In this document: positions 1 through 64,000 of the stretch, piece after piece
Layout of the letters: each line of letters opens with the position of its first letter
Position numbering within the stretch: position 1 is the first letter of the stretch
From: Candidatus Heimdallarchaeum aukensis
Lineage (GTDB): Archaea > Asgardarchaeota > Heimdallarchaeia > Heimdallarchaeales > Heimdallarchaeaceae
Direction: 5' to 3'
Length of the DNA: 64,000 nt
NCBI GenBank assembly: GCA_021513695.1
Contig: CP084166.1
Span: 992,001 to 1,056,000 of the forward strand
Made by a program: the position numbers and the translations under genes
Notes under the pieces: model-generated
Told to the model about the DNA's origin: nothing
Database searches by the model: none
The model's input: the letters and a program-made list of their open reading frames with translations, nothing else

Positions 1-1
1 A

Positions 2-646
2 GATGTAAAGGGTCTTTCAATCTTAGATGCTGGATGTGGAAATGGATATTTAGCTAGAAAACTAGCAAAGCTAGGAGCTAAGGTTACTGGAGTAGATTTT
101 TCAAAGAATTTTATTGATTATTGCAAAAGTAGAGAAGAGCAAGAGAAACTAGGATGCAAATTCTTTACTGCTTCGTTAGATGATTTGAGTATTTTTGATG
201 AAGAGAGTTTCGATCTAGTTGTATCAAATATAGTTTTTATCGATGTAAAAAACTATGAACAATCCTTTTCAGAGATCAGCAGAGTATTAAAACAAAATGG
301 AAGGTTTATCTGGTCAAATCTTCATCCATGTTTTGGAAGAATAAACCAATTTAACATGAAATTACCTTTTGATAATCCGAGAAATGAAGATAAAATAATT
401 ATTTTTGACCGTTATTTCGATTCTAGAGCTAAACTTATCTCGTGGGGAAAAATAAAACCTATTTGGCAATTTGAAAGAACTTTGACAGAGTATTCTAAGG
501 CTTTAAAAAATGCAGGATTTGTAATAACAGAAATAGTAGAACCTAAACCAGAAATAGAAAAAATACAGAAACACCCAAAATTTCTAGCTTTTGAATATGA
601 GAGAGCTCCAACTTTTATAATCTTTGAATGTCAAAAAATTAAATAA
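2..646 (+). CDS. Class I SAM-dependent methyltransferase (5' end outside window)
   Basis: The frame of ORF 185..646 stays open back to nt 2. The upstream part translates DVKGLSILDAGCGNGYLARKLAKLGAKVTGVDFS, which is SAM-binding motif I (LDxGCGxG) plus the acidic motif II residue. Downstream FDLVVSNIVF fits motif IV. Confidence 0.8.
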   Translation, partial: DVKGLSILDAGCGNGYLARKLAKLGAKVTGVDFSKNFIDYCKSREEQEKLGCKFFTASLDDLSIFDEESFDLVVSNIVFIDVKNYEQSFSEISRVLKQNGRFIWSNLHPCFGRINQFNMKLPFDNPRNEDKIIIFDRYFDSRAKLISWGKIKPIWQFERTLTEYSKALKNAGFVITEIVEPKPEIEKIQKHPKFLAFEYERAPTFIIFECQKIK

Positions 647-807
647 TCTTAAAACAAAGTCTTTTTTCATTTTTTTAACAGTAACTTACAACTAAATCAG
701 ATATTTTCTTCAAAATGTCCTGTGTTGCACTCTGTTTCGTTATTAGTTAAACTATTGGCGGAAAAAGGTAAAAGTAACATTAAAAAAAGTTAAACATACG
801 ATAGAAA

Positions 808-1065
808 ATGAATATGAAAATGAAAATTGTAGAATGGAAATGGACTATACTTTCTGTTTTAATTACAACAATTTCCTTAATTTTAACAATAGTTTACGGC
901 TTTCCATTTTTATTTCTAATGATTTTTCCTCCCCTATTCTTAGGAAGAAAAAAATGGAAATTTTACGAAGAAGAACTAGTTGGGCAATACTGTGAGAATT
1001 GTGGATACCAATACCAAGGTTTTGAACAATACTGCCCTATATGTGGTTTTAAGAAAAATAAATGA
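808..1065 (+). CDS. Small membrane protein with C-terminal zinc ribbon
   Basis: One or two hydrophobic helices (ILSVLITTISLILTIVYGFPFLFLMIFPPLFL) followed by CENCG...CPICG (CxxC-x13-CxxC). Confidence 0.5.
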   Translation: MNMKMKIVEWKWTILSVLITTISLILTIVYGFPFLFLMIFPPLFLGRKKWKFYEEELVGQYCENCGYQYQGFEQYCPICGFKKNK

Positions 1066-1085
1066 ATAAAAAAAAGAAGGGAGAA

Positions 1086-2231
1086 TTAAAGAATTTGTGT
1101 AATGTTTTTTTCTACCCATTCAATAGGTTGATCGAACACTTCTTCTTTTCCTGCTTTCCATGATTTTGTTTCTGTATCAAAGTTTTTGTGATAAAACCAA
1201 TAGAGCATACTGTGGATATGATCCAGATGGTAATACTCAAGTTTGTCACATATCCCCCATAATAGATTGCTAAAAGCAGATGTATATACGGGAGGTAAAT
1301 TAAGTCTCCATAAAAACCCATCTTCTAGAAGAACAAATCCTGAATCAAAGGGAACCGGTGAATCATGAAGTAATTTGTAAAGTTTAAACTTGACTTCATC
1401 TGAACAATAAGCTCTAAACATTATTAGATCAACAAATTGAACTTTAGCTCTCCTATAGCCTAATCTGTATTCTTTGATTACATTATCGTTGAGAAATTTT
1501 ATTCTGCGAGTAATTGTAGCAGGAGAAACAGAAAATTTATTTGCTAATTCAATTTTTGAAAATTCTCTAGCATCCTTTGTTAACTGACGTAGTAATAAAA
1601 GGTCGATTTCAGTTAGTTTTTCCATCACATTTTTACATTGGTGAGGTTGATAGTTGTTTTCAAAAGACATGGTTAAGAAGTGCTTAAACCAAGAACCTAG
1701 GTTTATTTTTCCATCTTCAATTTGCCAGACCCATTCTCCTTTGTCATTGTCATAAAAAGTGAAATCAGGAAAATTGCTGTGGTGATAATCTAGTGAAGGA
1801 AGAGTATTGAAGCTGTCAATTATATTGAGTTTCATTAGTTCTGTAAAAAGATCTTCCAAATATCTGTATGCAGACTGAGGAATGTTGAATTGCAAAAAAA
1901 GTCCTTGTCTACTACCAATAACCCTGTTTCTGTAACTTGTGAAATTATGAAAATCGGCAAGTTTTTCCAAGAATTTTATATTAGATAATTTATTTGATTC
2001 GACAAAAACACTGTAGGTTTTAAGACCTATTGAATCCACACAAATTCTGGCTTGAACACTTTCTAACCCAGCTTTATTTCCAACTTTTTTACCAATATAC
2101 CCTTCAGAGACTAAAATATTATAATGTGCTTTAGCTGTTTTATCTGTAATTCCTAATGCACTAGCTATTTCAGTGAAACTAGCTAATGGATTCTTCTGTA
2201 AATACTGAAATTCTTTGAAGTACGGAATCAT
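1086..2231 (-). CDS. Transcriptional regulator with two winged-HTH-like segments
   Basis: N-terminal SFTEIASALGITDKTAKAHYNILVSEGYI and internal FSKIELANKFSVSPATITRRIKFLNDNVI both look like Lrp/AsnC- or TrmB-style HTH units. The ORF is 381 aa. The internal antisense ORF 1112..1321 is ignored. Confidence 0.55.
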   Translation of the reverse strand: MIPYFKEFQYLQKNPLASFTEIASALGITDKTAKAHYNILVSEGYIGKKVGNKAGLESVQARICVDSIGLKTYSVFVESNKLSNIKFLEKLADFHNFTSYRNRVIGSRQGLFLQFNIPQSAYRYLEDLFTELMKLNIIDSFNTLPSLDYHHSNFPDFTFYDNDKGEWVWQIEDGKINLGSWFKHFLTMSFENNYQPHQCKNVMEKLTEIDLLLLRQLTKDAREFSKIELANKFSVSPATITRRIKFLNDNVIKEYRLGYRRAKVQFVDLIMFRAYCSDEVKFKLYKLLHDSPVPFDSGFVLLEDGFLWRLNLPPVYTSAFSNLLWGICDKLEYYHLDHIHSMLYWFYHKNFDTETKSWKAGKEEVFDQPIEWVEKNITQIL

Positions 2232-2281
2232 CTATTTTGTCTCCTAACAAGGTTAATAATAAAGTTGAGAAAAATTAATTT

Positions 2282-2740
2282 TTAAATAACTCTTATACCA
2301 ACGTATGGATCTCCTTCACTTCCTCCAGGGGGGTCAAAAATCATTATGTCAGTTACCGATAACCATCCATTGTTATTGGTTATGATAGAAGCTTCAACTA
2401 TATAGTCTCCAGAAACAGTAGCATGATTATAGAAAATAACTTCAAATCTTAATGATTTCAAGGAAGTAAATACGTGATACATAACTGTACTTTCTTCATT
2501 AATGGGGTTAGTTAGCGTCACTACTAAATAGTATTTTTCAGTGGTTGAACTTGTATCTACATTAACTGTTAAGTAAGTATAAATGTCAGTATCGATATAA
2601 TACGCGTCATCAATTATAATTTCATGTACATCAACAGAAAGTGTTCTCACAGATGCTGCATCTACTGCAGCGATTTGAGAAATAAAAAATAAACTAGAGA
2701 TCAAAAGCAAATATGAGAGCAATTTATATTTACTATTCAT
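2282..2740 (-). CDS. Secreted protein of unknown function
   Basis: N-terminal signal-like segment MNSKYKLLSYLLLISSLFFISQIAAVDA followed by a beta-rich sequence. It is co-oriented with the caspase-like gene upstream of it on the minus strand. Confidence 0.5.
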   Translation of the reverse strand: MNSKYKLLSYLLLISSLFFISQIAAVDAASVRTLSVDVHEIIIDDAYYIDTDIYTYLTVNVDTSSTTEKYYLVVTLTNPINEESTVMYHVFTSLKSLRFEVIFYNHATVSGDYIVEASIITNNNGWLSVTDIMIFDPPGGSEGDPYVGIRVI

Positions 2741-2824
2741 ATGAAAAAGAAAGTTTTTTATTATAAAAATTTTTCCGAAAAATTTACTTTCAATTGAATA
2801 AGAAAAAAAGAAATTTCTATCTCG

Positions 2825-3625
2825 TTAGAGATAGAAGAAAACTCCGGTATCGCCATCAAATTCTTGAGGTGTATCTCCACCGTCATAAGGATAAACGGAT
2901 AGAGCACTATCAAAAGTCTCTTCCATTGAAGCTGAACCACCATATATTCCAATAAGAGTGTATTCTAAGAAGTAATAGGTCCAAGCTCCATTTTGATGAG
3001 TAGGATCATCATATCCGTATCCATCGTCGGTGCAGGTTGTGGTCATATACACCTTAGCAGCATTAGCGTTTTCCATAACTTCATTCATACCGCCACTGAA
3101 GCAGTGATCAAGGAAAATGAAGGTGTTACTTACAGATGGGGCCATCATATCTTTAAGTTCTGAGTCATAAATTAGACCATCTTCTCCATTTTGACCAGCA
3201 CTTGTGTCCCACATGCATAATGCTTGAACATAGACACGAGTCCATCTGCTTCTTCCACCAATGTTGACCTCTGTTCCATGACCTGAACTTATGAATGCTA
3301 CGATATCGTTTTCGTCAGCTTGTGCAAGTATGTTTGCCCAAGCAGTTTTTACGTTATATTCTGTGGCTAATCCATCATATTGTGGATAATTTGCAGGATT
3401 GCTATCTCCTAATAATACTATTTGATAGCCTAATCCATTTAAGTAATTATACCAATCGGTAGCATCTTCATCGCAGTATGATAAGTCGCTAATTACGTCA
3501 TAGTCGCTTATACCGATAATAAGAGCATATTTGTCAACAGGATCAACTACAGCTTTTGCTGCTGTTATTGATGTAAACAATACCATCAAACCGATAAAAC
3601 CCATAAGGATTGTTTTTCTTTTCAT
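2825..3625 (-). CDS. Secreted caspase-like (peptidase C14 / metacaspase-orthocaspase type) protein
   Basis: Signal peptide MKRKTILMGFIGLMVLFTSITAAKA. The His-Cys dyad contexts FISSGHGTE and FLDHCFSGGM match the metacaspase consensus (SGHG ... D-C-x-SG). Confidence 0.7.
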   Translation of the reverse strand: MKRKTILMGFIGLMVLFTSITAAKAVVDPVDKYALIIGISDYDVISDLSYCDEDATDWYNYLNGLGYQIVLLGDSNPANYPQYDGLATEYNVKTAWANILAQADENDIVAFISSGHGTEVNIGGRSRWTRVYVQALCMWDTSAGQNGEDGLIYDSELKDMMAPSVSNTFIFLDHCFSGGMNEVMENANAAKVYMTTTCTDDGYGYDDPTHQNGAWTYYFLEYTLIGIYGGSASMEETFDSALSVYPYDGGDTPQEFDGDTGVFFYL

Positions 3626-4000
3626 TTGTTATCACTTGGGTTAAACCCAATTAAATTCGATTTTTTTAATTAATAAAGGTTATGAAAAAAATCAGAAAAA
3701 GCAAATTAAAAATTCCGAAAAATATTATATATCTTTCTTTTTTCAATATTCTGAAGAAAATAATAAAAAAAGGTAAAGTAAGGCAAAAAAATAGAAAAAA
3801 GAAGGAAAAGTGATGTCAGAAAAAACAGAAATTAACAAATTTACATAGAAATTTTCTTATTTAGTGTAAGTAATGCAAATGAGAATTGAAATGAAACGAA
3901 GTTAAATTGTTAAATTAGCTTAAAGAACATATTTGTAAATTAATGAAGAAAGGTGTATCCGAAAAATAAAACTTTTGAAATAGTGCAAAAACGTACAGAT

Positions 4001-4013
4001 AAACTATTTAAAC
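4001..4013 (+). promoter_or_regulatory. BRE/TATA-like box (aaactatttaaac) about 25 nt upstream of ATG 4034
   Basis: It matches the recurrent window motif AAAC-N-TTTAAAT. The spacing implies a leaderless or very short-leader mRNA. Confidence 0.4.
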
Positions 4014-4033
4014 AGATTTTTTAATATTAATTT

Positions 4034-4765
4034 ATGTCTCATAATTTTCAGTTTTTAACTTGGGAAGATGTAAAGAATCTAGATAAAGAGAAAACAGTTA
4101 TACTTCTTCCTTTAGGAAGCATTGAACAACATGGACCTCAAAATCCTATAGGGACTGATTATCTTATTTCTTCATATATTGCAGAAAAGTCTTCAGAAAA
4201 AAACCCGATGGCTTACTGTTTACCTCCAATACCTGTAGGTGTTTCTTCACATCACCGTAACTTTCCTGGAACTTTATGGTTCAGTCCAGAAGTGTTTAGA
4301 TCTATAATTAAAGAAATATTTCTGGCTCTTAAACACCACGGATTCAAGAAAATTATCGTTGTAAATGGACATGGAGGAAATACTGCTTCAATAATGGAAG
4401 TTATTGGAGAATTTAATGATAAACATGATTTTGTCTCCCTATTGTTTGAGTGGTGGAAAGATGAAAAGATATTAGAAGAAGTTATAGGTCATTCACAAGT
4501 TATCCATGCAGATGAGGTAGAAACTTCTGTAATCTGGGCTGTTAATGAGGAATACGTGAAGAAAGAGAAATTTGAAAATTTGACTTCATCTCCAAAGTGG
4601 GGAAGATATATTGGTGATCTATTTCTTTCTTCTCGGACAGACCAATTCACAGAGAGTGGTATTGCTGGGGCTTTAAATAACATTTCTCGTGAGAATGGTT
4701 TGAAAATATTAGAAGAATGTATAAAGAAACTTGATAGACACATTGATCTTTTAAGTAAGTACTAA
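4034..4765 (+). CDS. Creatininase-family amidohydrolase
   Basis: LPLGSIEQHGPQNPIGTDY matches the family signature (EQHGPHLPLGTD). VVNGHGGN and HADEVETS metal-ligand motifs are present. Confidence 0.8.
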   Translation: MSHNFQFLTWEDVKNLDKEKTVILLPLGSIEQHGPQNPIGTDYLISSYIAEKSSEKNPMAYCLPPIPVGVSSHHRNFPGTLWFSPEVFRSIIKEIFLALKHHGFKKIIVVNGHGGNTASIMEVIGEFNDKHDFVSLLFEWWKDEKILEEVIGHSQVIHADEVETSVIWAVNEEYVKKEKFENLTSSPKWGRYIGDLFLSSRTDQFTESGIAGALNNISRENGLKILEECIKKLDRHIDLLSKY

Positions 4766-4907
4766 TTTTTTACTTTTTTTTAAAGGTAAATAGGATGATT
4801 CTCTTTTTCCGAAATTCGAAATTATAGGAAAAGGGGAAAAAAGAAGAGAAGAGGAAAAAAAGAAGAAGAAAGGAGAGGGGAGGAGAGAAGAGGAGTGGAG
4901 TGAAGAT

Positions 4908-4936
4908 GAGGGTTTTAAATAGGGAAAAAAAGTAAG
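4908..4936 (+). promoter_or_regulatory. IS-borne promoter block gagggttttaaatagggaaaaaaagtaag
   Basis: It contains the TATA-like ttttaaata about 30 nt upstream of ATG 4951. A near-identical block (gaggggtttttatagggaaaaaaagtag) sits upstream of the second tnpB on the minus strand. Confidence 0.45.
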
Positions 4937-4950
4937 ATAAATGAAAAAAA

Positions 4951-6208
4951 ATGAGGAAAAAGGTGTGGCGAACTGAGGAAATATGGGTGAAAGATTCGAT
5001 CACTCTAAAACAGTTAGCACACAAGGTAAAAAACTTGTATAATCAAGCAAATTACATTATTAAGTATCAGTTAAGAAGAAGTAAATATTTCACAAAAGAG
5101 TTTGAACTAATGAATATTTTAAGGTATCACCCCGACTTACACAGCTTTACCTGGTCATACGGCACAACAGACGATAAAGTTTCTATGTTTAGCGTGGAAA
5201 GGGTATTTTAGGTCTTTAGAAGAATGGAAAAAGGAACCAGAAAAGTTTAACGGTAAACCTCGTCCTCCAAGATATAAGAAGAAAGAGGGACTAGGTATAA
5301 TCTATTTTACTAACTCTCAAGTGAAAATTAAAGAAGAAAAAGAAAAAGAAAAGAAAAGTAAAGGTAAATTCTTTATCTCTTTTCCTAAACGTGTAGGACT
5401 AAAGATAGTTACAAGACTCGACCCTTCAACTAAAGTGAAGTTTGCCCGGCTCATACCTATGGGAACGAAGTTTAAATTAGAGATAGTTTACGAGAAAGAG
5501 ATAGAAGAGCTAAAAGAACGACCAGCAGAAAGAGTTTTAGCTCTTGTTCTGGGAGTGAATAACCTTGTAGCTGGTTTGACCACTATTCCTGGTGAAAAAG
5601 GCTTCCTGATAAATGGTCGGCCCATTAAAGCTGTTAATCAGTGGTTCAACAAACGTAAAGCAAAATTACAGTCAATCTATGACAGACAAGGGTTAACCAC
5701 TTGGGGAAGAAAAATGCTCACCCTCCAGTTAGAGCGAATGTGTAAAATAGCTGACTATTTCCATAAAGCAAGTAGAAAAATAGTAGACTACTGTTTAGAA
5801 AAAAACATTGATACAATAGTTATAGGTTATAACCCCCGATGGAAACAGAAGGTTGATATGGGTAAAAAAAATAACCAAAACTTCGTTTTTATCCCCTTCA
5901 AAACCCTCATTGATAAAATCACTTACAAAGCAGAAGAAAAAGGAATAAAAGTTATTCCTACCAAAGAATATTACACTTCTGTCTGCAGTTTCTTGGATAA
6001 TGAAGAGATAGCTTTTCACACTCATTATGCTGGTAAAAGGATCCACCGTGGACTGTTTATCAGTGCCCAAGGATTAAGAATTAACGCTGATATCAACTCT
6101 GCAGGTAATATCGGTCGCAAAGTATTCCCCACGTTATTCTCTGTTATGTCTAACTACGGGATAGTCTGGGGTGCCGTGGTTCACCCTGTCCGTTGGAAAA
6201 TAAGTTAG
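4951..6208 (+). pseudogene. tnpB: TnpB (OrfB) RNA-guided-nuclease-like gene, frameshifted and with the RuvC-I Asp replaced
   Basis: ORFs 4951..5211 (frame 1) and 5123/5321..6208 (frame 2) are two parts of one TnpB. Removing one T from ttt at 5146-5148 gives ...RYHPDLHSLPGHTAQQTIKFL..., the typical LPxxxAQQ segment. The later part carries KEYYTS (RuvC-II Glu) and INADINSAGNI (RuvC-III Asp). The RuvC-I site reads LALVLGVNN where GIDLGVNN is expected. Confidence 0.75.
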
Positions 6209-6282
6209 CAAGTTAAGTTAGTCCAGCTCTTACGCTGTTCTTTCTCTTTCTTTATTTTTCGACCGACTAAACTTACTACTTC

Positions 6283-6307
6283 TTCCGATTTTTAATCAAA
6301 ATCGGAA
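6283..6307. repeat. Perfect 10-bp stem / 5-nt loop hairpin at the 3' end of IS copy 1
   Basis: ttccgatttt-taatc-aaaatcggaa. This may be a subterminal IS200/IS605-type hairpin, the 3' stem of a guide-RNA scaffold, or a terminator. Confidence 0.5.
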
Positions 6308-6375
6308 TTTGGGAAAAGGTAAACCATAAAACTTAAAACACCCTTTTTTTTGCTTGCTTATCTTAAGGTGTTTAA

Positions 6376-7662
6376 ATGACTGAACAGTTGGATCTCTCTT
6401 TGGTATATACTCCTAAAGAACAATATCTTACTCTAATTGGGGTAGTTATGGCTTGGATGTTTGATGCAGCAGATTTTTTGCTGTTGACATTCTTAATTAT
6501 ACAAATTGGAGAAGATTTTGGGATAGACTCTCATACAAAGAGCTGGTTATTAGGATTGCAGTTACTGGGTACAGGATTAGGAGGATTACTTTTTGGTTAC
6601 TTAGGTGATATTTTAGGAAGAAAAAGAACTTTGATTTTTGTTATTAGTATATATAGTATTTGTACAGCAGCAACAGCTTTCGTATGGACTATTGAAGCTT
6701 TATTTGTAGTTCGGATATTAACTGGATTTGGTGTAGGAGGAGTATGGGCTTTAGGTTCAAGTCTTATTTCAGAAATATGGCCAAAAGAAAAAAGAAATGT
6801 AGGAATAGCAATAACACAAGCAGGATGGCCTTTAGGTGAACTGATCGCTGCTTTAATTGTATCATTTATTGTTCCAGTTTTTGATGCTTCACATGTTGTT
6901 GTAGGCTCAAAAGTATTGCATGGATGGAGAATGGCTTTTCTCTTTGGGGGTTTAGCACTTTTTAGTGCATTATTTATTCACCTTTTTGTTCCAGAATCAA
7001 AGGGGTGGAAGAAAAAACAATCCTTAAAATTGAAAGACAGAGGAGAAAATAATCTAGAAATAAGAGTTTTCAGGGAACTTTTCTCTAAAAGATTGTTCAA
7101 AACGTTTCTTTTAGGTTTATTATTTGGTATTACTGGAATGATGACTTTCTATTCAATAAATTCATGGCTACCTGAATATTTCCAAAGAAATGGTTTAAAA
7201 CTGAAAGATTCTGCTTTAATGATCGGTTTATTTTGGGGAACCTCTGGATATATTGGACATGTGCTTTTTGGATTTATATCAAATAAAATAGGTAGAAAAC
7301 CTACTTTTATTGGTTATACTTCTTTGGTTGTATCTTCTGGAATCATAATGTATCTCTGGGTAACTGAAACATGGGCAAAATATTTAGGTTTGGCCTTATT
7401 TACATTTGGTTGTGGATACTTCTCAAGTTTTGGTGCAGTGTTCAGCGAGATTTATCCAACTGAGGTGAGAAGCACAGCTTCATCAATCTCATATAATGGA
7501 GCTAGAGGTTTTTCATTAGTTGCACCTCCATTGGTCATTTGGGTAGGAGACGTCTTTAATAACATGGGTGCAGGCTTAATGGTTGGTGGATTCTTTGTTA
7601 TTTTAAGTTCTATAATATTGTTCTTTCTTCCAACAAAAGAAGGACAAGATATTATAGACTAA
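6376..7662 (+). CDS. MFS transporter
   Basis: About 12 predicted TM helices. The loop 2-3 motif GYLGDILGRKRTL matches the MFS signature (G-x-L-x-D-x-x-GR-K/R). Confidence 0.8.
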   Translation: MTEQLDLSLVYTPKEQYLTLIGVVMAWMFDAADFLLLTFLIIQIGEDFGIDSHTKSWLLGLQLLGTGLGGLLFGYLGDILGRKRTLIFVISIYSICTAATAFVWTIEALFVVRILTGFGVGGVWALGSSLISEIWPKEKRNVGIAITQAGWPLGELIAALIVSFIVPVFDASHVVVGSKVLHGWRMAFLFGGLALFSALFIHLFVPESKGWKKKQSLKLKDRGENNLEIRVFRELFSKRLFKTFLLGLLFGITGMMTFYSINSWLPEYFQRNGLKLKDSALMIGLFWGTSGYIGHVLFGFISNKIGRKPTFIGYTSLVVSSGIIMYLWVTETWAKYLGLALFTFGCGYFSSFGAVFSEIYPTEVRSTASSISYNGARGFSLVAPPLVIWVGDVFNNMGAGLMVGGFFVILSSIILFFLPTKEGQDIID

Positions 7663-7675
7663 TTTTTTATTTTTT
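7663..7675 (+). terminator. Oligo-T tract (ttttttatttttt) directly after the MFS stop codon
   Basis: Archaeal terminators are typically T-runs, and two T6 runs start 1 nt after the stop. Confidence 0.35.
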
Positions 7676-7826
7676 AAATAACTATTAAGAGACTGTTAGG
7701 AATAATTGTATTAACTTTTTGGCATATTCGTTTAAATAGATTATTTAAGTTCAATTTAATCTCTTTTTCAAAAAACTTTGCTTAATTCAAACGAAAAAAT
7801 TCTTAAATACTTCATAGATTTTAGTC

Positions 7827-9539
7827 TTGTTGAATATGAGTACGCTAGATGAAGTTCCACAAGAATTAATTGAACAAAGATTAAGATATGAAGCATTAGG
7901 ATTAAGTATCAATACAGGAAATAAAATTGCAAGCTGGTTGAAAGTTTTGTATACTTTTTGCTTGATTATACTTTTGCCTACTTTACTATTACTATCTGAT
8001 CCATTAAAGGATAATGTCACATACATGTACCAGGCACTAGGTATTGGATTCAGAATCTTGTTAGCTTCAATGATTATTTATTTTATTTCAAAAATAGCTC
8101 CACTTCTTTATGCAGCTAAAAATGATTATAATAAATTGTTAAGTACAGTAGGCTACAATGACCCTGAAAAAAATACTAAAGATGAGGTTCAATTAGTTAG
8201 AAGGAAGTTTGTTATCGATTACATTTACTTAATATCTTTAATATCTGTTCTTCTAAGCGTGTTTGTAGTTAATAACAGAAACAATATTGCTTTTATTATA
8301 GGTCATGAAGTAATTGTTTTTGTTATTCTTGTTGGATTAATTCTAATTTGGAAATTTTGGTTGTATAAAGATTCTACAAAAGTGCCCTTTTTAGGAGGAC
8401 GGTTACTCGTTTTGTCTTTCATTCCTTTAGTAACCGTTTGGGGAATTGAAATATTTATAGAATTTTTCAGTACTCTATCAAAACCAAGATTTGATTTTAA
8501 CAGGCTACAATTAACTTATTCATTAGTTTATCCAATTGTCTTCATTTTGATATCAGTTGCTGTTTTAATTTCTACAAAGAAAACAAAAAGAGAAAAGCTA
8601 GCATTAAGAAAAGAGAAAGATTATGAAATTACTCGTAAGTCAAAGTTTATTGAAGATAAAAATGTATTAAGCAAAGCCTTTTTCAAAATTGAAACAACAA
8701 TATACAAGATAAAGTCAACTTTTCGAAAAGAAATGGACGAACAGAAACTTGAGAAAAAACTGGATAAAAAACCAAGTTATATACTAGTCCAAAGTATTTG
8801 GATTGCATTGATTCTTTCCTTTATACCTCTTTCAATTCTGATATCATGGAACCTTTTCCCGCATGATGGAATCTTTATGATTGTTTCTGTTATAACAGCA
8901 TATGTTTATTCAATGGTTAAATATCATCGCTATGACATAGATGTAATAGGATATATAGAGAAAAAAGCAGAAAAAGAACCTCCATTACTCAGAAAACCAG
9001 AAATTTCTTCACAACTATTTCAATCTCTCTCATTAGTTAGTGTAGTATTTATTGTAGCAATTATGATCGTAGGACCTATTATTACAAAAGGAGATTACTC
9101 TGGTTTTAACGGAATGATTGTTACTGCATTCTCCTGGATCAGTGTTATTCTTTCGTTTCCTCTTTCTATTAGACTTATGTACTTCTTGAAACAAGGATTT
9201 GATGAAACTAGAAGAAAAGAAGATACTGCACTTCCTCTACAAACTCTTCTACCTATATTAATAATGGAACTTGCATTAGTAATCGGAATGTTTGCAGCAC
9301 ACATTTATGTGCCAAATTTTGGGATACAATTTCTAGCTAACATCTCTTTCTACTTGATTTTATTAATTATATTCTTAGTTCTAGTTATTCCTATTTCATA
9401 CATTCTTGTAGTACCATTTGCAAAAGATGATAAACAATACCAAATTATTACAATAGGTTTCTATGCTTTGCTATTCTGTTCTATTATGGGTTCATTTGTT
9501 TGGTTTATTTTTGATGTTATAATAGGACAATTTTCTTAA
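7827..9539 (+). CDS. Polytopic membrane protein, unknown function
   Basis: 570 aa with many hydrophobic helices and a charged central loop (KKTKREKLALRKEKDYE). The probable true start is ATG 7836 (MSTLDEV). It lies upstream of the ABC transporter pair. Confidence 0.5.
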   Translation: MLNMSTLDEVPQELIEQRLRYEALGLSINTGNKIASWLKVLYTFCLIILLPTLLLLSDPLKDNVTYMYQALGIGFRILLASMIIYFISKIAPLLYAAKNDYNKLLSTVGYNDPEKNTKDEVQLVRRKFVIDYIYLISLISVLLSVFVVNNRNNIAFIIGHEVIVFVILVGLILIWKFWLYKDSTKVPFLGGRLLVLSFIPLVTVWGIEIFIEFFSTLSKPRFDFNRLQLTYSLVYPIVFILISVAVLISTKKTKREKLALRKEKDYEITRKSKFIEDKNVLSKAFFKIETTIYKIKSTFRKEMDEQKLEKKLDKKPSYILVQSIWIALILSFIPLSILISWNLFPHDGIFMIVSVITAYVYSMVKYHRYDIDVIGYIEKKAEKEPPLLRKPEISSQLFQSLSLVSVVFIVAIMIVGPIITKGDYSGFNGMIVTAFSWISVILSFPLSIRLMYFLKQGFDETRRKEDTALPLQTLLPILIMELALVIGMFAAHIYVPNFGIQFLANISFYLILLIIFLVLVIPISYILVVPFAKDDKQYQIITIGFYALLFCSIMGSFVWFIFDVIIGQFS

Positions 9540-9563
9540 CTTTCTCTTTTTTTTGTGATTTGA

Positions 9564-10313
9564 ATGACCTATATGATAAAGACACTAAATTTGACAAAAT
9601 CATTCAAAGAAAAAGTAGCTGTAAATAACATGAACTTACTTGTACCAAAAGGTACTATATATGCTCTTCTTGGACCTAATGGGGCAGGAAAAACAACCAC
9701 TATTCGTTTACTTTTAGGTTTGTTAAAACCTGATTATGGAAAAATCGAAATAAATAACATTGATGTTGTATCACAACCTAAGGAAATAAGAGGAAAAATA
9801 GCCCTATTGCCCCAAATATCTGCTGCATACCATGATCTGACTCCAATGCAAAATATAAAATTCATACTTGAGTTAAATAATATTCAGTTTGATGAGGTAA
9901 AAGCGGAATTAAACTATTATTTGAGAAGGTTAGAAATAACAGCTGATCTTCTTCTAAAACCTTTCTCCAAACTATCAGGAGGAGAACAAAGAGCTATTTC
10001 TTTTATCATGACCATTATACTAAATAAAGACTTTCTTATCCTAGATGAACCTACAAGTGGGCTCGATATCTCTAGAGGAAAATATGTTCGCGAAATAATT
10101 CTTGATCTCGCGAAAAAAGGAAAAACGATAATGTTATCTTCCCATATTATCTCAGATTTGGAAGAACTGGCAGAGTATTGCGGTATAATGAAAAATGGTT
10201 TTCTCACTTTCCAAGATAAAAAAGAGAAGCTTATAGAGAAGTATGCTCCGAACACTGAAGATTTCGAAGAAGCTATTATACAAGCATTTAGAGCTCCTAT
10301 AAACGGTGAATAA
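9564..10313 (+). CDS. ABC transporter ATP-binding protein
   Basis: Walker A GPNGAGKTT, ABC signature LSGGEQR, Walker B FLILDEPTSGLD and H-loop SSHI. Confidence 0.9.
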   Translation: MTYMIKTLNLTKSFKEKVAVNNMNLLVPKGTIYALLGPNGAGKTTTIRLLLGLLKPDYGKIEINNIDVVSQPKEIRGKIALLPQISAAYHDLTPMQNIKFILELNNIQFDEVKAELNYYLRRLEITADLLLKPFSKLSGGEQRAISFIMTIILNKDFLILDEPTSGLDISRGKYVREIILDLAKKGKTIMLSSHIISDLEELAEYCGIMKNGFLTFQDKKEKLIEKYAPNTEDFEEAIIQAFRAPINGE

Positions 10314-11541
10314 GATGAAAGAAACTAAAAAGACTTTGAAGAAAAAATTAAACTTACAACAATTTAAGGCAATTTTAAAGAAAGATTTATCCTTACTATT
10401 TAGAAAAAAAATAGCTTTCTTCATATTTGGAGGACCGTTCTTATTAATGTTTTTTATGTTTATAATCCCAACTCTTTTTTCGACTTCTACTCAATTGAAT
10501 CTTCTGATATATAATGAAGATCAAGGATACATGGATCAAAATATAGGGGACTTAATAGTTCAATCATTAAATCTATATTATTCATCAAATGATTCTCTTG
10601 TATCAGTAATTTTGGTCGATAATTACTCTGCAATTTTAAAAACAGAAGACCTGGGATTATATATTCCCTCGAATTTTTCTACTCTCGCATTTTCTTCATC
10701 ACCAAGTTTGTACATAGTTGATACCCTACAAACAATCACTTCTCAAACGCAAATATCAATTATCTACAATATTTGTCAGAAAGTCATGACCACTGCTATA
10801 GCAAATAGATCTATTCCTGACATTCAAACTGTTCAAGTTTCTCCAGTTTCAGGAACAGGAGAACAAAGTCTAAGCGTTAAAGCTTCAATTGTCGCGTATC
10901 CTCTGGGATATATGATCTTTTTACTGATTGCATTGAACTCTTCATCAAATAGTCTAATAGGTTTTGCAAGAGAAAAAAGAATGCGAACTATGGAAATAAT
11001 GCTAGCATATACAATAAACCATCGTTCTCTCATTATCTCAAAAGTAATTACTGGCGTAGTAGCTTCTGTAGGGTCAACACTCTCTTATTTTCTAGGAGTA
11101 GGAGCTGCAGCATTAATTATTAATAGAAACTCTGAAACTAATTTCTTTGATATCTTTTCTTTAAATCTTAACTTGCTCAATTTTTGGGATATTCTTTTGG
11201 TAATATTGAGTGTAATTGTTGCTCTATTTCTTTCTACTTTAATGACTATGGCCGTTGACTGTAATTTAACAAGAGAAGCTAGTGAAAGATTAAGCCCTTT
11301 GATATCAATAGGCTTTAGTTTCTTCTTCTATTTCTTGATAATTGTAAATCCTTTTGCTTTTTCAACAGCGTTGATGATTAATCCTTTTTATTGGCCATAT
11401 AGACTTGTACTACTAGTAGTATCAAAGAAATTCACCATAGAGGTGATAATATATATAATTGAAATCATATCATTAACTTTCATACTAATATATTTTGCAA
11501 CAAGAGGAATTGAAAAAGAGAAAAACTTATACTTAGAATAA
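10306..11541 (+). CDS. ABC-2-type transporter permease
   Basis: It starts immediately after, or overlapping, the ATPase stop (GTG 10306 or ATG 10315). One N-terminal TM helix, a large extracytoplasmic loop and 5 C-terminal TM helices give the typical ABC-2 topology. Confidence 0.65.
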   Translation: MNKMKETKKTLKKKLNLQQFKAILKKDLSLLFRKKIAFFIFGGPFLLMFFMFIIPTLFSTSTQLNLLIYNEDQGYMDQNIGDLIVQSLNLYYSSNDSLVSVILVDNYSAILKTEDLGLYIPSNFSTLAFSSSPSLYIVDTLQTITSQTQISIIYNICQKVMTTAIANRSIPDIQTVQVSPVSGTGEQSLSVKASIVAYPLGYMIFLLIALNSSSNSLIGFAREKRMRTMEIMLAYTINHRSLIISKVITGVVASVGSTLSYFLGVGAAALIINRNSETNFFDIFSLNLNLLNFWDILLVILSVIVALFLSTLMTMAVDCNLTREASERLSPLISIGFSFFFYFLIIVNPFAFSTALMINPFYWPYRLVLLVVSKKFTIEVIIYIIEIISLTFILIYFATRGIEKEKNLYLE

Positions 11542-11547
11542 GAAAAG

Positions 11548-12024
11548 TTACTGAATATTTTTCCAAATAATCCAAATTAGGCCATTTAAAGCTGAAACCA
11601 TTGCAAAGCTGACAAATATGATGAAAAGAACATCAATAAATTGCTTCCTGAAAATCGATAGTTTACCTATAGAATTATCCTCCTTTTCTGGGGGAGTAAC
11701 CTTTTTTCTGTTTGTAGAAGCATAGAGTTCTACTAAACCACCAAAGATAGTATTACTAATTGCAATGAATATGTCAACACTCTCTTTAATGCCTTGAGAA
11801 AAACGTAATAGAGAGTAGATAACAGCAAACATGAAAAATGCACTAGACGCAATCATAGGAATGATATAGAACCTGGGGTATTCATACCAATATGAAACTA
11901 GTTCATTTGAACAGACAGGACAATCATGCTTTTCAACAATGTCTTTTTTTCTTGTAAATAGTTTGAATAGAAAAACCTCTTTTTTGCAACTAGTACAGTA
12001 GTGTTTTCGTTCAAGGAAAATCAT
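11548..12024 (-). CDS. Zinc-ribbon membrane protein
   Basis: N-terminal CTSCKK...CPVCSNE (CxxC-x22-CxxC) followed by several hydrophobic helices. Confidence 0.5.
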   Translation of the reverse strand: MIFLERKHYCTSCKKEVFLFKLFTRKKDIVEKHDCPVCSNELVSYWYEYPRFYIIPMIASSAFFMFAVIYSLLRFSQGIKESVDIFIAISNTIFGGLVELYASTNRKKVTPPEKEDNSIGKLSIFRKQFIDVLFIIFVSFAMVSALNGLIWIIWKNIQ

Positions 12025-12084
12025 TATAATTCTGCTTAAAATTGAATATAAAAATTCATCGATTTTAAGTTTAATTTGCTTTGC

Positions 12085-12098
12085 AAAACTTTTTAAAT
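12085..12098 (+). promoter_or_regulatory. BRE/TATA-like box aaaactttttaaat
   Basis: Same motif as the other promoters in the window. Here it lies about 50 nt upstream of ATG 12147, with a purine-rich aagaggt 8 nt before the ATG. Confidence 0.4.
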
Positions 12099-12146
12099 GT
12101 TCTTAAGTCGATGTTTTCAGTATTGTATACGTAAGAGGTTTAATAG

Positions 12147-14624
12147 ATGAAATTTACAAATCGGTTACAAGTACTGATTAATTCTGTAATAATTTTAAGT
12201 TTAATAACAGTAGGAATGGTTACATCTTCTGCAATTCAGATCAATTCAGAAGAGAATTCTTCTGTTAGAGAAACAATTACTGAGGATACAGTCTGGGAAG
12301 GTATAACAATCTACATTAATGAATCAATGCTTTTCAATGCCAAATTAACAATATCTAACTCAATTGTAATTTTTAAAGCAAATGCTACAAATGAGGTTAT
12401 TTTAGAAATAGGGGATACTTTAAACATAACTGACAGTCAAATATTAGCAGATGATCCTGATTACAACGGAAAAATCAAAAGTTTGCTCGGAGAAGAAATA
12501 ATTATAAGTAATTCTGAAATAAAGAATATAGATATTAGCGTCAATAGTGCAGAAGTGACTATAATTGACTCAGTTTTTGACAACTGCTATGAAGTAAAAT
12601 TCTTGACATTGCCAGAAACAAGTATTATAGCAAGAAACACTTTCAAGAATAATGAAACAGGATTATCACTTACTTACTCTCCAATAGAGTTAATAAATAA
12701 TACTTTCGAGAACTTAGATATAGGTGTATCAGTATCCTCTAGCGAAGGTATTTTGATTAAAGGAAATTCCTTTACCAACATTGCAGAAACTGCTATTTAC
12801 CAAACAAAACAGGGTGCAACAATAGAAAATAATGAGTTTACTGATGTTAATCGTGGAATAACCATTCAACAATCCAAAGCTGTATTAATTAAAGAAAATA
12901 CTTTTGAAAAATCTTATACAGCTATCATGACTCTAGACTCAAGCTATGTTACTATATCTACAAACAGTTTCGCAAACAATGAATTTAGTATTGACATGTC
13001 TGAAACTTATTATTCTGAAGTTTCAGATAACACAATAGAAAACACAACTGAAATAGCAATGCAAATACTAGAGTCAGATTATGTTGATATTCTAAATAAT
13101 GAGATAACTAATAGTTCAATTGGAATAAAATTAAATGAAAATAGAGCTTCTGCAATTCAATATAACACAATTACAGATGCTTTACTTTCCATTGATATCG
13201 AACATTCAAGATCCATCGATGTGATAGCAAATACAATTATAAACTCTGAAACAGCAATGTATATCGAAGATTCAGACAAAGCAACTTTAACTGCAAATGA
13301 TATCTTGACTTCCAATATTGGTATATCCATTTGGTCTTCAACTTCTCCTGCATTATCAAGTAACAAAATACTTGATACTAATATAGGAACAGAGTTGATA
13401 CTTGTTTCAGAAGGGTTATTACTAGGAAATGAATTTACTAACTCTCAAATGGGTATTTATGTTGTAGATACCAGTGAAACAAAGGTTGTAGATGGAACAT
13501 TAGTTAATGTTGCAGATGGTATAAAAATAGTCGAAAGTCCTAATTTTGAAGTAAGTGGAAACACTTTTGAAGACATTTCTGGAGATGCAGTAATTTTTGA
13601 TGATAGCAATGACTCTGTTGTTTATCATAATAACTTTTACAATATTACTGGTAAATATGGTAGCATAATTGATTGTATTGTTAACTTTGAATACGAAGTT
13701 TCTAATGGAACAATTCACGGTAACTACTATGAAGGAGTAGACGAAACATCAGTCTATATTGACACAGTCACTTATGAAGGAAAAGAAATTGAAATCTATG
13801 ACAATCATCCATTGACAGAAAAATACACTGTTCCTCCAGCAATAAGTGTTGTAGAAAGAGATGTACAAGATCCTGATGACACAATGATCGTAAATGTCAC
13901 AGCACAAATCTATAAACCATCAGAACTTTCAATTTCAGCATACTTAGATTACATGTCAAACTTTGATGATGATTGGACATCAGTTGAAATGACAATTGTA
14001 TCTTCTGTTGGTCAAATATACATCTATCAATCTTCTATACCTAAATTAGACTACGGACTTGAAATAACCTACAGGATTAGAGTAGTTTATGAATCTGAGT
14101 CTACTATATCAAGCAATTATACATATGTTGTCGAATACTCTGATGAAACACCTATCATCATTAATAATCCAACAGTAGTCGTAAGAGCTGAAGGTTCAGA
14201 TAAATTTACTTACACAAGTGTATACTATGATCTATACTATATAGTTGTGCAAGTTAGAGTAAAGAATCAAACAGCTAATCTCGCAAAAATAGATGGAAGA
14301 GATTATGTCAATATCTCATGGACATTAATAACAAATGAAGGAAATGAAACACATGATAACATAATGTTCTACAACACCACTACAGGAGTGTTCGAACTAG
14401 AATTAGGAAAGTTTACAGCCAATTCTAACATTACTTATCGAATATATGCAGAAGACGAACTAGGTAATTCAAGATGGACATTAGAAACCTATGAAATACA
14501 CATCACCTCTGAAACTACTGAAGAAACAGGTTTCGATAGCGTTACATTAATAGGAATAACAGCAAGTTTATTCATAATTCAAACTATAGTTGTTATTCAA
14601 AGAAGAAAAAGACAAGAAAACTAA
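12147..14624 (+). CDS. Surface protein with right-handed parallel beta-helix (PbH1/NosD-like) repeats and a C-terminal membrane anchor
   Basis: N-terminal signal/anchor segment. There are more than 10 iterations of an approximately 22-aa I-x-x-N-x-F/I-x-x-x-x-x-G-I repeat (for example IKGNSFTNIAETAIY, IENNEFTDVNRGITI, IKENTFEKSYTAIMT). The C-terminus is TLIGITASLFIIQTIVVIQRRKRQEN. Confidence 0.7.
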   Translation: MKFTNRLQVLINSVIILSLITVGMVTSSAIQINSEENSSVRETITEDTVWEGITIYINESMLFNAKLTISNSIVIFKANATNEVILEIGDTLNITDSQILADDPDYNGKIKSLLGEEIIISNSEIKNIDISVNSAEVTIIDSVFDNCYEVKFLTLPETSIIARNTFKNNETGLSLTYSPIELINNTFENLDIGVSVSSSEGILIKGNSFTNIAETAIYQTKQGATIENNEFTDVNRGITIQQSKAVLIKENTFEKSYTAIMTLDSSYVTISTNSFANNEFSIDMSETYYSEVSDNTIENTTEIAMQILESDYVDILNNEITNSSIGIKLNENRASAIQYNTITDALLSIDIEHSRSIDVIANTIINSETAMYIEDSDKATLTANDILTSNIGISIWSSTSPALSSNKILDTNIGTELILVSEGLLLGNEFTNSQMGIYVVDTSETKVVDGTLVNVADGIKIVESPNFEVSGNTFEDISGDAVIFDDSNDSVVYHNNFYNITGKYGSIIDCIVNFEYEVSNGTIHGNYYEGVDETSVYIDTVTYEGKEIEIYDNHPLTEKYTVPPAISVVERDVQDPDDTMIVNVTAQIYKPSELSISAYLDYMSNFDDDWTSVEMTIVSSVGQIYIYQSSIPKLDYGLEITYRIRVVYESESTISSNYTYVVEYSDETPIIINNPTVVVRAEGSDKFTYTSVYYDLYYIVVQVRVKNQTANLAKIDGRDYVNISWTLITNEGNETHDNIMFYNTTTGVFELELGKFTANSNITYRIYAEDELGNSRWTLETYEIHITSETTEETGFDSVTLIGITASLFIIQTIVVIQRRKRQEN

Positions 14625-14734
14625 AAAGTCTCTCTTTTACTTTTTATTTCTTTTTTATGTTTTTGAAAAAGTTTTATATTTATTTCAAACTCTTTAAATA
14701 AAACAGTTTATAAACAACACCGACATTTTTAATA

Positions 14735-15448
14735 TTGAAACTTCAAAAATTAAATAAGAAAAGAGGAAAAGTAATGAAAAAAAAATTTATTATGATTTTT
14801 TTGTTTATAGCTATTATATTTAGTTCAGTTCCCTTTTTGGCAAAAGGAGAAACGAAAACCGAAACTGTATTGGAAGAATATAATATAATTTTTGATTGGG
14901 GATATGTTTATTATTTTACAGAAACAACTCCTGCAAAGCAAACCGAAGTTACTCTTGAAATAAGTAGTGATCAATCTCTCATTTTCTTTGTATGCAATAA
15001 GGAAGACGCAGAAAACTACGCAAATGGTGAAGAAATAGATGTATATTATGTTAACTATGATGTGTCAGTTACAACATTAACTTTTGTTTTGGATGAAAAA
15101 AGAACCTATGACTTTGCTTTTGATAATACAAACTCAGAAAATGCTGCAGCTAACATCGATTATGTTATTATTACCTTTACTTATGAAACATCAAGCAGTG
15201 GATGGATAGTATGGGTTATTATCCTTGCAGCAGTAATTGGTTTTGTAATCTTAATTGTTAAAAAACGCAGCAAACCTACTGCAGAAGGGTACATTCAACC
15301 TTCACAATATACTGCCTATGAACCTCCTTCAACAGTTCAACAAACCTATCAACAACCAGTGACGCCGTCTAATTATTGTACAAATTGTGGAGCAACAAAT
15401 GAAGAAAACGCAATGTTTTGTACTAACTGTGGAGCAAAACTAGTTTGA
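14735..15448 (+). CDS. Single-pass membrane protein with C-terminal double zinc ribbon
   Basis: The likely true start is ATG 14774 (MKKKFIMIFLFIAIIFSSVPFLAKGE signal). TM segment WIVWVIILAAVIGFVILIV, a P/Q/Y-rich linker, then CTNCGATNEENAMFCTNCGAKL. Confidence 0.55.
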   Translation: MKLQKLNKKRGKVMKKKFIMIFLFIAIIFSSVPFLAKGETKTETVLEEYNIIFDWGYVYYFTETTPAKQTEVTLEISSDQSLIFFVCNKEDAENYANGEEIDVYYVNYDVSVTTLTFVLDEKRTYDFAFDNTNSENAAANIDYVIITFTYETSSSGWIVWVIILAAVIGFVILIVKKRSKPTAEGYIQPSQYTAYEPPSTVQQTYQQPVTPSNYCTNCGATNEENAMFCTNCGAKLV

Positions 15449-15540
15449 TTGTTGTAAGAAAGTGATGAATAATGTTTCCACTTTTTCTTTTTCTTGAACT
15501 AAAAATTTCTAGTAAAATAAAAATAGATTTTATTACTATA

Positions 15541-15564
15541 CAAAACTCTTTAAATGTTTAAATA
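15541..15564 (+). promoter_or_regulatory. BRE/TATA-like box caaaactctttaaatgtttaaata
   Basis: The TATA-like ctttaaat lies about 25 nt upstream of ATG 15574/15583. Confidence 0.4.
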
Positions 15565-15573
15565 ATTCAAGGG

Positions 15574-16323
15574 ATGAGGAAAATGGGTCATTATGTACCA
15601 AAAAGAAGAAAATTCATCGATCGTAGGAATTTAGTTCAAAATATAGTTTTAGGAGTAGTATTAACAGCATCGGTTGTATTAGGTTTTATTTCAGGAAATC
15701 CCCTTTTTAAAATAATCGGATTTATTATTATTGCAATACTCACGGGGACATTCTTCTCTGGAGTTATGATCCGCTTTTTGACAGGAAGAGGATATGCTAT
15801 AGCTAGTGCTATAAATGAACTATTGTATATTTTTGTAGCTATACCAATAATTGTGATGGCTGCGACATACTTACCTGTTAGTATATATCTAACCTTTTTC
15901 GGAACTCAATGGTCATCACAAATCTTGATTGGAATATTTTTTATTACTGGAATGTTAATGTTAGGTTCCATTCTCTATCTAATTAAAGGTCATCTTAGAG
16001 ATAAGAAAATGGGTTTATTTAGCTACATAGCCTATTTATTTGATTTTGAAAAAAGAGCTCAAGAAAGAATAAAACAAAAAGAAAGAGTGAAAAGAATTGA
16101 TGAATTCTATGCTGGATTTCATCAAATAGAATCTGCTGTAGCTGCTAAAATGGAAAAAAGAATGACTGGTTTCCAAGAGTTTGATTGGAAAGCAAGATTG
16201 AACGAGACTCCAGAATGGATGAAAGAACAAGAGCAGGAACAAGAGCAAGAGCAAGAGCAAGAACAAGAGCAGGAACAAGAGCAAGAGCAAGAGCAAGAAC
16301 AAGAGCAGGAACAAGAAAATTAG
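15574..16323 (+). CDS. Membrane protein with C-terminal (EQ)n low-complexity tail
   Basis: Four or five TM helices, then a charged coiled segment, then 20 or more Glu-Gln dipeptides encoded by the tandem repeat at 16225-16316. Confidence 0.55.
   Translation: MRKMGHYVPKRRKFIDRRNLVQNIVLGVVLTASVVLGFISGNPLFKIIGFIIIAILTGTFFSGVMIRFLTGRGYAIASAINELLYIFVAIPIIVMAATYLPVSIYLTFFGTQWSSQILIGIFFITGMLMLGSILYLIKGHLRDKKMGLFSYIAYLFDFEKRAQERIKQKERVKRIDEFYAGFHQIESAVAAKMEKRMTGFQEFDWKARLNETPEWMKEQEQEQEQEQEQEQEQEQEQEQEQEQEQEQEN
16225..16316 (+). repeat. Perfect tandem repeat, 36-nt unit x about 2.6
   Basis: gaacaagagcaggaacaagagcaagagcaagagcaa at 16225-16260 is repeated exactly at 16261-16296, and its first 20 nt recur at 16297-16316. 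Each unit encodes (EQ)6. Confidence 0.95.
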
Positions 16324-16393
16324 ATATACTTAAGCTTAAAGCAGTTCTAAAAAAATAGTATAAAAATATACTTTATAAACTAAATTAATTTTT

Positions 16394-17050
16394 TTGATTA
16401 AAATGATTAAAGTTGTTATTTTTGATTTTGATGGGGTAATTTCTGATTCAAAAAGAGCATACGCTCTGCAAATGCAAGAAACAATAAAAAAGATTTCAGG
16501 AAAAGATATCTCTATTTCAGAGTTTGATAAAAGGGGAGGAAATACTGATCAAATAGACGATTTCAAGCATTTGTTACAAACAGAAGATAGAAGTGTTCTT
16601 GATAAAGCGTCAAAAATATATCAAGAATTAACTGTAAAATATAAAAACATGCGTAAACTTTATCCTGGAGTGAAAGAAACTCTGAAGAAAGTTAGAGAAA
16701 TGTGTAAAATAGCAATTGTGTCAAGAAAAGAACAAAATAGGTTAATTGAATGGATCAATTTTTATTCTATTGGTGAACTCATAGATAAAGCAATAGGAAC
16801 ACTTGACCATTCTAAAGCTCCAGCAATTAAAAGAGTTCTTGAAGAGTTCAATTGCCAACCAGAAGAAGCTCTAATGGTGGGAGATACTGCATTTGATATT
16901 GTAAGTGCAAAAGAAGCAAAGGTTAGAAGCGTTTTAGCAAAGTATGGAACAACAATGTATGAAGAAGCTGTTGAACAAAAACCAGACTTTATTATTGACT
17001 CAATAAGCGAAATTATAACATTAATAAATCAGCTAAATAATGAAGAGTGA
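16394..17050 (+). CDS. HAD-superfamily hydrolase (phosphatase-like)
   Basis: Motif I VVIFDFDGVISDS (DxDG), motif II VSRK, motif IV MVGDTAFD. The probable start is ATG 16403. Confidence 0.8.
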   Translation: MIKMIKVVIFDFDGVISDSKRAYALQMQETIKKISGKDISISEFDKRGGNTDQIDDFKHLLQTEDRSVLDKASKIYQELTVKYKNMRKLYPGVKETLKKVREMCKIAIVSRKEQNRLIEWINFYSIGELIDKAIGTLDHSKAPAIKRVLEEFNCQPEEALMVGDTAFDIVSAKEAKVRSVLAKYGTTMYEEAVEQKPDFIIDSISEIITLINQLNNEE

Positions 17051-17061
17051 ATTCCAAAAGT

Positions 17062-17075
17062 AACTTTTTAAATAT
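17062..17075 (+). promoter_or_regulatory. BRE/TATA-like box aactttttaaatat
   Basis: It lies about 24 nt upstream of ATG 17094, which implies a leaderless transcript. Confidence 0.4.
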
Positions 17076-17093
17076 CCCAATACATTTCTTTTT

Positions 17094-17891
17094 ATGAAAA
17101 TTGGCTTCTTTCAATTTGAACCTAAATTTTTAGATGTAGAAGAAAATATAAACCAGATTATATCTGAATTAGAAAAATCTCAAACTTTTGATTTGATAGT
17201 TTTACCAGAGTTAGCTAATTCAGGTTACCTCTTTAAGAAAAAGGAAGAGTTAGAACAAGTAGCTGAAGAAATACCTGGGGGAACATTTGTTTCACATTTA
17301 GAAAGCATTTGCAAGAGTAAGAATGCATATATTGTTGCTGGAGTTGCAGAAAAAAAAGGTTCAATATTCTTTAATTCTTCAGTGTTAGTTGGTCCTGAAG
17401 GGTATGTTTCTACTTATAGGAAGTTACATCTGTTTGATAGAGAGAAACTGTTTTTTGAACCAGGTAATAAACCGTTAGAAGTCTATGATATTGGAAAAGC
17501 CAAAGTGGGATTAATGATTTGTTTTGATTGGATATTCCCTGAAACAGTTAGAGTCCTTGCTCTAAAAGGTGCTGAAATCATATGTCACTCTGCAAATCTT
17601 GTTTTACCGTACAGTCAAACAGCAATGTTAGCACGATCAGTAGAAAATGCAGTCTTTACAATAACAGCAAATAGGATTGGAACAGAAAAAAATGATGAAC
17701 TTATCTTAAGTTTTACAGGACAAAGCCAGATTACATCTCCAAAAATGAAAACTCTAGCTAAAGCAGAAAAAGATACAATAGAAATAAAAATTGTTGAAAT
17801 AGACCCTGAATTGGCAAAAAATAAGTGGATAAATGAAAGAAATAATTTATTCGAGGATAGAAGAGTAGATTATTACGCAATTTTAACCTAA
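17094..17891 (+). CDS. Carbon-nitrogen hydrolase (nitrilase superfamily)
   Basis: The Glu-Lys-Cys triad contexts are all present: VLPELANSGY, YRKLHLF and GLMICFDWIFPE. Confidence 0.85.
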   Translation: MKIGFFQFEPKFLDVEENINQIISELEKSQTFDLIVLPELANSGYLFKKKEELEQVAEEIPGGTFVSHLESICKSKNAYIVAGVAEKKGSIFFNSSVLVGPEGYVSTYRKLHLFDREKLFFEPGNKPLEVYDIGKAKVGLMICFDWIFPETVRVLALKGAEIICHSANLVLPYSQTAMLARSVENAVFTITANRIGTEKNDELILSFTGQSQITSPKMKTLAKAEKDTIEIKIVEIDPELAKNKWINERNNLFEDRRVDYYAILT

Positions 17892-17947
17892 AAATAATAA
17901 AAAAAACATCAAAACCTTTTTTAAATTTTAGTAGATTATAATTAGTT

Positions 17948-18841
17948 GTGAGGATTATGAGTGTTGAAGAGTATTCAGGTAAAGACAGAGTTAATTTGGA
18001 GTACCTTGTGAAAGTGATTGATGATTTAATTAAAAAAACAAATCTTATTGAGAAAATGTTAACTGATGAAAAAGAGGGTAGAATTAATCAATATAAAGAA
18101 TTAACAAAGAAAATTGAAAAAAGTGAAAAAGAAACTAAAAGTATTAACACTCAACTGTCAAATTTAAAAACAAAACAACTGTCAAGCCTTTCTAAAGAAA
18201 TTGAAGATTCAAAGAAGGCGTTATTAATTATAAAAGAAAGAATTGATGAAAAAGATAAAGATATTGAAAATCTTGAGATGAAAATTAGTGAAGTAAACAA
18301 ACTGTTTGAACAGTTTAAATCTAATCTAAACGAAGAAAAACAGATCAGAGAAGAAAAAGAACAAGAAATACAAGAGCTAAAAGAAAAGAATAGCGAACTA
18401 AGCATAAGGTTAGAAGAAAAAGAAGAAAGACTGAAACAACTTGAGAATGAATTAACAAAATTAAAAGAACAACTAGGTTCATTGAAAGATAAAAAAGAAA
18501 ATCTTACTTCTAAAATTGAGAAATTAAAGGAAGAAAAGAAAGAACTAAACGAAAAATTGAAAGAAATCGAAAAAGAATATAAAAACTACAAAGACAATAT
18601 GGAACCAGTAATTGCTCAAAATACACATATTAAAAAACTACTTGACGAGAGTTTACAAGGAAAAATATATCTTTACTTACTAGAAAAATATCCAAAAACA
18701 TCAAATATTGATGATATAGCGAAAGAAATAGACTCTCCTGCTGTGAAAATAAAGTCAGAAATACTAGCAATGCAAGAAATGGGTGTAATAAGATACAATA
18801 CTGATACAAGAGAAGTTTTTATCACAGAAAAAAAAGTCTAA
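17948..18841 (+). CDS. Coiled-coil protein with C-terminal winged-helix-like domain
   Basis: About 200 aa of heptad-rich E/K/L sequence, then IYLYLLEKYPKTSNIDDIAKEIDSPAVKIKSEILAMQEMGVIRY (wHTH-like). The probable start is ATG 17957. Confidence 0.45.
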   Translation: MRIMSVEEYSGKDRVNLEYLVKVIDDLIKKTNLIEKMLTDEKEGRINQYKELTKKIEKSEKETKSINTQLSNLKTKQLSSLSKEIEDSKKALLIIKERIDEKDKDIENLEMKISEVNKLFEQFKSNLNEEKQIREEKEQEIQELKEKNSELSIRLEEKEERLKQLENELTKLKEQLGSLKDKKENLTSKIEKLKEEKKELNEKLKEIEKEYKNYKDNMEPVIAQNTHIKKLLDESLQGKIYLYLLEKYPKTSNIDDIAKEIDSPAVKIKSEILAMQEMGVIRYNTDTREVFITEKKV

Positions 18842-19107
18842 GATATTTTTAGTTAATTTTTTTATCATTCTTTTATTTGAAAAAATAAGTAATACAAAAA
18901 AGAAAATGTATTACGACTTGTTTTTGATTTATCAACTCTAAGCCTATTTAAAAAAATCTTTTAATTAGGAAAAACTATTTTAATGGAATAAAGTGCTTTT
19001 TCAAAAAACTATGTAGTTGAGTGTGGTGCATATAAAATAAATATTTGTGGAGTAACTTTTTACTTTTGTGCATGGTAAGGTTTATAAAAATTTAATAAAA
19101 AAATAAC

Positions 19108-19368
19108 TTGATGATGCAAACGAAGTTTCCTATTCCTTACTCAACGGACAGTGAAAGAGAAGAATTTATTGATCATATGTTTTGCCCTATTTGTAAACTG
19201 TCAAGCAAAAAAGATATTGTCTCTAAGTCCGAGTTAGAAGAGCAAAGAATTACCTATATTGTATTCACTCTTCGTTGTGATAACTGTGATAAACTGTATG
19301 AAGTAACTTTTTTTGACGAAAATCAAATAGATTCAATTGAAAAATTGAAAACTTATTCATTTTATTAA
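19108..19368 (+). CDS. Small zinc-finger protein
   Basis: CPICK...CDNCD (CxxC-x28-CxxC). A TATA-like tttataaa lies about 25 nt upstream of ATG 19111. Confidence 0.4.
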   Translation: MMMQTKFPIPYSTDSEREEFIDHMFCPICKLSSKKDIVSKSELEEQRITYIVFTLRCDNCDKLYEVTFFDENQIDSIEKLKTYSFY

Positions 19369-19613
19369 CTTCTAATTTTATTCATATCTCTAAATCTATT
19401 AAGTTGTTCTTCATCATAGAATTTCAAAGGAAAAACTACAAAAAAATAATTTCACCTGATAATGGTCAAATTAAAGGTGTAGTTCTCTTCTTCTTTCTTT
19501 TTTGTTGTAAACAACAACAATGATTACTTGTTTTACACTTTGGACAATACATTCTGATCTTTAACTATATGAATTTTTCATTTGTTCCTTTATATGTTTA
19601 AGTAAACACAAGC

Positions 19614-20699
19614 TTATCTCCAGTCAAAATAAACTGAACTAAACTTTTCTGGAATTTCGATATTGTTAAGTAAAATAATGTCGAAACTTAATTTCTTAGG
19701 GAAAAATACAAAGTTAGCTTTTTGTAAAGGCTTAGAGTTATAATACGGAATATAAGGAGATTGTAATCCAACCCATCCTTTTGCATTACTTGTTTCTGAT
19801 AAGTACAGACTTAAATCTTTTGCTTCTTGTATAGATAGGTTTTTTATGTGGATAATGTCGATCCAACCAAAGGGAATAGAATTCCCAAAACCTGCTAATT
19901 GAAATTCCCAAGCAAGCATGAATCCTTTAACTTCTTTATTTTTTTCATAAATAACACAATTAGTAATTGGTTGTTCTAGTAACCATTTAAAATCTTCAAA
20001 GTTTGGCTCTATAGATGCGTTAAAATCTTTAGTTAGATTAGTAATCAACTCAAATAAAATAGGGATATCATCTTTTCTAAATTTCCTAAGATTTGCTCTG
20101 TTTTTTATTTTCTTATTCTTTTCTTTCAATTTGAAAAAATATTTTTCGTAAAATTTTAGTTTAACAACTTTTGAAACCTTTTCTGAATTGAAAACCCTAA
20201 TGATGAACTTGTTAGTTTCATATGGACGAAAAACTTGAAAACTTTTTTCTCTAGCAACTGACAAAGCTGTATCAATTCCATGTTGTAGGTTTTTTGGGCT
20301 TAATTCCTAGAGAATTTAGGATAAAGAAAGAAACTTACAAATTTGCTATTCCTGCTTGGTTAGCTGTACATCACCAACATAGAAGAAAAGGTTTAGCAAA
20401 AATGATGGGCAAAAAGATGCTTGAGATTGCTCAACAGGAATCATTTGATGGAGGTCTTGCTTTATTTGAACCAGAACAACATCGTTTGTTTTCTTGTAAA
20501 CAGCTCTAACAAAATAGTTTTTCTTAACTGTTGGAGAACCAAAAATTAACTTTATAGTTTTACCAGAAAAAAGAATAGAAGCTCCTTCTTCAATAGCTGC
20601 AGGGTCAGATAAGAAAGATTCAGAGAGTAGATCAGCTATTTTATTGTATTCTTTTTCTTCCAGCGTATATTGTTCTATTAGATAATCCTCATTATTCAT
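19614..20699 (-). pseudogene. Two-domain GNAT-family acyltransferase gene interrupted by an internal 203-bp inversion
   Basis: The N-terminal part reads on the minus strand (20699 down to about 20483, MNNEDYLIEQY...KKTNDV). The middle part reads on the PLUS strand (20280-20482) and contains the acetyl-CoA motif HQHRRKGLAKMMG. The C-terminal part reads on the minus strand again (20279 down to 19614). See the inversion finding. Confidence 0.7.
20280..20482. other. Inverted DNA segment bounded by the 7-bp inverted repeat atgttgt / acaacat
   Basis: atgttgt sits at 20280-20286 and acaacat at 20476-20482. Reverse-complementing 20280-20482 joins all three GNAT pieces in frame at both junctions (...KKTNDVVGFLGLIPREF... 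and ...LFEPEQHGIDTALSVAREK...). Confidence 0.75.
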
Positions 20700-20854
20700 C
20701 TGTTTCAAAAACTTGAAGTTGTTTTTATTTTTTTCTCGATTTAAGAAAAAAGAGAAGTCAAAGATTTTTACAATTGAACAGTAATAGTCTAAGTTCGACA
20801 ATAATAGTCTATATCCGATAGTAATAATAAACACTTTATTAATACAACGATAAA

Positions 20855-21361
20855 TTGAAAAGTTTTATATTTGTGTGTTATTTTATTAAAGTGGCAAAGA
20901 AAAATAAAGGAAGAAGAAAAGTGATTGAGTCAGTCTATATTATTTCCCGAACAGGATTACCTTTACTTTATGTAGATTTTGTTTCACAAGAAGATGATGT
21001 AGATGCCGTAACTTTATTTTCTGGAATAATTTCAGCGATACAAGTAGCAATGGCTGAAATTGATGTAGGTGTTCCGTCATTCTTTGATACAGAAAAAAAT
21101 GAAATCTTCATGAATGTAACAGAAAAATTTGCTATTGCTGTAGTAAAAAACCAAGAACCAATAGATAGAAATGAAATGAATAAACTAATGGATCAAATTC
21201 AAACCCTAGTATCATTTGATCAAGAAGTGGAAGATTTTAGTACCATTAGTGATGAAACAAAAAATAAAATTTCCAAAAAAATAAGGGAAATAGTTAATAA
21301 CTGGGAAGACTATATTAGCGAGAGAGAAGCAACAAAAAGAATAACGGAATCATTATGGTAA
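20855..21361 (+). CDS. Roadblock/LC7- or longin-like small protein
   Basis: VIESVYIISRTGLPLLYVDF...TLFSGIISAIQVAMAEI...EIFMNVTEKFAIAVVKNQ follows the alpha-beta-beta-alpha-beta-beta-beta pattern typical of roadblock/MglB-type domains. The probable start is GTG 20891, about 25 nt after a TATA-like ttttatattt. Confidence 0.45.
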   Translation: MKSFIFVCYFIKVAKKNKGRRKVIESVYIISRTGLPLLYVDFVSQEDDVDAVTLFSGIISAIQVAMAEIDVGVPSFFDTEKNEIFMNVTEKFAIAVVKNQEPIDRNEMNKLMDQIQTLVSFDQEVEDFSTISDETKNKISKKIREIVNNWEDYISEREATKRITESLW

Positions 21362-21378
21362 AAAGGTGAAAAATACAA

Positions 21379-22122
21379 ATGGTTGTCTGGCAAAATAAAA
21401 TTCCAATAAGTTCTATAATCTTTGAACTAGTGGTTGTTATTGCGCTAACTTTTATGGTAATAACAATTTTTGCAAGGTATTTTGCAAAAAGAAAAAAACC
21501 TGTGTTATATCTGGCTTTAGCATACCTGTTTTACGATCTTGCAACTTTAACAAGCTGTATCGGTCGGTGGTTAGGTTATTTCTCTTCAATTCCCTATACC
21601 GAGTTCTCATATACTGACTTTACAACCTTATTTGCATATGTGCTAATGGCTATAGCGAACGTATTTATTGCTGCATTTATTGACACAATATTTATTCAAA
21701 AAGGAGTAGATTTTGTCGCATTCTTTGCTATATTGAGCGGAATAATAATAGGTATGATAGTCCCTATACTGAATTTTGAATGGGGAAACATGAGATCACA
21801 TGTCTTAATAGTATCTTACCATTTAATACTTTCAATATTAATATTTCTAATACTAGCAATTGTGTCTTTAAGAGAAGCTAAAATGAATAAAAAGAAAATA
21901 GCAAAAATAGGTTTCGCTCTAATTGGAACCTATGCTATATTCATGATTCTATTATTTGTTTCATTTACATCAGATTCACTGCTTATAACTTATGTAGACG
22001 CATTTTCAAAGGGATACTCTCCTGCATATTACTTTGGATGGACACTTTTAGTTATAGGATCAATAATAGGTTATCTTGGACTAATTATGCCTAAATGGTT
22101 CGTAAAGATGCTTAAGTTATAA
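21379..22122 (+). CDS. Seven-transmembrane protein, unknown function
   Basis: Seven hydrophobic helices can be counted in 247 aa. It starts 17 nt downstream of the roadblock-like gene. Confidence 0.55.
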   Translation: MVVWQNKIPISSIIFELVVVIALTFMVITIFARYFAKRKKPVLYLALAYLFYDLATLTSCIGRWLGYFSSIPYTEFSYTDFTTLFAYVLMAIANVFIAAFIDTIFIQKGVDFVAFFAILSGIIIGMIVPILNFEWGNMRSHVLIVSYHLILSILIFLILAIVSLREAKMNKKKIAKIGFALIGTYAIFMILLFVSFTSDSLLITYVDAFSKGYSPAYYFGWTLLVIGSIIGYLGLIMPKWFVKMLKL

Positions 22123-22593
22123 TTAAATTAAATAAAATATAAAATCACTTTTTTCTTTTTTTTTAATATTACTTCATTATTCATGAGTTGAAATTTTACT
22201 TAATTTCTTCAGGACTCTACCCAACCAGTCAACAAACATATCGAAAGTTGTGAGGACTGGGTTAAGAGAACATGAAAGACACAGTCTTAATTAAGTTCTC
22301 TAGGGGGTTCATCTCCTGATTCCGGGCACTCATCACTCCCACAGGGAAGACCGGGTGTCGTAGGAATGAAACCTACGTCTTTAAGCATCTAGCTCAAGAC
22401 ACTATATAAATGATAATTGATTATATAAAGACAGCTGAAAAGTCTTGACACTCCCCCATATCGTGTAATCTTTCTAATAACTCCACAAACTAAAAATTTA
22501 GTTCTTTACGTAAAAAAGTATTTCATCTATATTTGTGTTAAGCAAAAATGGTTGATGAAACATATTCTTTATAAAAGTTAATGTGAAAGATAA

Positions 22594-23313
22594 ATGCGTA
22601 ATGTGGGTTTTATGAACAAATCATCCGTGAAAAGAAATTTAATGATTGTAAGAGAACAGGATGTTGTTGTTACTGGCGGTGTGGTTTTTATTGGAGATGG
22701 ACATACTGGCAAAACGCATACAGCTCTTAATCTTGTAAGAAATAAGGATAGATATAAGAAAACAGACTTGATCTCGAAGTCAATAAATGTAGAATTTGAC
22801 TATTTTGTTTATCAATCTAATTACCAACAGTATAAATTTACAATAAGTGCACAATTGTTTATATTTCCCGGGCAAAAAGGACGAGCGAAAAAAGGAGAAG
22901 GGTTAGCATTTGAGGATGCTCTAGACCTGTATTTTGATGTTAGAACGGTGAAAGAGGTTATTGTTCTAATACTAACTTTCAATCTTACAGATATAGCTAC
23001 ATTTCAAAACTTAGAATATTGGGTTAAAACAGCTATAGAGAATAATTTAGTCTCAGAAGCAACTAACATAATTTTGTTAGGTACTCACTACGATAAGAAA
23101 TCAAACATTGCTGTGAATGAAACAGATATTATACATGGAAAAAAATTTGTTCAAGAACAAATTGCTAATGAATTGAATATTGATTTTCCTCTGAAACAGA
23201 TCACTGAAGTGAATATATCAAATTTGACAGAAGAAGGTATCGAAAATTTAATTGGAGCGATTATAGACGCTTTTTTCAACGTTTTTAATATAGATGAGTT
23301 TAATTTAATTTAG
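22594..23313 (+). CDS. Ras-superfamily small GTPase (divergent)
   Basis: G1 GDGHTGKT, G3-like FIFPGQKG (DxxGQ variant) and G4-like LLGTHYDKK (NKxD variant). A TATA-like ctttataaaa lies about 25 nt upstream. Confidence 0.65.
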   Translation: MRNVGFMNKSSVKRNLMIVREQDVVVTGGVVFIGDGHTGKTHTALNLVRNKDRYKKTDLISKSINVEFDYFVYQSNYQQYKFTISAQLFIFPGQKGRAKKGEGLAFEDALDLYFDVRTVKEVIVLILTFNLTDIATFQNLEYWVKTAIENNLVSEATNIILLGTHYDKKSNIAVNETDIIHGKKFVQEQIANELNIDFPLKQITEVNISNLTEEGIENLIGAIIDAFFNVFNIDEFNLI

Positions 23314-23334
23314 AAATAAAAAAGGTAAAAAGAA

Positions 23335-26300
23335 ATGAAGTTTCAAAAGCATATAATAATCACAATAAATTTTTTATTAATTTTACAGTCATTGTTATAT
23401 ATTCAAAATATTAGCAATTCACAAAAAGATAGACAGAATATTACTCAGATTATCCCAGGAAACATTGAAAACAATCAACAAGAGAGTATTTATCATTCAG
23501 ATGTTTCCTCAACAAATGTACATACAACTCTTACTCAAGGAACAAACAAAACTTTTGGTTTCTTTACGCAAGATAGCTATGTAAATTTAGATTCTGATGG
23601 AAATGTGTTTCAATGGGAAAAGTATGATGTTGTAAAAGATACAGGTGATAATAGTGTTTATGCTGATTTTGCAATGGATTACTCTTATTCTTATACTTGG
23701 CCAAGTTCTCCTAATAGCTATGTTCCATTAATTGATATTGAAACAGGAACACAACTAGCTTCAACCTTTAGTCCTCCTTTTTCAGAGACTACTTATCTAT
23801 CAGGAAAAGTTTACTTCTTAACATATATTTCCACTTATGTATCAAGTTTTACCATTACTTTAACTCTCAGAATTCGATTGTGGTTATATAATCCTAATGA
23901 TGGAGGACTTACAGAAATTTTAACTATCGAATCTGTTCTTCCCGATAATTCTGATTTAACACAACGTGTTTATTCTTCAACTTTAGAAGATAAAGTTACC
24001 ATCCCCTCAGGTTATAGATTAAAAGTAACTTATGAAGCAAAAACGAGCAGAATAGATAGAGCTGCTTATGTTCATCTTGAAACTGGAGAATATTCAGATG
24101 GTGACCAAGTTAACTGGCAGATAAATGACGCAGAGTATTCTAACACTTATACTTTAAATGACGTTACTTCAGCTCTAGGTGTACAGTTGTATATGTATGA
24201 TGAAACATATCCTACTATTTCAATTTCTGGAGCAGAAAACAATACGATTTATTACGATACTAATGAAATAACAATCAGTACATCTGGAGCAGTAAGTAAT
24301 TCCTACAAATGGGACAGTAATTCATATACTGCTTTTGATCCTCCTGTGAATACAACTCTCCCTTCATCAACAGGTTGGCATTATTTGTATATTCAAGCAC
24401 TAGATGAATATGATAACAAAAATGAAGTAGTATACAAAATAGGCTATGAAAGTTCTAGCATAGTTTTACATAATGCAAACAATAATTCTTTAGTTCCAAA
24501 TAATTTTCTTCTTAACTTTAGTTTGTCTGGATACGATTCAGCGCAATATGCTTGGGATAGTGGAGGAAATTATACTTTTTCTGATCCTTATGACATTTCA
24601 GTACCAGATTTCTCAGGAGAGCACACACTCTATATTTATACAGTAAGCAGCTTTGGAGAAAATAAAACTGTTTATGTTTTTGAAGTTGATAACAGCCCGC
24701 CCTTAATCTCCTTAAGAGACTTAAGCAACGATACTACACAACCTACAAACAAGAAAATTGAACTGAATATTACAGATCAAACTTCAACTATTGAAGTTCT
24801 ATATAATTGGGATAATGTTGCTAATTCAACCTGGAGCCCATTAGAAGGAACAATCTACCAAACTTTTGCTCCAGATACTGATGGTTTTCATTGGCTCAAT
24901 GTATATGCAAACGATAGTTTTGGTCATATTATTGATGTACATTACAGATTTAATATTAGTTCAGACTATTTGCTGGTAGAATTAAGAACAATGATAAATG
25001 ACAGTTATTATTACGGAGGAAACACAGTTGAGGTTACGATTACAGGTACAAATGGGACAATAAAGTATCAGTGGGACTCAAATGGATTCAAAGATGGGGT
25101 AACAGTTGATTCAATCTTGTCTTTATCAGGTTCAGAATCATTACCGAAAGACCTTGGAGTGCATTATCTTACAATAATAGTTGGAGATGTAGATGACAAT
25201 CCCAAATCAACTTTGTTTAAATTTACAATTGACCAAGAAAATCCTGTAGTTTCTAATTTTGGAAATTACAATAATTCAAGATTACACAGTTCCACAATAA
25301 TTGATCTTGAAATAACAGATAATTTTACTTTAAGTAGTGAAATAGAAGCATGGGTATCAATAGATGGAGGAGGAAATATATCTTTTACGTATCCCTATGA
25401 TATTAAAATATCTTCTTTAGAAGATGGAGTTCATAATATTACTGTTTTTGCCTTTGATATTGCGCGAAATAATGTTTCTTGCTTAATAATTTTTGAAATT
25501 GATACGACAGCTCCAGAAATAGATATTGTTTCCATTCAAGGGTTAGAAGTTTCTTCTAGCGGTGTTTCATATATTCCCGGAAATGCAGCAATTGAATGCT
25601 CTTTTGTTGATGCAGACCCCGAAATTTATCACTTTTATTCATGGAATAACTCAGCTTTTACACTATTTGCTGGAAATACTTTTAATTTACCTGATACTGA
25701 TGGAAACGCAACCCTACGCATTTTAGCTAATGATACATTAGGAAATGAGAAAATTTTAACATTAGATCTTTTTATAGACACTACTCCTCCTCAATTGTCT
25801 ATACTGTTTCCTAATAACTACTCTAAAATCAATGAAGCGACACCTTTATTGTTTTTTGCTAATGATAGTGCAAGTGACACCATTTCTTCAATTTCTGCAA
25901 AATGGGACCAATTTCTAGAAGGAAAAATAGACCTTTCTCCACCTTATTTTACAATTTATTTATCAAGTCTTAAAAAACTCTATGAAGAGTTATCAGTTGC
26001 AGAGTTATATATTGATGCAAAAGATATTCTAGGAAATAATTTTACGTATATTTATTCATTTAATCTTGATTTTTCTCCGCCTTCCTACAATTTAGTAGGT
26101 GCCCAAAATAATACTTTTGTAAGAAGTGATACAATCCTTCAATTTGAAAATTTAAGTAATGACTTAATGAAGTTCGTTTATTATTGGGATTCTAATGATA
26201 TATCTATCTTAGATGATCCGTGGACTATATCAATACCAAATAATGATGGGGTACATAATCTTACAGTAATTCTTTACGATAACACAGGTGAGGGATATTA

Positions 26301-27942
26301 CCCAAATTGGGTTAAATCATTTTACACTTTTGTTGTTGATGATATTGGGATTGAAATTACTAGTCCGTCAAGTTTTTCCAATAATACAGAAGTTGGAATT
26401 GTATATAAACAATCATTTACCTTTTCTGTTGATGTCTACGATACAGCAGACAATCAAATTATAGATAATCTTAATTTTGTAATTTTAAACAATACACTGA
26501 ATCTAGAAATAGAGAATGAAACCTTAGATGGAAAAACATATACGATAACCATTCATGGTACAAATGTTGGATCAACAAGATTAATTTTTCAGTTTTCTAA
26601 GGGAAATTCGAATAAACATCAAATTGTTGTTCCTCTTACGATTGAAAAGAAAGAAGGAACAGTTTCATTGTTAGGGACAAGCGTCTTAAGCGTGATATAT
26701 GAAGAAAATTTCACTATAATACTGAATTTAGAGGATGAAAACTCTAATCTTTTAAATATTACCCGGGTGACTGTTAATGGTAGTTTAGTGAGCGATTTTA
26801 TCTATTTAGATGAATATCATGCTATACAATTTAATTATTCTTCAAGAGAAACAATAGGAAAAGGAGAATATAATCTGTTAGTTAATATTGAATCTAATTA
26901 TTACTATGGAGAAAAAATAATTGGCATTGAGGTTAAACCTATCCCTATTATTCTAAGTTTATCAGTCTCAAGTTATACTGTAATTGAAGGTTCTCAAGTT
27001 GCAATTACAGGAACTCTTACTTTTACAAATGGGACTCCGATACCTTCTATAACTCTATACTTTTCTATATATATAGTCTATAAGAATCAGTCCAATAATA
27101 ATGTCATGGCTCTGCCTTCAGAATACGGAAGTAAGGTTGTTTTCTCAGGATTAACTAATTCCTCTGGACAAGTAACGATTGCTTTTGAAATGACTTCAGA
27201 GATAGATTATATTTCAGTTGATTGTTCTTTTGGAGGGAGTAATATCTTTGACACAGTTTACTATGAAATGGAGGAATATATTTATTCTATACCTACTCCA
27301 AAACTTCCAACTTGGATATTATACACAATAATTGGTGGAAGTATTATATTGGCAGCAATAATCTCCTTTGTTGTTTATAAGCTTACTAGACCTAAACCAT
27401 TTGATGAGATATTAAATTCAATTTCTGATAATGATATCGTGATGAACATGACCCGTATCTGCCCTGGTGTTGTTCTATCAATCTTTGATCAACGCAAAGG
27501 TGCAATTCCATTAGTGTCTGATCATTCATTGGATTATAGTTACAGTGGAAGAATTAGGATAGGGCTTGAAAACTTTATGTTGAAAATTTCAGATCAAGCT
27601 TACTCTTCATTGGGCTTTGAAGAGCACCATTCTGGGCGTAGAACAGGAACAATTACTCTACCAAATGAAGGACTTGTAGGTTTTATTCATGGGATACAAT
27701 TGGAAAATAAAGCTGCGAGAGGAGGTTTTGAAAACCTTTCACTTATTGTGCTTGTAGAAAATGAGTACGGGACAATGTTACTTAGTTATCAAGAATACCT
27801 GTATCCCTTAATTGATGAGTTAATTTCCATGCTAAAAAATAAGAAACCGTTGGAGGATATTGAAGAACAATTATCGAATATACGTAGTCAAGCAACAAAA
27901 ACAGTTTTAGCTTCATTAGAATATGAAAATGCAATGTCTTAA
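23335..27942 (+). CDS. Giant (1535 aa) surface protein: repeat-rich ectodomain, single TM helix, cytoplasmic roadblock/longin-like tail
   Basis: N-terminal signal/anchor. At least 7 copies of an approximately 100-aa module with consensus Y-x-WD-S/N ... P-x-x-DG-x-H-x-L-x-V-x-A-x-D-x-x-GN ... F-x-I/V-D. TM helix WILYTIIGGSIILAAIISFVVYKL (about nt 27310-27385). The roughly 200-aa tail is CPGVVLSIFDQRKGAIPLVSD...LVGFIHGIQLEN...LSLIVLVENEYG. Confidence 0.7.
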   Translation: MKFQKHIIITINFLLILQSLLYIQNISNSQKDRQNITQIIPGNIENNQQESIYHSDVSSTNVHTTLTQGTNKTFGFFTQDSYVNLDSDGNVFQWEKYDVVKDTGDNSVYADFAMDYSYSYTWPSSPNSYVPLIDIETGTQLASTFSPPFSETTYLSGKVYFLTYISTYVSSFTITLTLRIRLWLYNPNDGGLTEILTIESVLPDNSDLTQRVYSSTLEDKVTIPSGYRLKVTYEAKTSRIDRAAYVHLETGEYSDGDQVNWQINDAEYSNTYTLNDVTSALGVQLYMYDETYPTISISGAENNTIYYDTNEITISTSGAVSNSYKWDSNSYTAFDPPVNTTLPSSTGWHYLYIQALDEYDNKNEVVYKIGYESSSIVLHNANNNSLVPNNFLLNFSLSGYDSAQYAWDSGGNYTFSDPYDISVPDFSGEHTLYIYTVSSFGENKTVYVFEVDNSPPLISLRDLSNDTTQPTNKKIELNITDQTSTIEVLYNWDNVANSTWSPLEGTIYQTFAPDTDGFHWLNVYANDSFGHIIDVHYRFNISSDYLLVELRTMINDSYYYGGNTVEVTITGTNGTIKYQWDSNGFKDGVTVDSILSLSGSESLPKDLGVHYLTIIVGDVDDNPKSTLFKFTIDQENPVVSNFGNYNNSRLHSSTIIDLEITDNFTLSSEIEAWVSIDGGGNISFTYPYDIKISSLEDGVHNITVFAFDIARNNVSCLIIFEIDTTAPEIDIVSIQGLEVSSSGVSYIPGNAAIECSFVDADPEIYHFYSWNNSAFTLFAGNTFNLPDTDGNATLRILANDTLGNEKILTLDLFIDTTPPQLSILFPNNYSKINEATPLLFFANDSASDTISSISAKWDQFLEGKIDLSPPYFTIYLSSLKKLYEELSVAELYIDAKDILGNNFTYIYSFNLDFSPPSYNLVGAQNNTFVRSDTILQFENLSNDLMKFVYYWDSNDISILDDPWTISIPNNDGVHNLTVILYDNTGEGYYPNWVKSFYTFVVDDIGIEITSPSSFSNNTEVGIVYKQSFTFSVDVYDTADNQIIDNLNFVILNNTLNLEIENETLDGKTYTITIHGTNVGSTRLIFQFSKGNSNKHQIVVPLTIEKKEGTVSLLGTSVLSVIYEENFTIILNLEDENSNLLNITRVTVNGSLVSDFIYLDEYHAIQFNYSSRETIGKGEYNLLVNIESNYYYGEKIIGIEVKPIPIILSLSVSSYTVIEGSQVAITGTLTFTNGTPIPSITLYFSIYIVYKNQSNNNVMALPSEYGSKVVFSGLTNSSGQVTIAFEMTSEIDYISVDCSFGGSNIFDTVYYEMEEYIYSIPTPKLPTWILYTIIGGSIILAAIISFVVYKLTRPKPFDEILNSISDNDIVMNMTRICPGVVLSIFDQRKGAIPLVSDHSLDYSYSGRIRIGLENFMLKISDQAYSSLGFEEHHSGRRTGTITLPNEGLVGFIHGIQLENKAARGGFENLSLIVLVENEYGTMLLSYQEYLYPLIDELISMLKNKKPLEDIEEQLSNIRSQATKTVLASLEYENAMS

Positions 27943-27989
27943 CAAATTTTTTATAGAAAAATAAAACTAATGCTTTTTTTATTTTTTAT

Positions 27990-29462
27990 TTGCACCTAGG
28001 AAAATGTTATTTATTGTTAACGAACTATTGGTATAATAGGAGAAGCAATATGTCTTATCTTTTAGATGAGTTAAAGAGGAAAAAACAAGCTGAAACCGAC
28101 GAAACCATTGATAAAATACTTCTAATGGGACTTCAAGAAGCTGGAAAAACAGCTATTAAAGATGTTGTTTTTTTTGATAAAGATCCTGAAGAAGTTGTAG
28201 AATATATGGCAACAACTCATTATCAAAGACAAATCATTGGAGACAAAAAAAAGAATTTACTTATCGATTCAGGAGGACAAGAAACTTACTGGAACGAAGC
28301 AGTAACATATTTTCGCTACTTGATTTTTTCTAATGCTAAAATCCTTATTTGGGTGGTAGATTTAACTCATCCTGAACTTTTTGATGAATCAGAAAGAAGA
28401 TTTAGCTTCACAATTAGACAATTTAAGAAAGAGAACAAAGATGGAAAGGTCTATGTTTTTTGTCATAAAGCTGATGTTGTTGAACCAGAAAAACTAGATG
28501 CAGTAGTTGAGCATGTAAAAGAACTGTTATCTGATCCCAAATTTGAGATTGAATTTAAAATTACATCAATATTCAAAAAAAATGAGTTAAAGCAAATAAT
28601 GAATAAAATTCTCGAAGAATCTTCAATTGATCAAGAACAAATAGAACTTGTCACTGATGTTGAAAAGAAAATTGAAGAAAGCCCTGAATTTGTTAAATTT
28701 CTAGAAGAACATAAAGCAGATCCACGAGTTAAAGAACTCATGGAATATATTAAACCTCAACCAAAACAATATTTACCTTCATTTGGGAAAGTAGAAGTAG
28801 ATGTGAACCTTGAAAATTATGGTATTATTGAAATCATTATACTTGATAAAGAAACATTGAAGCCAGCAATAGGAGCTTCATCACATATCATCTCTAATAA
28901 AAAACAATCATTTGAATATATTCTGGCTCTTAATTATTTTAAAAACTTAATAAAATCAAAAGAACAGAAAATTGAAGCTCTTGGAAGTACCTTTAGTTAT
29001 CCTGAAGGTGAAGTTCATGCATTGATTTTTAATTTGAAGAATAGTTACATTATAATTACCTCATTTAATGAAATAGATGAAAACATAAAAAAGGAATTAT
29101 ACAAATTTATTCTCAAATTTTCAGATGAAATGGTAAAAGAAAAATCACTCGTTAAAGAAGAAAGCATTTCTAAACCCCCTAGTATAGCAACTGAACAAAG
29201 CGTTGAAATAGAACAATCAATAGCCCAAGAAGTGAAAAAAGATGAAAAGAAGGTTTTTGCAGAAGAAGTTTCTTCAACGCAAAAAGAAACTTTAGTCAAA
29301 GAAGATGAAGAACAAAAACAAATGATAAAACAAGTCTCCTCTGAAAAAGCTAAATTAGAAGAAAAGAAAAATGGAGTAGGTTTAGATATTACAGAGAGAG
29401 ACATAACTAAAATAGCTAAATTTCTATATGATCAGCTGGATAAAGAAAAAAAAGAAGAGTGA
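27990..29462 (+). CDS. Rag/Gtr1-like GTPase with roadblock-like middle domain and charged tail
   Basis: The probable start is ATG 28050 (MSYLLDEL). G1 LLMGLQEAGKTAI, G3 LIDSGGQETY and G4 FCHKADV (the HKxD variant seen in Rag/Gtr1). It continues with IIEIIILDKETLKPAIGASS...GEVHALIFNLKNSYIIITSF, then a K/E-rich C-terminus. Confidence 0.7.
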   Translation: MHLGKCYLLLTNYWYNRRSNMSYLLDELKRKKQAETDETIDKILLMGLQEAGKTAIKDVVFFDKDPEEVVEYMATTHYQRQIIGDKKKNLLIDSGGQETYWNEAVTYFRYLIFSNAKILIWVVDLTHPELFDESERRFSFTIRQFKKENKDGKVYVFCHKADVVEPEKLDAVVEHVKELLSDPKFEIEFKITSIFKKNELKQIMNKILEESSIDQEQIELVTDVEKKIEESPEFVKFLEEHKADPRVKELMEYIKPQPKQYLPSFGKVEVDVNLENYGIIEIIILDKETLKPAIGASSHIISNKKQSFEYILALNYFKNLIKSKEQKIEALGSTFSYPEGEVHALIFNLKNSYIIITSFNEIDENIKKELYKFILKFSDEMVKEKSLVKEESISKPPSIATEQSVEIEQSIAQEVKKDEKKVFAEEVSSTQKETLVKEDEEQKQMIKQVSSEKAKLEEKKNGVGLDITERDITKIAKFLYDQLDKEKKEE

Positions 29463-30686
29463 TTAAACTGGTCTACTTTTTCCAATACTTCTGTATTCAC
29501 AGTTATTGTCAAGAAGAATTGGAATCTCTCTCATTTCAGTTATACATTCATGAATTGGGTATAATTCTATAGTTGTAGTACCAAATCCTTTCTTAATTTG
29601 AATTGCATGCTCAAAATTATCAGCATTCTCTAAAGCTACCTCTAATATTGATTTATGTAATTCTCTTCCACAAATGTCACATTTAAAGTAAATTTGCTTA
29701 TTGATCTTGGTTTCTAATTGTTCTTTGTTTAATATGTTATGAGATTCGAAAAAGGTAATCAATTTATCTTTAACCTTTATTTTAGCAACAGAGATGACTT
29801 CTTCTGTTTTGAACATTTTTCTCATTTGATCACAAATTTCATGAAAAGTAGAAATCTGCTGATTTAACTGTTCTTGCGAAGAAAAAACTGAAGTAATGAC
29901 AAGGTCTTCTTCGATTTCTCTAATAAATATCCTTGAGTCACTCAAAGAAAAGACAATATAATTCAAATCAAGACTAGGTGAGTAGATCTTAACTAGTTCA
30001 GAGCGTAATCTGGAAAGATTGAGATTAACTTCTTTTTCTGGTTCAGAGTATAAAACCAAACCTTTGGAAGTTGATAGGGTTAGAAGATTTAGATTATATT
30101 CTGATACTATCTCTTGAATGTTAGAAGCTTTTGTTAGGTCTCTAGGATAAACAACAGAAAAAATTCTTTGCATTGCATCCCATATATTCTCTTCAAAGAT
30201 AGAAGTTTCATAGATTTCAGAATTGGGATACTTGCTCAACTCAAAAATATCTTTAATTGAACGTGTAATAGCAGCCCTTTTGTCAACAGGAACAACATCC
30301 ATTTTATGGGCGAAAACATAGATTCTAGCGCTAGAACCAATTTTTTTAAGATTATCCAAAGTAAGATCAAAATAATATTTAGAACGCATGATGTTAGAAG
30401 CATCAGAAATATCAACAACATAAATCAAAGCTTTAAGGTCACTAAAAGTTCTTTCAGTATATTTCTCAAAAAGCTCATTTAAATAAGAAGATTGACCTCC
30501 TACATCAACAAGATTAATAGAACTTCCTGCAAAATTGAAAAGCTTACGATTAATTCGAACTGTAGCAGGATTAAGAGAAGTTGCTTGAGGAGCAAAGCCT
30601 TCAAAAACAACTTGACGAATAGAAGTTTTACCAGATTGAGATAACCCCAGAATAACAATTTTTGATTGAAGTGAACGATCATTCAT
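29463..30686 (-). CDS. Rag/Gtr1-like GTPase with roadblock-like domain and C-terminal Cys/His cluster
   Basis: G1 ILGLSQSGKTSI, G3 LVDVGGQSSY, G4 FAHKMDVV. The middle part is LLTLSTSKGLVLYSEPE...IVFSLSDSRIFIREIEEDLVITSVF. The C-terminus carries CDICGRELHK...HEC. Its stop abuts the stop of the convergent GTPase gene (29462/29463). Confidence 0.75.
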   Translation of the reverse strand: MNDRSLQSKIVILGLSQSGKTSIRQVVFEGFAPQATSLNPATVRINRKLFNFAGSSINLVDVGGQSSYLNELFEKYTERTFSDLKALIYVVDISDASNIMRSKYYFDLTLDNLKKIGSSARIYVFAHKMDVVPVDKRAAITRSIKDIFELSKYPNSEIYETSIFEENIWDAMQRIFSVVYPRDLTKASNIQEIVSEYNLNLLTLSTSKGLVLYSEPEKEVNLNLSRLRSELVKIYSPSLDLNYIVFSLSDSRIFIREIEEDLVITSVFSSQEQLNQQISTFHEICDQMRKMFKTEEVISVAKIKVKDKLITFFESHNILNKEQLETKINKQIYFKCDICGRELHKSILEVALENADNFEHAIQIKKGFGTTTIELYPIHECITEMREIPILLDNNCEYRSIGKSRPV

Positions 30687-31002
30687 TATATAATAATTAA
30701 ATCATACGAACTTAAAAAAGTGATTATTATCAAATTTATTTTGCAAAAAAAAGTAATTTCTATTATTCTTTATGCTAAAGGGTATTTGGAAATAAAACAT
30801 GCTTATTACACCCTATTCAAAAATTCAAACTAGTACTTAAAATAACTAAAATAATTTTAGTAAAAGTGAATTTAACATCTATCTAAATCTTAATAAAATT
30901 TTAACATTGTTTGAATTCGGTGGCAAAAAATGGGTGAATACGTTTGTCTACAAAGATTTTATGAATAATAAAGTATTCTCACTTAGCAGACCCACTAAAA
31001 AG

Positions 31003-31100
31003 CCACAGCAGTATTTTTCTAGCTACTTGGAGTTAATAGGTAATACACCTTTAGTTTTTTTGAATAAGGTGAGTAAAGCTATTAACCACGAACTCTATGA
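31003..31100 (+). pseudogene. Short remnant resembling the N-terminus of a cysteine synthase / PLP fold-type II enzyme
   Basis: YFSSYLELIGNTPLVFLNKVSK resembles the LIGNTPLVxLN signature near the N-terminus of CysK/CBS-type enzymes. The similarity is lost within about 30 codons and no full gene follows. Confidence 0.3.
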
Positions 31101-31344
31101 TTTACTTTTTTACGTAAAGTTTTTCGCGCTCTGTCTTGCAAGAGAGAAAACAAGTAAAAGTTTAATCTCTTGAACTCAACCAAGCCATACAATGCTATGA
31201 AGAGGATGAGACAGACATCATACACGAATCGTGGGAATCATAAAGAAGAAAAGAACTAAAAACTCTTTTCTTCACTCCACGAGAGACAAAAAGAAAGAAA
31301 GATTTCCTCCTCCTACAGGAGAGAATTTGTCCTTTCGTTTTTGT

Positions 31345-32802
31345 CTACTGGGACTGCAACCAATGGCTGAGCCCTAGGCAAACAGTGAAATGGGTAGAAC
31401 TGTATCTTTGACCAGTGAGGTAATCAGTGATAGTGTTTCCTTGAGGACTGAAAAGAGCACCAAGGAACTTACGAGCGATATTCATTGCTCCTGTGAGGTC
31501 AGAGTGGAAAGTGTAATTGCAAGAAGAACAATGAACTAAACCTCTTACTGGACGGACAACTTTCCTTCCACAACGAGCACAGTGAGAAGATGTCCCTTTT
31601 TCCTCTATCGTTAATATTCGGTGAGGGTCAAAACCTCTTAATATTAGTGCCCGACGGAGAAGAGTAAGAACAAGGTAAAAATTCCACTGATGAAGTTTCC
31701 TGCGAAACTTACGAGTACTTTTACCTTTCTCTTTTCCTTTCTCCTCGCGAACATGTTTAGGGTAACCTACAACGACGAAAAGGTCATACATTCGCGCATA
31801 GGTCTCTATCGTCTGCACAACCTCACTTACAAATTGGTAAATATAGGCTCGTTTAACGTTTCTATATCTTCTTCGAAGAAGACTAAGAAAACGATAAACT
31901 TGATGTTTTTTACCCGACTGGTCGTTTAAAGCTGCTTTTCTCTGAAGACGGGAAAGTTTGACTTTATATCGATGGTTGACTCTATTCCACTGTTTGGTAT
32001 GCCAGAATTTTATCTCCTTACTTGTTAATTTCTTTTTAGGGGTTAGTAACACTCCTGCAGCAGGAATGTTTATCCCTAGATCTATTCCCAGCACAGCTGG
32101 GGGGAGAGAAGAAGAATTCTCTTCTTTAGGAGGATAAAAAGAAGAAGGAAGAACTCTTAGTTGGAAATACACCCACCATTCATGTGTAGAACGTTTATAT
32201 CTTAGTTCTAAACTTTTCACCCTCCCTTTTTTTAACTCTTTCTGGTGGAAAGTGCTCATCTCTAAAGGTAACCATAACTTCTGATGATAGGAGGTGTTTC
32301 TTCTCCACGTATCTAACGAGTCTCTTATCCCCACCCACCAACGAGTGAGAGTGTTATTCTTCTCTTTAGGTAAATGGACGAGAACGAACCTCTTTGCATT
32401 AATTAGTTGTCTTCTCACTCTCTTTATTGGAGGACGAGTAGAACTGGGTTTATAACCTTGTTCGTATAATTGCACAGCTATATCTCTACATTCTTGAAAT
32501 TCGTTGTGGGAACAATAAGGGAACATTTTCTTCAGGTCGTGAGGAACAGTCTTTCTTCTCTCTTCTTCTTTAACTTTTGAAGTCGTTAGCGTCAATTCAT
32601 CTAGTTTTCCTCTATGAACTCTTATTTTCCCTTTTTTAGTTTTAGCACATATTTTTCTTCTGTTGTGATGAATTATTCTCACATACTTCTCTATTATCCT
32701 CGTGTCTCTCCCCGTTATTCTCCTTAACCTTTCCTTTTTCCTCGTCGTCAACACCTCATTCTTTATTCTCACTTTCAAGGTTTTGACGACGTCCTCCACC
32801 AT
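31345..32802 (-). CDS. tnpB: TnpB (OrfB) RNA-guided endonuclease-like protein
   Basis: RuvC-I LGIDLGINIPAAG, RuvC-II Glu in TIEEKGTSSHC, zinc finger CARCG...CSSCN and RuvC-III HSDLTGAMNIA. The ORF is 485 aa and uninterrupted. Confidence 0.85.
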   Translation of the reverse strand: MVEDVVKTLKVRIKNEVLTTRKKERLRRITGRDTRIIEKYVRIIHHNRRKICAKTKKGKIRVHRGKLDELTLTTSKVKEEERRKTVPHDLKKMFPYCSHNEFQECRDIAVQLYEQGYKPSSTRPPIKRVRRQLINAKRFVLVHLPKEKNNTLTRWWVGIRDSLDTWRRNTSYHQKLWLPLEMSTFHQKELKKGRVKSLELRYKRSTHEWWVYFQLRVLPSSFYPPKEENSSSLPPAVLGIDLGINIPAAGVLLTPKKKLTSKEIKFWHTKQWNRVNHRYKVKLSRLQRKAALNDQSGKKHQVYRFLSLLRRRYRNVKRAYIYQFVSEVVQTIETYARMYDLFVVVGYPKHVREEKGKEKGKSTRKFRRKLHQWNFYLVLTLLRRALILRGFDPHRILTIEEKGTSSHCARCGRKVVRPVRGLVHCSSCNYTFHSDLTGAMNIARKFLGALFSPQGNTITDYLTGQRYSSTHFTVCLGLSHWLQSQ

Positions 32803-32871
32803 TCTTTTCCTTCCTTCTTTTCTTTTTCTGTTTATTTTTTCTCTTGTTTTTTCTTCTTATCTTTTTTTATT

Positions 32872-32899
32872 CTACTTTTTTTCCCTATAAAAACCCCTC
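32872..32899 (-). promoter_or_regulatory. IS-borne promoter block (minus strand gaggggtttttatagggaaaaaaagtag)
   Basis: Near-identical to 4908-4936 of copy 1, with a TATA-like tttttata. Confidence 0.4.
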
Positions 32900-32973
32900 T
32901 CCTCTTTCTCCTCTCCTTTCTTCTCTTTTTTCTCTCCTTCTTCCTCAACAACTGTAAATTACGTGAAAAATAG

Positions 32974-34553
32974 ACACATGGTGACACAGGAAAAATAAAA
33001 TGGAAATTTAAAACTGGGGGATCAATAAGAGCATCTCCAGCTCTAGGAGATCTTAACAATGATGGCTATCTGGATATAGTTATAGGGTCTTCTGATTCTT
33101 ATTACTATGCATTTAATGGAAGAACTAGGACAATCCTCTGGACACTCAAGACAGAACTAATAATAGGGGGAACTGCTCCAACATTGGCAGACGTTGATGG
33201 GGATAACGAACTAGATGTCCTACTTAATGGTAAAAATGTGTATCTTGTTGGAGGAAGAAAGGGCAATTTAATCTCTATTTATAATCAAAATGAAGAGGTT
33301 GGAACTTCTATCACTGTTGGTGATTTGGATAATGATGGCAGTTTTGAGATGATATATGGTTCCAAAAGTGGAAACGTTTTTTGTTATACGATTACTAATT
33401 CTGATAAAACAAGTTATAGGATCTATTGGCAGGGGGATGGTGGTGATTTCTTCAATTCTGGAAACAGTTTTACAATAGATAAAGATGGAGATACTGTTTC
33501 TACTTTCTCTGAAAAAATTATTGGAACAGACCCAGAAAAAAGGATACGGATGGAGATTTTCTTATAGATGGATATGAAATATCTGCTACTAAAACAGACC
33601 CCTTAGTTCAAGATTCAGATAATAATAATATCGGAGACCAGAATGAAGATTTTGATGGTGATGGGTTAACAAACCTAGAAGAATATAAGAAAAAAACAGA
33701 TCCTTTGAGTAGAGACACAGATGAAGATTTTATACCAGATAAAATTGATATTTTCCCAATTTTGTTTCCAGAAGGTTTAATTTATCTCTCTCTATTCTTT
33801 CTTTTATCAATATTAATAGTTTCTACAATAGTAAAAAAGAGAATAGAAAATAAAGGCGATAAAAATGAAAGTCTTATTCTTAAATTTAAAATGAAAAGAA
33901 ATCAAATATTATCAGAGATATCTTGGAAAGGCTCTTATAATAATTACAAAAGTGTTCATTTACAAGCTTTTAGATGGTTTGGAATTTTTGCTATTTCATC
34001 TGCAATAATGATTAATTTTATCATTTATCCACTTTTTAAAACAGAAATTGTTTACCATGATATTGTAAAAACAAGCTATTCTACAGTTATCTATGTTTTA
34101 ATTAATGTTATTTATTTTGCGTTATTTTATTTATTAGGTTCTGGTTTTTACTCGCTAGGGTTTTCAAGTAATGGAGTAACTTTTAGCTATGATTCTATTG
34201 CTACAAACTTGTTTCTTTCTTCTCTTATCATTTTAAGCATTTCTTTCGTAAAAGTATCAATAAACTTAATTTTACTTCCAATTTTAACTTATTTACTTAC
34301 ATCTGCTTTCATCACACTTTATAATATACGAAAGGAAAAGATTACTAATAGTAATAATCTCTTAAACTTTGTTTTCATCCTTTTTCCAATATCTTTTCTA
34401 TCTCTTTTATGGTATCAAACGCTTTCTTTCTATTTTGCTATTCCACAACAAATTTTGAGGATAATTTCTTTGATAACAGGAGTGTTAATGTTTCTTCTAG
34501 CACTAGAAATCTTTACATTATCTACTCTGAATTCTCGTGAAAAAACAAAATAA
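32974..34553 (+). pseudogene. FG-GAP/beta-propeller + thrombospondin-type-3-like repeat + polytopic membrane domain gene, 5'-truncated and frameshifted
   Basis: The frame opens at 32974 in mid-repeat (GKIKWKFKTGGSIRASPALGDLNNDGYLDIVIGS; further FG-GAP-like units LADVDGDNELDVLL and VGDLDNDGSFEMIYGS). Reading shifts from frame 1 to frame 0 at the A6 run 33536-33541. Downstream come DTDGDFLIDGYE, DFDGDGLTNLEEY and DTDEDFIPD (Ca-binding TSP3-like repeats) and about 8 TM helices. Confidence 0.65.
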
Positions 34554-34990
34554 AGAGCATTTGAAATCTAACAATTCTAGTACTCCTTTCTAATTTTTTT
34601 ATCTCACATAGATAATAGTTAGTTGTAATGTTTGAAAACAGGTTGTGAATAAAGTAATAATAGCTCCTCTGTCATTGATTATGCAATAAGTATAATCTTC
34701 CATATTCTTGACATTACATCTTATCTCTCAAATATGATTATCTATATGAACTCATTTCTTTAAACAAACTATCTTCATTTGCTTATTTTTGTAAATAGTA
34801 CATAATTTCCTATTATTAAGACAACAAAAATCTCCTAAAAAGTTCGGTAATACATGATTGAAAGAAGTCGATTGATGGAGAAATCCTGGTGATTAACTTC
34901 TTGAGAGATACTAATTAATTATTTTCGAGCAAATGCTCAAGAAAATGATTATTCTTCTTGGAACTCTTTAAACTACAAGACAGAGTAATT

Positions 34991-36031
34991 TTATGCTCTT
35001 TCACATTTATTTTTTTCATTATTTTCTACAATACATAGTTCTAGAAGTATATCATACGTTTTTATCATCTCTCTCATAGTTTTTAACATTATTGGGTAAA
35101 GACGCATAATACTATGATTCTTTGTATATTTATAATCTGAATGATAATTAGGATAACGCGAAGCACCAACATGTTTTTCCAAATTCATGCTTAAAATAAC
35201 TATATATGCAAACAGTAGTATAAGATAAAGATAACTTTCTATTTGTACTAACCAATCTTCTTTCTGAATTTGTGTGATAAATTCTTCTCTCAACATTCTT
35301 CGCTCATCAGTTTGCAATTTGATATTATATTCTTGTTCGATTGTTTGAATGACATAGTCTGTTATGCTAATGAACTCTTCTTTCACAATTTTATCAAAAT
35401 TTTCTTTTCTTATGGATTTTATTCCTTTCCTAAATAATGAAAACAGCTTGTTGTATTTAATTAATATTTCCTTTAATGTAGTGTGTTCAAGATACAGAGT
35501 TTCTTCTGATTTCCTTTTTTGCTCATAATCACTCAAATATTTATCAATTGCTTCTATAATGCTTAAAAATCCTTCTCTTTGGTTATCATTAGAATAATCA
35601 GCTAAAGATTCATAGAGATCTTTTAGTTTTTCGAAGAAGAATTTAGTAAAAGTATGTCCAACTTTTATAAGCCGTTCAGTTTGACACAGTCCAGTAAGTA
35701 GAAGTAGTGATTTTCCTAATTTCTCAACAGATTGTTGGAGGAAGAAAATAGACTGTGCATATAGTTTCTTGTGATATAGAATTTTTGAAGCTCTTAAATC
35801 CTCTTCAGCAGTATCTAACAGTCCTAAAGCTGATATTAAATCTCTCTTTTCTGGTGGGATCTCATACTGTGATCCATATTTTAATTGCCATATTAATTGC
35901 CTTTTGATATCTTCTATATCTGTTTCTTGTAATGCAATTTTGTCATTATTATCATTCATTAAATAGCACTGATGGTTAATATTTAAATAATTAATGGCAA
36001 CTATTATCATAATGCAATAAAAATCGAGCAT
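34991..36031 (-). CDS. HEPN-domain protein
   Basis: ALGLLDTAEEDLRASKILYHKKLYAQSIFFLQQSVEKLGKSLLL matches the first helices of the classic HEPN domain. The C-terminal GASRYPNYH supplies the RYP / R-x4-H motif. The probable start is the internal MNDNNDK. Confidence 0.55.
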   Translation of the reverse strand: MLDFYCIMIIVAINYLNINHQCYLMNDNNDKIALQETDIEDIKRQLIWQLKYGSQYEIPPEKRDLISALGLLDTAEEDLRASKILYHKKLYAQSIFFLQQSVEKLGKSLLLLTGLCQTERLIKVGHTFTKFFFEKLKDLYESLADYSNDNQREGFLSIIEAIDKYLSDYEQKRKSEETLYLEHTTLKEILIKYNKLFSLFRKGIKSIRKENFDKIVKEEFISITDYVIQTIEQEYNIKLQTDERRMLREEFITQIQKEDWLVQIESYLYLILLFAYIVILSMNLEKHVGASRYPNYHSDYKYTKNHSIMRLYPIMLKTMREMIKTYDILLELCIVENNEKNKCERA

Positions 36032-36183
36032 CTGCTCTTTAAAATGAGAAACTATTTTATATTAAAAACTCTTAATTGGTTTTAAAACATGATAATTAAA
36101 GAAAAAAGAATAATTAAATCCTTCTATTTAACTATAAGGAGGAGTAAATAAACATAAAAAAATTGTGAGTAGAAGGGAAATAT

Positions 36184-37419
36184 ATGTCATTTAATTTTGA
36201 AGTTAAAAATACAATTGCATCCTTAAGGCAATCAAGGTTGAAGCTTGGCAATGTAGAAATAGAAACACCAAATTATATAATGACACATATTGAAACTAGA
36301 CGACTTACTACAGGGTATAATCTTGTTGGGAGTCGTGAGCCTAACCCAAAACTGAATGAATTAATTAGTGATCATATACCTGATAGATTAACTGCACAAA
36401 AAATATTTGAAAACTCCGATGAAATAGAAAAATTATGTAACAAGCTAGATAACTTGACTAAATCTGATCGGATGAATTTTGTTCAATTTCGTTTGAAGGC
36501 TGGAAATGAAATTAGCAAATATGAATTATGTCAAATTGTTAGGTTGCAGTCTGATATGAACAAATTTTCCATTATAACAATACCTGATCCTACTTGTTCA
36601 TATAATAACTCTTGGATTGATTCTATGGAAGCAGCTCTCTATGAGGCTAAGGTTTCACAAGAAGTTGGAACATCGGAACTATTTATGCCTACTGTTTCGC
36701 TTGCTCAGCCTTTATTGGATGTGGAAAAGAAAATTTCGTGGTTAATAGATAAGCAAGTTCCATCCATTGGATTAAGAGCACACGGGCCACATTTTCCAGC
36801 TACTTTGCACAAATCAACAAATCTGATTACACAATCAGATAATCCGATTTGGATTCATCTGTTTGACTTATCCAAAAAATATAAGAATGTGTCCCAACTG
36901 CATTTGGCACCTTTGACAAGTGTTGATACTATTTCCTTGAAAAAAAAACATGGGTATAGCAGCAGCAAGAAAAATATTATGGATGGTTTATTGCCAACAC
37001 CAGAGAATATATCTTTAGAACCAACTGCTAGGGAAATAGAAGAACAAAAGGTCAGAGAGATAAAGCGTAGTCAACGGTTTTTGTTTGAGCAATTAGCTTT
37101 AGGTTACATTTCTATAAATGAGCGGACTAAATGGATTGGTCATGAACTTTCTTGTACTTGTCCCATTTGTAAAAAGACAAAAGATATAGATACCTTTAGG
37201 ATTTATCTCTCAACACATGATAAAAACTCACTTCTACAAGTGCATGAATATACTGGTTTTAACCAGGAAATGTTGGCAATTAGAAAAAATATTAGGGATA
37301 ATGATATCTCAGAGTATTTTAGACAAAAAATATTAGTAAAACGACATAGACGCAAACTATCTAAAAGATATCCTGAGCTTGAAAGGTTTATTAATCCGCC
37401 TTTAGATAGTTACTTCTGA
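36184..37419 (+). CDS. tRNA-guanine-transglycosylase superfamily protein, stand-alone (DpdA-like / ArcTGT catalytic-domain-like)
   Basis: The N-terminus FEVKNTIASLRQSRLKLGNVEIETPNYIM parallels ArcTGT FEIKARDGAGRIGKL...IETPAIMPV. The zinc motif SCTCPICKK...LLQVHEY parallels CSCPVCSK...LLALHNL (CxCxxC...H). There are no PUA or C-terminal tRNA-binding domains (411 aa). Confidence 0.6.
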   Translation: MSFNFEVKNTIASLRQSRLKLGNVEIETPNYIMTHIETRRLTTGYNLVGSREPNPKLNELISDHIPDRLTAQKIFENSDEIEKLCNKLDNLTKSDRMNFVQFRLKAGNEISKYELCQIVRLQSDMNKFSIITIPDPTCSYNNSWIDSMEAALYEAKVSQEVGTSELFMPTVSLAQPLLDVEKKISWLIDKQVPSIGLRAHGPHFPATLHKSTNLITQSDNPIWIHLFDLSKKYKNVSQLHLAPLTSVDTISLKKKHGYSSSKKNIMDGLLPTPENISLEPTAREIEEQKVREIKRSQRFLFEQLALGYISINERTKWIGHELSCTCPICKKTKDIDTFRIYLSTHDKNSLLQVHEYTGFNQEMLAIRKNIRDNDISEYFRQKILVKRHRRKLSKRYPELERFINPPLDSYF

Positions 37420-37447
37420 GATATTTATCCAAGAAAAGGTGATATAA

Positions 37448-38059
37448 ATGAATCAAAAAGCGACAAAAAATATGTCGGAAGAAGAAAATAAAATGATAAA
37501 AAAATGGATCTATTTAATGTTAGCTGCAGATAACAATAGTTCAATCAAAGGAAAAGTTAGAATAACTAAAGAATTCTTTTTGATTACCAAGCAGTTAGCT
37601 CCTGAAGTATTTAAGGCAGCTCAATTCTATCCTTATCACTTTGGGCCTTATAGTACTCGTTTTGCTGTTTGTGTTAACGAACTGATTAAAAGTAATCATA
37701 TTAATATATTGTATAAAAGTGGAGATTATCATTATGAGTTGTCAAAAAAAGGTTTAGTTGAAGCTAAAAAATATTTGAAAACAATCCCTAAGAAAGAAAA
37801 ACAAGTAATTGATGATATTAAGAAAAAAAGTAAGTCTCAATCTTTAAAATCAATGTTAAAAGAAATTTACGAAAAATATCCTAAGTATACAGTTCGTTCT
37901 GTTATTAAAGCAGATCTTGATACTAAAAAAGTAAACTTAGATTCTGTAGAAAAAGTAGATGATAGTTCAGGGTTTGTTTCAAGTGATATGAAACATGAAC
38001 GTGACATCGTCTTGAAAGGTGAAGCTGCAAAAAGATTTCTAGAAATAATCTCAAAGTGA
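37448..38059 (+). CDS. Putative antitoxin, SocA/Panacea (DUF4065)-like
   Basis: IKKWIYLMLAAD...ITKEFFLITKQL...FYPYHFGPYSTRF resembles the KLxYL ... GPxS core of the Panacea domain. Its stop lies 7 nt before the GNAT toxin start. Confidence 0.4.
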   Translation: MNQKATKNMSEEENKMIKKWIYLMLAADNNSSIKGKVRITKEFFLITKQLAPEVFKAAQFYPYHFGPYSTRFAVCVNELIKSNHINILYKSGDYHYELSKKGLVEAKKYLKTIPKKEKQVIDDIKKKSKSQSLKSMLKEIYEKYPKYTVRSVIKADLDTKKVNLDSVEKVDDSSGFVSSDMKHERDIVLKGEAAKRFLEIISK

Positions 38060-38066
38060 TACATCA

Positions 38067-38570
38067 ATGACTAGTCATGAAGTAGAGTATAAAATTGAGA
38101 AACTAAATATATCTCATACTCTATTAGACTTTGATTGTGGTGATGAAAACGTTAATGAGTATTTTAATCAGAGAAGCTATGAAGAAGTTGAATTAGGTAA
38201 TGCTCAAATTTATGTGTTTATACTTGTGAATACAAATGACCTCATAGGTTTCTATACGCTTTCAATGAAATCTGTTCGTTTTAACTATGAAGGAAGAGAA
38301 TATGATCAACCTGTGTGTTTGCTTGGGCAAATTGGAGTAAATAAAATTTTCCAAAATAAAGGTTGGGGAACAATATTAATTAAAGATGCAAAGAAGAGAT
38401 GTAAAAAAATCTCAGAAGATATTGGAAGCATTGGTTTATTATTGGAAACATATAAAGAAGAATTAGTGAACGGGTTTTTCAAGAAACTTGGTTTCGAATA
38501 TGTTGAACATCACAAAATGAAAAACCGAGGTACAAGATATAGATTGTTTTGCAAACATGAACATGAATAG
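38067..38570 (+). CDS. GNAT-family acetyltransferase toxin (TacT/AtaT/KacT-like)
   Basis: LDFDCGDENVNEYFNQRS...IYVFIL...LIGFYTLSMKSV...PVCLLGQIGVNKIFQNKGWGTILI...FFKKLGFE matches the F-x-CG-x-x-x-L-x-x-x-L ... GFY-x-L ... G-x-G architecture of tRNA-acetylating TA toxins. Confidence 0.7.
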   Translation: MTSHEVEYKIEKLNISHTLLDFDCGDENVNEYFNQRSYEEVELGNAQIYVFILVNTNDLIGFYTLSMKSVRFNYEGREYDQPVCLLGQIGVNKIFQNKGWGTILIKDAKKRCKKISEDIGSIGLLLETYKEELVNGFFKKLGFEYVEHHKMKNRGTRYRLFCKHEHE

Positions 38571-38624
38571 AAAAAGGAGAAATGGATATAAAACAGCTTA
38601 CTCTATTTAAAGCTTAAAGCTATT

Positions 38625-38666
38625 TTTGAATATTATTCTTTACTTTTTTCTAGCTCTAATCCTCTC
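38625..38666. repeat. 42-nt IS-leader-like repeat, copy A
   Basis: tttgaatattattctttacttttttctagctctaatcctctc is identical at 39 of 42 positions to 41084-41125, in the same orientation. Confidence 0.85.
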
Positions 38667-38901
38667 TTCTTGTTTAATTACTGTAAGTATAATTACTTGT
38701 TCGAGTGTAAGATTGTTGAAGTTCAGTTCAGTACCTAAATCATCCAAAAAAATAGTTATTTAATAGGAATTTATATTTAACTCGAAAAAATCCCATTTTT
38801 AATATTTCTTTATGAAAGTATTTTCAATAAACGGAAAGTTTGCTACAAGAACTCGAAGAGTTTTCTATTACTATTGCAATCCTTCTTTTTTAAAATGTAA
38901 T

Positions 38902-39354
38902 TTATTGTATAGAATCTATGAACCTCTTTAAATCCTCTTCTGGTAAATCAGTATATTTCTTATATCTCTTGAATTTTTTACTGAAGAATTTTATATCAAC
39001 ATAAATTTGTATTTTCTCTTTGCCTTCAATTTGTTTTCTGTCTGTTACAGGAAAAGTTGCCCAATATAACTTGTATTCTTTTGAATGCTTAAGTTCATAT
39101 TGTTGTTGTTTTGGTCTTATCTTTCCTTGATACTCAACACTATCAATTATCATTTTTATGTCCAACAGAAACATGAGTGTAGAAGCAGTTCCAGCATTAA
39201 TTATGTAAAGTCCCCATTCTTTTGCTTGTGGGTTGAATATTGGTCCAGATAAGTTTAGCGAAGCTCTTTTTGGTCTAAAGAAGGATAGGTATACTGTTAC
39301 AACTGACAGAAAAATAGATATTGTAGAGAATATTAATGAGACTACTTCTGTCAT
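38902..39354 (-). CDS. Small N-terminally membrane-anchored protein, unknown function
   Basis: The N-terminus VVSLIFSTISIFLSVVTVYLSFF is a TM helix. It is co-oriented with, and downstream of, the 447-aa gene. Confidence 0.4.
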   Translation of the reverse strand: MTEVVSLIFSTISIFLSVVTVYLSFFRPKRASLNLSGPIFNPQAKEWGLYIINAGTASTLMFLLDIKMIIDSVEYQGKIRPKQQQYELKHSKEYKLYWATFPVTDRKQIEGKEKIQIYVDIKFFSKKFKRYKKYTDLPEEDLKRFIDSIQ

Positions 39355-39589
39355 AAATACTAATACACATTATCAATTAATTAACAGTTCGGTATATTGT
39401 TTCACCCATGGCACATTCACCCCAAGATAAAATACTGAACCATTAGATGTTGGATCAATTGGTAAGGAGATCCTAAAGATTAAAGAGTAGTTTGATTTAG
39501 AGATTATTACTATAAATAATACTTATGTTGCTTTGTTTTGTAATGTTAAAAAACAAGTGATAAGCCAAATTTAAGGTTACTAAGTCTAA

Positions 39590-40933
39590 TTATTCCTCAT
39601 GAAGTAAAGGTGTTTCTAAAAGGACATTTGTTAAGTCGATATTGTTAGGGTTTATTTTTTTTGGATAAACAAAAGAGAAGTGGCAGACGTAAGATTTGTT
39701 GTTTCTTATTATTTTGATCCAAACATTTTCTGGTTTTTCCATTATTATTCTTAACATCCATGATGTATTTTCTTCTGATACTCTAAGCAAGGCATAAAGA
39801 GTTCTTTTTTTTAATTCTAGTGTCTTATACTTTTCGAATTTTTCTTTTAACTGTTCTGCGTTCCCCCAAAAAAGGTTGGGAAAAACTTTTTCATCTTTAT
39901 CAAATACTATTGTTATCTCTTTTATTTTATTGTACTCTGAAATATCTTTCAAGATTTCCTTCTTTTCATCAATAGGGATTCTTTGTTGAATACCTCTAGA
40001 TTTTCTTAAAATTTGATCGAGGAGAAACCATATTGAATTGTCCATATATTTAATAAACGAATTAATTTCCATTTTAAATGCAACTTCTGTTTTTTGTATT
40101 TCTACATTACCTTTTTTATTTATCCAACCGTTTATTTTAAAATAAGAAAAACGAGGATCGACATATTCGAAAGATTGTTTGGGTGGAAAGGTTTTTCCAT
40201 TTTTTCTTGCCAAAGTTATTGCATCTTCTATCCATAATTTGAAATTGGTATTTGCTGACCTTGCGGGAATTTTGTCAATAATAACCCATATCTCATCGTT
40301 ATTGAAATCCAGAACTTTTTTACCACTATGTGTAACAGTATTACGTAAGTATAGAAACACACTGAATGCAAGTGATGGATTGATATATTTATCTGAATAG
40401 GGCTCGTAATGTCTAATTAGTTCATCAAAAATACGTTCATACCTATATCGTTTTAATTCGGGAAGATTATTTAAATACGCTTCTGTGAATCTTGAAGTTA
40501 GTTCCAAAAGTTCCAGACCAGCTGAAACATATGTTTCAAAGAGACATATAAAAAGGAACTTTATAGTTGGTATTTTAGTCCAATCAAATCGTATTTGATA
40601 ATACTCTATTTGGTCTCTTACTAATTGGAAGTACGCAAGTCTATATTTAATGCTGTTTAATGTTTCAATATACCTTCCTTTTTTCACTAATTCATTAATA
40701 TGAAAAACTAGTAAACTGTAGTCTCTTGATTCGTTATGTGCTTCCAGATAGTATGAAAACATACTCAAAACGCCAAGACTTGTATCAAGAACATGCCGAG
40801 AAATACTAATTTCTTTTTTTTCTTTTTTTTCTTTTAACGAATTAAAAAACTCATATTCGTTAAGCAAAATTTTTAACAAAAGTTCATGAGATTCTTTACT
40901 TTCTATTTCTTGCTTATCCTTATTTTGATTCAT
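39590..40933 (-). CDS. Hypothetical protein with HEPN-type RNxxxH motif (Abi-like candidate)
   Basis: 447 aa and alpha-helical. FLYLRNTVTHSGKK fits the R-N-x-x-x-H catalytic motif of Abi2/AbiD-F-type HEPN RNases. No other recognisable motif was found. Confidence 0.4.
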   Translation of the reverse strand: MNQNKDKQEIESKESHELLLKILLNEYEFFNSLKEKKEKKEISISRHVLDTSLGVLSMFSYYLEAHNESRDYSLLVFHINELVKKGRYIETLNSIKYRLAYFQLVRDQIEYYQIRFDWTKIPTIKFLFICLFETYVSAGLELLELTSRFTEAYLNNLPELKRYRYERIFDELIRHYEPYSDKYINPSLAFSVFLYLRNTVTHSGKKVLDFNNDEIWVIIDKIPARSANTNFKLWIEDAITLARKNGKTFPPKQSFEYVDPRFSYFKINGWINKKGNVEIQKTEVAFKMEINSFIKYMDNSIWFLLDQILRKSRGIQQRIPIDEKKEILKDISEYNKIKEITIVFDKDEKVFPNLFWGNAEQLKEKFEKYKTLELKKRTLYALLRVSEENTSWMLRIIMEKPENVWIKIIRNNKSYVCHFSFVYPKKINPNNIDLTNVLLETPLLHEE

Positions 40934-41083
40934 TTGTTATTAATATTATTTTATAACAAAATAAAAAAGTTTAGTTAAATATTACTGTGCAATTCTTCCT
41001 CTATTTTGATAAATAAATGAACTAGAATAATTTTCTTTCCAAGAATAAACTGCCTTTAAGGATAGTTAATAAGTAGTTAAAGG

Positions 41084-41280
41084 TTTGAATATTATCCTTT
41101 ACTTTTTTCCAGCTCTAACCCTCTCCCCTCTCCCATCTTTACAATCCTTCTTTCCCCTGAAATTATTTTTTTTGTTTCCTTTTTCTATATTCTCTTTTCT
41201 TTCTAACCAACCTTATACTCTTTTTCTTTACCTTTGTTCTTGTTATTGCTTTTGTTACTGTTTTTAGTCCTAGTTCTGTA
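41084..41280. repeat. IS-leader-like repeat copy B plus about 150 nt pyrimidine-rich tract (solo left-end remnant, minus orientation)
   Basis: 41084-41125 matches copy A at 39/42 positions. Its reverse complement gagagggttagagctggaaaaaagtaaagg aligns with the IS promoter block gagggttttaaatagggaaaaaaagtaag. The adjacent CT-rich tract mirrors the purine-rich leaders of both tnpB elements. ORF 41085..41267 is low-complexity and not credible. Confidence 0.6.
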
Positions 41281-41472
41281 CTATTAGTTCAGTCTCTTTT
41301 TTAGGATAATCTGTGGATAGTAATTCTTCAAGAAATTAGAGGAAAAATATGAAATCAATAATAAACTTTCTCTAAATTGTCTTAAGGTCTTCTTCTAGTT
41401 ATAACCTCCTTACAAGAAGATGCTTTACTTTGCAACAAAATGAAAAATAAACTAAAGAAACTATTCATAGGG

Positions 41473-41480
41473 TTTAAATA
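41473..41480 (+). promoter_or_regulatory. TATA-like box tttaaata about 25 nt upstream of the methyltransferase ATG
   Basis: The context is gggtttaaatac, and ATG 41501 follows 20 nt after the box. Confidence 0.4.
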
Positions 41481-41500
41481 CTTATTTCTCGTATAGGCTA

Positions 41501-42637
41501 ATGATGGAAATAAACAAAATTTATCTTAAAGATTGTATAGAAGGTATGAAGGAACTTCCTGAAGATAGCATAGATTTAATATTTGCAGATCCACCATATA
41601 ATCTTCAATTGAAAAATGAATTATATCGACCTAATCAGTCATTAGTGGATGCTGTAAATGATGAATGGGATAAATTTTCATCATTTGAAGAGTACGATGA
41701 TTTTACAAAAAAGTGGTTATCAGAATGTAGGAGGGTGTTAAAAAAAACAGGTTCTATATGGGTAATAGGGTCGTATCACAATATATTTAGAATCGGAAAA
41801 ATAATGCAAGATTTAGGTTTCTGGATATTAAATGATATCATTTGGATAAAAACAAACCCTATGCCAAATTTTAGAGGTACTAGATTTAATAATGCACATG
41901 AAACTCTGATTTGGGCTTCGAAAAATGAAAAAGCTAAACCTACTTTTCATTATAAAGCTATGAAGGTATTTAATAATGATAAACAAATGCGAAGTGATTG
42001 GTATATTCCAATTTGTATAGGAAAAGAAAGGTTGAAATTAAACGGAAAAAAATTACATTCTACACAAAAACCTGAAGCATTGCTATATAGAATAATAATA
42101 TCAACATCAAATGTAAATGATATAGTGCTTGATCCTTTTATGGGTTCAGGTACTACAGCTGCAGTAGCAAAGAAACTAAGAAGGAATTTTATTGGTTTTG
42201 AAACAAATGAAATATATGTAAAAGCAGCAAGAGAGAGAGTTGTTAAAGTCATACCCATGGATCCTGACATTTTGGATTATAAAGTGGAAAAAAAACCACC
42301 AAAAGTTCCTTTTGGTACTTTAGTAGAACATAATTATATTAAAGCTGGAGATTGGCTTTATTCAAAAGATATGAGATATAAAGCAATAATAAAAGCAAAT
42401 GGGTCAATTGAATATCAAGGTAAAAACGGTTCTATTCATAAAATTAGTGCTCAAATTTTAAATAAAAAAGCAAATAATGGATGGGATTTTTGGTATGTAA
42501 AAGAAAACGATAATCTTGTATCGATTGATACTATTAGAAGAAATTATGCAAGTAAAAACATGAATTATATGAATGATGAAATAGATATGAGAAATAAAAA
42601 AGTAACAGACAAACTTTTAACTAATTACTTGGAATAA
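41501..42637 (+). CDS. Beta-class N6-adenine DNA methyltransferase, CcrM / M.HinfI family (likely GANTC)
   Basis: Motif IV IFADPPYNL precedes motif I VLDPFMGSGTTAAVA (beta-class order), and HSTQKPEALL is present. The C-terminal VPFGTLVEHNYIKAGDWLYS...NGSIEYQGKNGSIHKISAQIL...NGWDFWYV parallels the CcrM-specific C-terminal domain. Confidence 0.9.
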   Translation: MMEINKIYLKDCIEGMKELPEDSIDLIFADPPYNLQLKNELYRPNQSLVDAVNDEWDKFSSFEEYDDFTKKWLSECRRVLKKTGSIWVIGSYHNIFRIGKIMQDLGFWILNDIIWIKTNPMPNFRGTRFNNAHETLIWASKNEKAKPTFHYKAMKVFNNDKQMRSDWYIPICIGKERLKLNGKKLHSTQKPEALLYRIIISTSNVNDIVLDPFMGSGTTAAVAKKLRRNFIGFETNEIYVKAARERVVKVIPMDPDILDYKVEKKPPKVPFGTLVEHNYIKAGDWLYSKDMRYKAIIKANGSIEYQGKNGSIHKISAQILNKKANNGWDFWYVKENDNLVSIDTIRRNYASKNMNYMNDEIDMRNKKVTDKLLTNYLE

Positions 42638-42642
42638 TCTTC

Positions 42643-43512
42643 GTGCTTACTAATTATCTTCCCTATGAAGTTTTTAAAAGAATATTAACAAAGACAATCT
42701 TTCAAAATGCTAAAATAAGTTTATTAGAAAAAGTTGCTAAATATCCTTCAAGATATACAGGTTTATTTAGGCCTACCAAACCTAAATTAAAATTAATCCA
42801 GAACATTACTCAATCAAATGAAATTCTATTTGGCGATGCTTTTGAGATCATAATTAATGAATATTTGAATAGATTAGGTTTCTCTCCAATTAAAAAAAAT
42901 TATTCCTATAATGGAAATGACTTAATGTTTGATCAGATTGTAGGAAAAGAAAATACTATTATTTACATAGAACAAAAAATAAGAGATGATCATGATTCAA
43001 CAAAAAAAAGAGGTCAAATAGAAAATTTTGAGAAAAAGGGTGAATTATTATTGAAACTATATCCTGATTTCAAAATTACTGGTATAATGTATTTTATAGA
43101 CCCAAATTTAAAGAAAAATCGAAGATATTATATGCAAGAATTACAAAGAATAAGTACTCAATTTAATTTTGAAACTCATCTCTTTTATGGAAAAGAGTTT
43201 TTTGAATGGATAGGAAAAGATGAAATCTGGTTAGAAATAACAAGCTATTTATCAAAGTGGAAAGAAGAGATACCTGATTTTCCCACAATTAATTTTGATG
43301 AAAATCCCGAAGAATCTTTTGAGGAAATCAAGCATCTACAACCTAATTTACTGATAAAGCTTCTAAGAAATGATGCAATATGTAAGGAGATTTTTCCCGA
43401 ATTGTTCCCGGAAAAAACGACATTAAATCTACTTCTGGAATACTATATTCATGAAAGAGAAAAAAATAAGACTAATACAATGGTTATTGAACATTTAAAA
43501 AAAGTGTTGTGA
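42643..43512 (+). CDS. Putative type II restriction endonuclease partner (PD-(D/E)xK-like)
   Basis: It starts 5 nt after the methyltransferase stop. FDQIVGKENTIIYIEQKIRD gives a D-x13-E-x-K arrangement. The assignment rests mainly on context. Confidence 0.5.
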   Translation: MLTNYLPYEVFKRILTKTIFQNAKISLLEKVAKYPSRYTGLFRPTKPKLKLIQNITQSNEILFGDAFEIIINEYLNRLGFSPIKKNYSYNGNDLMFDQIVGKENTIIYIEQKIRDDHDSTKKRGQIENFEKKGELLLKLYPDFKITGIMYFIDPNLKKNRRYYMQELQRISTQFNFETHLFYGKEFFEWIGKDEIWLEITSYLSKWKEEIPDFPTINFDENPEESFEEIKHLQPNLLIKLLRNDAICKEIFPELFPEKTTLNLLLEYYIHEREKNKTNTMVIEHLKKVL

Positions 43513-44322
43513 AAAAAAATCTAAAATCACAAAAAAGATCTATATAATTGTACGATTTTTTGTTCAAAAAAAAACTATCACCGTTTGATTGACATGTTAT
43601 AAAAATAGTTTCTGAAGAAAAACCTTTACATCCATTAACTCTCAGATGCTTTATACCATTATTTTGAAATAGATACTACATGCTTGAATTAAAATGAATT
43701 TCTGGACTAGTTGATTTTCCTTTCTTAATTATAAATTATATAATTTTCCTAATTGAATTGAGAGATAATTTTTCTTTTTCAAACCAAGCATGATCTATTA
43801 TAGGAGGTTTTAAACGGAGAAGATTCAAACTTTGGATATATATTCTACATATATTATAAATATTGTTTGATATTCATCATTTGAGTTTCTCAATAAAAGA
43901 TTATTCCATATTTTAGTTTCTAGTTTGAAGATTATGAATTATTTAATAAATGTCTTAAATTCGGGATACCTTTCTTTCATATTTTCCTCAGAATCATGTA
44001 ATGGAATTTGTAGTGTTCCTTTTACTAATATTCTATATTCCTCAAGTTTAAGAATATGATTTGATTATAGCAGTGTGCCATTACTTGTTATGTTTGTTGT
44101 TATTTTTTTCGATAAATGTAGAGATTCTGGTAAAGAAATAATGTTTTCAGTTATGAATTGTATATTATCATGAAATCTAACCTTCTTAATTTAACTCAAA
44201 TTAATTAAGTAGTAAAGATAATAAAAGAAGGTATCTAAATGTTTATTGCGGAGATTTATTATAGGGTTTTTAATTTTCATCTCCCACATCGAATAATACG
44301 CATTTATCAATAAATCCTTATA

Positions 44323-45342
44323 TTAATTAGAGCAATATGAAGTTTTATTTGTGAAAATTTCAGGATCATCTAGTTCTCTCAATCTTTTAAGTGTAACACT
44401 TTTCCATTTATCATAAAAATCAACTAAAATACCTTCTTTTTCCTTTAATGTTGGTTTTCCTGTATCATCATCCATAATAAATTCAAATCCGTAATCAATC
44501 TTAAAATTAAATTGATCTGTATGCAAAACTCTTTCATGAGGAAACTTAATATCGTTATCCAAAGATGAACAAAAATTATAATGTCGAACTTCAATATGAA
44601 TTGATGAGTTTGAATATAAACCAAGCCAGTCCATTATATTTTTCTTTGTTGATTGAGGATTATATCTATTTGCTTTCGGTGTTGTAGTACAAATAATAAA
44701 ATTGCCATTTCTTATATTCTCCTTTTCAAATTGTTTTACTAACCAATTTAATGTTTTATAGTGTCGCTTATTATTAACTAAATTTACACCAAGATATCTG
44801 TCCACAATCATTACTTCCTTTGCAAATCTGAATATCTTTTTGATAAATCTTGAATGCACTTCTGTTAAATTATTTAATTCTGCTAAGTTTAATGATGTAT
44901 TCTGTATTTTATTGTAGAAATCTATTTCTGTAATTAATTCCTCTGATACATAGCTACTACTCAATTTTCCAATTTCACACTTATTTCTACAATTATTGTA
45001 AGGAAGTATTATCCAATCTGGATTTTCTCTGCTTTGAATTTCACAATAAGCTATACATTCATCTTTTTTTTTCTTTCCTTCAATTTTAATTTCAATTATT
45101 CTTCTATTATTTTGCATATTCGAAAGCATTTCTTCTATGATGAGTCTTTCTTCTATTGGTATAAGTGAAAGGGTTTTTGATTTAATAGGTAAACTAAAAC
45201 CTTCTGGTTTTAGAAGTATACCGTTTTTTCTAAGGGAAATCAATAAAGAAACTAATATTTTAGAACGATACATAATAAGCGTAGAATTTTCAGAATTGTC
45301 ATCTAAAATTTTAGGAGATAATACAAATGTCTGTACCGTCAT
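44323..45342 (-). CDS. Hypothetical protein, fourth gene of the four-gene operon
   Basis: A 339-aa uninterrupted ORF. Its ATG overlaps the ATPase stop (ATGA at 45339-45342). No confident motif was found. Confidence 0.5.
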   Translation of the reverse strand: MTVQTFVLSPKILDDNSENSTLIMYRSKILVSLLISLRKNGILLKPEGFSLPIKSKTLSLIPIEERLIIEEMLSNMQNNRRIIEIKIEGKKKKDECIAYCEIQSRENPDWIILPYNNCRNKCEIGKLSSSYVSEELITEIDFYNKIQNTSLNLAELNNLTEVHSRFIKKIFRFAKEVMIVDRYLGVNLVNNKRHYKTLNWLVKQFEKENIRNGNFIICTTTPKANRYNPQSTKKNIMDWLGLYSNSSIHIEVRHYNFCSSLDNDIKFPHERVLHTDQFNFKIDYGFEFIMDDDTGKPTLKEKEGILVDFYDKWKSVTLKRLRELDDPEIFTNKTSYCSN

Positions 45343-47249
45343 TCAAATAGCTCCTTATAACTTAGATCAAAGAAATCATCTGGCCATTCATTTATAAAAT
45401 TACCATGTTTGTCAAATTCGATAGGAACTATATTAGCTCCTAGTTTTGTTTTTTCAACAAATATAATTGATATAAGTTTTGGACTTATTTTCTTTTTCCT
45501 AATGAGTTTTTTGATTCGTAGAATTAATTGTTGACTATGAGTTTCAATTATAAATTGTTTTGATAAATTCCTTTTAACATGTTCAACAAAAAATTCTCCC
45601 AATTCAGCTTGCAATCTTGGATTAAGATGTATCTCTGGTTGTTCTATTAAAAGAATTTCATTTGGTTTATTTGACATTATCGTTTGTACAAGAATGGGGA
45701 GAACCTGACTCACACCAAATCCAATATCCGGTAATGCCACCGGATATTTTGTGATATTATCTTCGAATTTCAAGGAATATACCCCTGATAGTTTGTCTTT
45801 ATCTGCTGTATATGAGACTGTGTAACCGATTTTTAGTTTTTTCAACCAATTATTTAGTTCATTTATTTTATTTTTATATGAATAGATAAAATCTGCTGTT
45901 TTTGATCCTGAAACACCTACATTAATAGGTCTACTCCCTCCAAATATGTAATATCGAGATGGTTTATCTCTAAGAGGACCAATAAAAGTAATGCTCTTCA
46001 TCAATTCAATGAATTGATTTCTATTCTCTTCAGTCACGTCATAATCAAAATATAAATTCTTTTTTCCATGTTCAAGTTTAAAAAACGTGTTGATTTTAAG
46101 TAATTCACCTTTAATTGGATTACCAACAAATTCAATAGATAAATTATGATGAATAAACTTAATTAATTTGTTAATTAGATCTGTTTCTATCTCCGATGGG
46201 TCTTTAAACATAATAATTCTAAATAATTTCTCAATTTTCATATTAATTGATTCTTCAATTAGAATCCTAAAATCATGATCGATTAAAATATCATCTTTTA
46301 TTTCATTTAAACCAATTTCAACCTTTTTGCAAATTTTTTCAATTATTTTATCTTTTTTTAACAGAAAAAATTTGTTTTTTTCTAATTCTCTTCTAATTTT
46401 TTCTACTATATTTTTAATTTCAATTTTTTTCGCTTGACTATTTTCCTGATAAATTTTCAATATAGTTTCTATAGGAACTTTAATATTAATCGTAGGAATT
46501 TTATCGTTATCAAAATGAATCTTCTTTTCAATTTTTTCTTCTATATCAAAGACATCAATTTTAAATTTCTCTTCATATGCAGAATAAGAGATTATAAATG
46601 GTGTATCAATGTTTTCAACAATTGTGATTTTCTTGTATCCTCCAGATATTGACTCTCTCAAAAACGGTAAAAGAATCATCGGTATAACTCTTTCTGTACT
46701 TATTTTTGAAAGAGAACAAGTATATTTTATCCGCTGATAAATCCTAGAATTTTCTGTTTTGCAATATACTAATTTTGCTGAAATTAATGATTTTTCAATC
46801 TTTTTGCCATAATTTCTAGATATTCCCCATATTATTTTATCTAAAAGAATGTAAGGTCTCTCTTCAATCTTTTTTGAAATGTATGTTAAGTTGATTTTGA
46901 ATTTTTTAAAAATCCTTTCCTTGTATGGTGAAATATGAAGATAATCTGAGGATCGCCACTGTAACCCAATTTCAACTCTTTTTCTAGTATCATGACCAAA
47001 AACAATTTCTTCGAAAGGTCCAATATCAACATAAGTCCCTTGATGTAGAAGAACATTATTTGGGTCATTGTCTTCTATAGTTTGTTTTAAGGCTAAAAGT
47101 GATTTCAAAATAGATGATTTTCCACTACTATTTTCTCCAAATATCAGTGTAATCGGTTTACATGGTATTCTAGAGCCCTTTTTTCCAAAGGCTTTAAAAT
47201 TTCTTAAATAAATTTCAGTTAACATGAACAAACACCAAGTTTCTTTCAT
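45339..47249 (-). CDS. ABC/SMC-like AAA ATPase (AAA_15/AAA_21-type, as in OLD/Septu/PARIS-class defence ATPases)
   Basis: The N-terminus is LTEIYLRNFKAFG...ITLIFGENSSGKSSILKSL (Walker A). About 400 aa of helical insert follow, then LLIEQPEIHLNPRLQ (Walker B / D-loop) and IIETHSQQL (H-loop). The probable start is ATG at 47225 (MLTEIY). Confidence 0.8.
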   Translation of the reverse strand: MKETWCLFMLTEIYLRNFKAFGKKGSRIPCKPITLIFGENSSGKSSILKSLLALKQTIEDNDPNNVLLHQGTYVDIGPFEEIVFGHDTRKRVEIGLQWRSSDYLHISPYKERIFKKFKINLTYISKKIEERPYILLDKIIWGISRNYGKKIEKSLISAKLVYCKTENSRIYQRIKYTCSLSKISTERVIPMILLPFLRESISGGYKKITIVENIDTPFIISYSAYEEKFKIDVFDIEEKIEKKIHFDNDKIPTINIKVPIETILKIYQENSQAKKIEIKNIVEKIRRELEKNKFFLLKKDKIIEKICKKVEIGLNEIKDDILIDHDFRILIEESINMKIEKLFRIIMFKDPSEIETDLINKLIKFIHHNLSIEFVGNPIKGELLKINTFFKLEHGKKNLYFDYDVTEENRNQFIELMKSITFIGPLRDKPSRYYIFGGSRPINVGVSGSKTADFIYSYKNKINELNNWLKKLKIGYTVSYTADKDKLSGVYSLKFEDNITKYPVALPDIGFGVSQVLPILVQTIMSNKPNEILLIEQPEIHLNPRLQAELGEFFVEHVKRNLSKQFIIETHSQQLILRIKKLIRKKKISPKLISIIFVEKTKLGANIVPIEFDKHGNFINEWPDDFFDLSYKELFE

Positions 47250-47317
47250 TCACACTCTTGATGAATTCTTTACAAATTTATGTAATAAAAATAAAAACTT
47301 TTCTGGAATATCTATGT

Positions 47318-50300
47318 TTAATTTTCACTAAGATATTTTATTATTTTAGGAAGTAGGAAAACATTTTTTCTTAATGTTGAAAAACTTAATGCTTCTCCTA
47401 GAAGTGTGTGAACTTGTTTAGGTATTTTTCCAAACATTGGATGACTAACTACATATCCATAGGTAAATGATTTGAAATTCCCACTTTCTATTATTACACG
47501 CATTGGCTCTTCCAACAAGCTCATATCACCAAAGTAAATGCTTGATAATGGTGATGATAATGCTCTTAAACGTTCAATAGTTGCTTTTTCAATATCTTCA
47601 CTCAAAAAAATATCACTATCTTCTATTATATCAAGAGTTATTAATAAATATGAATCACCAGCAAATATAATTGGTGGACTTAAAAGTTTACTAAATTTTT
47701 TTGCTAATGAAAATGCATTATTTGTTGAGTTGATAAAATGATATAAGCTTGGATATTTTCTACTTTTTTCATCTTTTTTTACATTTCTTCCATAATAAGT
47801 TCTGACCATCTTTTCTAAGTAGTTTAATCCTTTATTTATTGTGTATAAGTTTCGAGGTTTTTCCAGATAATTAAGTATTTCTTGTTTATCTGTTTTGTCA
47901 TAAGCTTTTACTGTTACACGAAAACCTTTTGCTATTTGTTGATTAGTGACTTTATAGAATAGATAAGAAGGTATCGTCATATCATTCCATCTACCTGCTT
48001 CATTAAATGTAAGTATAAATTCAGGAGAGGGATATAATCTGAAATGGTTTAATGCTGTTTTTATAGATGGAAAATAATTTTTCAAAAAATCATCTAAATA
48101 GATATTATCAACTGAAAATGCTCTTTTACTAACTCTTCCAAATAGACTGAATTTTCTTTTAGTTCTTTCCGAAATCTTGCTTCTGCTAAAAACTGGTAGG
48201 ACATGTTCATTATTGTTGATTAGTATATCTCTAATAAAACTTCTTAACTGATGAAATTTGATATTTTGATCTTTTAGAGTGGCATTTTTGTTCAAAGCAG
48301 AAATCATAGACACTAATCTTGGCTTCAAATCTGTTTCTTCTCCTCTCATCCTTTTAATTACTTGCCTAAAATATTCTAGATTGATCATAGAATCGAAATA
48401 AGTTGTTGAGCCATAGTCTGTTTTTAAGGGGAAAGGAGGAAGGATAATTAAAATTTCATGCCATGAATATGTAGTTCCAAATGCTAATGAAGAGGTTCCT
48501 ACTATATTTTTTTTAGGTGTTTCTTCTATTAATAATGTGTCACGAGAATCGTGAGTAATAGAAACTGCATCATAATTGTTTAAATGGAGGTATTCTACTA
48601 ATGAATCTACAAACTGTTTATTGTTAACATAAAAAATTACTTTACCCTCTTGTAAATATTTTTCAAATGATTTTTTTCTATTGTCAATTCGTGATTTTTT
48701 TACAAGCTTGTCTAATATTTCAAAAATTTTTTTAAAATTTATTTCCTCTTCATATTTACCCTCACAAATAAATGATGCTGCACAATAATCAATATTGAAA
48801 TTTAAGAGATATCTCAGAAAAATACCTTTAATCGGAGTATTAATTATTTTAAATTCCTCTGGTTCTTGAATGTCTTCATTAAAATTAGTTATTTGAAATT
48901 GTGTCATCCATTTTTTTGAATTTGGATCAACTAATGTGTTCAACATGGAAATTACTAATTTCATACTTGTGATAGATGCATCAGTAATTACAAAGCGAGG
49001 AACATTTATGTTATTATTTACCATTAATCGATTCCTTGCTTCTATTAGTAAATCAATAAAATTTTTTGCAACTGTTGGTCCAGAATTAGTTAATTCATCA
49101 AAGATGAACATATATGTCTTTGTGAATAGTAATTTCCAATTGTATGATTGTTTTAGAAAATAATCTAAAGCTTGGGAAGATACTAATATAACTTTTTGTC
49201 CTTGTTTCTCTAGTGCTTTTTTCAATCGATTTCCTGTTTCACTGAAAATTGTTTCATACCCCTTAAGTGTTATTGGATCTCTTATTAACTCTTTTTCTCT
49301 TTTACCAATAATTAATTCTAAATGGACATTTTTTTCTATATCATTTTTGATTAATCTTTGAATTTTATCTTTAGTTTGTATTAAGGTTGTAATTCTTGGA
49401 CAGAAATACAGAATAGTAAAGTTTTTTTTAGTTTTTGCAAGCTTTTTAATATAATTTGCAATCACATAATTTTTTCCAACACCTTGAGATGAACCATTTA
49501 TTATTATATTATAACAATCATTGGTTAATAATTTTAGGAAGTTCTTCTCATGTTCTTTTCTTACATTTTCTATTTCGTTTCTAGTAACACTCTGTCTTTT
49601 TACGATAGAAGGTTGAATCTTCTCTTTAGTTTCAGGATAAGCTTCAATAAATTCTGTTTTTTCATCCTTCAAAATTATTTTTAACTCCTCTCCTCTAGTT
49701 CCTTCAAAAAAATACATTCTTTTATTGTTTTTTTCTTTTATTCTCATCGATATTTTTCCACTCATAAATAATTCAAAAATTCGTCTTCTTTCAAAATCTT
49801 CCAATATATATTCTTTCTTTTTACCAAATTCTGTTTCCACTATAGTACTAGGAATCAAGTTACATAGAAATCGTAATATTTTCCTTAAATCGGTTTCAGA
49901 TTTAATATGAAAAGAAGATATAGCTCCAGGTAAAACTATTTGAACTTCAATCTCACTGTTATAATTTTGAGTTTCGTTATAATATAATTGTGCATAGGAG
50001 AATACTTTTAAGTATTTCTGGAGAGCTGTTGCAATTCTGTAAAAATCTCTTGCAGGAATCTTTTTGTTCTTATGTAAATTTAGTTTTCTTAGTTTTTCCT
50101 TTGAAAAATCTTCGACAATTAATTGTTCAATATAATCTTGAAGTAATCGCTCTTTCGTCATATTTACAAAAAATATATATGATTTAATATCGCCAATACA
50201 TAAGAACTCGATTTGGTTCATTTCATAATTAAAGGCTTCCTCTTGATTGTTAGATGTTTTCTTTCTAATGATTATAAAATCAGGTTTTTTTTCCCTAAAT

Positions 50301-50779
50301 GTTGGTTCTATAAATATTTCTAATTCTGTATCTGGTTTTTTCCATTCAAGATTTGCATTTAGTAATACCGATATTGAACATTGAAATCCTGTTTTTATCA
50401 TTCTTAAGGCTGTATATCCCACTTTTTGTTCTTCCAAAATATCTGTGATTTCTCTTTCATCAATCTTTAAGTCTGTTCTAAACATTTGCCTTTTTTGAAA
50501 ATAATTTTTAAATATTAAGTACGAATCTGTGATGCTTGATTTTCTGATAAATAAATCGATTGCTTGTTCTATCTGTATTCCAATTACATTTTCAAGATAT
50601 GAATTCAACTCTATTCTATTTTCAATATCTAAAATAGGTGGTTCAATTCTTATGCCTACAAAAGGTTTAATGTTGTAGCATTTTGATTTTGACGCAATTC
50701 CAAGAAAGAATCCAAATTCAAGTGCTTCTCCATATATTAATGGTGCTATTCTATTAATTTTCTTTTCGTAATTTACCAT
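47318..50779 (-). CDS. Large (1153 aa) nuclease-helicase-like protein
   Basis: N-terminal PD-(D/E)xK-like pattern EIFIEP...KPDFIIIRKK...EFLCIGDIKSY. P-loop IINGSSQGVGKNYV (about nt 49469-49498). Walker B/DExx-like MFIFDELT, then VITDAS, GTSSLAFGTTY and FRQVIKRMRG (motif VI-like). The motifs are degenerate. Confidence 0.5.
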   Translation of the reverse strand: MVNYEKKINRIAPLIYGEALEFGFFLGIASKSKCYNIKPFVGIRIEPPILDIENRIELNSYLENVIGIQIEQAIDLFIRKSSITDSYLIFKNYFQKRQMFRTDLKIDEREITDILEEQKVGYTALRMIKTGFQCSISVLLNANLEWKKPDTELEIFIEPTFREKKPDFIIIRKKTSNNQEEAFNYEMNQIEFLCIGDIKSYIFFVNMTKERLLQDYIEQLIVEDFSKEKLRKLNLHKNKKIPARDFYRIATALQKYLKVFSYAQLYYNETQNYNSEIEVQIVLPGAISSFHIKSETDLRKILRFLCNLIPSTIVETEFGKKKEYILEDFERRRIFELFMSGKISMRIKEKNNKRMYFFEGTRGEELKIILKDEKTEFIEAYPETKEKIQPSIVKRQSVTRNEIENVRKEHEKNFLKLLTNDCYNIIINGSSQGVGKNYVIANYIKKLAKTKKNFTILYFCPRITTLIQTKDKIQRLIKNDIEKNVHLELIIGKREKELIRDPITLKGYETIFSETGNRLKKALEKQGQKVILVSSQALDYFLKQSYNWKLLFTKTYMFIFDELTNSGPTVAKNFIDLLIEARNRLMVNNNINVPRFVITDASITSMKLVISMLNTLVDPNSKKWMTQFQITNFNEDIQEPEEFKIINTPIKGIFLRYLLNFNIDYCAASFICEGKYEEEINFKKIFEILDKLVKKSRIDNRKKSFEKYLQEGKVIFYVNNKQFVDSLVEYLHLNNYDAVSITHDSRDTLLIEETPKKNIVGTSSLAFGTTYSWHEILIILPPFPLKTDYGSTTYFDSMINLEYFRQVIKRMRGEETDLKPRLVSMISALNKNATLKDQNIKFHQLRSFIRDILINNNEHVLPVFSRSKISERTKRKFSLFGRVSKRAFSVDNIYLDDFLKNYFPSIKTALNHFRLYPSPEFILTFNEAGRWNDMTIPSYLFYKVTNQQIAKGFRVTVKAYDKTDKQEILNYLEKPRNLYTINKGLNYLEKMVRTYYGRNVKKDEKSRKYPSLYHFINSTNNAFSLAKKFSKLLSPPIIFAGDSYLLITLDIIEDSDIFLSEDIEKATIERLRALSSPLSSIYFGDMSLLEEPMRVIIESGNFKSFTYGYVVSHPMFGKIPKQVHTLLGEALSFSTLRKNVFLLPKIIKYLSEN

Positions 50780-50780
50780 T

Positions 50781-53702
50781 TTATATCAACTTCTCCTGAA
50801 TTTTTATTCTGTTTATCCCTTTGATGAAAATACTTGGATCTAGCAACTTTTTGGAATCAGGATATGGTAGATGAAATAACCTTTTTAAACTTTCAATACT
50901 AATTCCGCCTTTTTCATCTCCGTAAATGGTTAATATTCTTGAGAATTCTTTCAAATAAGAAATAGTTTCTTCAGACGATCTTTCATATGGTATTACAGTA
51001 AAAATAAGAGACGGTTGTAAATCTTTTTTAATTTCACCCTCAAGCTTTTCTTCTCTTCTCGAACCAAAAATCAACATTCCAACTATTTTTCTCTTATCTC
51101 TTCCATTATATTTCAAAGGTTCATTAATATATATAATTAATTGTCTATTTGATTTTGACTTTGGCAGTAATTTTCCAATTTCTCTTGAAGGAGTAAAAAT
51201 AGCTTTTTCATTAAAAACAAACAATGGAATTTTTAATTGTTTATTCTTTTCAAATATCCAGTCAATAATGGTATCTTCTTTACTAAGATCACTATCTTGT
51301 ATTTTTCTATTTACAGATTCAGATATAATGTCATAAGTGCTCTCCGTTCTTGAACTATGTTTAGCTCTTATTAAAATTAGAATATCTTCTTTTGCTAATT
51401 CTGATACTATTAGTGAGGCTAATTCAAAATTTATATCGCATCCTATGTTTCCAAATGAATCTTCTATAAAGTTTTCCTCCATTACATTAATTTCTCGTTC
51501 ATCAGTTAGGTGAGCATAAGCTGCGATATTTCTTATGTATCTTTGTTCTTCTTTAATTATTTCGACCCATTTTTCTGATGAAAGAGAAAGTAATAATATA
51601 TCTTTTGTTTTTATTAATTTATCAAGAGCTTTATCATGTAGAGTATATCCCGCTGTAGAAGTATTTTTTAAGGAGTGTGAAGTAAAATACCATTCATCCA
51701 TAAATAATCTTCCAAAAGCTTTATTTATATTATGATAATTTGATAAAAACTTGTACAAATAGATACCAGGTAAAGCAATTTTTTTCTCTTTGGAAGCTGT
51801 TTGATAAGTAAATAATTCTACTTTACCTATGTTATCAAAAGTATAAAATGAAAAAGGTCCATCGAAGTATTTTAAGATTTGATTTTTTGACCATACTACA
51901 TTCCCGTTTTTTCTAATACCATCTTTTGTCATCATTTGAACATTAATACGTCTTCTTGACCTATTGATTGTACTTTTATTTTGCCAGATTTTCTTTATTA
52001 TTTGCCTAATCTCTTTTTCTTTATATTCTTTTGATAAAGAATCAAAAGAAAAGCCTTGAGAATATTCGAAATATTTTGTTTCCCATGAGTGTACTCCTTT
52101 TAATAACATATAATAAAATTCATGAAAAAGACTTCTTTTTACTTTCTTCGATAAATATGGGATAAACCAAATGTTATCTCCTCCTTTTACAAATCTAAAT
52201 TCATGATTAAGCCTTGTTAAAGATTGTTTAATATCAGGGTCATTAATTAGGTATAGTATTGCACTATCTATAACTGCCTTTAAAGATGCAAAAAATCTAT
52301 AATTGTCGTTGTTTAGTCTTTCTCTCAAATCTGTATTAATTCTTTTGTGATATATTTCAATTTCTTCTGGAAAAAATTCAGTATTTGCTATAAGATAAGT
52401 GATAAATTCTTGTAATCCATATTCTTTATCTCCATACCAGATAGATGTTTTATTTTTTTCATCAATTCCTTCATTCTTTTTTAAATAAATATTTTCATGA
52501 ATAAAAACTATCAATCTTTTTGGATTTATTTGTTTGGGAGAGATGTTTATCTTTTGAATTCTTTCTAATTTCTCTTTTTTTGCGCATAAGTAATGATCAA
52601 ATTCTGGAAATTCACAATTTTCAACAATTTCCTTTAGTTTATCAAATAATTCTTCAAAATCTTTATAACTTATTTCGTTAAAACCTAAAAGTATTGAAAA
52701 AGCGAATAATTTATCTTTAATATCTTCAACCATTTCTAAGAATTCTTGGTCATTTGTATCCATTTGTTCCATTATCCATTCTTGAAGGTTAATGAGTAAA
52801 GGCAAGATTGTTTTTTCTTTATTCCAGCCTTCTCCATATATTCTGAAACAATAAAGGTTTTTATCATAATCTTCATGAAGATTAAGAAATTTTGGGCAGC
52901 TTCCTACAGAGATTAATCCAGGAAAAGAAGGAAATGACATACCTTTGAAACTATGATTTATTATTTTCTCAAACAGAGTTTTCTCTTCAGCTGATAATTT
53001 TTTAATAAATTTATCATTCTTAAGTAAGACGGTACATTCTTTCTTAAAATCTAAATATCTGTCGTATGCAGCATTACGAACTTCTTCATTTCTAATGTAT
53101 TTTATATAATATTTTACTAATTTTTTCTGAACTGGATTATTAATAATGTTTGAAAATTGCTCTGTAGCTTTAATGGAAACTTCTTCTGCTTTTAAAGCTG
53201 TTTTAAAAAATGAAATTGGAATCTCATTTTCATGAATTTTCTCATTTGCGTTTCTAAATCTTGATTCATTTTCTTGAATTTCAATATAAGAAAAAGTAGA
53301 ACCAACTTCTTCTGATTTCCATTCATCTCGCTTTGCTTTATCCCATAATGTTGCTGGATTTTCATACTTTTTTTCTTTTTTCATTAACTCTTCTTTAATT
53401 GTGATTATAACTTTGTCGCTTATCTCTAATAATGTAGTATTAGGACTTTGGACAATTCTAGATTTTAGCTTTTTCACCAGTAACCAATTTTGTAACGAGG
53501 GATCAGATATTTCATTAATTTCTTCTAATGTATTTTGATACGCTTTGTGAACTATTCTACAAAAATCATCAAAGGGATATGTTATAGTACAAAGCATATC
53601 AAAGAATTTTTTATCCTGAATATATTCTGAAATTAATTTTGAGAAGAATATAGACCAAAATTCTTTATCTATTCCTTCTGTTAGTTTTACTAATCTAGCC
53701 AC
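50781..53702 (-). CDS. Large (973 aa) hypothetical protein, first gene of the four-gene operon
   Basis: Uninterrupted ORF with a GTG start preceded by gaggaga. Its stop is separated by 1 nt from the next gene's ATG. No recognisable catalytic motif was found. Confidence 0.5.
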   Translation of the reverse strand: MARLVKLTEGIDKEFWSIFFSKLISEYIQDKKFFDMLCTITYPFDDFCRIVHKAYQNTLEEINEISDPSLQNWLLVKKLKSRIVQSPNTTLLEISDKVIITIKEELMKKEKKYENPATLWDKAKRDEWKSEEVGSTFSYIEIQENESRFRNANEKIHENEIPISFFKTALKAEEVSIKATEQFSNIINNPVQKKLVKYYIKYIRNEEVRNAAYDRYLDFKKECTVLLKNDKFIKKLSAEEKTLFEKIINHSFKGMSFPSFPGLISVGSCPKFLNLHEDYDKNLYCFRIYGEGWNKEKTILPLLINLQEWIMEQMDTNDQEFLEMVEDIKDKLFAFSILLGFNEISYKDFEELFDKLKEIVENCEFPEFDHYLCAKKEKLERIQKINISPKQINPKRLIVFIHENIYLKKNEGIDEKNKTSIWYGDKEYGLQEFITYLIANTEFFPEEIEIYHKRINTDLRERLNNDNYRFFASLKAVIDSAILYLINDPDIKQSLTRLNHEFRFVKGGDNIWFIPYLSKKVKRSLFHEFYYMLLKGVHSWETKYFEYSQGFSFDSLSKEYKEKEIRQIIKKIWQNKSTINRSRRRINVQMMTKDGIRKNGNVVWSKNQILKYFDGPFSFYTFDNIGKVELFTYQTASKEKKIALPGIYLYKFLSNYHNINKAFGRLFMDEWYFTSHSLKNTSTAGYTLHDKALDKLIKTKDILLLSLSSEKWVEIIKEEQRYIRNIAAYAHLTDEREINVMEENFIEDSFGNIGCDINFELASLIVSELAKEDILILIRAKHSSRTESTYDIISESVNRKIQDSDLSKEDTIIDWIFEKNKQLKIPLFVFNEKAIFTPSREIGKLLPKSKSNRQLIIYINEPLKYNGRDKRKIVGMLIFGSRREEKLEGEIKKDLQPSLIFTVIPYERSSEETISYLKEFSRILTIYGDEKGGISIESLKRLFHLPYPDSKKLLDPSIFIKGINRIKIQEKLI

Positions 53703-54374
53703 AAACTTCTCTCCTCATAGGTAATTGTACTAAAACTTATCTTGAATGTTAAACAATTTCTTTTTTTATTTATATAATTTTTGATAATAAATGTTTTCAT
53801 CTTTTATTCATTTATTATCTGTATTCAATAAATTATTCATGAGTTTAGTTTTATCTTTTTAATATTAATCAAAAATATGCTATATGTTTAACTTTGACGA
53901 CTTAGAGTAATCTCAAATTGTTGTTATAGTAGTTAGATTTATTTTTTATTTATATTCACCCACTAAAGTTTTATTTAACTCGCTTCAACTCTTTAAATTA
54001 AATATGTCTAGTTGATAGATACATTTTCATCCTCCTATACGCTTGAAAATACTAGATGATTCTCTAGTTTAAATTATATGGTTAATGTAAGAAGATATAC
54101 AAGTTTAAATGCCATAAAACGGAGACGTTGGCCATGAAACAAAAATAAATAGAATACTGTTGTTTTCTAAGTGCAAAGAAAAATATATAGAAGTATAAAA
54201 TACAAAAATTAGTGTAAGAGAAAAATAAGAAACTCAACAAGAATTTACAAAAAGTAGTTTAGCATAAAAAATAAGAAAGTATTTTATTATGGTGCAATTG
54301 CTAAGACATGACAAAATAATATGGTTGTTTGGTGATTTAATTAGAAAAATTTAATAACCAAAGTAATTAAAAAA

Positions 54375-55127
54375 TTGAGGATGGAAATAGAGCATATTTT
54401 TTTTGACGACGGAGGAGTGCTAAACAATAATAATTTAAGAGAGAAACAGTGGCAAAAACTAATTTACGAGTTTTTTAGTCCTAAATATGGGAAAACACTA
54501 GATGATTGGAGTAAAGCAAACGAATACGCATTTCAAAGGTACTTAAAAAACTATTACAACTCAATAAAGGATGATCCTGACATAGATTATAAAGAACTAA
54601 TATCTTTCTTAGAGTTCAACTGGATTAAGGATATGTTTGTTTACCTCGATTTAATGGAGAATTTTCCAGATAAACCATTGAAGCTAGCTAGAGAAGCAGT
54701 AGTTTGGATCACACAAAGAGTGCAATCTGCTGTTCCTGGAATAGTTGAAGTCGTTAAAGAGCTAGCTAACCAGGGATATAAACTATATACGGCTTCAGCT
54801 GAAAATTCTTGGGAATTGAAAGGATATTTAAAAGGAATGGGTATAGACCACCTTTTTACCGAGTTTTATGGATTAGATGTCCTAAATAGAGCAGGAAAAG
54901 ATACTATTTTTTATAAACGTATGTTTGAACATGCTGGCGTGGAACCTAAAAATTCTATAGTTATTGACGATAGACCCAACAAGTTGTATTTTGCAAAAGA
55001 AACAGGAGCAACAGTAATACAGTCTAGAGTGTTAAAAGAGCATGATGTGGCAGTGAAATACTTTTATGAAAGAGCGGAAGAACTACTACCTCTTATTGAA
55101 AAAATTAACAACACAAATAAACTATGA
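54375..55127 (+). CDS. HAD-like hydrolase (motif I variant)
   Basis: HIFFDDGGVLNNN (Dx-GGVL variant of motif I), TASAENS (motif II region) and IVIDDRPNK (motif IV). The probable start is ATG 54381. Confidence 0.6.
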   Translation: MRMEIEHIFFDDGGVLNNNNLREKQWQKLIYEFFSPKYGKTLDDWSKANEYAFQRYLKNYYNSIKDDPDIDYKELISFLEFNWIKDMFVYLDLMENFPDKPLKLAREAVVWITQRVQSAVPGIVEVVKELANQGYKLYTASAENSWELKGYLKGMGIDHLFTEFYGLDVLNRAGKDTIFYKRMFEHAGVEPKNSIVIDDRPNKLYFAKETGATVIQSRVLKEHDVAVKYFYERAEELLPLIEKINNTNKL

Positions 55128-55185
55128 AAAATTAAAGTGTAGAAACTAAAACAAATAAAAAATGAAAAAAAATTCTTCAAAATTT

Positions 55186-55995
55186 CTATTCTTTTACGAA
55201 AGATTGATGGCCAAAGATAATTATTACCAATAACGCGTAGACAAAGAAAAGAACTGATCTTACTATTTCTGTTTTATCACCTAAATCAAACATTTCTCCA
55301 AAGAGGTTAACAAAAAAATGAAAGAAAATAACTGCTAAAATACTTCTGTTAGTGTTGTTAAATACCCAAGTTATTAATATAGATTGGATTATTATGTTGA
55401 ACATAAATAACCAAAATTGATAACTATTGAACCCTAACTCATTTTGATAAGTTCCTTTAATGAAAAAAAGTGGAATATGCCAAACAGCCCAAATGAGACC
55501 AAGGAATAAACTGGATAGCAAAGCGGAAAAATTAAGTTGTAATTTGTCTAAAGCATATCCTCTCCACCCTACTTCTTCGAAAAAAACAGCAACAAGGTTC
55601 AAGCTTATTGTTACAAAAATTAGACTTGGATTTGTAAAAAAATTTCTTATTCCAGTAAAATTACTCTCACCAAATTTAAAAAGATAAGCTATTAGAATTG
55701 CTAATAGTGAAGCTGATAAAGTAACAACTATTATAATGCCAAACCAAGAAAAACCAATACGACTAAAATTAATAACTCTTTTCCAAAATTCTTTTTTGTT
55801 ACTTTCTTTGTTTAAATAGAGAAGAATAAGAGAAACAACAGAAGGGCCTGTTCCTCCAAGAATATAGAAAATGACAGTAGGAAATTGAAGAGCTTCTTTT
55901 TTGGAGAATATAGCAATAAACCAAAAAGACCAGGAATAAATTAAGGTAAAAGCTAAATAAGACCAAGGAGAAAAAAAAACATTTTTTTCTAACAT
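55186..55995 (-). CDS. CPBP-family intramembrane metalloprotease (CAAX protease-like)
   Basis: FFEEVGWRGY (EExxxR), AVWHIPLF and FFHFFVNL motifs are set in a polytopic membrane protein. Confidence 0.85.
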   Translation of the reverse strand: MLEKNVFFSPWSYLAFTLIYSWSFWFIAIFSKKEALQFPTVIFYILGGTGPSVVSLILLYLNKESNKKEFWKRVINFSRIGFSWFGIIIVVTLSASLLAILIAYLFKFGESNFTGIRNFFTNPSLIFVTISLNLVAVFFEEVGWRGYALDKLQLNFSALLSSLFLGLIWAVWHIPLFFIKGTYQNELGFNSYQFWLFMFNIIIQSILITWVFNNTNRSILAVIFFHFFVNLFGEMFDLGDKTEIVRSVLFFVYALLVIIIFGHQSFVKE

Positions 55996-56187
55996 TTAAT
56001 GTCAATTCAAATAAATCTTATTTAATTATTACCATTTGATTTTTAGAATTAGAAAGTTTCATTGAATTACATTTTCAAAGCTCTAAAATAAGAGAATTTC
56101 TGAAAAATTAGTTTTTTAATATTACAAAAAAGAAAGGAGAAGAAAAAAAAGAAACTTATTTGGTTATAATCTAAACCTTTGTAGAAT

Positions 56188-57369
56188 TTAGAGTAAATTC
56201 AAGGATTTGTGCTTTTCTACAATAGTTTGTACTAACTGATCTAGCGCTTTGAAATCCTCTTCTTTTGGATAGCCTTTACAGTATACTGGAGTTAGAATTT
56301 CGGCACTTTTTAATTTAGGAACCATAGCAACTACTTGTTTTACAGTATTTGAAAACCAGCCGTAGGAACCTATTACAGTTATGAATTTTATTTTTGGTCT
56401 AATAGCATTCAGTAGATAGGTTGCATAAACTGCAAGAGGATGAGGACCTGCATGTACAGTGGGTGTTCCAAGAACAACAGTAGCTGCTCCCACAAGATTA
56501 ATAGCAAGTTTACCTATATCTCCTCCTACTAAATCGAATTGATAAGCTGTTATACCTTCTTCAGCTAACTTTCCTACAAGGTATTCTACCATTTTTCTAG
56601 TTGTCCCGTGCATAGAAACATAAGGAATGACAACCAGATTCTCTCTTTTGTCAGAGATCCATTCTTCATAAGCATTGAGGATAAATTCTGGTTTATCATA
56701 AATAGGCCCGTGACTCGGGCAGATAAGTTTTATGTCTAACTCTGCAATTTTAGCCATATTACGCTTTATAATGTTACTAAATGGCATCATTATTTCTGCA
56801 AAATATCTTTTGGCAGCTTCGTAGACCAACCCCTCGTCAGTGACGTAAAGATCAGTTGTTGCTATATGTGAACCAAAGAAATCACATGAAAAAAGAATTT
56901 TGTCTTCAACTAAATAACTAACCATTGTTTCAGGCCAATGAACCCAAGGAGTATGAATAAAACGTAAAGTTTTATCACCTAAGGATATTTCTTCTCCATC
57001 TTCAACTACTTTAAACTGTTCTTCTGGGATAAGAAGATGGTTTGTTAACATGTCTTTTCCTTTTTCTGTAGTAACTACAGTAGCAGAAGGAAAGAGCTCT
57101 AAAACGGCAGGAATAGCTCCTGAATGATCTTGTTCAGAGTGATGGGAGATGATGTAATCTATTTGAGAAATAGAACTTAGCTGTTCTAATAGTTTCTCTG
57201 TCATTGGTGGATCGACAGAGTCAATTAGCGCTGTTTTTTCCTTTCCTTTGATTAAGTAAGCGTTATAGCTTGTTCCATCAGGTAAAGGAATAAGGGAGTC
57301 AAAAAGCCTTCTATCCCAATCAACAGCTCCTAACCAATATACGTTTTTAATTATTTCACGCATTTTCAT
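56188..57369 (-). CDS. fprA: Flavodiiron protein (FprA-type; metallo-beta-lactamase-like + flavodoxin-like)
   Basis: IISHHSEQDHSG (HxExDH di-iron motif), FHTPWVHWPE-like IHTPWVHWPETM, and a C-terminal flavodoxin-like half (VVIPYVSMHGTTRKM). Confidence 0.85.
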   Translation of the reverse strand: MKMREIIKNVYWLGAVDWDRRLFDSLIPLPDGTSYNAYLIKGKEKTALIDSVDPPMTEKLLEQLSSISQIDYIISHHSEQDHSGAIPAVLELFPSATVVTTEKGKDMLTNHLLIPEEQFKVVEDGEEISLGDKTLRFIHTPWVHWPETMVSYLVEDKILFSCDFFGSHIATTDLYVTDEGLVYEAAKRYFAEIMMPFSNIIKRNMAKIAELDIKLICPSHGPIYDKPEFILNAYEEWISDKRENLVVIPYVSMHGTTRKMVEYLVGKLAEEGITAYQFDLVGGDIGKLAINLVGAATVVLGTPTVHAGPHPLAVYATYLLNAIRPKIKFITVIGSYGWFSNTVKQVVAMVPKLKSAEILTPVYCKGYPKEEDFKALDQLVQTIVEKHKSLNLL

Positions 57370-57575
57370 AGTAAAATGAACTATTTATTATTAAAAAACA
57401 TTTCTTTTAAACAACAAATTTGAATGCTTAATTAGTCCGTCTTTTTAAATTTCTATTTTCTAAAACGTTATTTTGCCTTTCCTTTTCTCCTTTTTCTAAT
57501 CCTTTTTCACCATTTTGTTTTTGAAGCTTAGAAACGACCTTTGATTTTTTCCAGTTCTATCGTTAGTTAAGATAT

Positions 57576-58520
57576 TTATAAAATAAAATAAGTTATAACC
57601 AAGATTTCTAGTGGAAGTAGAATCAAAGCAATTAATGTTAAAATCGTTATATATCTGCTTGTTATCGTCCCATCTAAGTTAAAATAGTTAGCGTAAGCAG
57701 TATTATTTACTGCAGGAGGAGAAAGACTTTGTATTATTAAAGAAACTTGAGCAGGAATTGCTAAAGGAAAGAAAAATATGGGTATTGTTGCTAATAACCC
57801 CCCTCCAAATCTGGTGACTATTCCTCGACTAATAGCTGCTTCCTTCCATTCTTGTTTTTTTGGGAATCTGAACTTTAATCCTACTAAAGCTAACATTAAA
57901 AACATTGTTACATCTCTGAAAATATTTACTCCAATGTTATTTGGAACAACGTTTCCTAAACTAACTCTCAAGATCGCTCCGATTATTAAACCTATAGAAG
58001 GTGGAAATAAGAGCATCCCTCTCATTATTTTCCATAGAGACTTTCCTTCAGTAGAACCAAAATAAATACCAATAAAAACGCCCAAACTGTTTCTAAGGAT
58101 CACATTAACTATTAGAAAAATAGAAGCAGCGAGTAATCCATCATTACCTACTAAACCTATGATTATTGGAAAAGGGTAAAAAAGACTGTTCATAAAACTT
58201 ACTGCACTAATTTCAGCTCCTTTTTGTGTATTAGTCATATCTAGTCTGTTTCGTATCCACAACCAATCTATAATCATAGAAAAAATGCAAGTTAGAATAC
58301 CAACTAGTACAATATAACCCCAAGATATTGATGTATCATCAATTCCTAACATTACAAAAATGAGAAGAACAGGAGTAAGAATATTTAAACCAATGAAAGT
58401 CAACCATTTACTTAATTTTTCAGAGTTTTTTAAAAATTGGAGAAGAAAACCAGCTAATATTCCTCCGTAGATAGTACCTATTCTAATAGCTAGTTCAGTA
58501 ATATAATGCATTAATCTCAT
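57576..58520 (-). CDS. AEC-family (auxin efflux carrier-like) transporter
   Basis: 314 aa with about 10 TM helices and a two-fold repeat organisation. The family call is by overall look only. Confidence 0.5.
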   Translation of the reverse strand: MRLMHYITELAIRIGTIYGGILAGFLLQFLKNSEKLSKWLTFIGLNILTPVLLIFVMLGIDDTSISWGYIVLVGILTCIFSMIIDWLWIRNRLDMTNTQKGAEISAVSFMNSLFYPFPIIIGLVGNDGLLAASIFLIVNVILRNSLGVFIGIYFGSTEGKSLWKIMRGMLLFPPSIGLIIGAILRVSLGNVVPNNIGVNIFRDVTMFLMLALVGLKFRFPKKQEWKEAAISRGIVTRFGGGLLATIPIFFFPLAIPAQVSLIIQSLSPPAVNNTAYANYFNLDGTITSRYITILTLIALILLPLEILVITYFIL

Positions 58521-58957
58521 TTCTTTGATTTTATAGTCTTTTTTAAATTTACTTTTTAACGAAATTTTAATACAAAGAGTCTATTTTACTAATGCATAAT
58601 AAAACTATTTTTCTATAGATATTAGTGAATAACTATTAAAGCATTAAATGAACTTGCAAGTTTTAACTAGGTCATCTAAATGCGAACAGAAATAAAAAAA
58701 TTGATTCTAACGAACCAGATTTACAAACATTAACCTAAGAAAAATAATATGAAAAATCAGTAAAAGATATTCAGAAACATTTATTAAAGCTCTTAGAGCA
58801 GACAGACGAGAATAAGAACTTACTTTTGTAGAATCAATGGAAGAAGAAAAAGAAGAATTAGCTATATGAACCTATTAAGACGAGCTGCAACCGAAAGAAT
58901 TGATTTAAGTTAACTATTACGAAAACTATTAATGCTAATGAAGCTATAGTTACTATA

Positions 58958-59200
58958 GTGTATATGTCAACGACAATTCAAATAAAGAAAGAGACAAAAG
59001 AAGCTCTCTTTAATATAAAAAACAGATTAGAAAGAGAATTAGGTCGTCGTTTAAGTTATGACGAGGTTATAGAATATTTATTAGAAAAAAATGAATCCAC
59101 CTTTCCAAAAAAAGTATTAAGTGAATTTGCAGGAACGCTTGAGACTGAAGCCAAAGAAATATACGCTAATTTACGGAAGGAATATAGAGAAAATGACTAG
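58958..59200 (+). CDS. vapB: Putative antitoxin (VapB-like)
   Basis: An approximately 78-aa protein (probable ATG 58964, MSTTIQIKKETKEAL...). It overlaps the downstream PIN gene by 8 nt (ATGACTAG). Confidence 0.55.
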   Translation: MYMSTTIQIKKETKEALFNIKNRLERELGRRLSYDEVIEYLLEKNESTFPKKVLSEFAGTLETEAKEIYANLRKEYREND

Positions 59201-59660
59201 TCGCTCCCTAAAAGCTAAAGCTGCAGTTGTGGATACTGGTGTTCTGTTGGAGTATTTGACTTTAGACAAGACAAAAAAAGATTCAAGAAAATATTTTAAT
59301 TATTTGAATTCAGAATTATTCCAAAATCATAATTATAAACAAATATTCATTTCTTTTTTGACAAAAACGGAACTTTTGTATATAAGTTGTAGAATAAAGG
59401 GCTGGAGAAAAGCAAAAGAGTATGTAAGCAGCCTTGTAAATTCTTTTATTATTGTATCTAATGATGAAATTGATGAACTTGCAGCTTTGATAAAATGCAA
59501 AATCCCTATTGCGCTACCTGATTGTTTTAATTTAGCAATAGCTAAAATCTATAAAATACCAGCTTACTTTCTAGAAGAAAAAGAATTATCATCCCAAACA
59601 CAAAGAAAAATAATAACTGAATTAAATATCGATTTACACATTATTCAAAAAAGAGTATAA
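59193..59660 (+). CDS. vapC: PIN-domain toxin (VapC-like)
   Basis: Starting at ATG 59193 gives MTSRSLKAKAAVVDTGVLLEYL (first PIN Asp), then TKTELLYIS (Glu) and ALPDCFNLAIAKIY (Asp). The ORF-track start at 59121 would lie inside the antitoxin gene. Confidence 0.7.
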   Translation: MTSRSLKAKAAVVDTGVLLEYLTLDKTKKDSRKYFNYLNSELFQNHNYKQIFISFLTKTELLYISCRIKGWRKAKEYVSSLVNSFIIVSNDEIDELAALIKCKIPIALPDCFNLAIAKIYKIPAYFLEEKELSSQTQRKIITELNIDLHIIQKRV

Positions 59661-59680
59661 CAGCTTTAATTCATTTCTCT

Positions 59681-60247
59681 TTACCACTGATTAATCACTT
59701 TCTCAGCAAAACCTAATAATTTGTCTACTTTAACCTCTGTTCCATCATCTAAAATGACTTTTCCAGTAAAATATCCAAAAACTTGATGTTGAACTGATTT
59801 AAAAATCAGCAAGTTTACTTTTGAATTTCTGTCTATAATGGGTTCGAAATCCATTTCAAATCTTCCATCATTGCTTGTGAATTTCCAAGGTTTCAAGTAA
59901 TCAGATTCATCTATGTGAAAAGTAATCTGATCAAGTTTGTGTCCTTTGTTATTGTAATAGAAAATGTTCTCTGTTGCTGCAGAAGTGTCACCAAAACCAT
60001 ATCCTATATTAAAACCTACAGAAACACCATCTTGTATTCCTGAAGCTGAACCCCAGTACCAGATGTCTTTATAAGGCCAAACTCCCCTTCCCCAATCCAA
60101 TACCGCAAAACTATTCTCTTTTTTAAAGCTATACTCTTTATTACCATATTTTACTGTCCCTTCAGTAGGCATACAGTTAATTTTTTGATTATAGTAGAAG
60201 CATTTAGGTTTATTTTTCCAAGGAGTGGCGATAACCATTGTATCCAT
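59681..60247 (-). pseudogene. Truncated paralogue (C-terminal 188 codons) of the neighbouring 343-aa gene
   Basis: MDTMVIATPWKNKPKCFYYNQKINCMPTEG... aligns residue for residue with the last 188 aa of ORF 60450..61481, with scattered substitutions. Similarity stops exactly at the Met codon. Confidence 0.6.
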
Positions 60248-60449
60248 GCCTTTATAGATTCACAATAGTAAGCAACAGAAAAATTGATTTACGATAGCAA
60301 CTCCGAAATTTTATAACACTAGCTACGATCTATAATATTGCTTACTTTCTGAACTAAAAAAGTAATCTTGCTCAATAAAAGGAAGTTATAACTAAACTAA
60401 ATATCACTTGACATAAGAAAAAAAATTAATCAATTTTGTTTCACGTTTT

Positions 60450-61481
60450 TTACCATCGATTCATCACTTTCTCAGCAAATCCTAATAGTTTGTTTATTTT
60501 TACCTCTTTTCCATTGTCTAAGATTACTTTTCCTGTAAAATAACCAAAAACTTGGTGTTGTACTGATTTGAATATGAGAAGATTTACTTTTGAATTTCGA
60601 TCAATTATTGGCTCAAAATCCATTTCAAACCGTTCATCGTTACTAGTGAATTTCCAAGGCTTAAGGTAATCTGTTTCATCTATATGAAAAGTAACTTGAT
60701 CGAGTTTGTGTCCTTGATTATTGTAATAGAAAATATTTTCTGTAGCTGCAGAAGTATCACCAAACCCATAACCTATATTGAAGCCTACAGGAACCCCATC
60801 TTGTATTCCTGAAGCTGACCCCCAATACCAAACATCTTGGTATGGCCAAACTCCTCTACCCCAATCAAGAACTGCAAAACTGTTGTTTTTCTCAAAAATG
60901 TATTCTTTATCGCCATATTTTACTTTTCCTTCTGTAGGCATACAATTTATTTTCTGATTATAATAGAAACATTTAGGCTTATTTTTCCACGGAGTGGCAA
61001 TTACCATAGTATCCATATTTGGTTCTTGATGAAGTAAAAGTTCTCCTTTGATATCTGATTTTTTAGTAAAATTGGGAAAATTAAATCTAATTATCCTTTG
61101 TTCATTCTTCTTTTCTATATTTATACTCAGTTTTTTGCCTTTATACTTAATATCACCAAAATCAGAAGAAAGAGGTAAGTTTGTTCTACCTCTTGTGAAT
61201 AACTTCATTTCTTCTCCTGTAACAAAAGTTTTTTTCTTAAAATCTAACCAGACTATATTATATAATCCCATTATCCCTAAATCAGCTATAGTAAAGGTGA
61301 TCGCATAATCTGGATGAATAACAGCATAATAATCCCATTCTTTTATTCTGAACCATTTTTTCCTAATTTTTTCTCTATTGTATTTTAAATAAGGTTTCCT
61401 TGACCAACCTTTGTAGTTCAAGTGGCCTTTTTCATTTAGTAATTCTCCTTCTGAAATTATCTCATTTTGAGTAGACATCAC
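60450..61481 (-). CDS. Conserved hypothetical beta-rich protein (possibly DUF2804-like)
   Basis: A 343-aa uninterrupted ORF. The family guess rests on size and W/Y/G-rich beta-strand character only. Confidence 0.45.
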   Translation of the reverse strand: MMSTQNEIISEGELLNEKGHLNYKGWSRKPYLKYNREKIRKKWFRIKEWDYYAVIHPDYAITFTIADLGIMGLYNIVWLDFKKKTFVTGEEMKLFTRGRTNLPLSSDFGDIKYKGKKLSINIEKKNEQRIIRFNFPNFTKKSDIKGELLLHQEPNMDTMVIATPWKNKPKCFYYNQKINCMPTEGKVKYGDKEYIFEKNNSFAVLDWGRGVWPYQDVWYWGSASGIQDGVPVGFNIGYGFGDTSAATENIFYYNNQGHKLDQVTFHIDETDYLKPWKFTSNDERFEMDFEPIIDRNSKVNLLIFKSVQHQVFGYFTGKVILDNGKEVKINKLLGFAEKVMNRW

Positions 61482-61621
61482 TTTAACAATCTTTTAAAAT
61501 TCAAATATTTTTCTATAAGGGGATTCAAGATATTCAAAGATTAGAATTATAGTGTTTAATCATTTTGAATAATAAATCATCGAAAATTAAGTATATATTA
61601 GTAAACTGGAATTTTATTTAG

Positions 61622-62299
61622 ATGTTTAATGTAAGATTTCCAACTTCTCTCAATGAAGCTAGAAAATTTCAACAAATTGTATCCCAACAAATCTCCCTCA
61701 AAGATGAATTTGGAGATATTAACTATATTACCGGATTAGATATCTCTTACAAGAATAAAAGAGCTTATGGCGCAGCAATTGTTTATGATTGCAAAAATAA
61801 GAAAGTAATTGAGAAAAAAAGAGTAGAAATGTTACCAAAATTCGAATATGTCTCAGGATTTCTTTTTATGCGAGAGGTGCCAATATTTCTAAAATTAGTA
61901 GACCAACTAGTAAATCAATCTGATTTATTTCTTGTAGATGGGCACGGAATAGCTCATCCTGCTTATGCAGGGTCAGCTACCGTTTTTGGGTATTTCATAA
62001 AAAAGCCTGTAATTGGAGTAGCAAAAGCTCCAATGAATGTTTTTGAATTTGGAAGTGAAGAAAAAAGAGAAGATTTTCTTATAACAAACCTTTATGTAGG
62101 AAAAAGACTTGTTGGAAAAAAGATAGCTTACAAAGATAAAAATTGGAAACCAATTTATGTTTCACCAGGTAATAACATTTCAATTTCTTCTTCCTTAGAT
62201 GTAGTTATTAACTTGCTTGACTCAAAGCACAAGCTTCCTAAACCACTATTGCTTGCTCATCTAGCAGCAAATGAGTACAAAGAAAACATATATCATTAA
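61622..62299 (+). CDS. nfi: Endonuclease V
   Basis: ITGLDISY (catalytic Asp), FMREVPIFL and LFLVDGHGIAHPAYAGSATVFG (DGxGxxHPR-like) with VIGVAKAP. The order and spacing match EndoV. Confidence 0.85.
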   Translation: MFNVRFPTSLNEARKFQQIVSQQISLKDEFGDINYITGLDISYKNKRAYGAAIVYDCKNKKVIEKKRVEMLPKFEYVSGFLFMREVPIFLKLVDQLVNQSDLFLVDGHGIAHPAYAGSATVFGYFIKKPVIGVAKAPMNVFEFGSEEKREDFLITNLYVGKRLVGKKIAYKDKNWKPIYVSPGNNISISSSLDVVINLLDSKHKLPKPLLLAHLAANEYKENIYH

Positions 62300-62460
62300 C
62301 ACAATTGTCCTTCCAAAACTAATAAATAAAATCGCGCTTTTTAAGAAGCATTATCACAAATAATTTCATTGATTCTTCAACCATAAAACTTTGTTTGCAA
62401 CACTTTAAAAAAGAAATAAAAAGGAAAAATAGTTTTAGATTTGGAGTTTAATCTTAGATT

Positions 62461-63888
62461 TTACTTTTTTAAGTTAAATACAAGGCTTTTAACAGTCATG
62501 GGATAAACTTGACCTGAATAGAGAGGTTCTCCAATATCTATCCAGTCTCCTTCTTCTAATTCTATTTCATCAAGGCACATGAAATTATTTTGAAGCGATG
62601 TTTCTCTCTTAAGAGTTAGTCCCACCGTTCCTCCTATGTCTTCTTTAAAAATCAAAATGATCAGTTTGTTGTTACTAATTGAATTAGCAAATGAAGTTTC
62701 TAGTGCTTTTGCAAAAGATTTTATGTAATATTCGCTTCGATAAATCGGTTCGTCAAAAAATAGTGCTACAATATCCTCTCCTTCTTTCATATCAAATTTC
62801 AAATAAGCTTGATGAATAGCCTTTTTTGTCTTTTCGATACTAAATTCTTTTTTGTTCAAGTTTACTTTAATTACTGGAATATTTTTTATAGGTAAGTTCA
62901 AATTTCTATCAACATAACAAGTAGATCCGGAAACAGTGAGTGAAAATGAACCCGCTCCAATAACTGTTGCTCTAATGGTATTTTCAGGTTCAATTAGGGG
63001 AATATCCTTCTCTTTAATCAGTTTTTTTATCTCTTTTGCAAGTCTTTTTCCTATATCATCATATTCTATTGTTTCTTTTCCGTAGATATATTCAGCTACT
63101 CCTCCAGAAAAGGAAAAACCATCTATTTTTACTGAATAATCTAAATCTTCAGTCATCATAAGCTTTTTTGCTATTGTACTTTTTGCTGGACCTAAAAGAA
63201 CTTCGATTAAAACTTCTGCGTAAGTTTTTACTATCTTTTGAATATCACCCTCAGATATTGTATCTCCAACTTGATAACTCAATCCTAATTGCTGCATAAT
63301 AAACTCTGTAGGCTCATCTATTCTCGTAATTTTATAATTCTTATCTACACCAAGTAATCTCCCTCCAATATTAATGCATGCAGTGCTTAACACATCTCCA
63401 CAAGAAGCTATAGCTAAGTTACTTGTTCCTCCTCCAACATCTACATTCATATATGTTTTTTGATCAATTTCTGAGCGAGAAACAATACCACTTCCCATCG
63501 CTGCTAGATAAGATTCAAAATTAGGACCCGCAGTAGCACTGACAAACTTACCTGATTCAGAAGAAAGACGTTGCACTATCTCTTCTGCATTCTTTTTCTT
63601 TGCTGTTTCTCCTGTTATAATCACTGCTCCAGAATTAACCATTTCCTTTTTTATACCAGCTCTTTTATATTCGCTTTGAAAGAAAGAGATTAATTTCTCA
63701 ATATCTATAGTAAAACGGTCAAGCAAAGGAGTATCAATTATTTTCCCTTCATAAATAATTTCTCTATTAGTGAGATGAAATCTGTTCGTCATATTAAGAA
63801 AATTTCTTTCTCTTTGATATGATAAGCGTGAAAAAAATAAATGAGAGGTAGAAGAACCCACATCTATCCCCACACTTAGCAAGGTCAT
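62461..63888 (-). CDS. eutA: EutA-family reactivase (ethanolamine ammonia-lyase reactivating factor-like, ASKHA fold)
   Basis: MTLLSVGIDVGSSTSHLFFSRL, SGAVIITGETAKKKNA, ATAGPNFES, VDVGGGTSN, TACINIGGRLL, IRATVIGAGSFSLTVSGST and DWIDIGEPLYSG...PMTVKSLVF follow the E. coli EutA sequence as I recall it. Confidence 0.85.
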   Translation of the reverse strand: MTLLSVGIDVGSSTSHLFFSRLSYQRERNFLNMTNRFHLTNREIIYEGKIIDTPLLDRFTIDIEKLISFFQSEYKRAGIKKEMVNSGAVIITGETAKKKNAEEIVQRLSSESGKFVSATAGPNFESYLAAMGSGIVSRSEIDQKTYMNVDVGGGTSNLAIASCGDVLSTACINIGGRLLGVDKNYKITRIDEPTEFIMQQLGLSYQVGDTISEGDIQKIVKTYAEVLIEVLLGPAKSTIAKKLMMTEDLDYSVKIDGFSFSGGVAEYIYGKETIEYDDIGKRLAKEIKKLIKEKDIPLIEPENTIRATVIGAGSFSLTVSGSTCYVDRNLNLPIKNIPVIKVNLNKKEFSIEKTKKAIHQAYLKFDMKEGEDIVALFFDEPIYRSEYYIKSFAKALETSFANSISNNKLIILIFKEDIGGTVGLTLKRETSLQNNFMCLDEIELEEGDWIDIGEPLYSGQVYPMTVKSLVFNLKK

Positions 63889-64000
63889 ATATTCTTTCGA
63901 ATCAATTTCTGTAGAATGTTTAGTTTCGCTTTGCTCTTCTTTCCTTTCTTCTGAAAATGTTTTCTCTAATAACTTTATTTTTTCTGGTGCTTTCCTTATA

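What the first reader, a model, noticed from the sequence alone, without database searches (positions are those of the whole stretch)
19614..20699. A 203-bp intragenic inversion splits a GNAT gene; flipping it back restores one 361-codon ORF
Seen:
- The ORF track shows three pieces on alternating strands: 20346..20834 (-), 20294..20509 (+) and 19614..20264 (-).
- The middle, plus-strand piece carries the GNAT acetyl-CoA motif (HQHRRKGLAKMMG). The minus-strand pieces look like the N-terminal strands and a second GNAT-like domain.
- The segment is bounded by an exact 7-bp inverted repeat, atgttgt at 20280-20286 and acaacat at 20476-20482.
- I reverse-complemented 20280-20482 by hand. Both junctions come out in frame and stop-free: ...AVYKKTNDVVGFLGLIPREFRIKKE... 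and ...GLALFEPEQHGIDTALSVAREKSFQVF.... This gives a continuous ORF from ATG 20699 to the stop at 19614.

Inference: this is either a real inactivating inversion by microhomology, a reversible intragenic inverton that toggles the enzyme, or an assembly artefact. The very short repeat argues against a classical recombinase-driven switch.
Basis: seen in the sequence. Interest (0 to 1): 0.7.

Follow-up and report, generated by a model that had tools for sequence, protein, structure and literature searches.

The report
Inversion-broken NMT-like acyltransferase gene
In this Heimdallarchaeum aukensis genome a 203-bp piece in the middle of a gene for an N-myristoyltransferase-like enzyme has been flipped between two 7-bp inverted repeats, which breaks the gene; close relatives still carry it intact, so this looks like an ordinary recent gene-killing mutation, not a switch.

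Summary
Reverse-complementing window 20280-20482, bounded by ATGTTGT and ACAACAT, rebuilds a 361-codon ORF.

The restored order is real. Five metagenome contigs about 98.5% identical to the window and syntenic with it carry the intact gene. Their protein is 98% identical to the hand-restored one, and the DNA aligns without gaps, so no base was lost or gained. More than 40 single-gene Asgard orthologues cover the full length.

The inverted orientation also appears in two independent Logan assemblies of different sequencing runs. A 7-bp repeat cannot mislead a k-mer assembler, so an artefact is unlikely.

A programmed switch is not supported. The 7-bp repeat is not conserved in sister lineages, no recombinase lies in the 64-kb window, and such repeats are abundant in this 30% GC DNA.

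Best reading: a recent, strain-specific, microhomology-mediated inversion that turns the gene into a pseudogene.

Three extras:
- The gene is an NMT-type double-GNAT enzyme.
- In the sister species H. endolithica the same gene is broken by a TnpB insertion sequence at the CATG overlapping one repeat arm.
- A third lineage carries a frameshift.

The parts
20483..20699 (-). N-terminal piece of the broken gene (codons 1-72, from ATG 20699). In the present arrangement it runs on into 45 nonsense codons and stops at 20346. This is the 117-aa product P0047; the mechanical ORF extends to 20834.
   Evidence: It aligns to L004-L008 at about 98% identity in the same order as in the intact gene.
20476..20482 (.). 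Right arm of the inverted repeat, ACAACAT on the + strand. It is one of the two crossover microhomologies.
   Evidence: The BLAST alignments of flank and inverted segment to the intact relatives overlap here by 4-7 bp.
20287..20475 (+). 189-bp core of the inverted segment. It encodes, on the + strand, codons about 75-138 of the ancestral gene (strands beta4-beta5 and the acyl-CoA loop HQHRRKGLAKMMG). It lies inside the 71-aa ORF 20294..20509 (+), which GenBank annotates as a separate 'GNAT family N-acetyltransferase' (UJG41666.1).
   Evidence: Window 20280-20479 aligns to L004-L008 (98%), L009 (87%) and L010 (94.5%) in the opposite orientation to both flanks.
20280..20286 (.). Left arm of the inverted repeat, ATGTTGT on the + strand. 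It is the second crossover microhomology. In the ancestral gene this arm read ACAACAT in gene sense and overlapped the CATG at gene nt 418-421.
19614..20279 (-). C-terminal piece (codons 141-361, the second GNAT-like domain, ending in the invariant ...YFDWR and the stop). The ORF as called is 19614..20264, 216 aa. This is P0001, K9W45_04160, annotated 'hypothetical protein'.
31097..32979 (-). Resident copy of the TnpB-only insertion sequence (tnpB at 31345..32802, 485 aa). It belongs to the family that interrupts the same gene in H. endolithica. It is flanked by CATG on the left-end side and CATA on the right-end side.
   Evidence: (Pfam Cas12f1-like_TNB).
19553..19554 (.). Junction of a 467-bp deletion relative to the conspecific JGI strains, 60 bp downstream of the gene's stop. 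The missing DNA is a decayed remnant of a 2-kb region with HTH-protein genes that is still present in H. endolithica.

Best explanation
The window comes from Candidatus Heimdallarchaeum aukensis PM71. A single-copy gene for a 361-aa NMT-type double-GNAT acyltransferase suffered a clean 203-bp inversion, or 189 bp between the arms. The crossovers lie in a fortuitous 7-bp inverted repeat, ATGTTGT ... ACAACAT.

The inversion removes strands beta4-beta5 and the acyl-CoA-binding loop from the reading frame. It leaves three fragments: a 117-aa N-terminal stub with a nonsense tail, a 71-aa antisense fragment, and a 216-aa C-terminal domain. The gene is therefore a pseudogene in this strain.

Shown: the event is derived, strain-specific and recent, and it lost or gained no bases.

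Inferred: the mechanism is illegitimate recombination or replication template switching at short inverted microhomology, not a dedicated recombinase. The event is inferred to be a one-off and effectively irreversible.
For: - Ancestral order: the restored ORF is 98% identical to P0049, an intact 361-aa protein. P0049 is encoded on five JGI metagenome contigs (L004-L008) that are 97.4-99.4% identical and colinear with window 13.9-22.9 kb, except that window 20280-20479 is inverted.
- Clean event: gapless alignment after flipping.
- Orthologues: more than 40 Asgard orthologues of 360-399 aa cover 99-100% of the restored order, and none is split this way. H. endolithica (L009) and a third lineage (L010) also have the N-terminal and middle parts in the restored orientation.
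- Not an artefact: two Logan assemblies from different runs (SRR15988954 and SRR15988959) are 100% identical and colinear with the window across both junctions. The published genome was assembled from Illumina reads with k = 21-99 (PMC8813620), and a 7-bp repeat cannot confuse such an assembler.
- Recent: the only defect is the inversion. dN/dS against H. endolithica is 0.12. Lineage-specific changes are 3 synonymous and 3 non-synonymous in the window lineage, the same as in the intact JGI lineage.
- No dedicated site: the left arm is GATGTTGT only in H. aukensis. It is GAGATTGT in L010 and GAAATTGT in H. endolithica. The right arm is ACAATAT in the JGI strains.
- No recombinase: no serine or tyrosine recombinase was found among the 45 ORFs of the window or the neighbours annotated on the JGI contigs.
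- Repeat is ordinary: 7-mer inverted repeats are abundant here, but a random inversion would land on one with probability about 2e-4, so microhomology was used.
Against: - No reads could be mapped. A minority of cells with the restored orientation, and hence reversibility, cannot be excluded.
- Clean two-junction inversions at only 7 bp of homology are rare events.
- Invertases can act in trans from elsewhere in the 3.08-Mb genome, which I could not search.
- The right crossover arm overlaps the exact CATG at which a TnpB insertion sequence sits in the sister species. This hints that the break may not have been purely spontaneous.
Confidence: 0.85

Rival explanations
1. The break was triggered by mobile-element machinery. 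The CATG overlapping the right arm is a target of the resident TnpB insertion-sequence family. A nick or double-strand break made there, by the RNA-guided TnpB nuclease or by the transposase that mobilises the element, was repaired using the nearest inverted 7-bp microhomology, and this produced the inversion. This refines how the event started. It does not deny that the gene is now a pseudogene.
For: - In H. endolithica PR6 (closed genome, L009; also L003) a 1,843-bp TnpB element sits exactly at CAACATG|GAATTG of the same gene.
- All four aligned copies of the family abut CATG on both sides, and L010 shows the empty site with a single CATG.
- The window carries a copy of this family at 31097-32979, and the family is multi-copy in both genomes.
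- With about 6,500 CATG sites and about 31 copies, the chance that this particular CATG is occupied is about 0.005.
- The JGI strains carry CAT>TAT at this very site, which destroys the CATG.
Against: - The coincidence was found post hoc and rests on one case.
- The gene has only two CATG sites, so any insertion of this element into the gene had a 50% chance of landing here.
- The gene appears dispensable. A third lineage (L013) has an unrelated frameshift.
- The left breakpoint has GATG, not CATG.
- From general knowledge, TnpB cuts about 15-21 nt away from its target-adjacent motif, not at it.
- The guide-side flank of the window's copy does not match the gene site.
- No insertion-sequence remnant lies at either junction.
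Confidence: 0.1
2. The segment is a reversible intragenic inverton of the premature-stop type. An invertase encoded elsewhere flips it, so the population toggles the NMT-like enzyme on and off, and PM71 was sampled in the OFF state.
For: - The anatomy resembles the premature-stop intragenic invertons reported by long-read surveys. Those include one archaeal case and cases for which no invertase was identified (PMC10028968).
- Both orientations exist within one species: the JGI strains are ON and PM71 is OFF.
- The inversion is exact and in frame when restored.
Against: - The arms are only 7 bp, versus 11 positions in the thiC inverton of that paper. They are not conserved: 6/7 in the conspecific JGI strains and 4-5/7 in sister species.
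- Each lineage shows a single orientation in every assembly: 5 of 5 JGI, and 3 of 3 PM71.
- The exact restored protein is absent from a 15-billion-protein collection that includes the Logan assemblies of the PM71 runs.
- No recombinase lies in the 64-kb window.
- Longer inverted repeats (8-mers and longer) in the same gene have not flipped.
- Relatives inactivate the gene by other, irreversible routes.
Confidence: 0.04
3. The inversion is an assembly or amplification artefact. It does not exist in the organism and arose from misassembly, or from chimeras formed during the multiple displacement amplification (MDA) used for the Nanopore library.
For: - The paper states that MDA was used before Nanopore sequencing of the H. 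aukensis sample (PMC8813620).
- From general knowledge, MDA is known to produce inverted chimeras at short microhomologies.
Against: - The genome was assembled from Illumina PE150 reads, and Nanopore reads were used only for scaffolding.
- Two independent Logan assemblies from two runs reproduce both junctions at 100% identity over 5.2 kb and 1.8 kb.
- MDA chimeras are single-junction events private to one molecule. They do not give a consensus-level, two-junction, base-perfect inversion.
- A 7-bp repeat is far below any k-mer size used.
Confidence: 0.03

Closest known systems
Spontaneous inversion between short inverted repeats (illegitimate recombination or replication template switching at microhomology) that creates a pseudogene
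   Same: It is a clean inversion with identical short microhomology at both junctions. No recombinase site is involved. It is lineage-specific and disables the gene. The arms are a chance feature of the local sequence.
   Different: Nothing substantive differs. At 7 bp the homology is at the short end for a two-junction event. One arm coincides with an insertion-sequence target used in a sister species.
Intragenic invertons of the premature-stop class (Chanin et al., PMC10028968)
   Same: A segment wholly inside a coding sequence, bounded by inverted repeats. Flipping it truncates the product and splits the gene into several ORFs. The invertase is often unidentified.
   Different: Here there is no evidence of two orientations within one population. 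The repeat is shorter and not conserved among relatives. No recombinase is nearby. Related lineages lose the gene by other, irreversible mutations.
Eukaryotic N-myristoyltransferase (NMT; glycylpeptide N-tetradecanoyltransferase). This concerns the identity of the broken gene.
   Same: It has the double-GNAT fold with the acyl-CoA site in the N-terminal domain. Pfam NMT N-terminal domain scores above its cut-off. All top PDB sequence and fold matches are NMTs (TM 0.75-0.79). The C-terminus is strictly conserved, as expected if the terminal carboxylate is catalytic.
   Different: It is only 14-17% identical to NMTs and is shorter (361 aa). Its activity and substrates are unknown. It is archaeal, whereas NMTs were long reported as eukaryote-only. 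PMC12219266 notes NMT-type folds in archaea and bacteria from AlphaFold models.
IS200/IS605-family TnpB-only elements (IS1341-like). This concerns the element that breaks the orthologue in H. endolithica.
   Same: The single ORF is a TnpB (Cas12f1-like TNB zinc-ribbon domain, GIDLG RuvC motif). It is annotated IS605 OrfB/TnpB by several sources. It is multi-copy and strictly associated with a short target motif.
   Different: It carries no tnpA. CATG is present on both sides, either as a 4-bp duplication or as a motif plus a matching right end. It has roughly 16-bp terminal inverted repeats, which are not typical of IS200/IS605. No Rfam omega-RNA family matched.

Membership tests
Microhomology-mediated (short inverted repeat) inversion | The segment is inverted relative to the ancestral allele, with both flanks colinear | tested here: met
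   Window 20280-20479 aligns in opposite orientation to its flanks against L004-L008, L009 and L010.
Microhomology-mediated (short inverted repeat) inversion | Identical short homology in inverted orientation at both junctions, with no gain or loss of bases | tested here: met
   There is an exact 7-bp arm at each end. The restored gene aligns gaplessly to the intact relatives over 1306 nt.
Microhomology-mediated (short inverted repeat) inversion | The arms are fortuitous and not a conserved recombination site | tested here: met
   The left arm is GAGATTGT in L010 and GAAATTGT in H. endolithica. The right arm is ACAATAT in the JGI strains. The gene holds 102 7-mer inverted-repeat pairs.
Intragenic inverton (programmed, reversible) | Both orientations coexist in reads from one clonal population | not testable with these tools
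   No read mapping is available. Indirectly, every assembly of each lineage shows one orientation, and the exact restored protein is absent from the collection.
Intragenic inverton (programmed, reversible) | Inverted repeats conserved as recombinase sites among relatives | tested here: not met
   The 7-bp repeat is perfect only in the PM71 sequence. It is degraded in conspecific and congeneric sequences.
Intragenic inverton (programmed, reversible) | A site-specific recombinase (invertase) is available | tested here: inconclusive
   None was found among the 45 ORFs of the 64-kb window or the annotated neighbours. The rest of the genome could not be searched, and the source paper reports transposase/integrase families in it.
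NMT-type double-GNAT acyltransferase | Two GNAT folds in one chain, with the acyl-CoA motif in the N-terminal one | tested here: met
   AlphaFold2 model with pLDDT 94.3 and pTM 0.91. Foldseek top 50 hits are all NMTs over 350-408 alignment columns. Pfam Acetyltransf_9 at residues 13-125.
NMT-type double-GNAT acyltransferase | Sequence-level match to NMT models | tested here: met
   Pfam PF01233 NMT N-terminal domain scores 37.8 bits against a cut-off of 25. The profile of 41 homologues against PDB gives an unbroken run of about 35 NMT hits at the top, best E = 1.4e-14, spanning both domains.
NMT-type double-GNAT acyltransferase | The C-terminal carboxylate reaches the active site as catalytic base | tested here: inconclusive
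   All 41 family members end at the invariant W360-R361, which is compatible. I could not measure the geometry in the model.
NMT-type double-GNAT acyltransferase | Transfers myristate to N-terminal glycine | not testable with these tools
   This needs a biochemical assay.
IS200/IS605-family TnpB element | Encodes TnpB (RuvC plus zinc-ribbon TNB domain) | tested here: met
   Pfam PF07282 scores 35.3 bits against a cut-off of 26.3. Homologues are named IS605 OrfB or TnpB by their sources.
IS200/IS605-family TnpB element | Y1 transposase TnpA present, subterminal hairpins, and no target duplication | tested here: not met
   There is no second ORF in the 1.84-kb element. CATG lies on both sides in 4 of 4 copies, and the terminal inverted repeats are about 16 bp. 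It works like a non-autonomous TnpB element, but strict membership is unproven.

The most novel reading that the evidence does not exclude
The 203-bp segment is a reversible premature-stop intragenic inverton in an Asgard archaeon. It would phase-vary an N-myristoyltransferase-like enzyme, with the flip catalysed in trans at a 7-bp site that overlaps a hotspot for a mobile-element nuclease.
Probability: 0.04. Interest if true: 0.75.

Novelty: new member of a known kind. Interest (0 to 1): 0.3.

Why it matters
The inversion itself is an ordinary mutation. Three practical points follow from it.

1. The public annotation of the closed H. aukensis genome lists the fragments as separate genes: a 71-aa 'GNAT family N-acetyltransferase' and a 216-aa hypothetical protein. 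They should be marked as one pseudogene. Comparative inventories of Asgard 'eukaryote-like' proteins would otherwise miscount this strain.

2. The broken gene belongs to a conserved Asgard family that is the closest prokaryotic sequence and fold match to eukaryotic N-myristoyltransferase. Both closed Heimdallarchaeum genomes lack a working copy at this locus, whereas environmental conspecifics keep it. Anyone who wants to test archaeal N-terminal lipidation should use the intact alleles, such as P0049.

3. Three independent disruptions in one family suggest the enzyme is dispensable under some conditions. They are an inversion, an insertion sequence and a frameshift, and two of them fall at the same CATG. 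They may also point to a break-prone site linked to a TnpB element.

Tried and rejected
- An exact DNA-pattern scan of metagenome contigs with a 33-nt stretch from inside the inverted segment, meant to count both orientations, returned nothing. That collection evidently lacks the JGI contigs found by protein look-up.
- The follow-up protein scan gave one useful locus, L010.
- The genome-contig scan returned only H. endolithica. The H. aukensis genome itself was not retrievable, so paralogues, invertases and the other insertion-sequence copies of PM71 could not be examined.
- The look-up of P0051, an H. aukensis TnpB copy, was not on record.
- I first read L003 as a 12.6-kb inversion sharing the breakpoint. 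L009 showed a simple 1.84-kb insertion with the N-terminal and middle parts of the gene upstream, so I rejected that reading.
- I considered that the flanks of the insertion sequence in the window resemble the gene site. I rejected this as weak. The left flank is a cysK-like gene fragment and the right flank a beta-propeller gene.
- I considered elevated decay of the fragments as a dating tool. The counts are too small to use: 3 synonymous and 3 non-synonymous changes in each lineage.
- Literature searches for an Asgard N-myristoyltransferase found no paper in the library that reports one. The source genome paper does not mention inversions, TnpB or pseudogenes.
- The Rfam scan of 19000-33200 found no RNA family.

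Full report
**Observation**

- One search lists the three ORFs on alternating strands.
- One search confirms ATGTTGT at 20280-20286 and ACAACAT at 20476-20482. The flanking bases do not extend the repeat.
- Reverse-complementing 20280-20482 produces one stop-free ORF of 361 codons, from ATG 20699 to the stop at 19614.

**Is the restored order real?**

Pfam places an Acetyltransf_9 GNAT domain and the NMT N-terminal domain on the restored protein. A search of 5.8 billion proteins returned more than 40 Asgard proteins of 360-399 aa that cover 99-100% of the restored order at 35-54% identity. The only 100% match was the 216-aa C-terminal fragment, named as Candidatus Heimdallarchaeum aukensis on a 3.08-Mb contig.

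An exact look-up showed that the restored sequence itself is not in the collection. The 71-aa middle fragment, however, clusters with P0049, a 361-aa protein that is 355/361 identical to my restoration. P0049 is encoded on five JGI metagenome contigs, L004-L008.
- These contigs are 97.4-99.4% identical and colinear with window 13.9-22.9 kb.
- The exception is window 20280-20479, which aligns in the opposite orientation.
- After flipping, the window gene aligns to them without a single gap. There are 13-14 substitutions in the 1086-nt coding sequence.

The inversion is therefore derived, clean and specific to the PM71 lineage within the species.

**Artefact?**

Two Logan assemblies of different runs are 100% identical and colinear with the window across both junctions. 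They are SRR15988954 (5.9 kb) and SRR15988959 (1.8 kb).

The source paper says the genome was assembled with SPAdes from Illumina PE150 reads. Nanopore reads came from MDA-amplified DNA and were used only for scaffolding (PMC8813620). A 7-bp repeat cannot mislead a k = 21-99 assembler. MDA chimeras are single-junction events private to one molecule. I rate an artefact at about 3%.

**Switch or accident?**

Several results argue against a programmed inverton.
- The 7-bp repeat is perfect only in this genome.
  - The conspecific JGI strains have ACAATAT in one arm. This is the H140Y change; H is the residue in the other orthologues examined.
  - A third lineage (L010) has GAGATTGT at the other arm, and H. 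endolithica (L009) has GAAATTGT.
- The restored gene contains 102 7-mer inverted-repeat pairs and 29 8-mer pairs. The window has about 84 such pairs per kb at 30% GC. The repeat is ordinary. Still, a random inversion would land on one with probability about 2e-4, which implicates microhomology in the mechanism.
- Pfam scans of the 45 ATG-started ORFs of at least 110 aa in the window found no serine or tyrosine recombinase. The JGI annotations of the neighbours agree.
- Every assembly of each lineage shows one orientation.

Premature-stop intragenic invertons are a known class, with one archaeal example (PMC10028968). Without reads I cannot exclude low-level flipping. I put it at about 4%.

**Age and consequence**

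The inversion is the only defect. dN/dS against H. endolithica is 0.12. The window lineage has 3 synonymous and 3 non-synonymous private changes, the same as the intact JGI lineage. The event is recent.

It removes codons about 73-140 from the frame. These encode strands beta4-beta5 and the acyl-CoA loop of the N-terminal GNAT domain, according to the model. The remaining products are a 117-aa stub, a 71-aa antisense fragment and a 216-aa C-terminal domain. GenBank annotates the last two as separate genes. I infer loss of function.

**What the gene is**

- A profile of 41 family members against PDB sequences returns an unbroken run of about 35 N-myristoyltransferases at the top. The best has E = 1.4e-14 and spans both domains.
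- An AlphaFold2 model has pLDDT 94.3 and pTM 0.91.
- By Foldseek the model matches only NMTs in the top 50, with E about 7e-21 and TM 0.75-0.79.
- All 41 members end at the invariant W360-R361. This fits NMT's use of the C-terminal carboxylate as catalytic base, as described in PMC12219266. I did not test the geometry.

That paper also notes that NMTs were reported as eukaryote-only, yet NMT-type double-GNAT models exist in archaea and bacteria. I found no paper in the library that reports an Asgard NMT homologue.

**The sister species**

In the closed genome of H. endolithica PR6 (L009; L003 is 97.5% identical) the same gene is broken differently. The N-terminal and middle parts are in the ancestral orientation. 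A 1,843-bp element carrying a TnpB gene then follows, inserted exactly at CAACATG|GAATTG, and then the C-terminal part. Removing the element and one CATG restores an intact 1086-nt ORF. L010 shows the empty site.

The window carries a copy of the same element at 31097-32979. Four aligned copies all abut CATG on both sides; the window's right-end side reads CATA. The family is multi-copy.

The CATG in question lies at gene nt 418-421 and overlaps the right repeat arm at nt 414-420. With about 6,500 CATG sites per genome and about 31 copies, the chance that this particular site is occupied is about 0.005.

This observation is post hoc and rests on a single case.
- The gene has only two CATG sites.
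- A third orthologue (L013, conserved synteny) carries an unrelated 1-nt frameshift. Relaxed selection on the gene therefore explains much of the coincidence.
- I keep a break triggered by the insertion sequence or TnpB as a 10% refinement.

**Verdict**

This is a real, recent, strain-specific, microhomology-mediated inversion that pseudogenises an NMT-type double-GNAT gene (confidence 0.85). It is an ordinary kind of mutation, so interest is modest. The lasting value lies in correcting the annotation and in flagging the Asgard NMT-like family and its repeated loss.

Noticed in passing
window 19614-20699 (restored); proteins P0049, P0002-P0046: The broken gene belongs to a conserved Asgard family (Heimdall, Loki, others) of about 363-aa double-GNAT proteins. 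Their best sequence and fold matches are all eukaryotic N-myristoyltransferases (profile E = 1.4e-14; Foldseek TM 0.75-0.79). All 41 aligned members end in the invariant W-R, within a conserved ...YFDWR C-terminus.
   Followed up: partly
L009 6164-8006 (H. endolithica CP084167.1); L003 1-992: In the sister species the orthologous gene is interrupted by a 1.84-kb TnpB-only insertion sequence. It sits at the CATG that overlaps the right repeat arm of the PM71 inversion. Removing it restores an intact ORF.
   Followed up: yes
L013 3001-4088 (Ga0366833_1006749): A third Heimdallarchaeaceae orthologue (58% identity, same flanking genes) has a 1-nt frameshift at ...AWEF|NLAG.... It splits the gene into frames 1 and 3. 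This is a third independent disruption of the family, if it is not a sequencing error.
   Followed up: partly
window 30907-33060: The window's copy of the TnpB element (31097-32979) separates a short N-terminal fragment of a cysteine-synthase-like (PLP enzyme) ORF (motif ELIGNTPLV) from a beta-propeller-repeat gene fragment. Homology to H. endolithica resumes exactly at the element's left end (32978). Window 22.2-31.1 kb is absent from the corresponding H. endolithica locus.
   Followed up: partly
window 31097-32979; L009, L011, L012: This TnpB family has roughly 16-bp terminal inverted repeats and CATG on both sides in all four copies. That is not the classical IS200/IS605 anatomy of no duplication and subterminal hairpins. 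No Rfam omega-RNA family matched.
   Followed up: partly
window 19553/19554: PM71 lacks 467 bp that are present in the conspecific JGI strains, 60 bp downstream of the gene. That DNA is a decayed remnant of a 2-kb block (161-aa and 363-aa HTH-protein genes) still present in H. endolithica. Paralogues of these genes lie at window 1086-2740.
   Followed up: partly
L004-L008, gene nt 418: The conspecific strains with the intact gene carry CAT>TAT (H140Y). This falls in the EPEQHG motif that is conserved across the family, and it destroys the CATG used by the insertion sequence.
   Followed up: no
window 20855-30686: The NMT-like gene sits near a cluster of eukaryote-like small GTPase genes. They are a Ras-like gene (22594-23313) and two Gtr1/RagA-like genes (28050-29462 and 29463-30686). 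A faint Roadblock/LC7-like ORF (20855-21361) and a 1535-aa protein without Pfam hits (23335-27942) are also there.
   Followed up: no
window 41501-53597: This is a possible defence island. It holds an N6/N4 DNA methylase with a RAMA domain, an AAA_15/AAA_21 ATPase with DUF3696, a 1153-aa ResIII helicase-like protein and a 938-aa protein without hits. A HEPN-domain protein lies at 34991-36031.
   Followed up: no
window 5459-6208: A second, truncated TnpB-like ORF (249 aa; OrfB_IS605 plus TNB domains) of a different family.
   Followed up: no
window 59681-61478: A full-length DUF2804 gene (342 aa) lies next to a 188-aa ORF that matches only the C-terminal half of the same domain. This is a truncated tandem duplicate or another broken gene.
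   Followed up: no

What the first reader, a model, noticed from the sequence alone, without database searches (positions are those of the whole stretch)
20855..30686. Eukaryote-like GTPase module: three small GTPases, four roadblock/longin-like domains, a 7-TM protein and a giant surface protein in one 10-kb cluster
Seen:
- One Ras-like GTPase (GDGHTGKT / FPGQ / THYD).
- Two Rag/Gtr1-like GTPases (GxxxxGKT, DxGGQ, HKxD), each followed by a roadblock-like domain.
- A stand-alone roadblock/longin-like 168-aa protein followed 17 nt later by a 7-helix membrane protein.
- A 1535-aa surface protein whose cytoplasmic tail again looks roadblock-like.

Established: in eukaryotes, Rag GTPases act as dimers through C-terminal roadblock domains on a roadblock-protein scaffold (Ragulator). 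MglA/MglB pairs are the prokaryotic analogue. Expanded small-GTPase families are a hallmark of Asgard archaea.

Inference: the cluster could be a transmembrane signalling unit in which an extracellular sensor or adhesin and a 7-TM protein recruit or regulate Rag-like GTPases through roadblock-roadblock contacts.
Basis: partly seen in the sequence, partly recalled or inferred. Interest (0 to 1): 0.6.

Follow-up and report, generated by a model that had tools for sequence, protein, structure and literature searches.

The report
Folliculin-like membrane protein beside Rag GTPases
In the archaeon Candidatus Heimdallarchaeum aukensis, a giant cell-surface protein whose cytoplasmic tail has the fold and signature motifs of the catalytic domain of the human Rag regulators folliculin/GATOR1 is conserved next to two Rag-like GTPases, which points to an archaeal forerunner of the eukaryotic nutrient-sensing switch; the neighbouring 7-TM gene pair is a separate unit.

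Summary
All six ORFs are real. The window is Ca. Heimdallarchaeum aukensis (K9W45_04170 to about 04195), and all six are unannotated. The 10-kb "cluster" is two independent conserved units.

Unit A (20921-22122) is a small roadblock/longin-superfamily protein plus a 7-TM protein. The pair recurs in 11 of 12 other loci, but it lies beside the GTPases only in this lineage.

Unit B (22594-30686) has four genes: a divergent Ras-like GTPase, a 1535-aa type-I glycoprotein, and two Rag/Gtr-family GTPases. The tail-Rag adjacency recurs in 28 species-level Heimdallarchaeota genomes, and the whole block wherever contigs reach far enough.

One Rag-like protein has a verified roadblock C-terminal domain plus a CCHC zinc module. 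The other's C-terminal fold is unverified.

Best reading: a membrane-anchored, folliculin-type longin regulator, probably a GAP, of a Rag-like pair. Heimdallarchaeial GAP-type longins were already reported in 2025, with their partner GTPase left open. This synteny and the receptor-like fusion address that question.

The parts
22594..23313 (+). Unit B gene 1: divergent Ras-superfamily small GTPase (239 aa; NCBI calls a 233-aa version, K9W45_04180). P-loop GDGHTGKT at aa 34, G3 'FPGQ' without the usual Asp at aa 91, G4 'THYD' at aa 164.
   Evidence: Pfam Ras 27.6 bits (cutoff 21.6). Weak PDB matches to Sec4/Cdc42/Ran, E 0.006-0.03. Motif conservation in 18 orthologs. Present upstream of the giant gene in 16 of 16 Rag-linked loci with enough upstream sequence.
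23335..27942 (+). Unit B gene 2: 1535-aa type-I membrane glycoprotein (K9W45_04185; UniProt name 'Ig-like domain-containing protein'). Signal/anchor aa 1-26, repeat-rich ectodomain aa 27-1323, TM aa 1324-1351, cytoplasmic tail aa 1352-1535.
   Evidence: Hydropathy. 39 sequons against 23 +/- 4 expected, and at least 5 'YxWD...GxHxL' repeats. Ectodomain orthologs at 31-41% identity in 40+ loci, in 1-3 tandem copies. Database names.
27304..27387 (+). Single transmembrane helix of the giant protein (LPTWILYTIIGGSIILAAIISFVVYKLT), followed by a basic juxtamembrane stretch.
   Evidence: Kyte-Doolittle 2.38; coordinates checked.
27388..27939 (+). Cytoplasmic folliculin/NPRL2-type longin domain (184 aa).
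27484..27510 (+). 'GP' motif region FDQRKGAIP at the b1-b2 turn (family consensus FDQxKGPIP; Gly invariant; Pro in 43 of 49 copies, Ala here).
   Evidence: The motif is defined for GAP-type longins in PMC12290439.
27718..27735 (+). RGGFEN: candidate arginine finger (Arg1462, which is tail residue R111) in the b4-b5 loop. RGGxEN is invariant in all 49 copies, including the Hodarchaeota copies at about 25% identity.
   Evidence: Aligns with FLCN Arg164 (LARGF) in hhalign and pairwise alignments that are not significant on their own.
28050..29462 (+). Unit B gene 3: long Rag/Gtr-family GTPase (470 aa; the ORF opens at 27990; K9W45_04190). G domain, helical linker, conserved a/b C-terminal domain (aa 257-361, nt 28818-29132), variable acidic low-complexity region, and a short conserved C-terminal motif (nt 29379-29459).
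   Evidence: Pfam Gtr1_RagA 84.3 bits. PDB: RagA/Gtr1 E 2e-11, RagC 4e-9. Family motifs. Starts 97-149 nt after the tail in 27 of 39 loci. Fold of the C-terminal domain not verified.
29463..30686 (-). Unit B gene 4: Rag/Gtr-family GTPase (407 aa), convergent, with stop codons abutting. G domain aa 1-180, roadblock domain aa 183-290 (nt 29817-30140), long helix, CCHC beta-domain aa 331-391 (nt 29514-29696).
20921..21361 (+). Unit A gene 1 (separate unit): 146-aa roadblock/longin-superfamily protein (the ORF opens at 20855; K9W45_04170), with an invariant C-terminal Trp.
   Evidence: Family of 48 representative clusters. Below-threshold Fuz_longin_1 and Robl_LC7 hits in 12 of 33 members each, Sybindin in 10. 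PDB dynein roadblock E 0.0012.
21379..22122 (+). Unit A gene 2 (separate unit): 247-aa 7-TM membrane protein (K9W45_04175), predicted N-out/C-in, with no known family.
   Evidence: Seven family-conserved hydrophobic segments and positive-inside loops. A homolog at 30-92% identity immediately follows the p168 homolog in 11 of 12 loci. Pfam 7TMR-DISM only E 0.48.

Best explanation
Shown:
- Genes 22594-30686 form a four-gene module conserved across Heimdallarchaeota.
- The module has a Ras-like GTPase, a giant type-I surface glycoprotein and two paralogous Rag/Gtr-family GTPases.
- The surface protein's cytoplasmic tail is a folliculin/NPRL2-type longin domain.
- At least one of the Rag-like proteins has the Rag-type roadblock C-terminal domain.

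Inferred mechanism:
- The two Rag-like proteins pair up, as eukaryotic RagA/C and Gtr1/2 do.
- The membrane-anchored longin tail docks on a G domain and regulates its nucleotide state.
- Most likely the tail acts as a GTPase-activating protein. It would use the invariant Arg of the RGGxEN loop next to the GP motif, as FLCN Arg164, NPRL2 Arg78 and SMCR8 Arg147 do.
- All solved GAP-type longins act as longin dimers. Self-association of the giant protein, or pairing of tandem paralogs, would therefore assemble the active longin pair. Such association could be driven by what the ectodomain binds.
- That would couple events at the cell surface to the Rag-like switch.
- Direct membrane anchoring of the regulator would replace the eukaryotic Ragulator/lysosome scaffold.
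- The Ras-like GTPase is co-transcribed upstream, 21 nt away. It is a further component of unknown role.

The 168-aa longin/roadblock protein and the 7-TM protein are a separate two-gene unit.
For: Synteny:
- A p490-like gene starts 97-149 nt after the tail in 27 of 39 loci with enough sequence.
- A convergent p407-like gene is present in 14 of 23 loci, and a Ras-like gene upstream in 16 of 16 Rag-linked loci.
- The tail-Rag adjacency is found in 28 species-level genomes, at only 45-60% protein identity.
- One rearranged locus (L041) still keeps all four genes.
- In a decayed locus (L003/L004) the Ras-like and p407-like genes are fragmented and the ectodomain is lost, but the TM+tail and the p490-like gene stay intact.

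Fold:
- AF2 pLDDT 92.
- Folliculin (PF11704) is the only Pfam family hit recurrently, in 11 of 24 homologs.

Motifs:
- F[DE]QxxG[PA]xP and RGGxEN are invariant in all 49 copies, including those at about 25% identity.
- These are the two features that PMC12290439 uses to separate GAP longins from other longins.
- R111 aligns to FLCN R164.

Rag identity. A Rag-like pair predicted to heterodimerise has a precedent in MK-D1 (PMC10933270).
Against: - There is no direct evidence of any interaction or of GAP activity.
- Sequence similarity to FLCN is below threshold. Pfam gives 13.9 bits against a cutoff of 23.3, hhalign gives E 0.06, and alignments to NPRL2 are uninformative.
- The Arg register therefore rests on fold, loop position and conservation, not on a significant alignment or a superposition I could inspect.
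- About 11 'orphan' paralogs and the Hodarchaeota copies keep both motifs without adjacent Rag genes. The tail may therefore act in trans or on other GTPases.
- This window's copy has Gly-Ala rather than Gly-Pro.
- Eukaryotic GAP longins work as heterodimers and carry DENN domains, which are absent here.
- p490's C-terminal domain could not be shown to be a roadblock, so heterodimerisation is unproven.
- The Ras-like GTPase is linked just as tightly.
Confidence: 0.55

Rival explanations
1. The longin tail is a non-catalytic platform or an exchange factor. It would anchor the Rag-like GTPases at the membrane, like Ragulator/EGO, or activate them, like the longin GEFs Mon1-Ccz1, TRAPP and DENN. 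It would not stimulate hydrolysis.
Confidence: 0.25
2. The tail acts on the co-transcribed Ras-like GTPase (p239), or on an Arf-related GTPase encoded elsewhere, rather than on the Rag-like proteins. This would parallel C9orf72-SMCR8 acting on Arf/Rab.
Against: In the decayed locus the Ras-like gene is fragmented while the tail and the p490-like gene persist. Five of six orphan loci lack p239 too. The closest structural relatives (FLCN, Lst4/FNIP, NPRL2/3) are all components of Rag-specific GAP complexes. p239 has atypical G3 and G4 motifs.
Confidence: 0.12
3. One reading: all six genes form one signalling unit. The 7-TM protein, the 168-aa protein and the giant protein would recruit the Rag-like GTPases through roadblock-roadblock contacts.
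For: The genes are adjacent in this genome and in a near-identical strain (L048). p168 belongs to the roadblock/longin superfamily and p407 has a roadblock domain.
Against: p168 and p247 are absent from all 44 other fetched loci that carry a tail domain. The p168-p247 pair occurs without GTPases nearby in L046 and in the other loci that extend far enough. A 471-nt spacer with a T-tract and a strain-specific 345-nt insertion separates the two units. The tail is a longin, not a roadblock.
Confidence: 0.05
4. The gene order is historical accident without functional coupling. The giant protein would be an adhesin or S-layer-like protein whose tail has an unrelated role.
For: None of the genes has experimental data. 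Orphan copies exist without GTPases.
Against: Order, orientation and spacing are kept across 28 species-level genomes at about 50% identity, and are retained after a rearrangement. In eukaryotes the tail's fold family and the neighbouring GTPase family are cognate partners.
Confidence: 0.03

Closest known systems
Folliculin-FNIP (yeast Lst7-Lst4), the GAP for RagC/D (Gtr2)
   Different: There is no DENN domain. The longin is the cytoplasmic tail of a 1535-aa type-I surface glycoprotein rather than a soluble protein recruited to lysosomes. No distinct FNIP-like partner gene is present. Sequence similarity is below the Pfam threshold. No TOR pathway is known in archaea.
GATOR1 (NPRL2-NPRL3-DEPDC5) / yeast SEACIT, the GAP for RagA/B (Gtr1)
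   Different: There is no NPRL2-specific C-terminal domain and no DEPDC5. Sequence alignment to NPRL2 is uninformative.
Heimdallarchaeial 'FLCN/SMCR8-type' longin proteins noted in PMC12290439 (Traffic 2025)
   Same: They show the same class of fold, with a GP motif and an arginine finger, in Heimdallarchaeia. That paper proposes possible GAP activity.
   Different: That paper worked from deposited AlphaFold models and leaves the partner (ArfR or Rag/Gtr) explicitly open. Its main text never uses the word 'transmembrane', and a full-text search for it together with 'gene neighborhood' found no occurrence. Here the domain is shown fused to a giant membrane protein and syntenic with two Rag/Gtr genes. 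I could not check whether its 15 proteins include this family, because no supplement is held.
Ragulator-Rag / EGO complex
   Same: Rag-family GTPases with a roadblock C-terminal domain (p407) are brought to a membrane by a partner of the roadblock/longin superfamily.
   Different: There is no LAMTOR-like roadblock scaffold in the module. The anchor is a transmembrane protein and its domain is a GAP-type longin.
Rag-like GTPase pair of Prometheoarchaeum MK-D1 (PMC10933270)
   Same: Two adjacent Rag-like genes with roadblock fusions are predicted to heterodimerise like Gtr1/Gtr2.
   Different: That paper states that MK-D1 GTPase genes are generally not in operons with roadblock or longin genes. 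Here the pair is convergent and linked to a longin-bearing membrane protein. p407 adds a CCHC module, and p490 adds a long acidic region.
Asgard operon of LAMTOR1-like roadblock + Rab-like GTPase + DENN protein (Liu et al., bioRxiv 10.1101/2020.10.19.343400)
   Same: It is a conserved Asgard neighbourhood that links FLCN-related proteins to a small GTPase.
   Different: The authors stress that its GTPase is not of the Rag family. It has different genes, no membrane protein and no Rag pair.
MglA-MglB (bacterial Ras-like GTPase and roadblock GAP)
   Same: It is a prokaryotic pairing of a small GTPase with a GAP from the roadblock/longin superfamily.

Membership tests
Rag/Gtr GTPase family (p407, 29463-30686) | G domain matches Gtr1_RagA above the curated cutoff and has an HKxD G4 motif | tested here: met
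   112.8 bits against a cutoff of 22. AHKMD. Best PDB relatives are Gtr1 (E 1e-23) and RagA (1e-21).
Rag/Gtr GTPase family (p407) | C-terminal roadblock domain | tested here: met
Rag/Gtr GTPase family (p407 + p490) | Obligate dimer through the C-terminal domains | not testable with these tools
   No multimer prediction was available. Conserved pairing of the two genes (14 of 23 loci) is only indirect support.
Rag/Gtr GTPase family (p490, 28050-29462) | G domain matches Gtr1_RagA above the cutoff and has an HKxD motif | tested here: met
   84.3 bits. CHKAD, DSGGQE and GxxxxGKT are conserved in 23 orthologs.
Rag/Gtr GTPase family (p490) | C-terminal roadblock domain | tested here: inconclusive
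   A conserved 105-aa region has a bbabbba-like residue pattern. There was no significant hit to PDB, Pfam, the p407 CTD, the p168 family or the tail profiles.
FLCN/SMCR8/NPRL2-type GAP longin (tail, 27388-27939) | Longin fold closest to the GAP-complex longins | tested here: met
FLCN/SMCR8/NPRL2-type GAP longin (tail) | GP motif at the turn before strand 2 (PMC12290439) | tested here: met
   F[DE]QxxG[PA]xP: Gly is invariant in all 49 copies, with Pro in 43 and Ala in 6, including this window. It lies at the b1-b2 turn of the model.
FLCN/SMCR8/NPRL2-type GAP longin (tail) | Catalytic arginine finger in the equivalent loop | tested here: inconclusive
   An invariant Arg (RGGxEN) sits in the b4-b5 loop and aligns with FLCN Arg164. 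The alignments are not significant (E 0.06), and I had no superposition or coordinates to inspect.
FLCN/SMCR8/NPRL2-type GAP longin (tail) | Sequence membership in Pfam Folliculin (PF11704) | tested here: not met
   13.9 bits against a cutoff of 23.3 for the window protein. The best of 24 homologs has E 7e-4, and all are below the cutoff.
FLCN/SMCR8/NPRL2-type GAP longin (tail) | C-terminal DENN (FLCN, SMCR8) or NPRL2-type domain, and a second longin subunit | tested here: not met
   The tail ends after the longin helices (184 aa), with no DENN domain. No second longin gene lies in the module, although 1-3 tandem copies of the giant gene occur in some loci.
FLCN/SMCR8/NPRL2-type GAP longin (tail) | GAP activity toward a Rag, Arf or Rab GTPase | not testable with these tools
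   This needs biochemistry.
Roadblock/longin superfamily (p168, 20921-21361) | Match to roadblock or longin models | tested here: inconclusive
   Robl_LC7 scores 16.6 bits (cutoff 23). Across 33 family members, Fuz_longin_1 hits 12, Robl_LC7 12, Sybindin 10 and Intu_longin_1 6, all below cutoff. The family profile hits PDB dynein roadblock at E 0.0012. No structure was predicted.
Ras family (p239) | Pfam Ras above the cutoff, and canonical G1/G3/G4 motifs | tested here: inconclusive
   Ras scores 27.6 bits (cutoff 21.6), but the match covers only residues 120-219. The P-loop is present. G3 lacks the Asp (IxPGQ), and G4 is THxD/E instead of NKxD.
Known 7-TM receptor families (p247) | Seven TM helices, and a match to a described family | tested here: not met
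   Seven conserved helices are confirmed, but there is no family match: 7TMR-DISM_7TM E 0.48, NCBIfam nothing.

The most novel reading that the evidence does not exclude
The Rag-folliculin/GATOR axis began as a receptor-coupled GTPase switch at the archaeal cell membrane. A giant type-I surface protein would sense or bind something outside the cell. Its self-association would assemble a dimer of folliculin-type longin tails, and that dimer would act as the GAP for a Rag-like heterodimer. The outside of an archaeal cell is topologically equivalent to the lysosomal lumen. The eukaryotic lysosome-based Rag system would then be an internalised descendant of this arrangement. The module would also be the first prokaryotic case of a transmembrane receptor with a built-in small-GTPase GAP of the longin type.
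Probability: 0.25. Interest if true: 0.85.

Novelty: new variant of a known kind. Interest (0 to 1): 0.62.

Why it matters
How the eukaryotic Rag / folliculin / GATOR1 nutrient-signalling machinery arose is an open question. So is what the many Asgard small GTPases and longin/roadblock proteins actually do. Published work has not been able to pair Asgard GTPases with their regulators from genome layout. It explicitly asks which GTPase the heimdallarchaeial GAP-type longins act on (PMC10933270, PMC12290439).

This module offers a concrete, conserved and experimentally tractable answer. It names a specific longin domain, a specific candidate catalytic Arg (Arg1462), and two specific Rag-like proteins encoded next to it. 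It also introduces an unexpected architecture, with the regulator as the cytoplasmic tail of a huge glycosylated surface protein. That suggests outside-in control of a Rag-like switch in a cell without lysosomes or TOR.

Tried and rejected
- Profile of the tail family against PDB sequences: no hit even at E 10.
- hhalign of the tail family against NPRL2: it misaligns and is uninformative.
- p490 C-terminal domain against PDB, Pfam, the p407 family, the p168 family and the tail family: nothing significant.
- p168 family against the tail family: no relationship detectable.
- The idea that the long p168 relatives (P0106, P0120, P0147) are longin-DENN proteins: no Pfam or PDB sequence support.
- Supplementary sequences of the Traffic 2025 paper: none are held, so I could not check overlap with its 15 Asgard longins.
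- AFDB fold search: the library was not available.
- Metagenome scan with the full p168 alignment: too divergent for the tool. It was repeated with 8 close members.
- Rfam on the whole window: no hit. tRNA scan: none.
- Self-BLAST of the ectodomain: no repeats detected at that sensitivity. Repeats were seen only by motif.
- Look-up of the 156-aa NCBI version of p168: not on record.
- Searches for a paper behind PDB entries 8yqg, 8yl2 and 9m28: none in the library.
- The single-unit model was rejected on synteny.

Full report
**Identity of the window and of the ORFs**

Exact-sequence look-ups place four of them, and a 99%-identical match places a fifth, in the closed genome of Candidatus Heimdallarchaeum aukensis, locus tags K9W45_04170 to 04190. 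There they are 'hypothetical' or 'uncharacterized'. UniProt names the giant protein only 'Ig-like domain-containing protein'. The 64-kb window is about 30% GC.

Start-codon context and an independent gene call suggest two corrected starts. The 168-aa ORF probably starts at 20921 (146 aa), and the 490-aa ORF starts at 28050 (470 aa).

**The three GTPases**

The 407-aa and 470-aa proteins score 112.8 and 84.3 bits on Pfam Gtr1_RagA, against a cutoff of 22, and only 48 and 43 bits on Arf. Their best solved relatives by sequence are Gtr1/RagA, at E 1e-23 and 1e-21 for p407 and 2e-11 for p490. RagC/Gtr2 score lower for both, so neither can be assigned to the RagA or the RagC lineage. The P-loop, DxGGQ and HKxD are conserved in their ortholog families.

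The 239-aa protein passes the Pfam Ras cutoff (27.6 against 21.6), but only over its C-terminal half. It has a P-loop, but its G3 motif lacks the Asp (IxPGQ) and its G4 motif is THxD/E. Its PDB matches (Sec4, Cdc42, Ran) reach only E 0.006-0.03. It is a divergent Ras-superfamily protein.

**The four proposed roadblock/longin domains**

(2) p490. A conserved region of about 105 residues follows the G domain. This one is unverified. After it come a variable acidic low-complexity stretch and a short conserved C-terminal motif.

(3) p168. It belongs to a family of 48 representative clusters. Members hit Fuz/MON1 longin_1 (12 of 33), Robl_LC7 (12 of 33), Sybindin (10) and Intu longin (6), always below the curated cutoffs. 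The family profile hits dynein roadblock in the PDB at E 0.0012. Membership of the roadblock/longin superfamily is likely but not proven.

**Signature motifs of the tail**

I extracted 49 copies of the tail: the window's copy plus 48 from the fetched loci. Two elements never change:
- F[DE]QxxG[PA]xP at the b1-b2 turn.
- RGGxEN in the b4-b5 loop.

They hold even in two Hodarchaeota copies that are only about 25% identical overall. A neighbouring Arg pair (RR) does vary.

PMC12290439 defines exactly these two features as what distinguishes the GAP longins (FLCN, NPRL2, SMCR8, C9orf72) from other longins: a GP motif before strand 2 and a nearby arginine finger. That paper reports both in heimdallarchaeial longins taken from the AlphaFold database.

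I verified my recalled FLCN and NPRL2 sequences against the PDB. hhalign and a pairwise alignment both place the tail's invariant Arg (R111, which is Arg1462) on FLCN Arg164, aligning AARGGF with LARGF. These alignments are not significant on their own (E 0.06). The NPRL2 alignments are uninformative. The Arg-finger assignment is therefore well motivated but not proven.

**The giant protein as a whole**

It has an N-terminal signal or anchor and a 1297-aa ectodomain rich in Ser, Thr, Asn and Tyr. The ectodomain carries 39 N-x-S/T sequons, against 23 +/- 4 in shuffles, and at least five 'YxWD...GxHxL' repeats. One TM helix follows, with basic residues after it. Distant Hodarchaeota homologs hit bacterial Ig-like domain models. 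This is a type-I surface glycoprotein with the longin domain in the cytoplasm.

**Synteny: two units, not one**

Using the tail alignment I fetched 41 loci from species-representative genomes, plus loci from metagenome assemblies. I then located homologs of every window protein in them.
- A p490-like gene starts 97-149 nt after the tail in 27 of 39 loci with at least 500 nt downstream.
- A convergent p407-like gene follows in 14 of 23 loci with at least 4.5 kb downstream.
- A p239-like gene precedes the giant gene in 16 of 16 Rag-linked loci with enough upstream sequence.
- Among the species-representative genomes, 27 carry the tail followed by a p490-like gene, and a 28th (L041) is rearranged but keeps all four genes together. 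The full block is seen wherever the contigs extend far enough.
- Some loci carry two or three tandem giant genes.
- In L003/L004 the block is decaying. The Ras-like and p407-like genes are fragmented and the ectodomain is lost, yet TM+tail and the p490-like gene remain intact.
- About 11 'orphan' paralogs of the giant protein, with distinct tail sub-motifs, and the Hodarchaeota copies have no Rag gene nearby.

No locus contains a p168 or p247 homolog. Conversely, the p168 homolog is followed immediately by a p247 homolog (30-92% identity) in 11 of 12 loci that have downstream sequence. GTPases lie next to that pair only in a near-identical strain (L048). They do not in the next relative (L046, 61% identity), where the left flank is conserved but the right flank differs.

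The two units are separated by a 471-nt spacer that begins with a T-tract. It contains a 345-nt insertion that is absent from L048.

**Mechanism**

Shown: a conserved module joins a membrane-anchored folliculin-type longin with two Rag-family GTPases and a Ras-like GTPase.

Inferred: the Rag-like proteins pair up, and the tail regulates their nucleotide state at the membrane. The regulation is most likely GAP activity through Arg1462 and the GP turn. All solved GAP-type longins act as longin dimers, and 8yqg is itself deposited as a dimer. Self-association of the giant protein, or pairing of tandem paralogs, would therefore plausibly create the active unit. That gives a receptor-like, outside-in logic.

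The rival readings cannot be excluded without biochemistry or multimer modelling. They are a platform or GEF role, and action on the Ras-like GTPase.

**Comparison with the literature**

- Tran et al. 2024 (PMC10933270) describe Rag-like-roadblock fusions and one Rag-like pair in MK-D1. They state that GTPase genes are generally not in operons with roadblock or longin genes, which makes partners hard to predict.
- Liu et al. (bioRxiv 10.1101/2020.10.19.343400) describe FLCN-like and NPRL2-like Asgard proteins, and an operon of a LAMTOR1-like roadblock, a Rab-like GTPase and a DENN protein. They note that its GTPase is not a Rag.
- PMC12290439 reports GAP-type longins in Heimdallarchaeia and explicitly leaves open whether ArfR or Rag/Gtr GTPases are their partners. 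The word 'transmembrane' never occurs in its main text, and a full-text search found no occurrence of 'gene neighborhood' in it.
- The Arf-family preprint and the genome paper for this organism do not treat this locus.
- I found no paper for PDB entries 8yqg, 8yl2 or 9m28.

As far as the held library shows, two things are new: the fusion of this longin to a giant surface protein, and its conserved linkage to a Rag-like pair. The component families are known.

**Verdict**

The tail is a GAP-type longin. One of the roadblock calls is unverified. There are two independent units, not one.

I rate the finding a new variant of a known kind, with interest 0.62. It turns a stated open question into a directly testable one, using named residues and named proteins.

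Noticed in passing
window 22118-22463: There is a ~345-nt insertion in the p247-p239 spacer relative to the near-identical strain L048. It contains a 41%-GC segment (22195-22400; the window is 30% GC) that folds with z = -3.1 on the + strand. It has no Rfam hit and is unique within the window and the fetched loci. It may be a small mobile element or a non-coding RNA.
   Followed up: partly
window 19614-20834 (- strand): The 216-aa and 162-aa ORFs together match a single 281-aa acetyltransferase gene (NMT/Acetyltransf_9-like) in the related contig L046. The gene therefore appears split or frameshifted in this genome.
   Followed up: partly
window 31345-32802 (- strand): A TnpB/Cas12f-like RNA-guided nuclease gene (NCBIfam guided_TnpB 78 bits, below the cutoff of 100; Pfam Cas12f1-like TNB domain) flanks the GTPase module. 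It could relate to local rearrangement.
   Followed up: no
window 29514-29696 (- strand; p407 aa 331-391): A small beta-rich C-terminal domain with invariant Cys335, Cys338, His378 and Cys380 (a probable zinc site) is conserved in all 38 p407 orthologs and is absent from eukaryotic Rags. Its function is unknown.
   Followed up: partly
window 29379-29459 (p490 aa 444-470): A short conserved C-terminal motif ('...D....A.FL...') follows a length-variable acidic low-complexity region across p490 orthologs of 496-686 aa. It may be a docking peptide or an amphipathic helix.
   Followed up: no
proteins P0106, P0120 (about 350 aa) and P0147 (447 aa), relatives of p168: Some family members fuse the p168-like domain to an extra domain of about 200 aa. 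By eye it resembles a DENN core, which would make them FLCN-like longin-DENN proteins. Neither Pfam nor PDB sequence searches support this.
   Followed up: partly
window 21356-21358 (last codon of p168) and the family alignment A3: The p168 family ends in an invariant '...SLW', with the terminal Trp conserved in all 33 aligned members. This suggests a C-terminal docking motif, perhaps for the 7-TM partner, whose cytoplasmic loops are strongly basic.
   Followed up: no
L045 148-13522 (Hodarchaeota WORE3): Tandem giant proteins (1915 and 1536 aa, with Ig-like domain hits) carry very divergent longin tails that still keep FDQxxGPxP and RGGxEN. A 996-aa Ig-like protein follows. No GTPase gene lies in the ~6 kb held downstream, and only 147 nt upstream were fetched. 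The surface-protein-longin fusion is therefore broader than the Rag linkage.
   Followed up: partly
L011, L024, L027, L030: Two or three tandem copies of the giant gene, each with its own longin tail, precede a single Rag-like pair. This raises the possibility of heteromeric tail pairs.
   Followed up: no
window 12147-14624 (+): An 825-aa right-handed beta-helix / NosD-like protein, probably another surface protein, lies upstream together with HAD and CN-hydrolase genes. It has no evident link to the module.
   Followed up: no

What the first reader, a model, noticed from the sequence alone, without database searches (positions are those of the whole stretch)
34560..53760. A 19-kb AT-richer accessory island packed with defence-type modules and flanked by IS-damaged DNA
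Seen, in order along the island:
- a HEPN protein;
- a TGT/DpdA-like gene;
- a Panacea-like antitoxin with a GNAT toxin;
- a repeat-bracketed HEPN-motif module;
- an IS left-end remnant;
- a CcrM-family methyltransferase with a putative endonuclease;
- an 0.8-kb ORF-free gap;
- the four-gene operon.

Long non-coding flanks lie at 34554-34990 and 53703-54374. Spot counts of single 60-nt lines gave 12/60 and 19/60 G+C inside the island (46381, 51001), against 23/60 and 26/60 in core genes (6781, 56461). The upstream flank (30.9-34.6 kb) contains an IS and two broken genes.

Inference: this is a horizontally acquired or fast-evolving defence island. The unannotated genes in it (38902..39354, 39590..40933, 44323..45342, 50781..53702) are prime candidates for new immunity functions.
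Basis: partly seen in the sequence, partly recalled or inferred. Interest (0 to 1): 0.55.

Follow-up and report, generated by a model that had tools for sequence, protein, structure and literature searches.

The report
Strain-variable archaeal defence island with Argonaute-like module
This stretch of an Asgard archaeon genome is a real "defence island" whose gene cargo differs between closely related strains, and one of its unannotated gene pairs looks like a previously unrecognised Argonaute-like protein working with a nuclease-helicase.

Summary
The window comes from Candidatus Heimdallarchaeum aukensis, an Asgard archaeon. The island is real.

- **Composition:** it is AT-richer than its surroundings, but only slightly (27.3% vs 30.6% GC).
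- **Strain variation:** two sister-strain contigs share the right flank (HAD hydrolase, CAAX protease) at 93-95% nucleotide identity but carry different cargo at the same site. One carries Hachiman plus VapBC. The other carries unrelated genes.
- **Boundaries:** the variable block runs from about 31.1 kb, where an IS cuts a cysteine-synthase stub, to 54.3 kb. It is not 34.56-53.76 kb.
- **Labels confirmed:** HEPN; a GNAT toxin of the TacT/KacT/AtaT family; a CcrM-like methylase paired with a HinfI/HpyAIV-family nuclease (a predicted GANTC restriction-modification system); the 42-nt repeat; and the 0.8-kb gap.
- **Labels not supported:** Panacea, DpdA, and the "IS left-end remnant".
- **The "four-gene operon" is two separable pairs:**
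  - a Menshen-like NsnB ATPase plus an unknown 339-aa partner, with no NsnA present;
  - a very rare 973-aa protein plus a 1153-aa nuclease-motif/SF2 helicase.

A confident structure model of the 973-aa protein (pLDDT 81) matches Argonaute/PIWI and NurA folds, although no sequence similarity is detectable. The pair therefore resembles DdmDE, ApsAB and PIWI-RE systems. Its function is inferred, not shown.

The parts
30907..31096 (+). N-terminal stub of a cysteine synthase (PLP enzyme) gene, cut by the IS; this is the left anchor of the hotspot
   Evidence: The ELIGNTPLV motif is present, and all 14 PDB hits are N-termini of cysteine synthase or CBS. Sister strain L035 has the matching cysteine-synthase C-terminus (PALP 6e-11) directly left of the hotspot.
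31096..32990 (-). TnpB-only IS (tnpB at 31345-32802), GC 39-40%
   Evidence: PF07282, 35 bits against a cut-off of 26. The right end is defined by the junction with a second copy, 85% identical, inserted in the CAAX gene of sister strain L026. The left end is approximate.
33010..34553 (+). Broken FG-GAP repeat / multi-TM gene (fragments 33184-33567 and 33705-34553); lies inside the rearranged region
   Evidence: Weak FG-GAP hits and a frameshift near 33560. No counterpart is found in L035 or L026.
34685..34948 (.). Conserved non-coding scaffold segment A
   Evidence: 85.5% identical to L035 535-797.
34925..34948 (+). Left copy of a 24-nt imperfect direct repeat (TCGAGCAAATGCTCAAGAAAATGA) containing the palindrome GAGCAnnTGCTC
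   Evidence: The core TCGAGCANNTGCTC occurs only at the two sites flanking the HEPN cassette, with 0.03 matches expected by chance. L035 has a single copy, the empty site.
34991..36031 (-). HEPN-domain protein on a ~1.1-kb single-gene cassette; the real start is probably Met25, near 35959
   Evidence: PF05168 at 1.5e-7. The cassette is absent from L035, where segments A and B abut. The start position is an inference, because the long ORF overlaps the right repeat.
36024..36047 (+). Right copy of the 24-nt repeat (TCGAGCATCTGCTCTTTAAAATGA)
36026..36143 (.). Conserved non-coding segment B (promoter/leader-like), lying upstream of a different first cargo gene in each of the three strains
   Evidence: 88-94% identical to L035 776-893 and 98% identical to L026 622-665.
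36184..37419 (+). Divergent TGT-superfamily-like protein; function unknown
   Evidence: Only the C-terminal Zn subdomain matches, below the cut-offs. A CxCxxC...H string (SCTCPIC ... H) is read from the sequence. There are no PDB, PADLOC or phage hits.
37448..38059 (+). Putative non-canonical antitoxin (203 aa)
   Evidence: PADLOC PDC-M19A 1.3e-14, with a weak match to the DarG C-terminal region. It has no DUF4065 and no RHH domain. It ends 7 nt upstream of the GNAT gene.
38067..38570 (+). GNAT toxin of the TacT/KacT/AtaT family
38625..38666 (+). 42-nt direct repeat D1, copy 1
38902..39354 (-). 150-aa protein with an N-terminal TM helix; function unknown
   Evidence: It has no family hits. L026 3117-3614 encodes a homologue at 48% identity within otherwise different cargo.
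39590..40933 (-). 447-aa protein of unknown function carrying one RNxxxH string
   Evidence: It has no hits in Pfam, NCBIfam, PADLOC or viral contigs.
41084..41125 (+). 42-nt direct repeat D1, copy 2
41345..41449 (.). Conserved non-coding segment C, containing a small inverted repeat
   Evidence: 85% identical to L026 4597-4671 and 76-86% identical to L035 6813-6899, between unrelated genes.
41501..42637 (+). Beta-class N6-adenine DNA methyltransferase (CcrM/HinfI-like) with a RAMA domain
   Evidence: PF01555 3e-70 and RAMA 1e-14. PADLOC MTase_II 1e-171. NF050803 scores 558 bits, below the equivalog cut-off of 830.
42643..43512 (+). HpyAIV/HinfI-family Type II restriction endonuclease
   Evidence: NF045832, 246 bits against a cut-off of 160. 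PADLOC REase_II 7e-76. PF09520.
43513..44322 (.). 810-nt gap between convergent genes, with no detectable feature
   Evidence: It has no ORF of 45 aa or more, no Rfam hit and no similarity to any held locus.
44323..45342 (-). 339-aa partner of the ATPase, in the NsnC position; predicted effector, fold unresolved
   Evidence: It overlaps the ATPase gene by 4 nt. Only one homologue is known, P0006 at 48% identity, and that is also preceded by the ATPase homologue. The AF2 model is poor, pLDDT 49.
45339..47249 (-). NsnB-like ABC ATPase with a DUF3696 tail (636 aa)
   Evidence: PADLOC NsnB 1.7e-58, HEC-03B 1.9e-52 and PDC-M55A 9e-51. AAA_21, AAA_15 and DUF3696 score above their cut-offs.
47318..50779 (-). 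1153-aa protein with an N-terminal PD-(D/E)xK-like motif followed by an SF2 helicase
   Evidence: ResIII. E158, P166-D167, G196-D197-x-K199, Walker A 429-437, DEL 561-563, DASxTS and RQVxKRxRG are kept in relatives at 27-61% identity.
50781..53702 (-). 973-aa protein with a predicted Argonaute/PIWI- and NurA-like fold
53703..54306 (.). Island-specific non-coding DNA; the right boundary lies at about 54307
   Evidence: Homology to L026 starts at 54307, and to L035 at 54463, which is inside the HAD gene.
54375..55127 (+). HAD-family hydrolase; this is the right anchor of the hotspot
   Evidence: Pfam HAD_2. It is 93-95% identical in the sister strains.

Best explanation
Window 31.1-54.3 kb is a strain-variable defence island. 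It sits at a fixed chromosomal hotspot of Candidatus Heimdallarchaeum aukensis, between a cysteine-synthase gene (here reduced to a stub by a TnpB IS) and a HAD-hydrolase gene.

The island is a mosaic of small, separately exchangeable cassettes. Short conserved non-coding segments (A, B and C) separate the cassettes, and some cassettes are bracketed by direct repeats. Cargo is probably swapped by recombination at these shared segments, not by one integrase-borne element.

**Modules and their likely action** (all functions are inferred from homology)
1. A solo HEPN protein, predicted to be an RNase.
2. A divergent TGT-like protein of unknown role.
3. A GNAT toxin that would acetylate charged tRNA and arrest translation, held in check by an unusual 203-aa antitoxin.
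4. Two unknown genes between 42-nt repeats.
5. A HinfI/HpyAIV-type Type II restriction-modification pair. It would methylate GANTC and cut unmethylated GANTC.
6. A Menshen-like NsnB ABC ATPase with a 339-aa partner in the effector position.
7. A rare two-gene module in which a 973-aa Argonaute/PIWI-like protein senses foreign nucleic acid, possibly with a guide, and recruits or activates the adjacent PD-(D/E)xK-motif SF2 helicase to unwind and degrade it. This would parallel DdmDE and ApsAB.
For: **Source**
- The source genome is named by exact protein matches.

**Hotspot**
- L035 reads cysK 3' end, segment A, segment B, Hachiman, segment C, VapBC, then HAD/CAAX/ODP. The flanks are 95% identical.
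- L026 shares the flank from 54307 at 93% identity and carries other cargo, plus segments B and C and a homologue of the 150-aa ORF.
- Distant relatives keep synteny only up to 30686.

**Composition**
- The island is 27.3% GC against 30.6% for the flanks, p = 2e-6.

**Cassette signatures**
- A 24-nt repeat flanks the HEPN gene, and L035 has the empty site.
- A 42-nt repeat flanks the two unknown genes at 38.9-40.9 kb.

**Module identities**
- Supported.

**Split of the 'operon'**
- The 973/1153 pair occurs without the ATPase pair in L022. Truncated copies are in L023 and L024, and distant copies in L036-L038.
- The ATPase/339 pair recurs in L025.

**Defence context of the 973/1153 pair**
- In L022 it lies between Mokosh-like genes and an MwoI R-M system.
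- In L037 and L038 a phage-type integrase lies about 1.4 kb away.

**Fold and motifs**
- Fold evidence.
- The partner's nuclease and helicase motifs are invariant at 27% identity.
Against: - No activity of any module is shown.
- No integrase, tRNA or att site is present, so the mechanism of cargo exchange is inferred.
- The left anchor rests on two non-overlapping cysteine-synthase fragments, an N-terminal stub in the window and a C-terminal end in L035. Their being one and the same gene is therefore parsimonious, not proven.
- GANTC is not depleted (O/E 0.90), which gives no sign of R-M activity either way.
- No Piwi or pPIWI_RE Pfam match appears in 13 family members at E<=1, and no PDB sequence match appears.
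- Neither a DEDX tetrad nor a conserved YKQK pocket could be assigned.
- The nuclease domain is supported by a motif only, with no Pfam family.
- Menshen's defining NsnA is absent.
Confidence: 0.8

Rival explanations
1. The 973-aa protein is a NurA-type RNase H-fold nuclease with extra domains. It works with the helicase as a guide-independent DNA end-resection or degradation machine, a HerA-NurA or TdpAB analogue. It is not an Argonaute-like sensor.
For: - Foldseek also lists TM1739, NurA and TdpAB.
- No MID 5'-end pocket motif could be assigned.
Against: - NurA-type matches cover only about 190-210 residues. Argonaute, PIWI, Med13 and HrAgo1 matches cover 280-390 residues, and RsAgo aligns over 747 columns with prob 0.99. 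This fits a MID-PIWI lobe.
- The partner is an SF2/ResIII helicase, not a HerA-type hexameric ATPase.
- Known PIWI-like proteins pair with SF2 helicase plus REase-fold nuclease in PIWI-RE, DdmDE and ApsAB (PMC10991935, PMC11096173).
Confidence: 0.25
2. The four genes at 44323-53702 act together as one system, an expanded Menshen variant. In this reading the Argonaute-like protein and the helicase replace the ParB-DUF262 sensor NsnA.
For: - All four genes are co-oriented. The gaps between them are 1 nt, 68 nt and a 4-nt overlap.
- The ATPase matches NsnB at 1.7e-58 and has the DUF3696 tail.
- The 339-aa gene sits where NsnC would sit (PMC12065111).
Against: - The two pairs occur apart. In L022 the 973/1153 pair is followed by oppositely oriented Mokosh-like genes, with no ATPase pair.
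- In L037 and L038 the pair is followed by small ORFs and an integrase.
- L025 keeps only the ATPase/339 pair on what is visible of the contig.
- No DUF262 domain is present anywhere in the island.
Confidence: 0.12
3. The block is not an exchange hotspot. It is the decayed remnant of one integrated mobile element or provirus, and its mobility genes were lost through IS-mediated deletion.
For: - The IS and the broken genes lie at the left edge.
- GC is lower than in the flanks.
- Relatives of the 973/1153 pair lie next to an integrase in L037 and L038.
Against: - Three strains have three different cargos between the same flanks. They share only short non-coding segments.
- There is no integrase, tRNA, att-like terminal repeat or structural/viral gene.
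- No relatives were found on viral contigs.
- The HEPN gene is an individual insertion with its own empty site.
Confidence: 0.1

Closest known systems
DdmDE (Vibrio cholerae) and ApsAB (E. coli ST38) plasmid-defence systems
   Same: Both are two-gene modules that pair an Argonaute-like protein, undetectable by ordinary sequence search, with one large protein combining an SF2 helicase and a PD-(D/E)xK nuclease. Both lie in genomic islands (PMC11096173; bioRxiv 10.1101/2024.05.10.593530). Here the 973-aa protein has an Argonaute/PIWI-like predicted fold, and its partner has helicase and nuclease motifs.
   Different: - There is no sequence similarity to any solved chain, including DdmD and DdmE, even with profiles.
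- The nuclease motif lies N-terminal to the helicase, whereas in ApsA it is C-terminal.
- The Ago-like gene comes first.
- The host is archaeal.
- The Ago-like protein is larger, at 973 aa.
- ApsB's MID YKQK motif was not recognisable.
PIWI-RE systems (PIWI-RE + DinG helicase + REase-fold nuclease; Burroughs et al. 2013 as summarised in PMC10991935)
   Different: - No match to any pPIWI_RE Pfam family appears in 13 members.
- The helicase and nuclease are fused in one protein.
- The helicase matches ResIII/DEAD rather than DinG-specific families.
Menshen (NsnABC)
   Same: The ATPase has the NsnB architecture: an ABC ATPase with a GxG signature (GFGVSQ) in place of SGG, an altered Walker B (EQ where NsnB has EN and canonical ABC ATPases have DE) and a DUF3696 tail. 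A downstream overlapping gene of unknown fold occupies the NsnC position (PMC12065111).
   Different: - No ParB-DUF262 NsnA is present.
- The ATPase is about 250-300 aa longer than the NsnB model.
- The partner matches no NsnC model, and its structure could not be modelled.
HinfI / HpyAIV Type II restriction-modification systems (GANTC)
   Same: A beta-class N6-adenine methylase of the CcrM/HinfI type lies next to an HpyAIV/HinfI-family endonuclease.
   Different: - This system is archaeal.
- The specificity has not been measured.
- The methylase scores below the CcrM equivalog cut-off, so it is not CcrM itself.
Defence-island hotspots with swappable cargo in bacteria, and the local CRISPR-Cas operon swaps reported for the two Heimdallarchaeum genomes (PMC8813620)
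   Same: Conserved flanks hold unrelated defence cargo in close relatives.
   Different: - This locus is not described in that paper.
- It lacks an integrase or tRNA.
- Short conserved inter-cassette segments are shared among the variants.

Membership tests
Defence island / variable hotspot | Several recognised defence-type systems clustered together | tested here: met
   The island holds a Type II R-M pair, a GNAT toxin pair, a HEPN protein and an NsnB-like ATPase.
Defence island / variable hotspot | Different cargo between conserved flanks in close relatives | tested here: met
   L035 and L026 were compared with the window. The flanks are 93-95% identical, while the cargo is Hachiman plus VapBC in L035 and unrelated genes in L026.
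Defence island / variable hotspot | Composition deviates from the surrounding genome | tested here: met
   The island is 27.3% GC against 30.6% for the flanks, p = 2e-6. The effect is small and lies mostly in the right half.
Integrative mobile element | Integrase, tRNA target or terminal att repeats | tested here: not met
   There is no tRNA, no integrase domain and no repeat spanning the whole block.
HinfI/HpyAIV-type Type II R-M | Endonuclease belongs to the HpyAIV/HinfI family | tested here: met
   NF045832 scores 246 bits against a cut-off of 160, and PF09520 is recorded.
HinfI/HpyAIV-type Type II R-M | Adjacent N6-adenine methyltransferase of the CcrM/HinfI type | tested here: met
   PF01555 3e-70 and PADLOC MTase_II 1e-171. 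The genes are 5 nt apart.
HinfI/HpyAIV-type Type II R-M | Methylation and cleavage at GANTC | not testable with these tools
   Only an indirect test was possible. GANTC O/E is 0.90, which is uninformative.
GNAT-toxin TA systems (TacAT/KacAT/AtaRT) | Toxin is a TacT/AtaT-type GNAT | tested here: met
   The top 15 PDB hits (E <= 5e-6) are all members of this toxin family, with E from 9e-17 to 5e-6.
GNAT-toxin TA systems (TacAT/KacAT/AtaRT) | RHH/DUF1778 antitoxin upstream | tested here: not met
   The upstream 203-aa protein has no RHH or DUF1778 domain. Its best match is PADLOC PDC-M19A.
Panacea (PanA) antitoxins | Match to the Pfam DUF4065 model (the criterion used in PMC8832971) | tested here: not met
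   No DUF4065 hit appears at E<=1.
TGT / DpdA | Match to PF01702 or TgtA above the family cut-off | tested here: not met
   PF01702 scores 16.6 bits against 26.3, and TgtA scores 21.6 against 350. Only the C-terminal 60 residues match.
TGT / DpdA | Zn-binding CxCxxC...H signature | tested here: met
   SCTCPIC followed by His about 25 residues later was read from the translation. This is a motif-level observation only.
TGT / DpdA | Other dpd genes or similarity to phage DpdA | tested here: not met
   There is no PADLOC hit and no tblastn hit in 50,697 phage records.
Menshen (NsnABC) | NsnB: ABC ATPase with DUF3696 tail | tested here: met
   PADLOC NsnB 1.7e-58, and PF12476 scores 25.8 bits against 22.
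Menshen (NsnABC) | NsnA: ParB-DUF262 plus ParBDB protein upstream | tested here: not met
   No DUF262 domain occurs in any island protein.
Menshen (NsnABC) | NsnC: inactive-PIN N-domain plus effector C-domain downstream | tested here: inconclusive
   The position and the 4-nt overlap fit, and the predicted secondary structure is alpha/beta. However, the model has pLDDT 49 and no NsnC model matches.
DdmDE / ApsAB-like Argonaute-helicase-nuclease systems | Argonaute-like fold in one partner | tested here: met
DdmDE / ApsAB-like Argonaute-helicase-nuclease systems | Partner combines an SF2 helicase with a PD-(D/E)xK nuclease | tested here: met
   ResIII or DEAD matches appear in 4 of 6 members. 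Walker A, DEL, DASxTS and RQVxKRxRG are invariant, as is E...PD...GDxK. The nuclease is supported by a motif only, and it lies N-terminal.
DdmDE / ApsAB-like Argonaute-helicase-nuclease systems | Sequence homology to DdmD/DdmE or ApsA/ApsB | tested here: not met
   Profile searches of the PDB sequences found nothing at E<=1 for the helicase family or at E<=10 for the 973-aa family. There are no PADLOC hits.
DdmDE / ApsAB-like Argonaute-helicase-nuclease systems | MID 5'-end binding motif (Y-x3-K...Q...K) | tested here: inconclusive
   Y531-x3-K535 and Q589 exist in close homologues, but K535 is not kept in distant ones. No superposition was possible.
DdmDE / ApsAB-like Argonaute-helicase-nuclease systems | Guide-dependent elimination of plasmids or viruses | not testable with these tools
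   This requires an experiment.
PIWI-RE | Match to the pPIWI_RE Pfam families | tested here: not met
   None of the 13 family members matches at E<=1.
HerA-NurA | HerA-type hexameric ATPase partner | tested here: not met
IS200/IS605-type TnpB element | TnpB with a TNB domain, and evidence of mobility | tested here: met
   PF07282 scores 35 bits against 26. An 85%-identical end is inserted in a different gene of a sister strain.
HEPN | Profile match plus an Rx4-6H motif | tested here: met
   The 346-aa protein matches PF05168 above the cut-off and carries RYPNYH. The 447-aa protein has only the RNTVTH string, with no profile match, so its HEPN status is inconclusive.

The most novel reading that the evidence does not exclude
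The 973-aa / 1153-aa gene pair is a new, deep-branching archaeal Argonaute-like defence system. In this reading a catalytically silent MID-PIWI-type protein, unrecognisable by sequence, uses a nucleic-acid guide to find invading DNA and hands it to a fused PD-(D/E)xK nuclease-SF2 helicase. It would be an Asgard-lineage counterpart of DdmDE, ApsAB and PIWI-RE. Separately, the island's short conserved inter-cassette segments and repeat-flanked single-gene cassettes may mark a site-directed mechanism of cassette exchange in Asgard archaea.
Probability: 0.35. Interest if true: 0.75.

Novelty: new variant of a known kind. Interest (0 to 1): 0.6.

Why it matters
Defence islands are well known in bacteria. 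Strain-resolved examples in Asgard archaea, the closest prokaryotic relatives of eukaryotes, are few. This locus shows three different cargos at one site, with shared junction sequences, and so offers a concrete place to study how these archaea exchange immunity genes.

The more valuable part is the Argonaute/PIWI-like protein coupled to a nuclease-helicase. Only 17 representatives exist among 1.84 billion proteins, and the family is invisible to sequence annotation. If it is guide-dependent, two things follow. The helicase-nuclease-coupled Argonaute-like systems (DdmDE, ApsAB, PIWI-RE) would extend to archaea. It would also add a new branch to the PIWI/Argonaute superfamily in the lineage relevant to the origin of eukaryotic RNA silencing.

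The rest of the island (R-M system, GNAT toxin pair, HEPN, IS) is ordinary.

Tried and rejected
- **Distant Heimdallarchaeia MAGs (about 57% aa identity):** they could not define the island edges. Even the right-flank genes are not nearby in them.
- **Metagenome scan with the core GTPase:** it gave no close relative with useful flank. L034 (77% identity) has unrelated upstream DNA.
- **'IS left-end remnant' at about 41.1 kb:** rejected. Only CT-rich low-complexity resemblance was found, and there is no blastn hit to the IS.
- **'Panacea':** rejected.
- **'DpdA':** rejected as a membership claim.
- **GANTC avoidance:** it was tested as a sign of R-M activity. There is no signal.
- **Rfam scan of 30-55 kb:** nothing above chance.
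- **The 0.8-kb gap:** no ORF, no RNA family and no similarity to anything held.
- **Viral-contig scans** for the TGT-like, 447-aa and 973-aa proteins: no relatives.
- **REase against plasmids:** no hit.
- **AF2 model of the 339-aa protein:** pLDDT 49, so no fold search was run on it.
- **afdb50 fold library:** unavailable.
- **BFVD:** only weak RNase H domain hits.
- **PDB sequence and profile searches** for the TGT-like protein, the 339-aa protein, the helicase and the 973-aa family: empty.
- **Catalytic DEDX tetrad or MID pocket:** neither could be assigned from conservation alone.

Full report
**Source and overall picture**

Exact matches name the source as Candidatus Heimdallarchaeum aukensis, which has a closed 3.08-Mb genome. 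The 973-aa protein is K9W45_04270 and the 339-aa protein is K9W45_04255. The same sequence is also assembled from run SRR15988954.

The genome paper (PMC8813620) describes transposase families, CRISPR-Cas operon swaps, HeimM/HeimV elements and aloposons, but not this locus. A survey of Asgard defence systems does not mention it either.

**Checking the observation**

Composition:
- The window is about 30% GC.
- The stretch 34554-54306 is 27.3% GC, against 30.6% on both sides.
- A Mann-Whitney test on 1-kb windows gives p = 2e-6. Gene GC is 28.3% vs 31.5%, p = 2.5e-4. GC3 gives p = 0.03.
- The effect is only about 3 points and is carried by the right half (41.5-53.7 kb). The TGT-like, GNAT and 150-aa genes look like core genes.

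Gene labels:
- **HEPN:** confirmed (PF05168 above the cut-off).
- **GNAT:** its best PDB matches are all tRNA-acetylating TA toxins, namely TacT, KacT and AtaT.
- **Upstream 203-aa partner of the GNAT:** it matches PADLOC candidate PDC-M19A (1e-14). It does not match DUF4065, the model that defines Panacea (PMC8832971), even at E<=1.
- **'TGT/DpdA-like' protein:** it shows only a sub-threshold match of its last 60 residues, plus a CxCxxC...H string. PADLOC, the PDB and 50,697 phage genomes give nothing.
- **Methyltransferase:** a beta-class N6-adenine enzyme with a RAMA domain.
- **Its neighbour:** passes the NCBIfam cut-off for HpyAIV-family enzymes and carries a HinfI Pfam hit. This is a predicted GANTC restriction-modification pair.
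- **GANTC frequency:** the site is not depleted in the window (O/E 0.90), which is uninformative.
- **42-nt repeat around 38.9-40.9 kb:** real.
- **'IS left-end remnant':** not supported.
- **810-nt gap:** has no ORF, RNA family or similarity.

**Is it an accessory island?**

Distant Heimdallarchaeia MAGs, with 57% identity in the flanking GTPase, conserve the Ras/1535-aa/Rag-GTPase cluster (22.6-30.7 kb). They have none of the genes to the right within 10 kb, so they only show that synteny ends at 30686.

Close relatives were found through the 90%-identity cluster of the HAD hydrolase.

Contig L026:
- It is 93% identical to the window from 54307 onwards.
- Left of that point it carries different genes.
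- Its CAAX gene is interrupted by an 85%-identical copy of the window's IS end. This fixes the IS right end at about 31096.

Contig L035:
- It is 95% identical across HAD, CAAX and ODP.
- Upstream it carries VapBC and a Hachiman system (HamA plus a 1043-aa helicase).
- At its far left it carries the C-terminus of a cysteine synthase.

The window holds only the N-terminal stub of a cysteine synthase, which ends at the IS. The hotspot therefore lies between cysK and the HAD gene. In this genome the rearranged block is about 31.1-54.3 kb. The cysK link rests on two non-overlapping fragments and is an inference.

A more distant relative, L027 (HAD 72% identical), has housekeeping genes upstream of HAD and no island. 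No tRNA or integrase is present.

**Cassette structure**

The three variants share three short non-coding segments:
- Segment A, 34685-34948.
- Segment B, 36026-36143, which lies upstream of a different first gene in each strain.
- Segment C, 41345-41449.

These are shared at 76-98% identity, while the genes between them are unrelated.

In L035, segments A and B abut. In the window they are separated by the 1.1-kb HEPN gene. That gene is flanked by a 24-nt imperfect direct repeat containing the palindrome GAGCAnnTGCTC. The repeat core occurs only at these two sites, with 0.03 matches expected by chance, and L035 has a single copy.

Together with the 42-nt repeat, this suggests cassette-wise gain and loss. 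The mechanism is not known.

**The 'four-gene operon'**

The gene spacing is 1 nt, then 68 nt, then a 4-nt overlap. The genes form two modules that occur apart.

The ATPase pair:
- The ATPase carries AAA_21, AAA_15 and DUF3696, and matches PADLOC NsnB at 1.7e-58.
- The ATPase and the 339-aa gene recur together in L025.
- Menshen is defined by NsnA (ParB-DUF262), NsnB and NsnC (PMC12065111). NsnA is absent here.
- The 339-aa protein has one known homologue. It could not be modelled (pLDDT 49), so its NsnC-like nature is open.

The 973-aa / 1153-aa pair:
- The two genes are adjacent in L022, L023 and L024 (44-61% identity).
- The same holds for a distant relative, with 926-aa and about 1050-aa genes in L036-L038. 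There the partner is 27% identical over its full length.
- In L022 the pair sits between Mokosh-like genes and an MwoI-type R-M system.
- In L037 and L038 a phage-type integrase follows.
- An exhaustive HMMER profile search found only 17 representatives among 1.84 billion proteins.
- No member matches any Pfam family consistently.

**What the pair looks like**

The helicase partner keeps the following motifs across all relatives:
- E...PD...GD(I/V)K, a restriction-endonuclease-type motif at residues 154-199;
- Walker A (GSxQGxGKN);
- DELTNS;
- DASITS;
- GTSSLAFGT;
- RQVxKRxRG.

It matches ResIII and DEAD.

A 13-sequence alignment gave a confident AlphaFold2 model of the 973-aa protein, with pLDDT 81 and pTM 0.81.

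Foldseek against the PDB ranks the following highest:
- Rhodobacter sphaeroides Argonaute (E 1.6e-4, probability 0.99, 747 aligned columns);
- then SPARTA/SPARSA short Argonautes, TM1739, TdpAB, a PIWI protein and NurA.

TM-scores are low (0.20-0.25), as expected for a multi-domain protein. Profile-to-PDB sequence searches find nothing.

So the protein contains an RNase H-fold domain of the PIWI/NurA type. It probably has a MID-PIWI-like lobe, but this is a fold-level inference. I could not assign a catalytic tetrad or a 5'-end pocket from conservation.

**Mechanism and comparison**

An Argonaute-like protein paired with a helicase-nuclease is the logic of three known systems:
- DdmDE (bioRxiv 10.1101/2024.05.10.593530);
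- ApsAB (PMC11096173);
- PIWI-RE loci, in three-gene form (PMC10991935).

I therefore favour a sensor-effector model. The 973-aa protein recognises foreign nucleic acid, possibly with a guide, and the nuclease-helicase destroys it.

The differences from the known systems are:
- no sequence homology;
- the nuclease motif lies N-terminal rather than C-terminal;
- the gene order is reversed;
- the hosts are archaeal.

The main rival is a guide-independent NurA-plus-helicase degradation machine.

The other modules would work as their families do. These are GANTC restriction-modification, translation arrest by tRNA acetylation, HEPN RNase activity and ATPase-controlled effector release. All of these functions are inferred from homology.

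**Verdict**

The finding is essentially right as an interpretation: this is a strain-variable defence island. It needs corrected borders and several corrected labels.

The island as such is a new member of a known kind. The Argonaute-like/nuclease-helicase pair is a new variant of a known kind and is the part worth following up.

Noticed in passing
window 22594-30686: A cluster of a Ras-like GTPase, a 1535-aa protein and two Gtr1/RagA-type GTPases keeps the same order in about 15 Heimdallarchaeia MAGs. This looks like a conserved Rag-GTPase-type operon in Asgard archaea.
   Followed up: partly
L026 11016-11400 (matches window 31096-31467): A sister strain carries an 85%-identical copy of the window's TnpB IS end inserted into its CAAX-protease gene, at the position equivalent to window ~55396. 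The IS family is therefore active in the population.
   Followed up: partly
window 34925-34948 and 36024-36047; L035 776-797: The HEPN gene is a 1.1-kb single-gene insertion flanked by a 24-nt imperfect direct repeat containing the palindrome GAGCAnnTGCTC. The sister strain L035 has one copy of the site and no HEPN gene.
   Followed up: yes
window 36026-36143 and 41345-41449; L026 622-703 and 4597-4709; L035 776-893 and 6813-6907: Short non-coding segments, each with a small inverted repeat, are conserved at 76-98% identity among three island variants whose neighbouring genes are unrelated. They could be shared promoters or recombination anchors.
   Followed up: partly
L035 7780-8445: In this sister strain, homology with the window starts 88 nt inside the HAD gene. 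The gene there is called as only 164 aa, so cargo exchange has eroded the flanking gene.
   Followed up: no
L022 1-22934: The metagenomic contig (40% GC) that carries a 47%-identical copy of the 973-aa gene is itself a dense defence neighbourhood. It holds an MwoI-type R-M system, two MkoA-like helicases, a PLD nuclease, a weak ShosT-like hit and a radical-SAM protein.
   Followed up: partly
L037 7693-8364 and L038 8015-8686: A phage-type integrase (Phage_integr_3) lies about 1.4 kb downstream of distant relatives of the 973/1153 pair. In those hosts the pair probably rides on an integrative element.
   Followed up: no
window 38902-39354; L026 3117-3614: The 150-aa protein with an N-terminal TM helix has a 48%-identical homologue within the otherwise different cargo of L026. 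This small gene appears to move independently of its neighbours.
   Followed up: no
L026 1-597 and 5186-7564: The alternative cargo in L026 includes a protein with a weak nucleoside 2-deoxyribosyltransferase-like match and a 792-aa protein with a weak GHKL-ATPase match. Both domain types are common in defence systems.
   Followed up: no
window 45339-47249: The NsnB-like ATPase is about 250-300 residues longer than the PADLOC NsnB model. The extra segment lies between the Walker A motif and the signature motif, and its nature is unknown.
   Followed up: no
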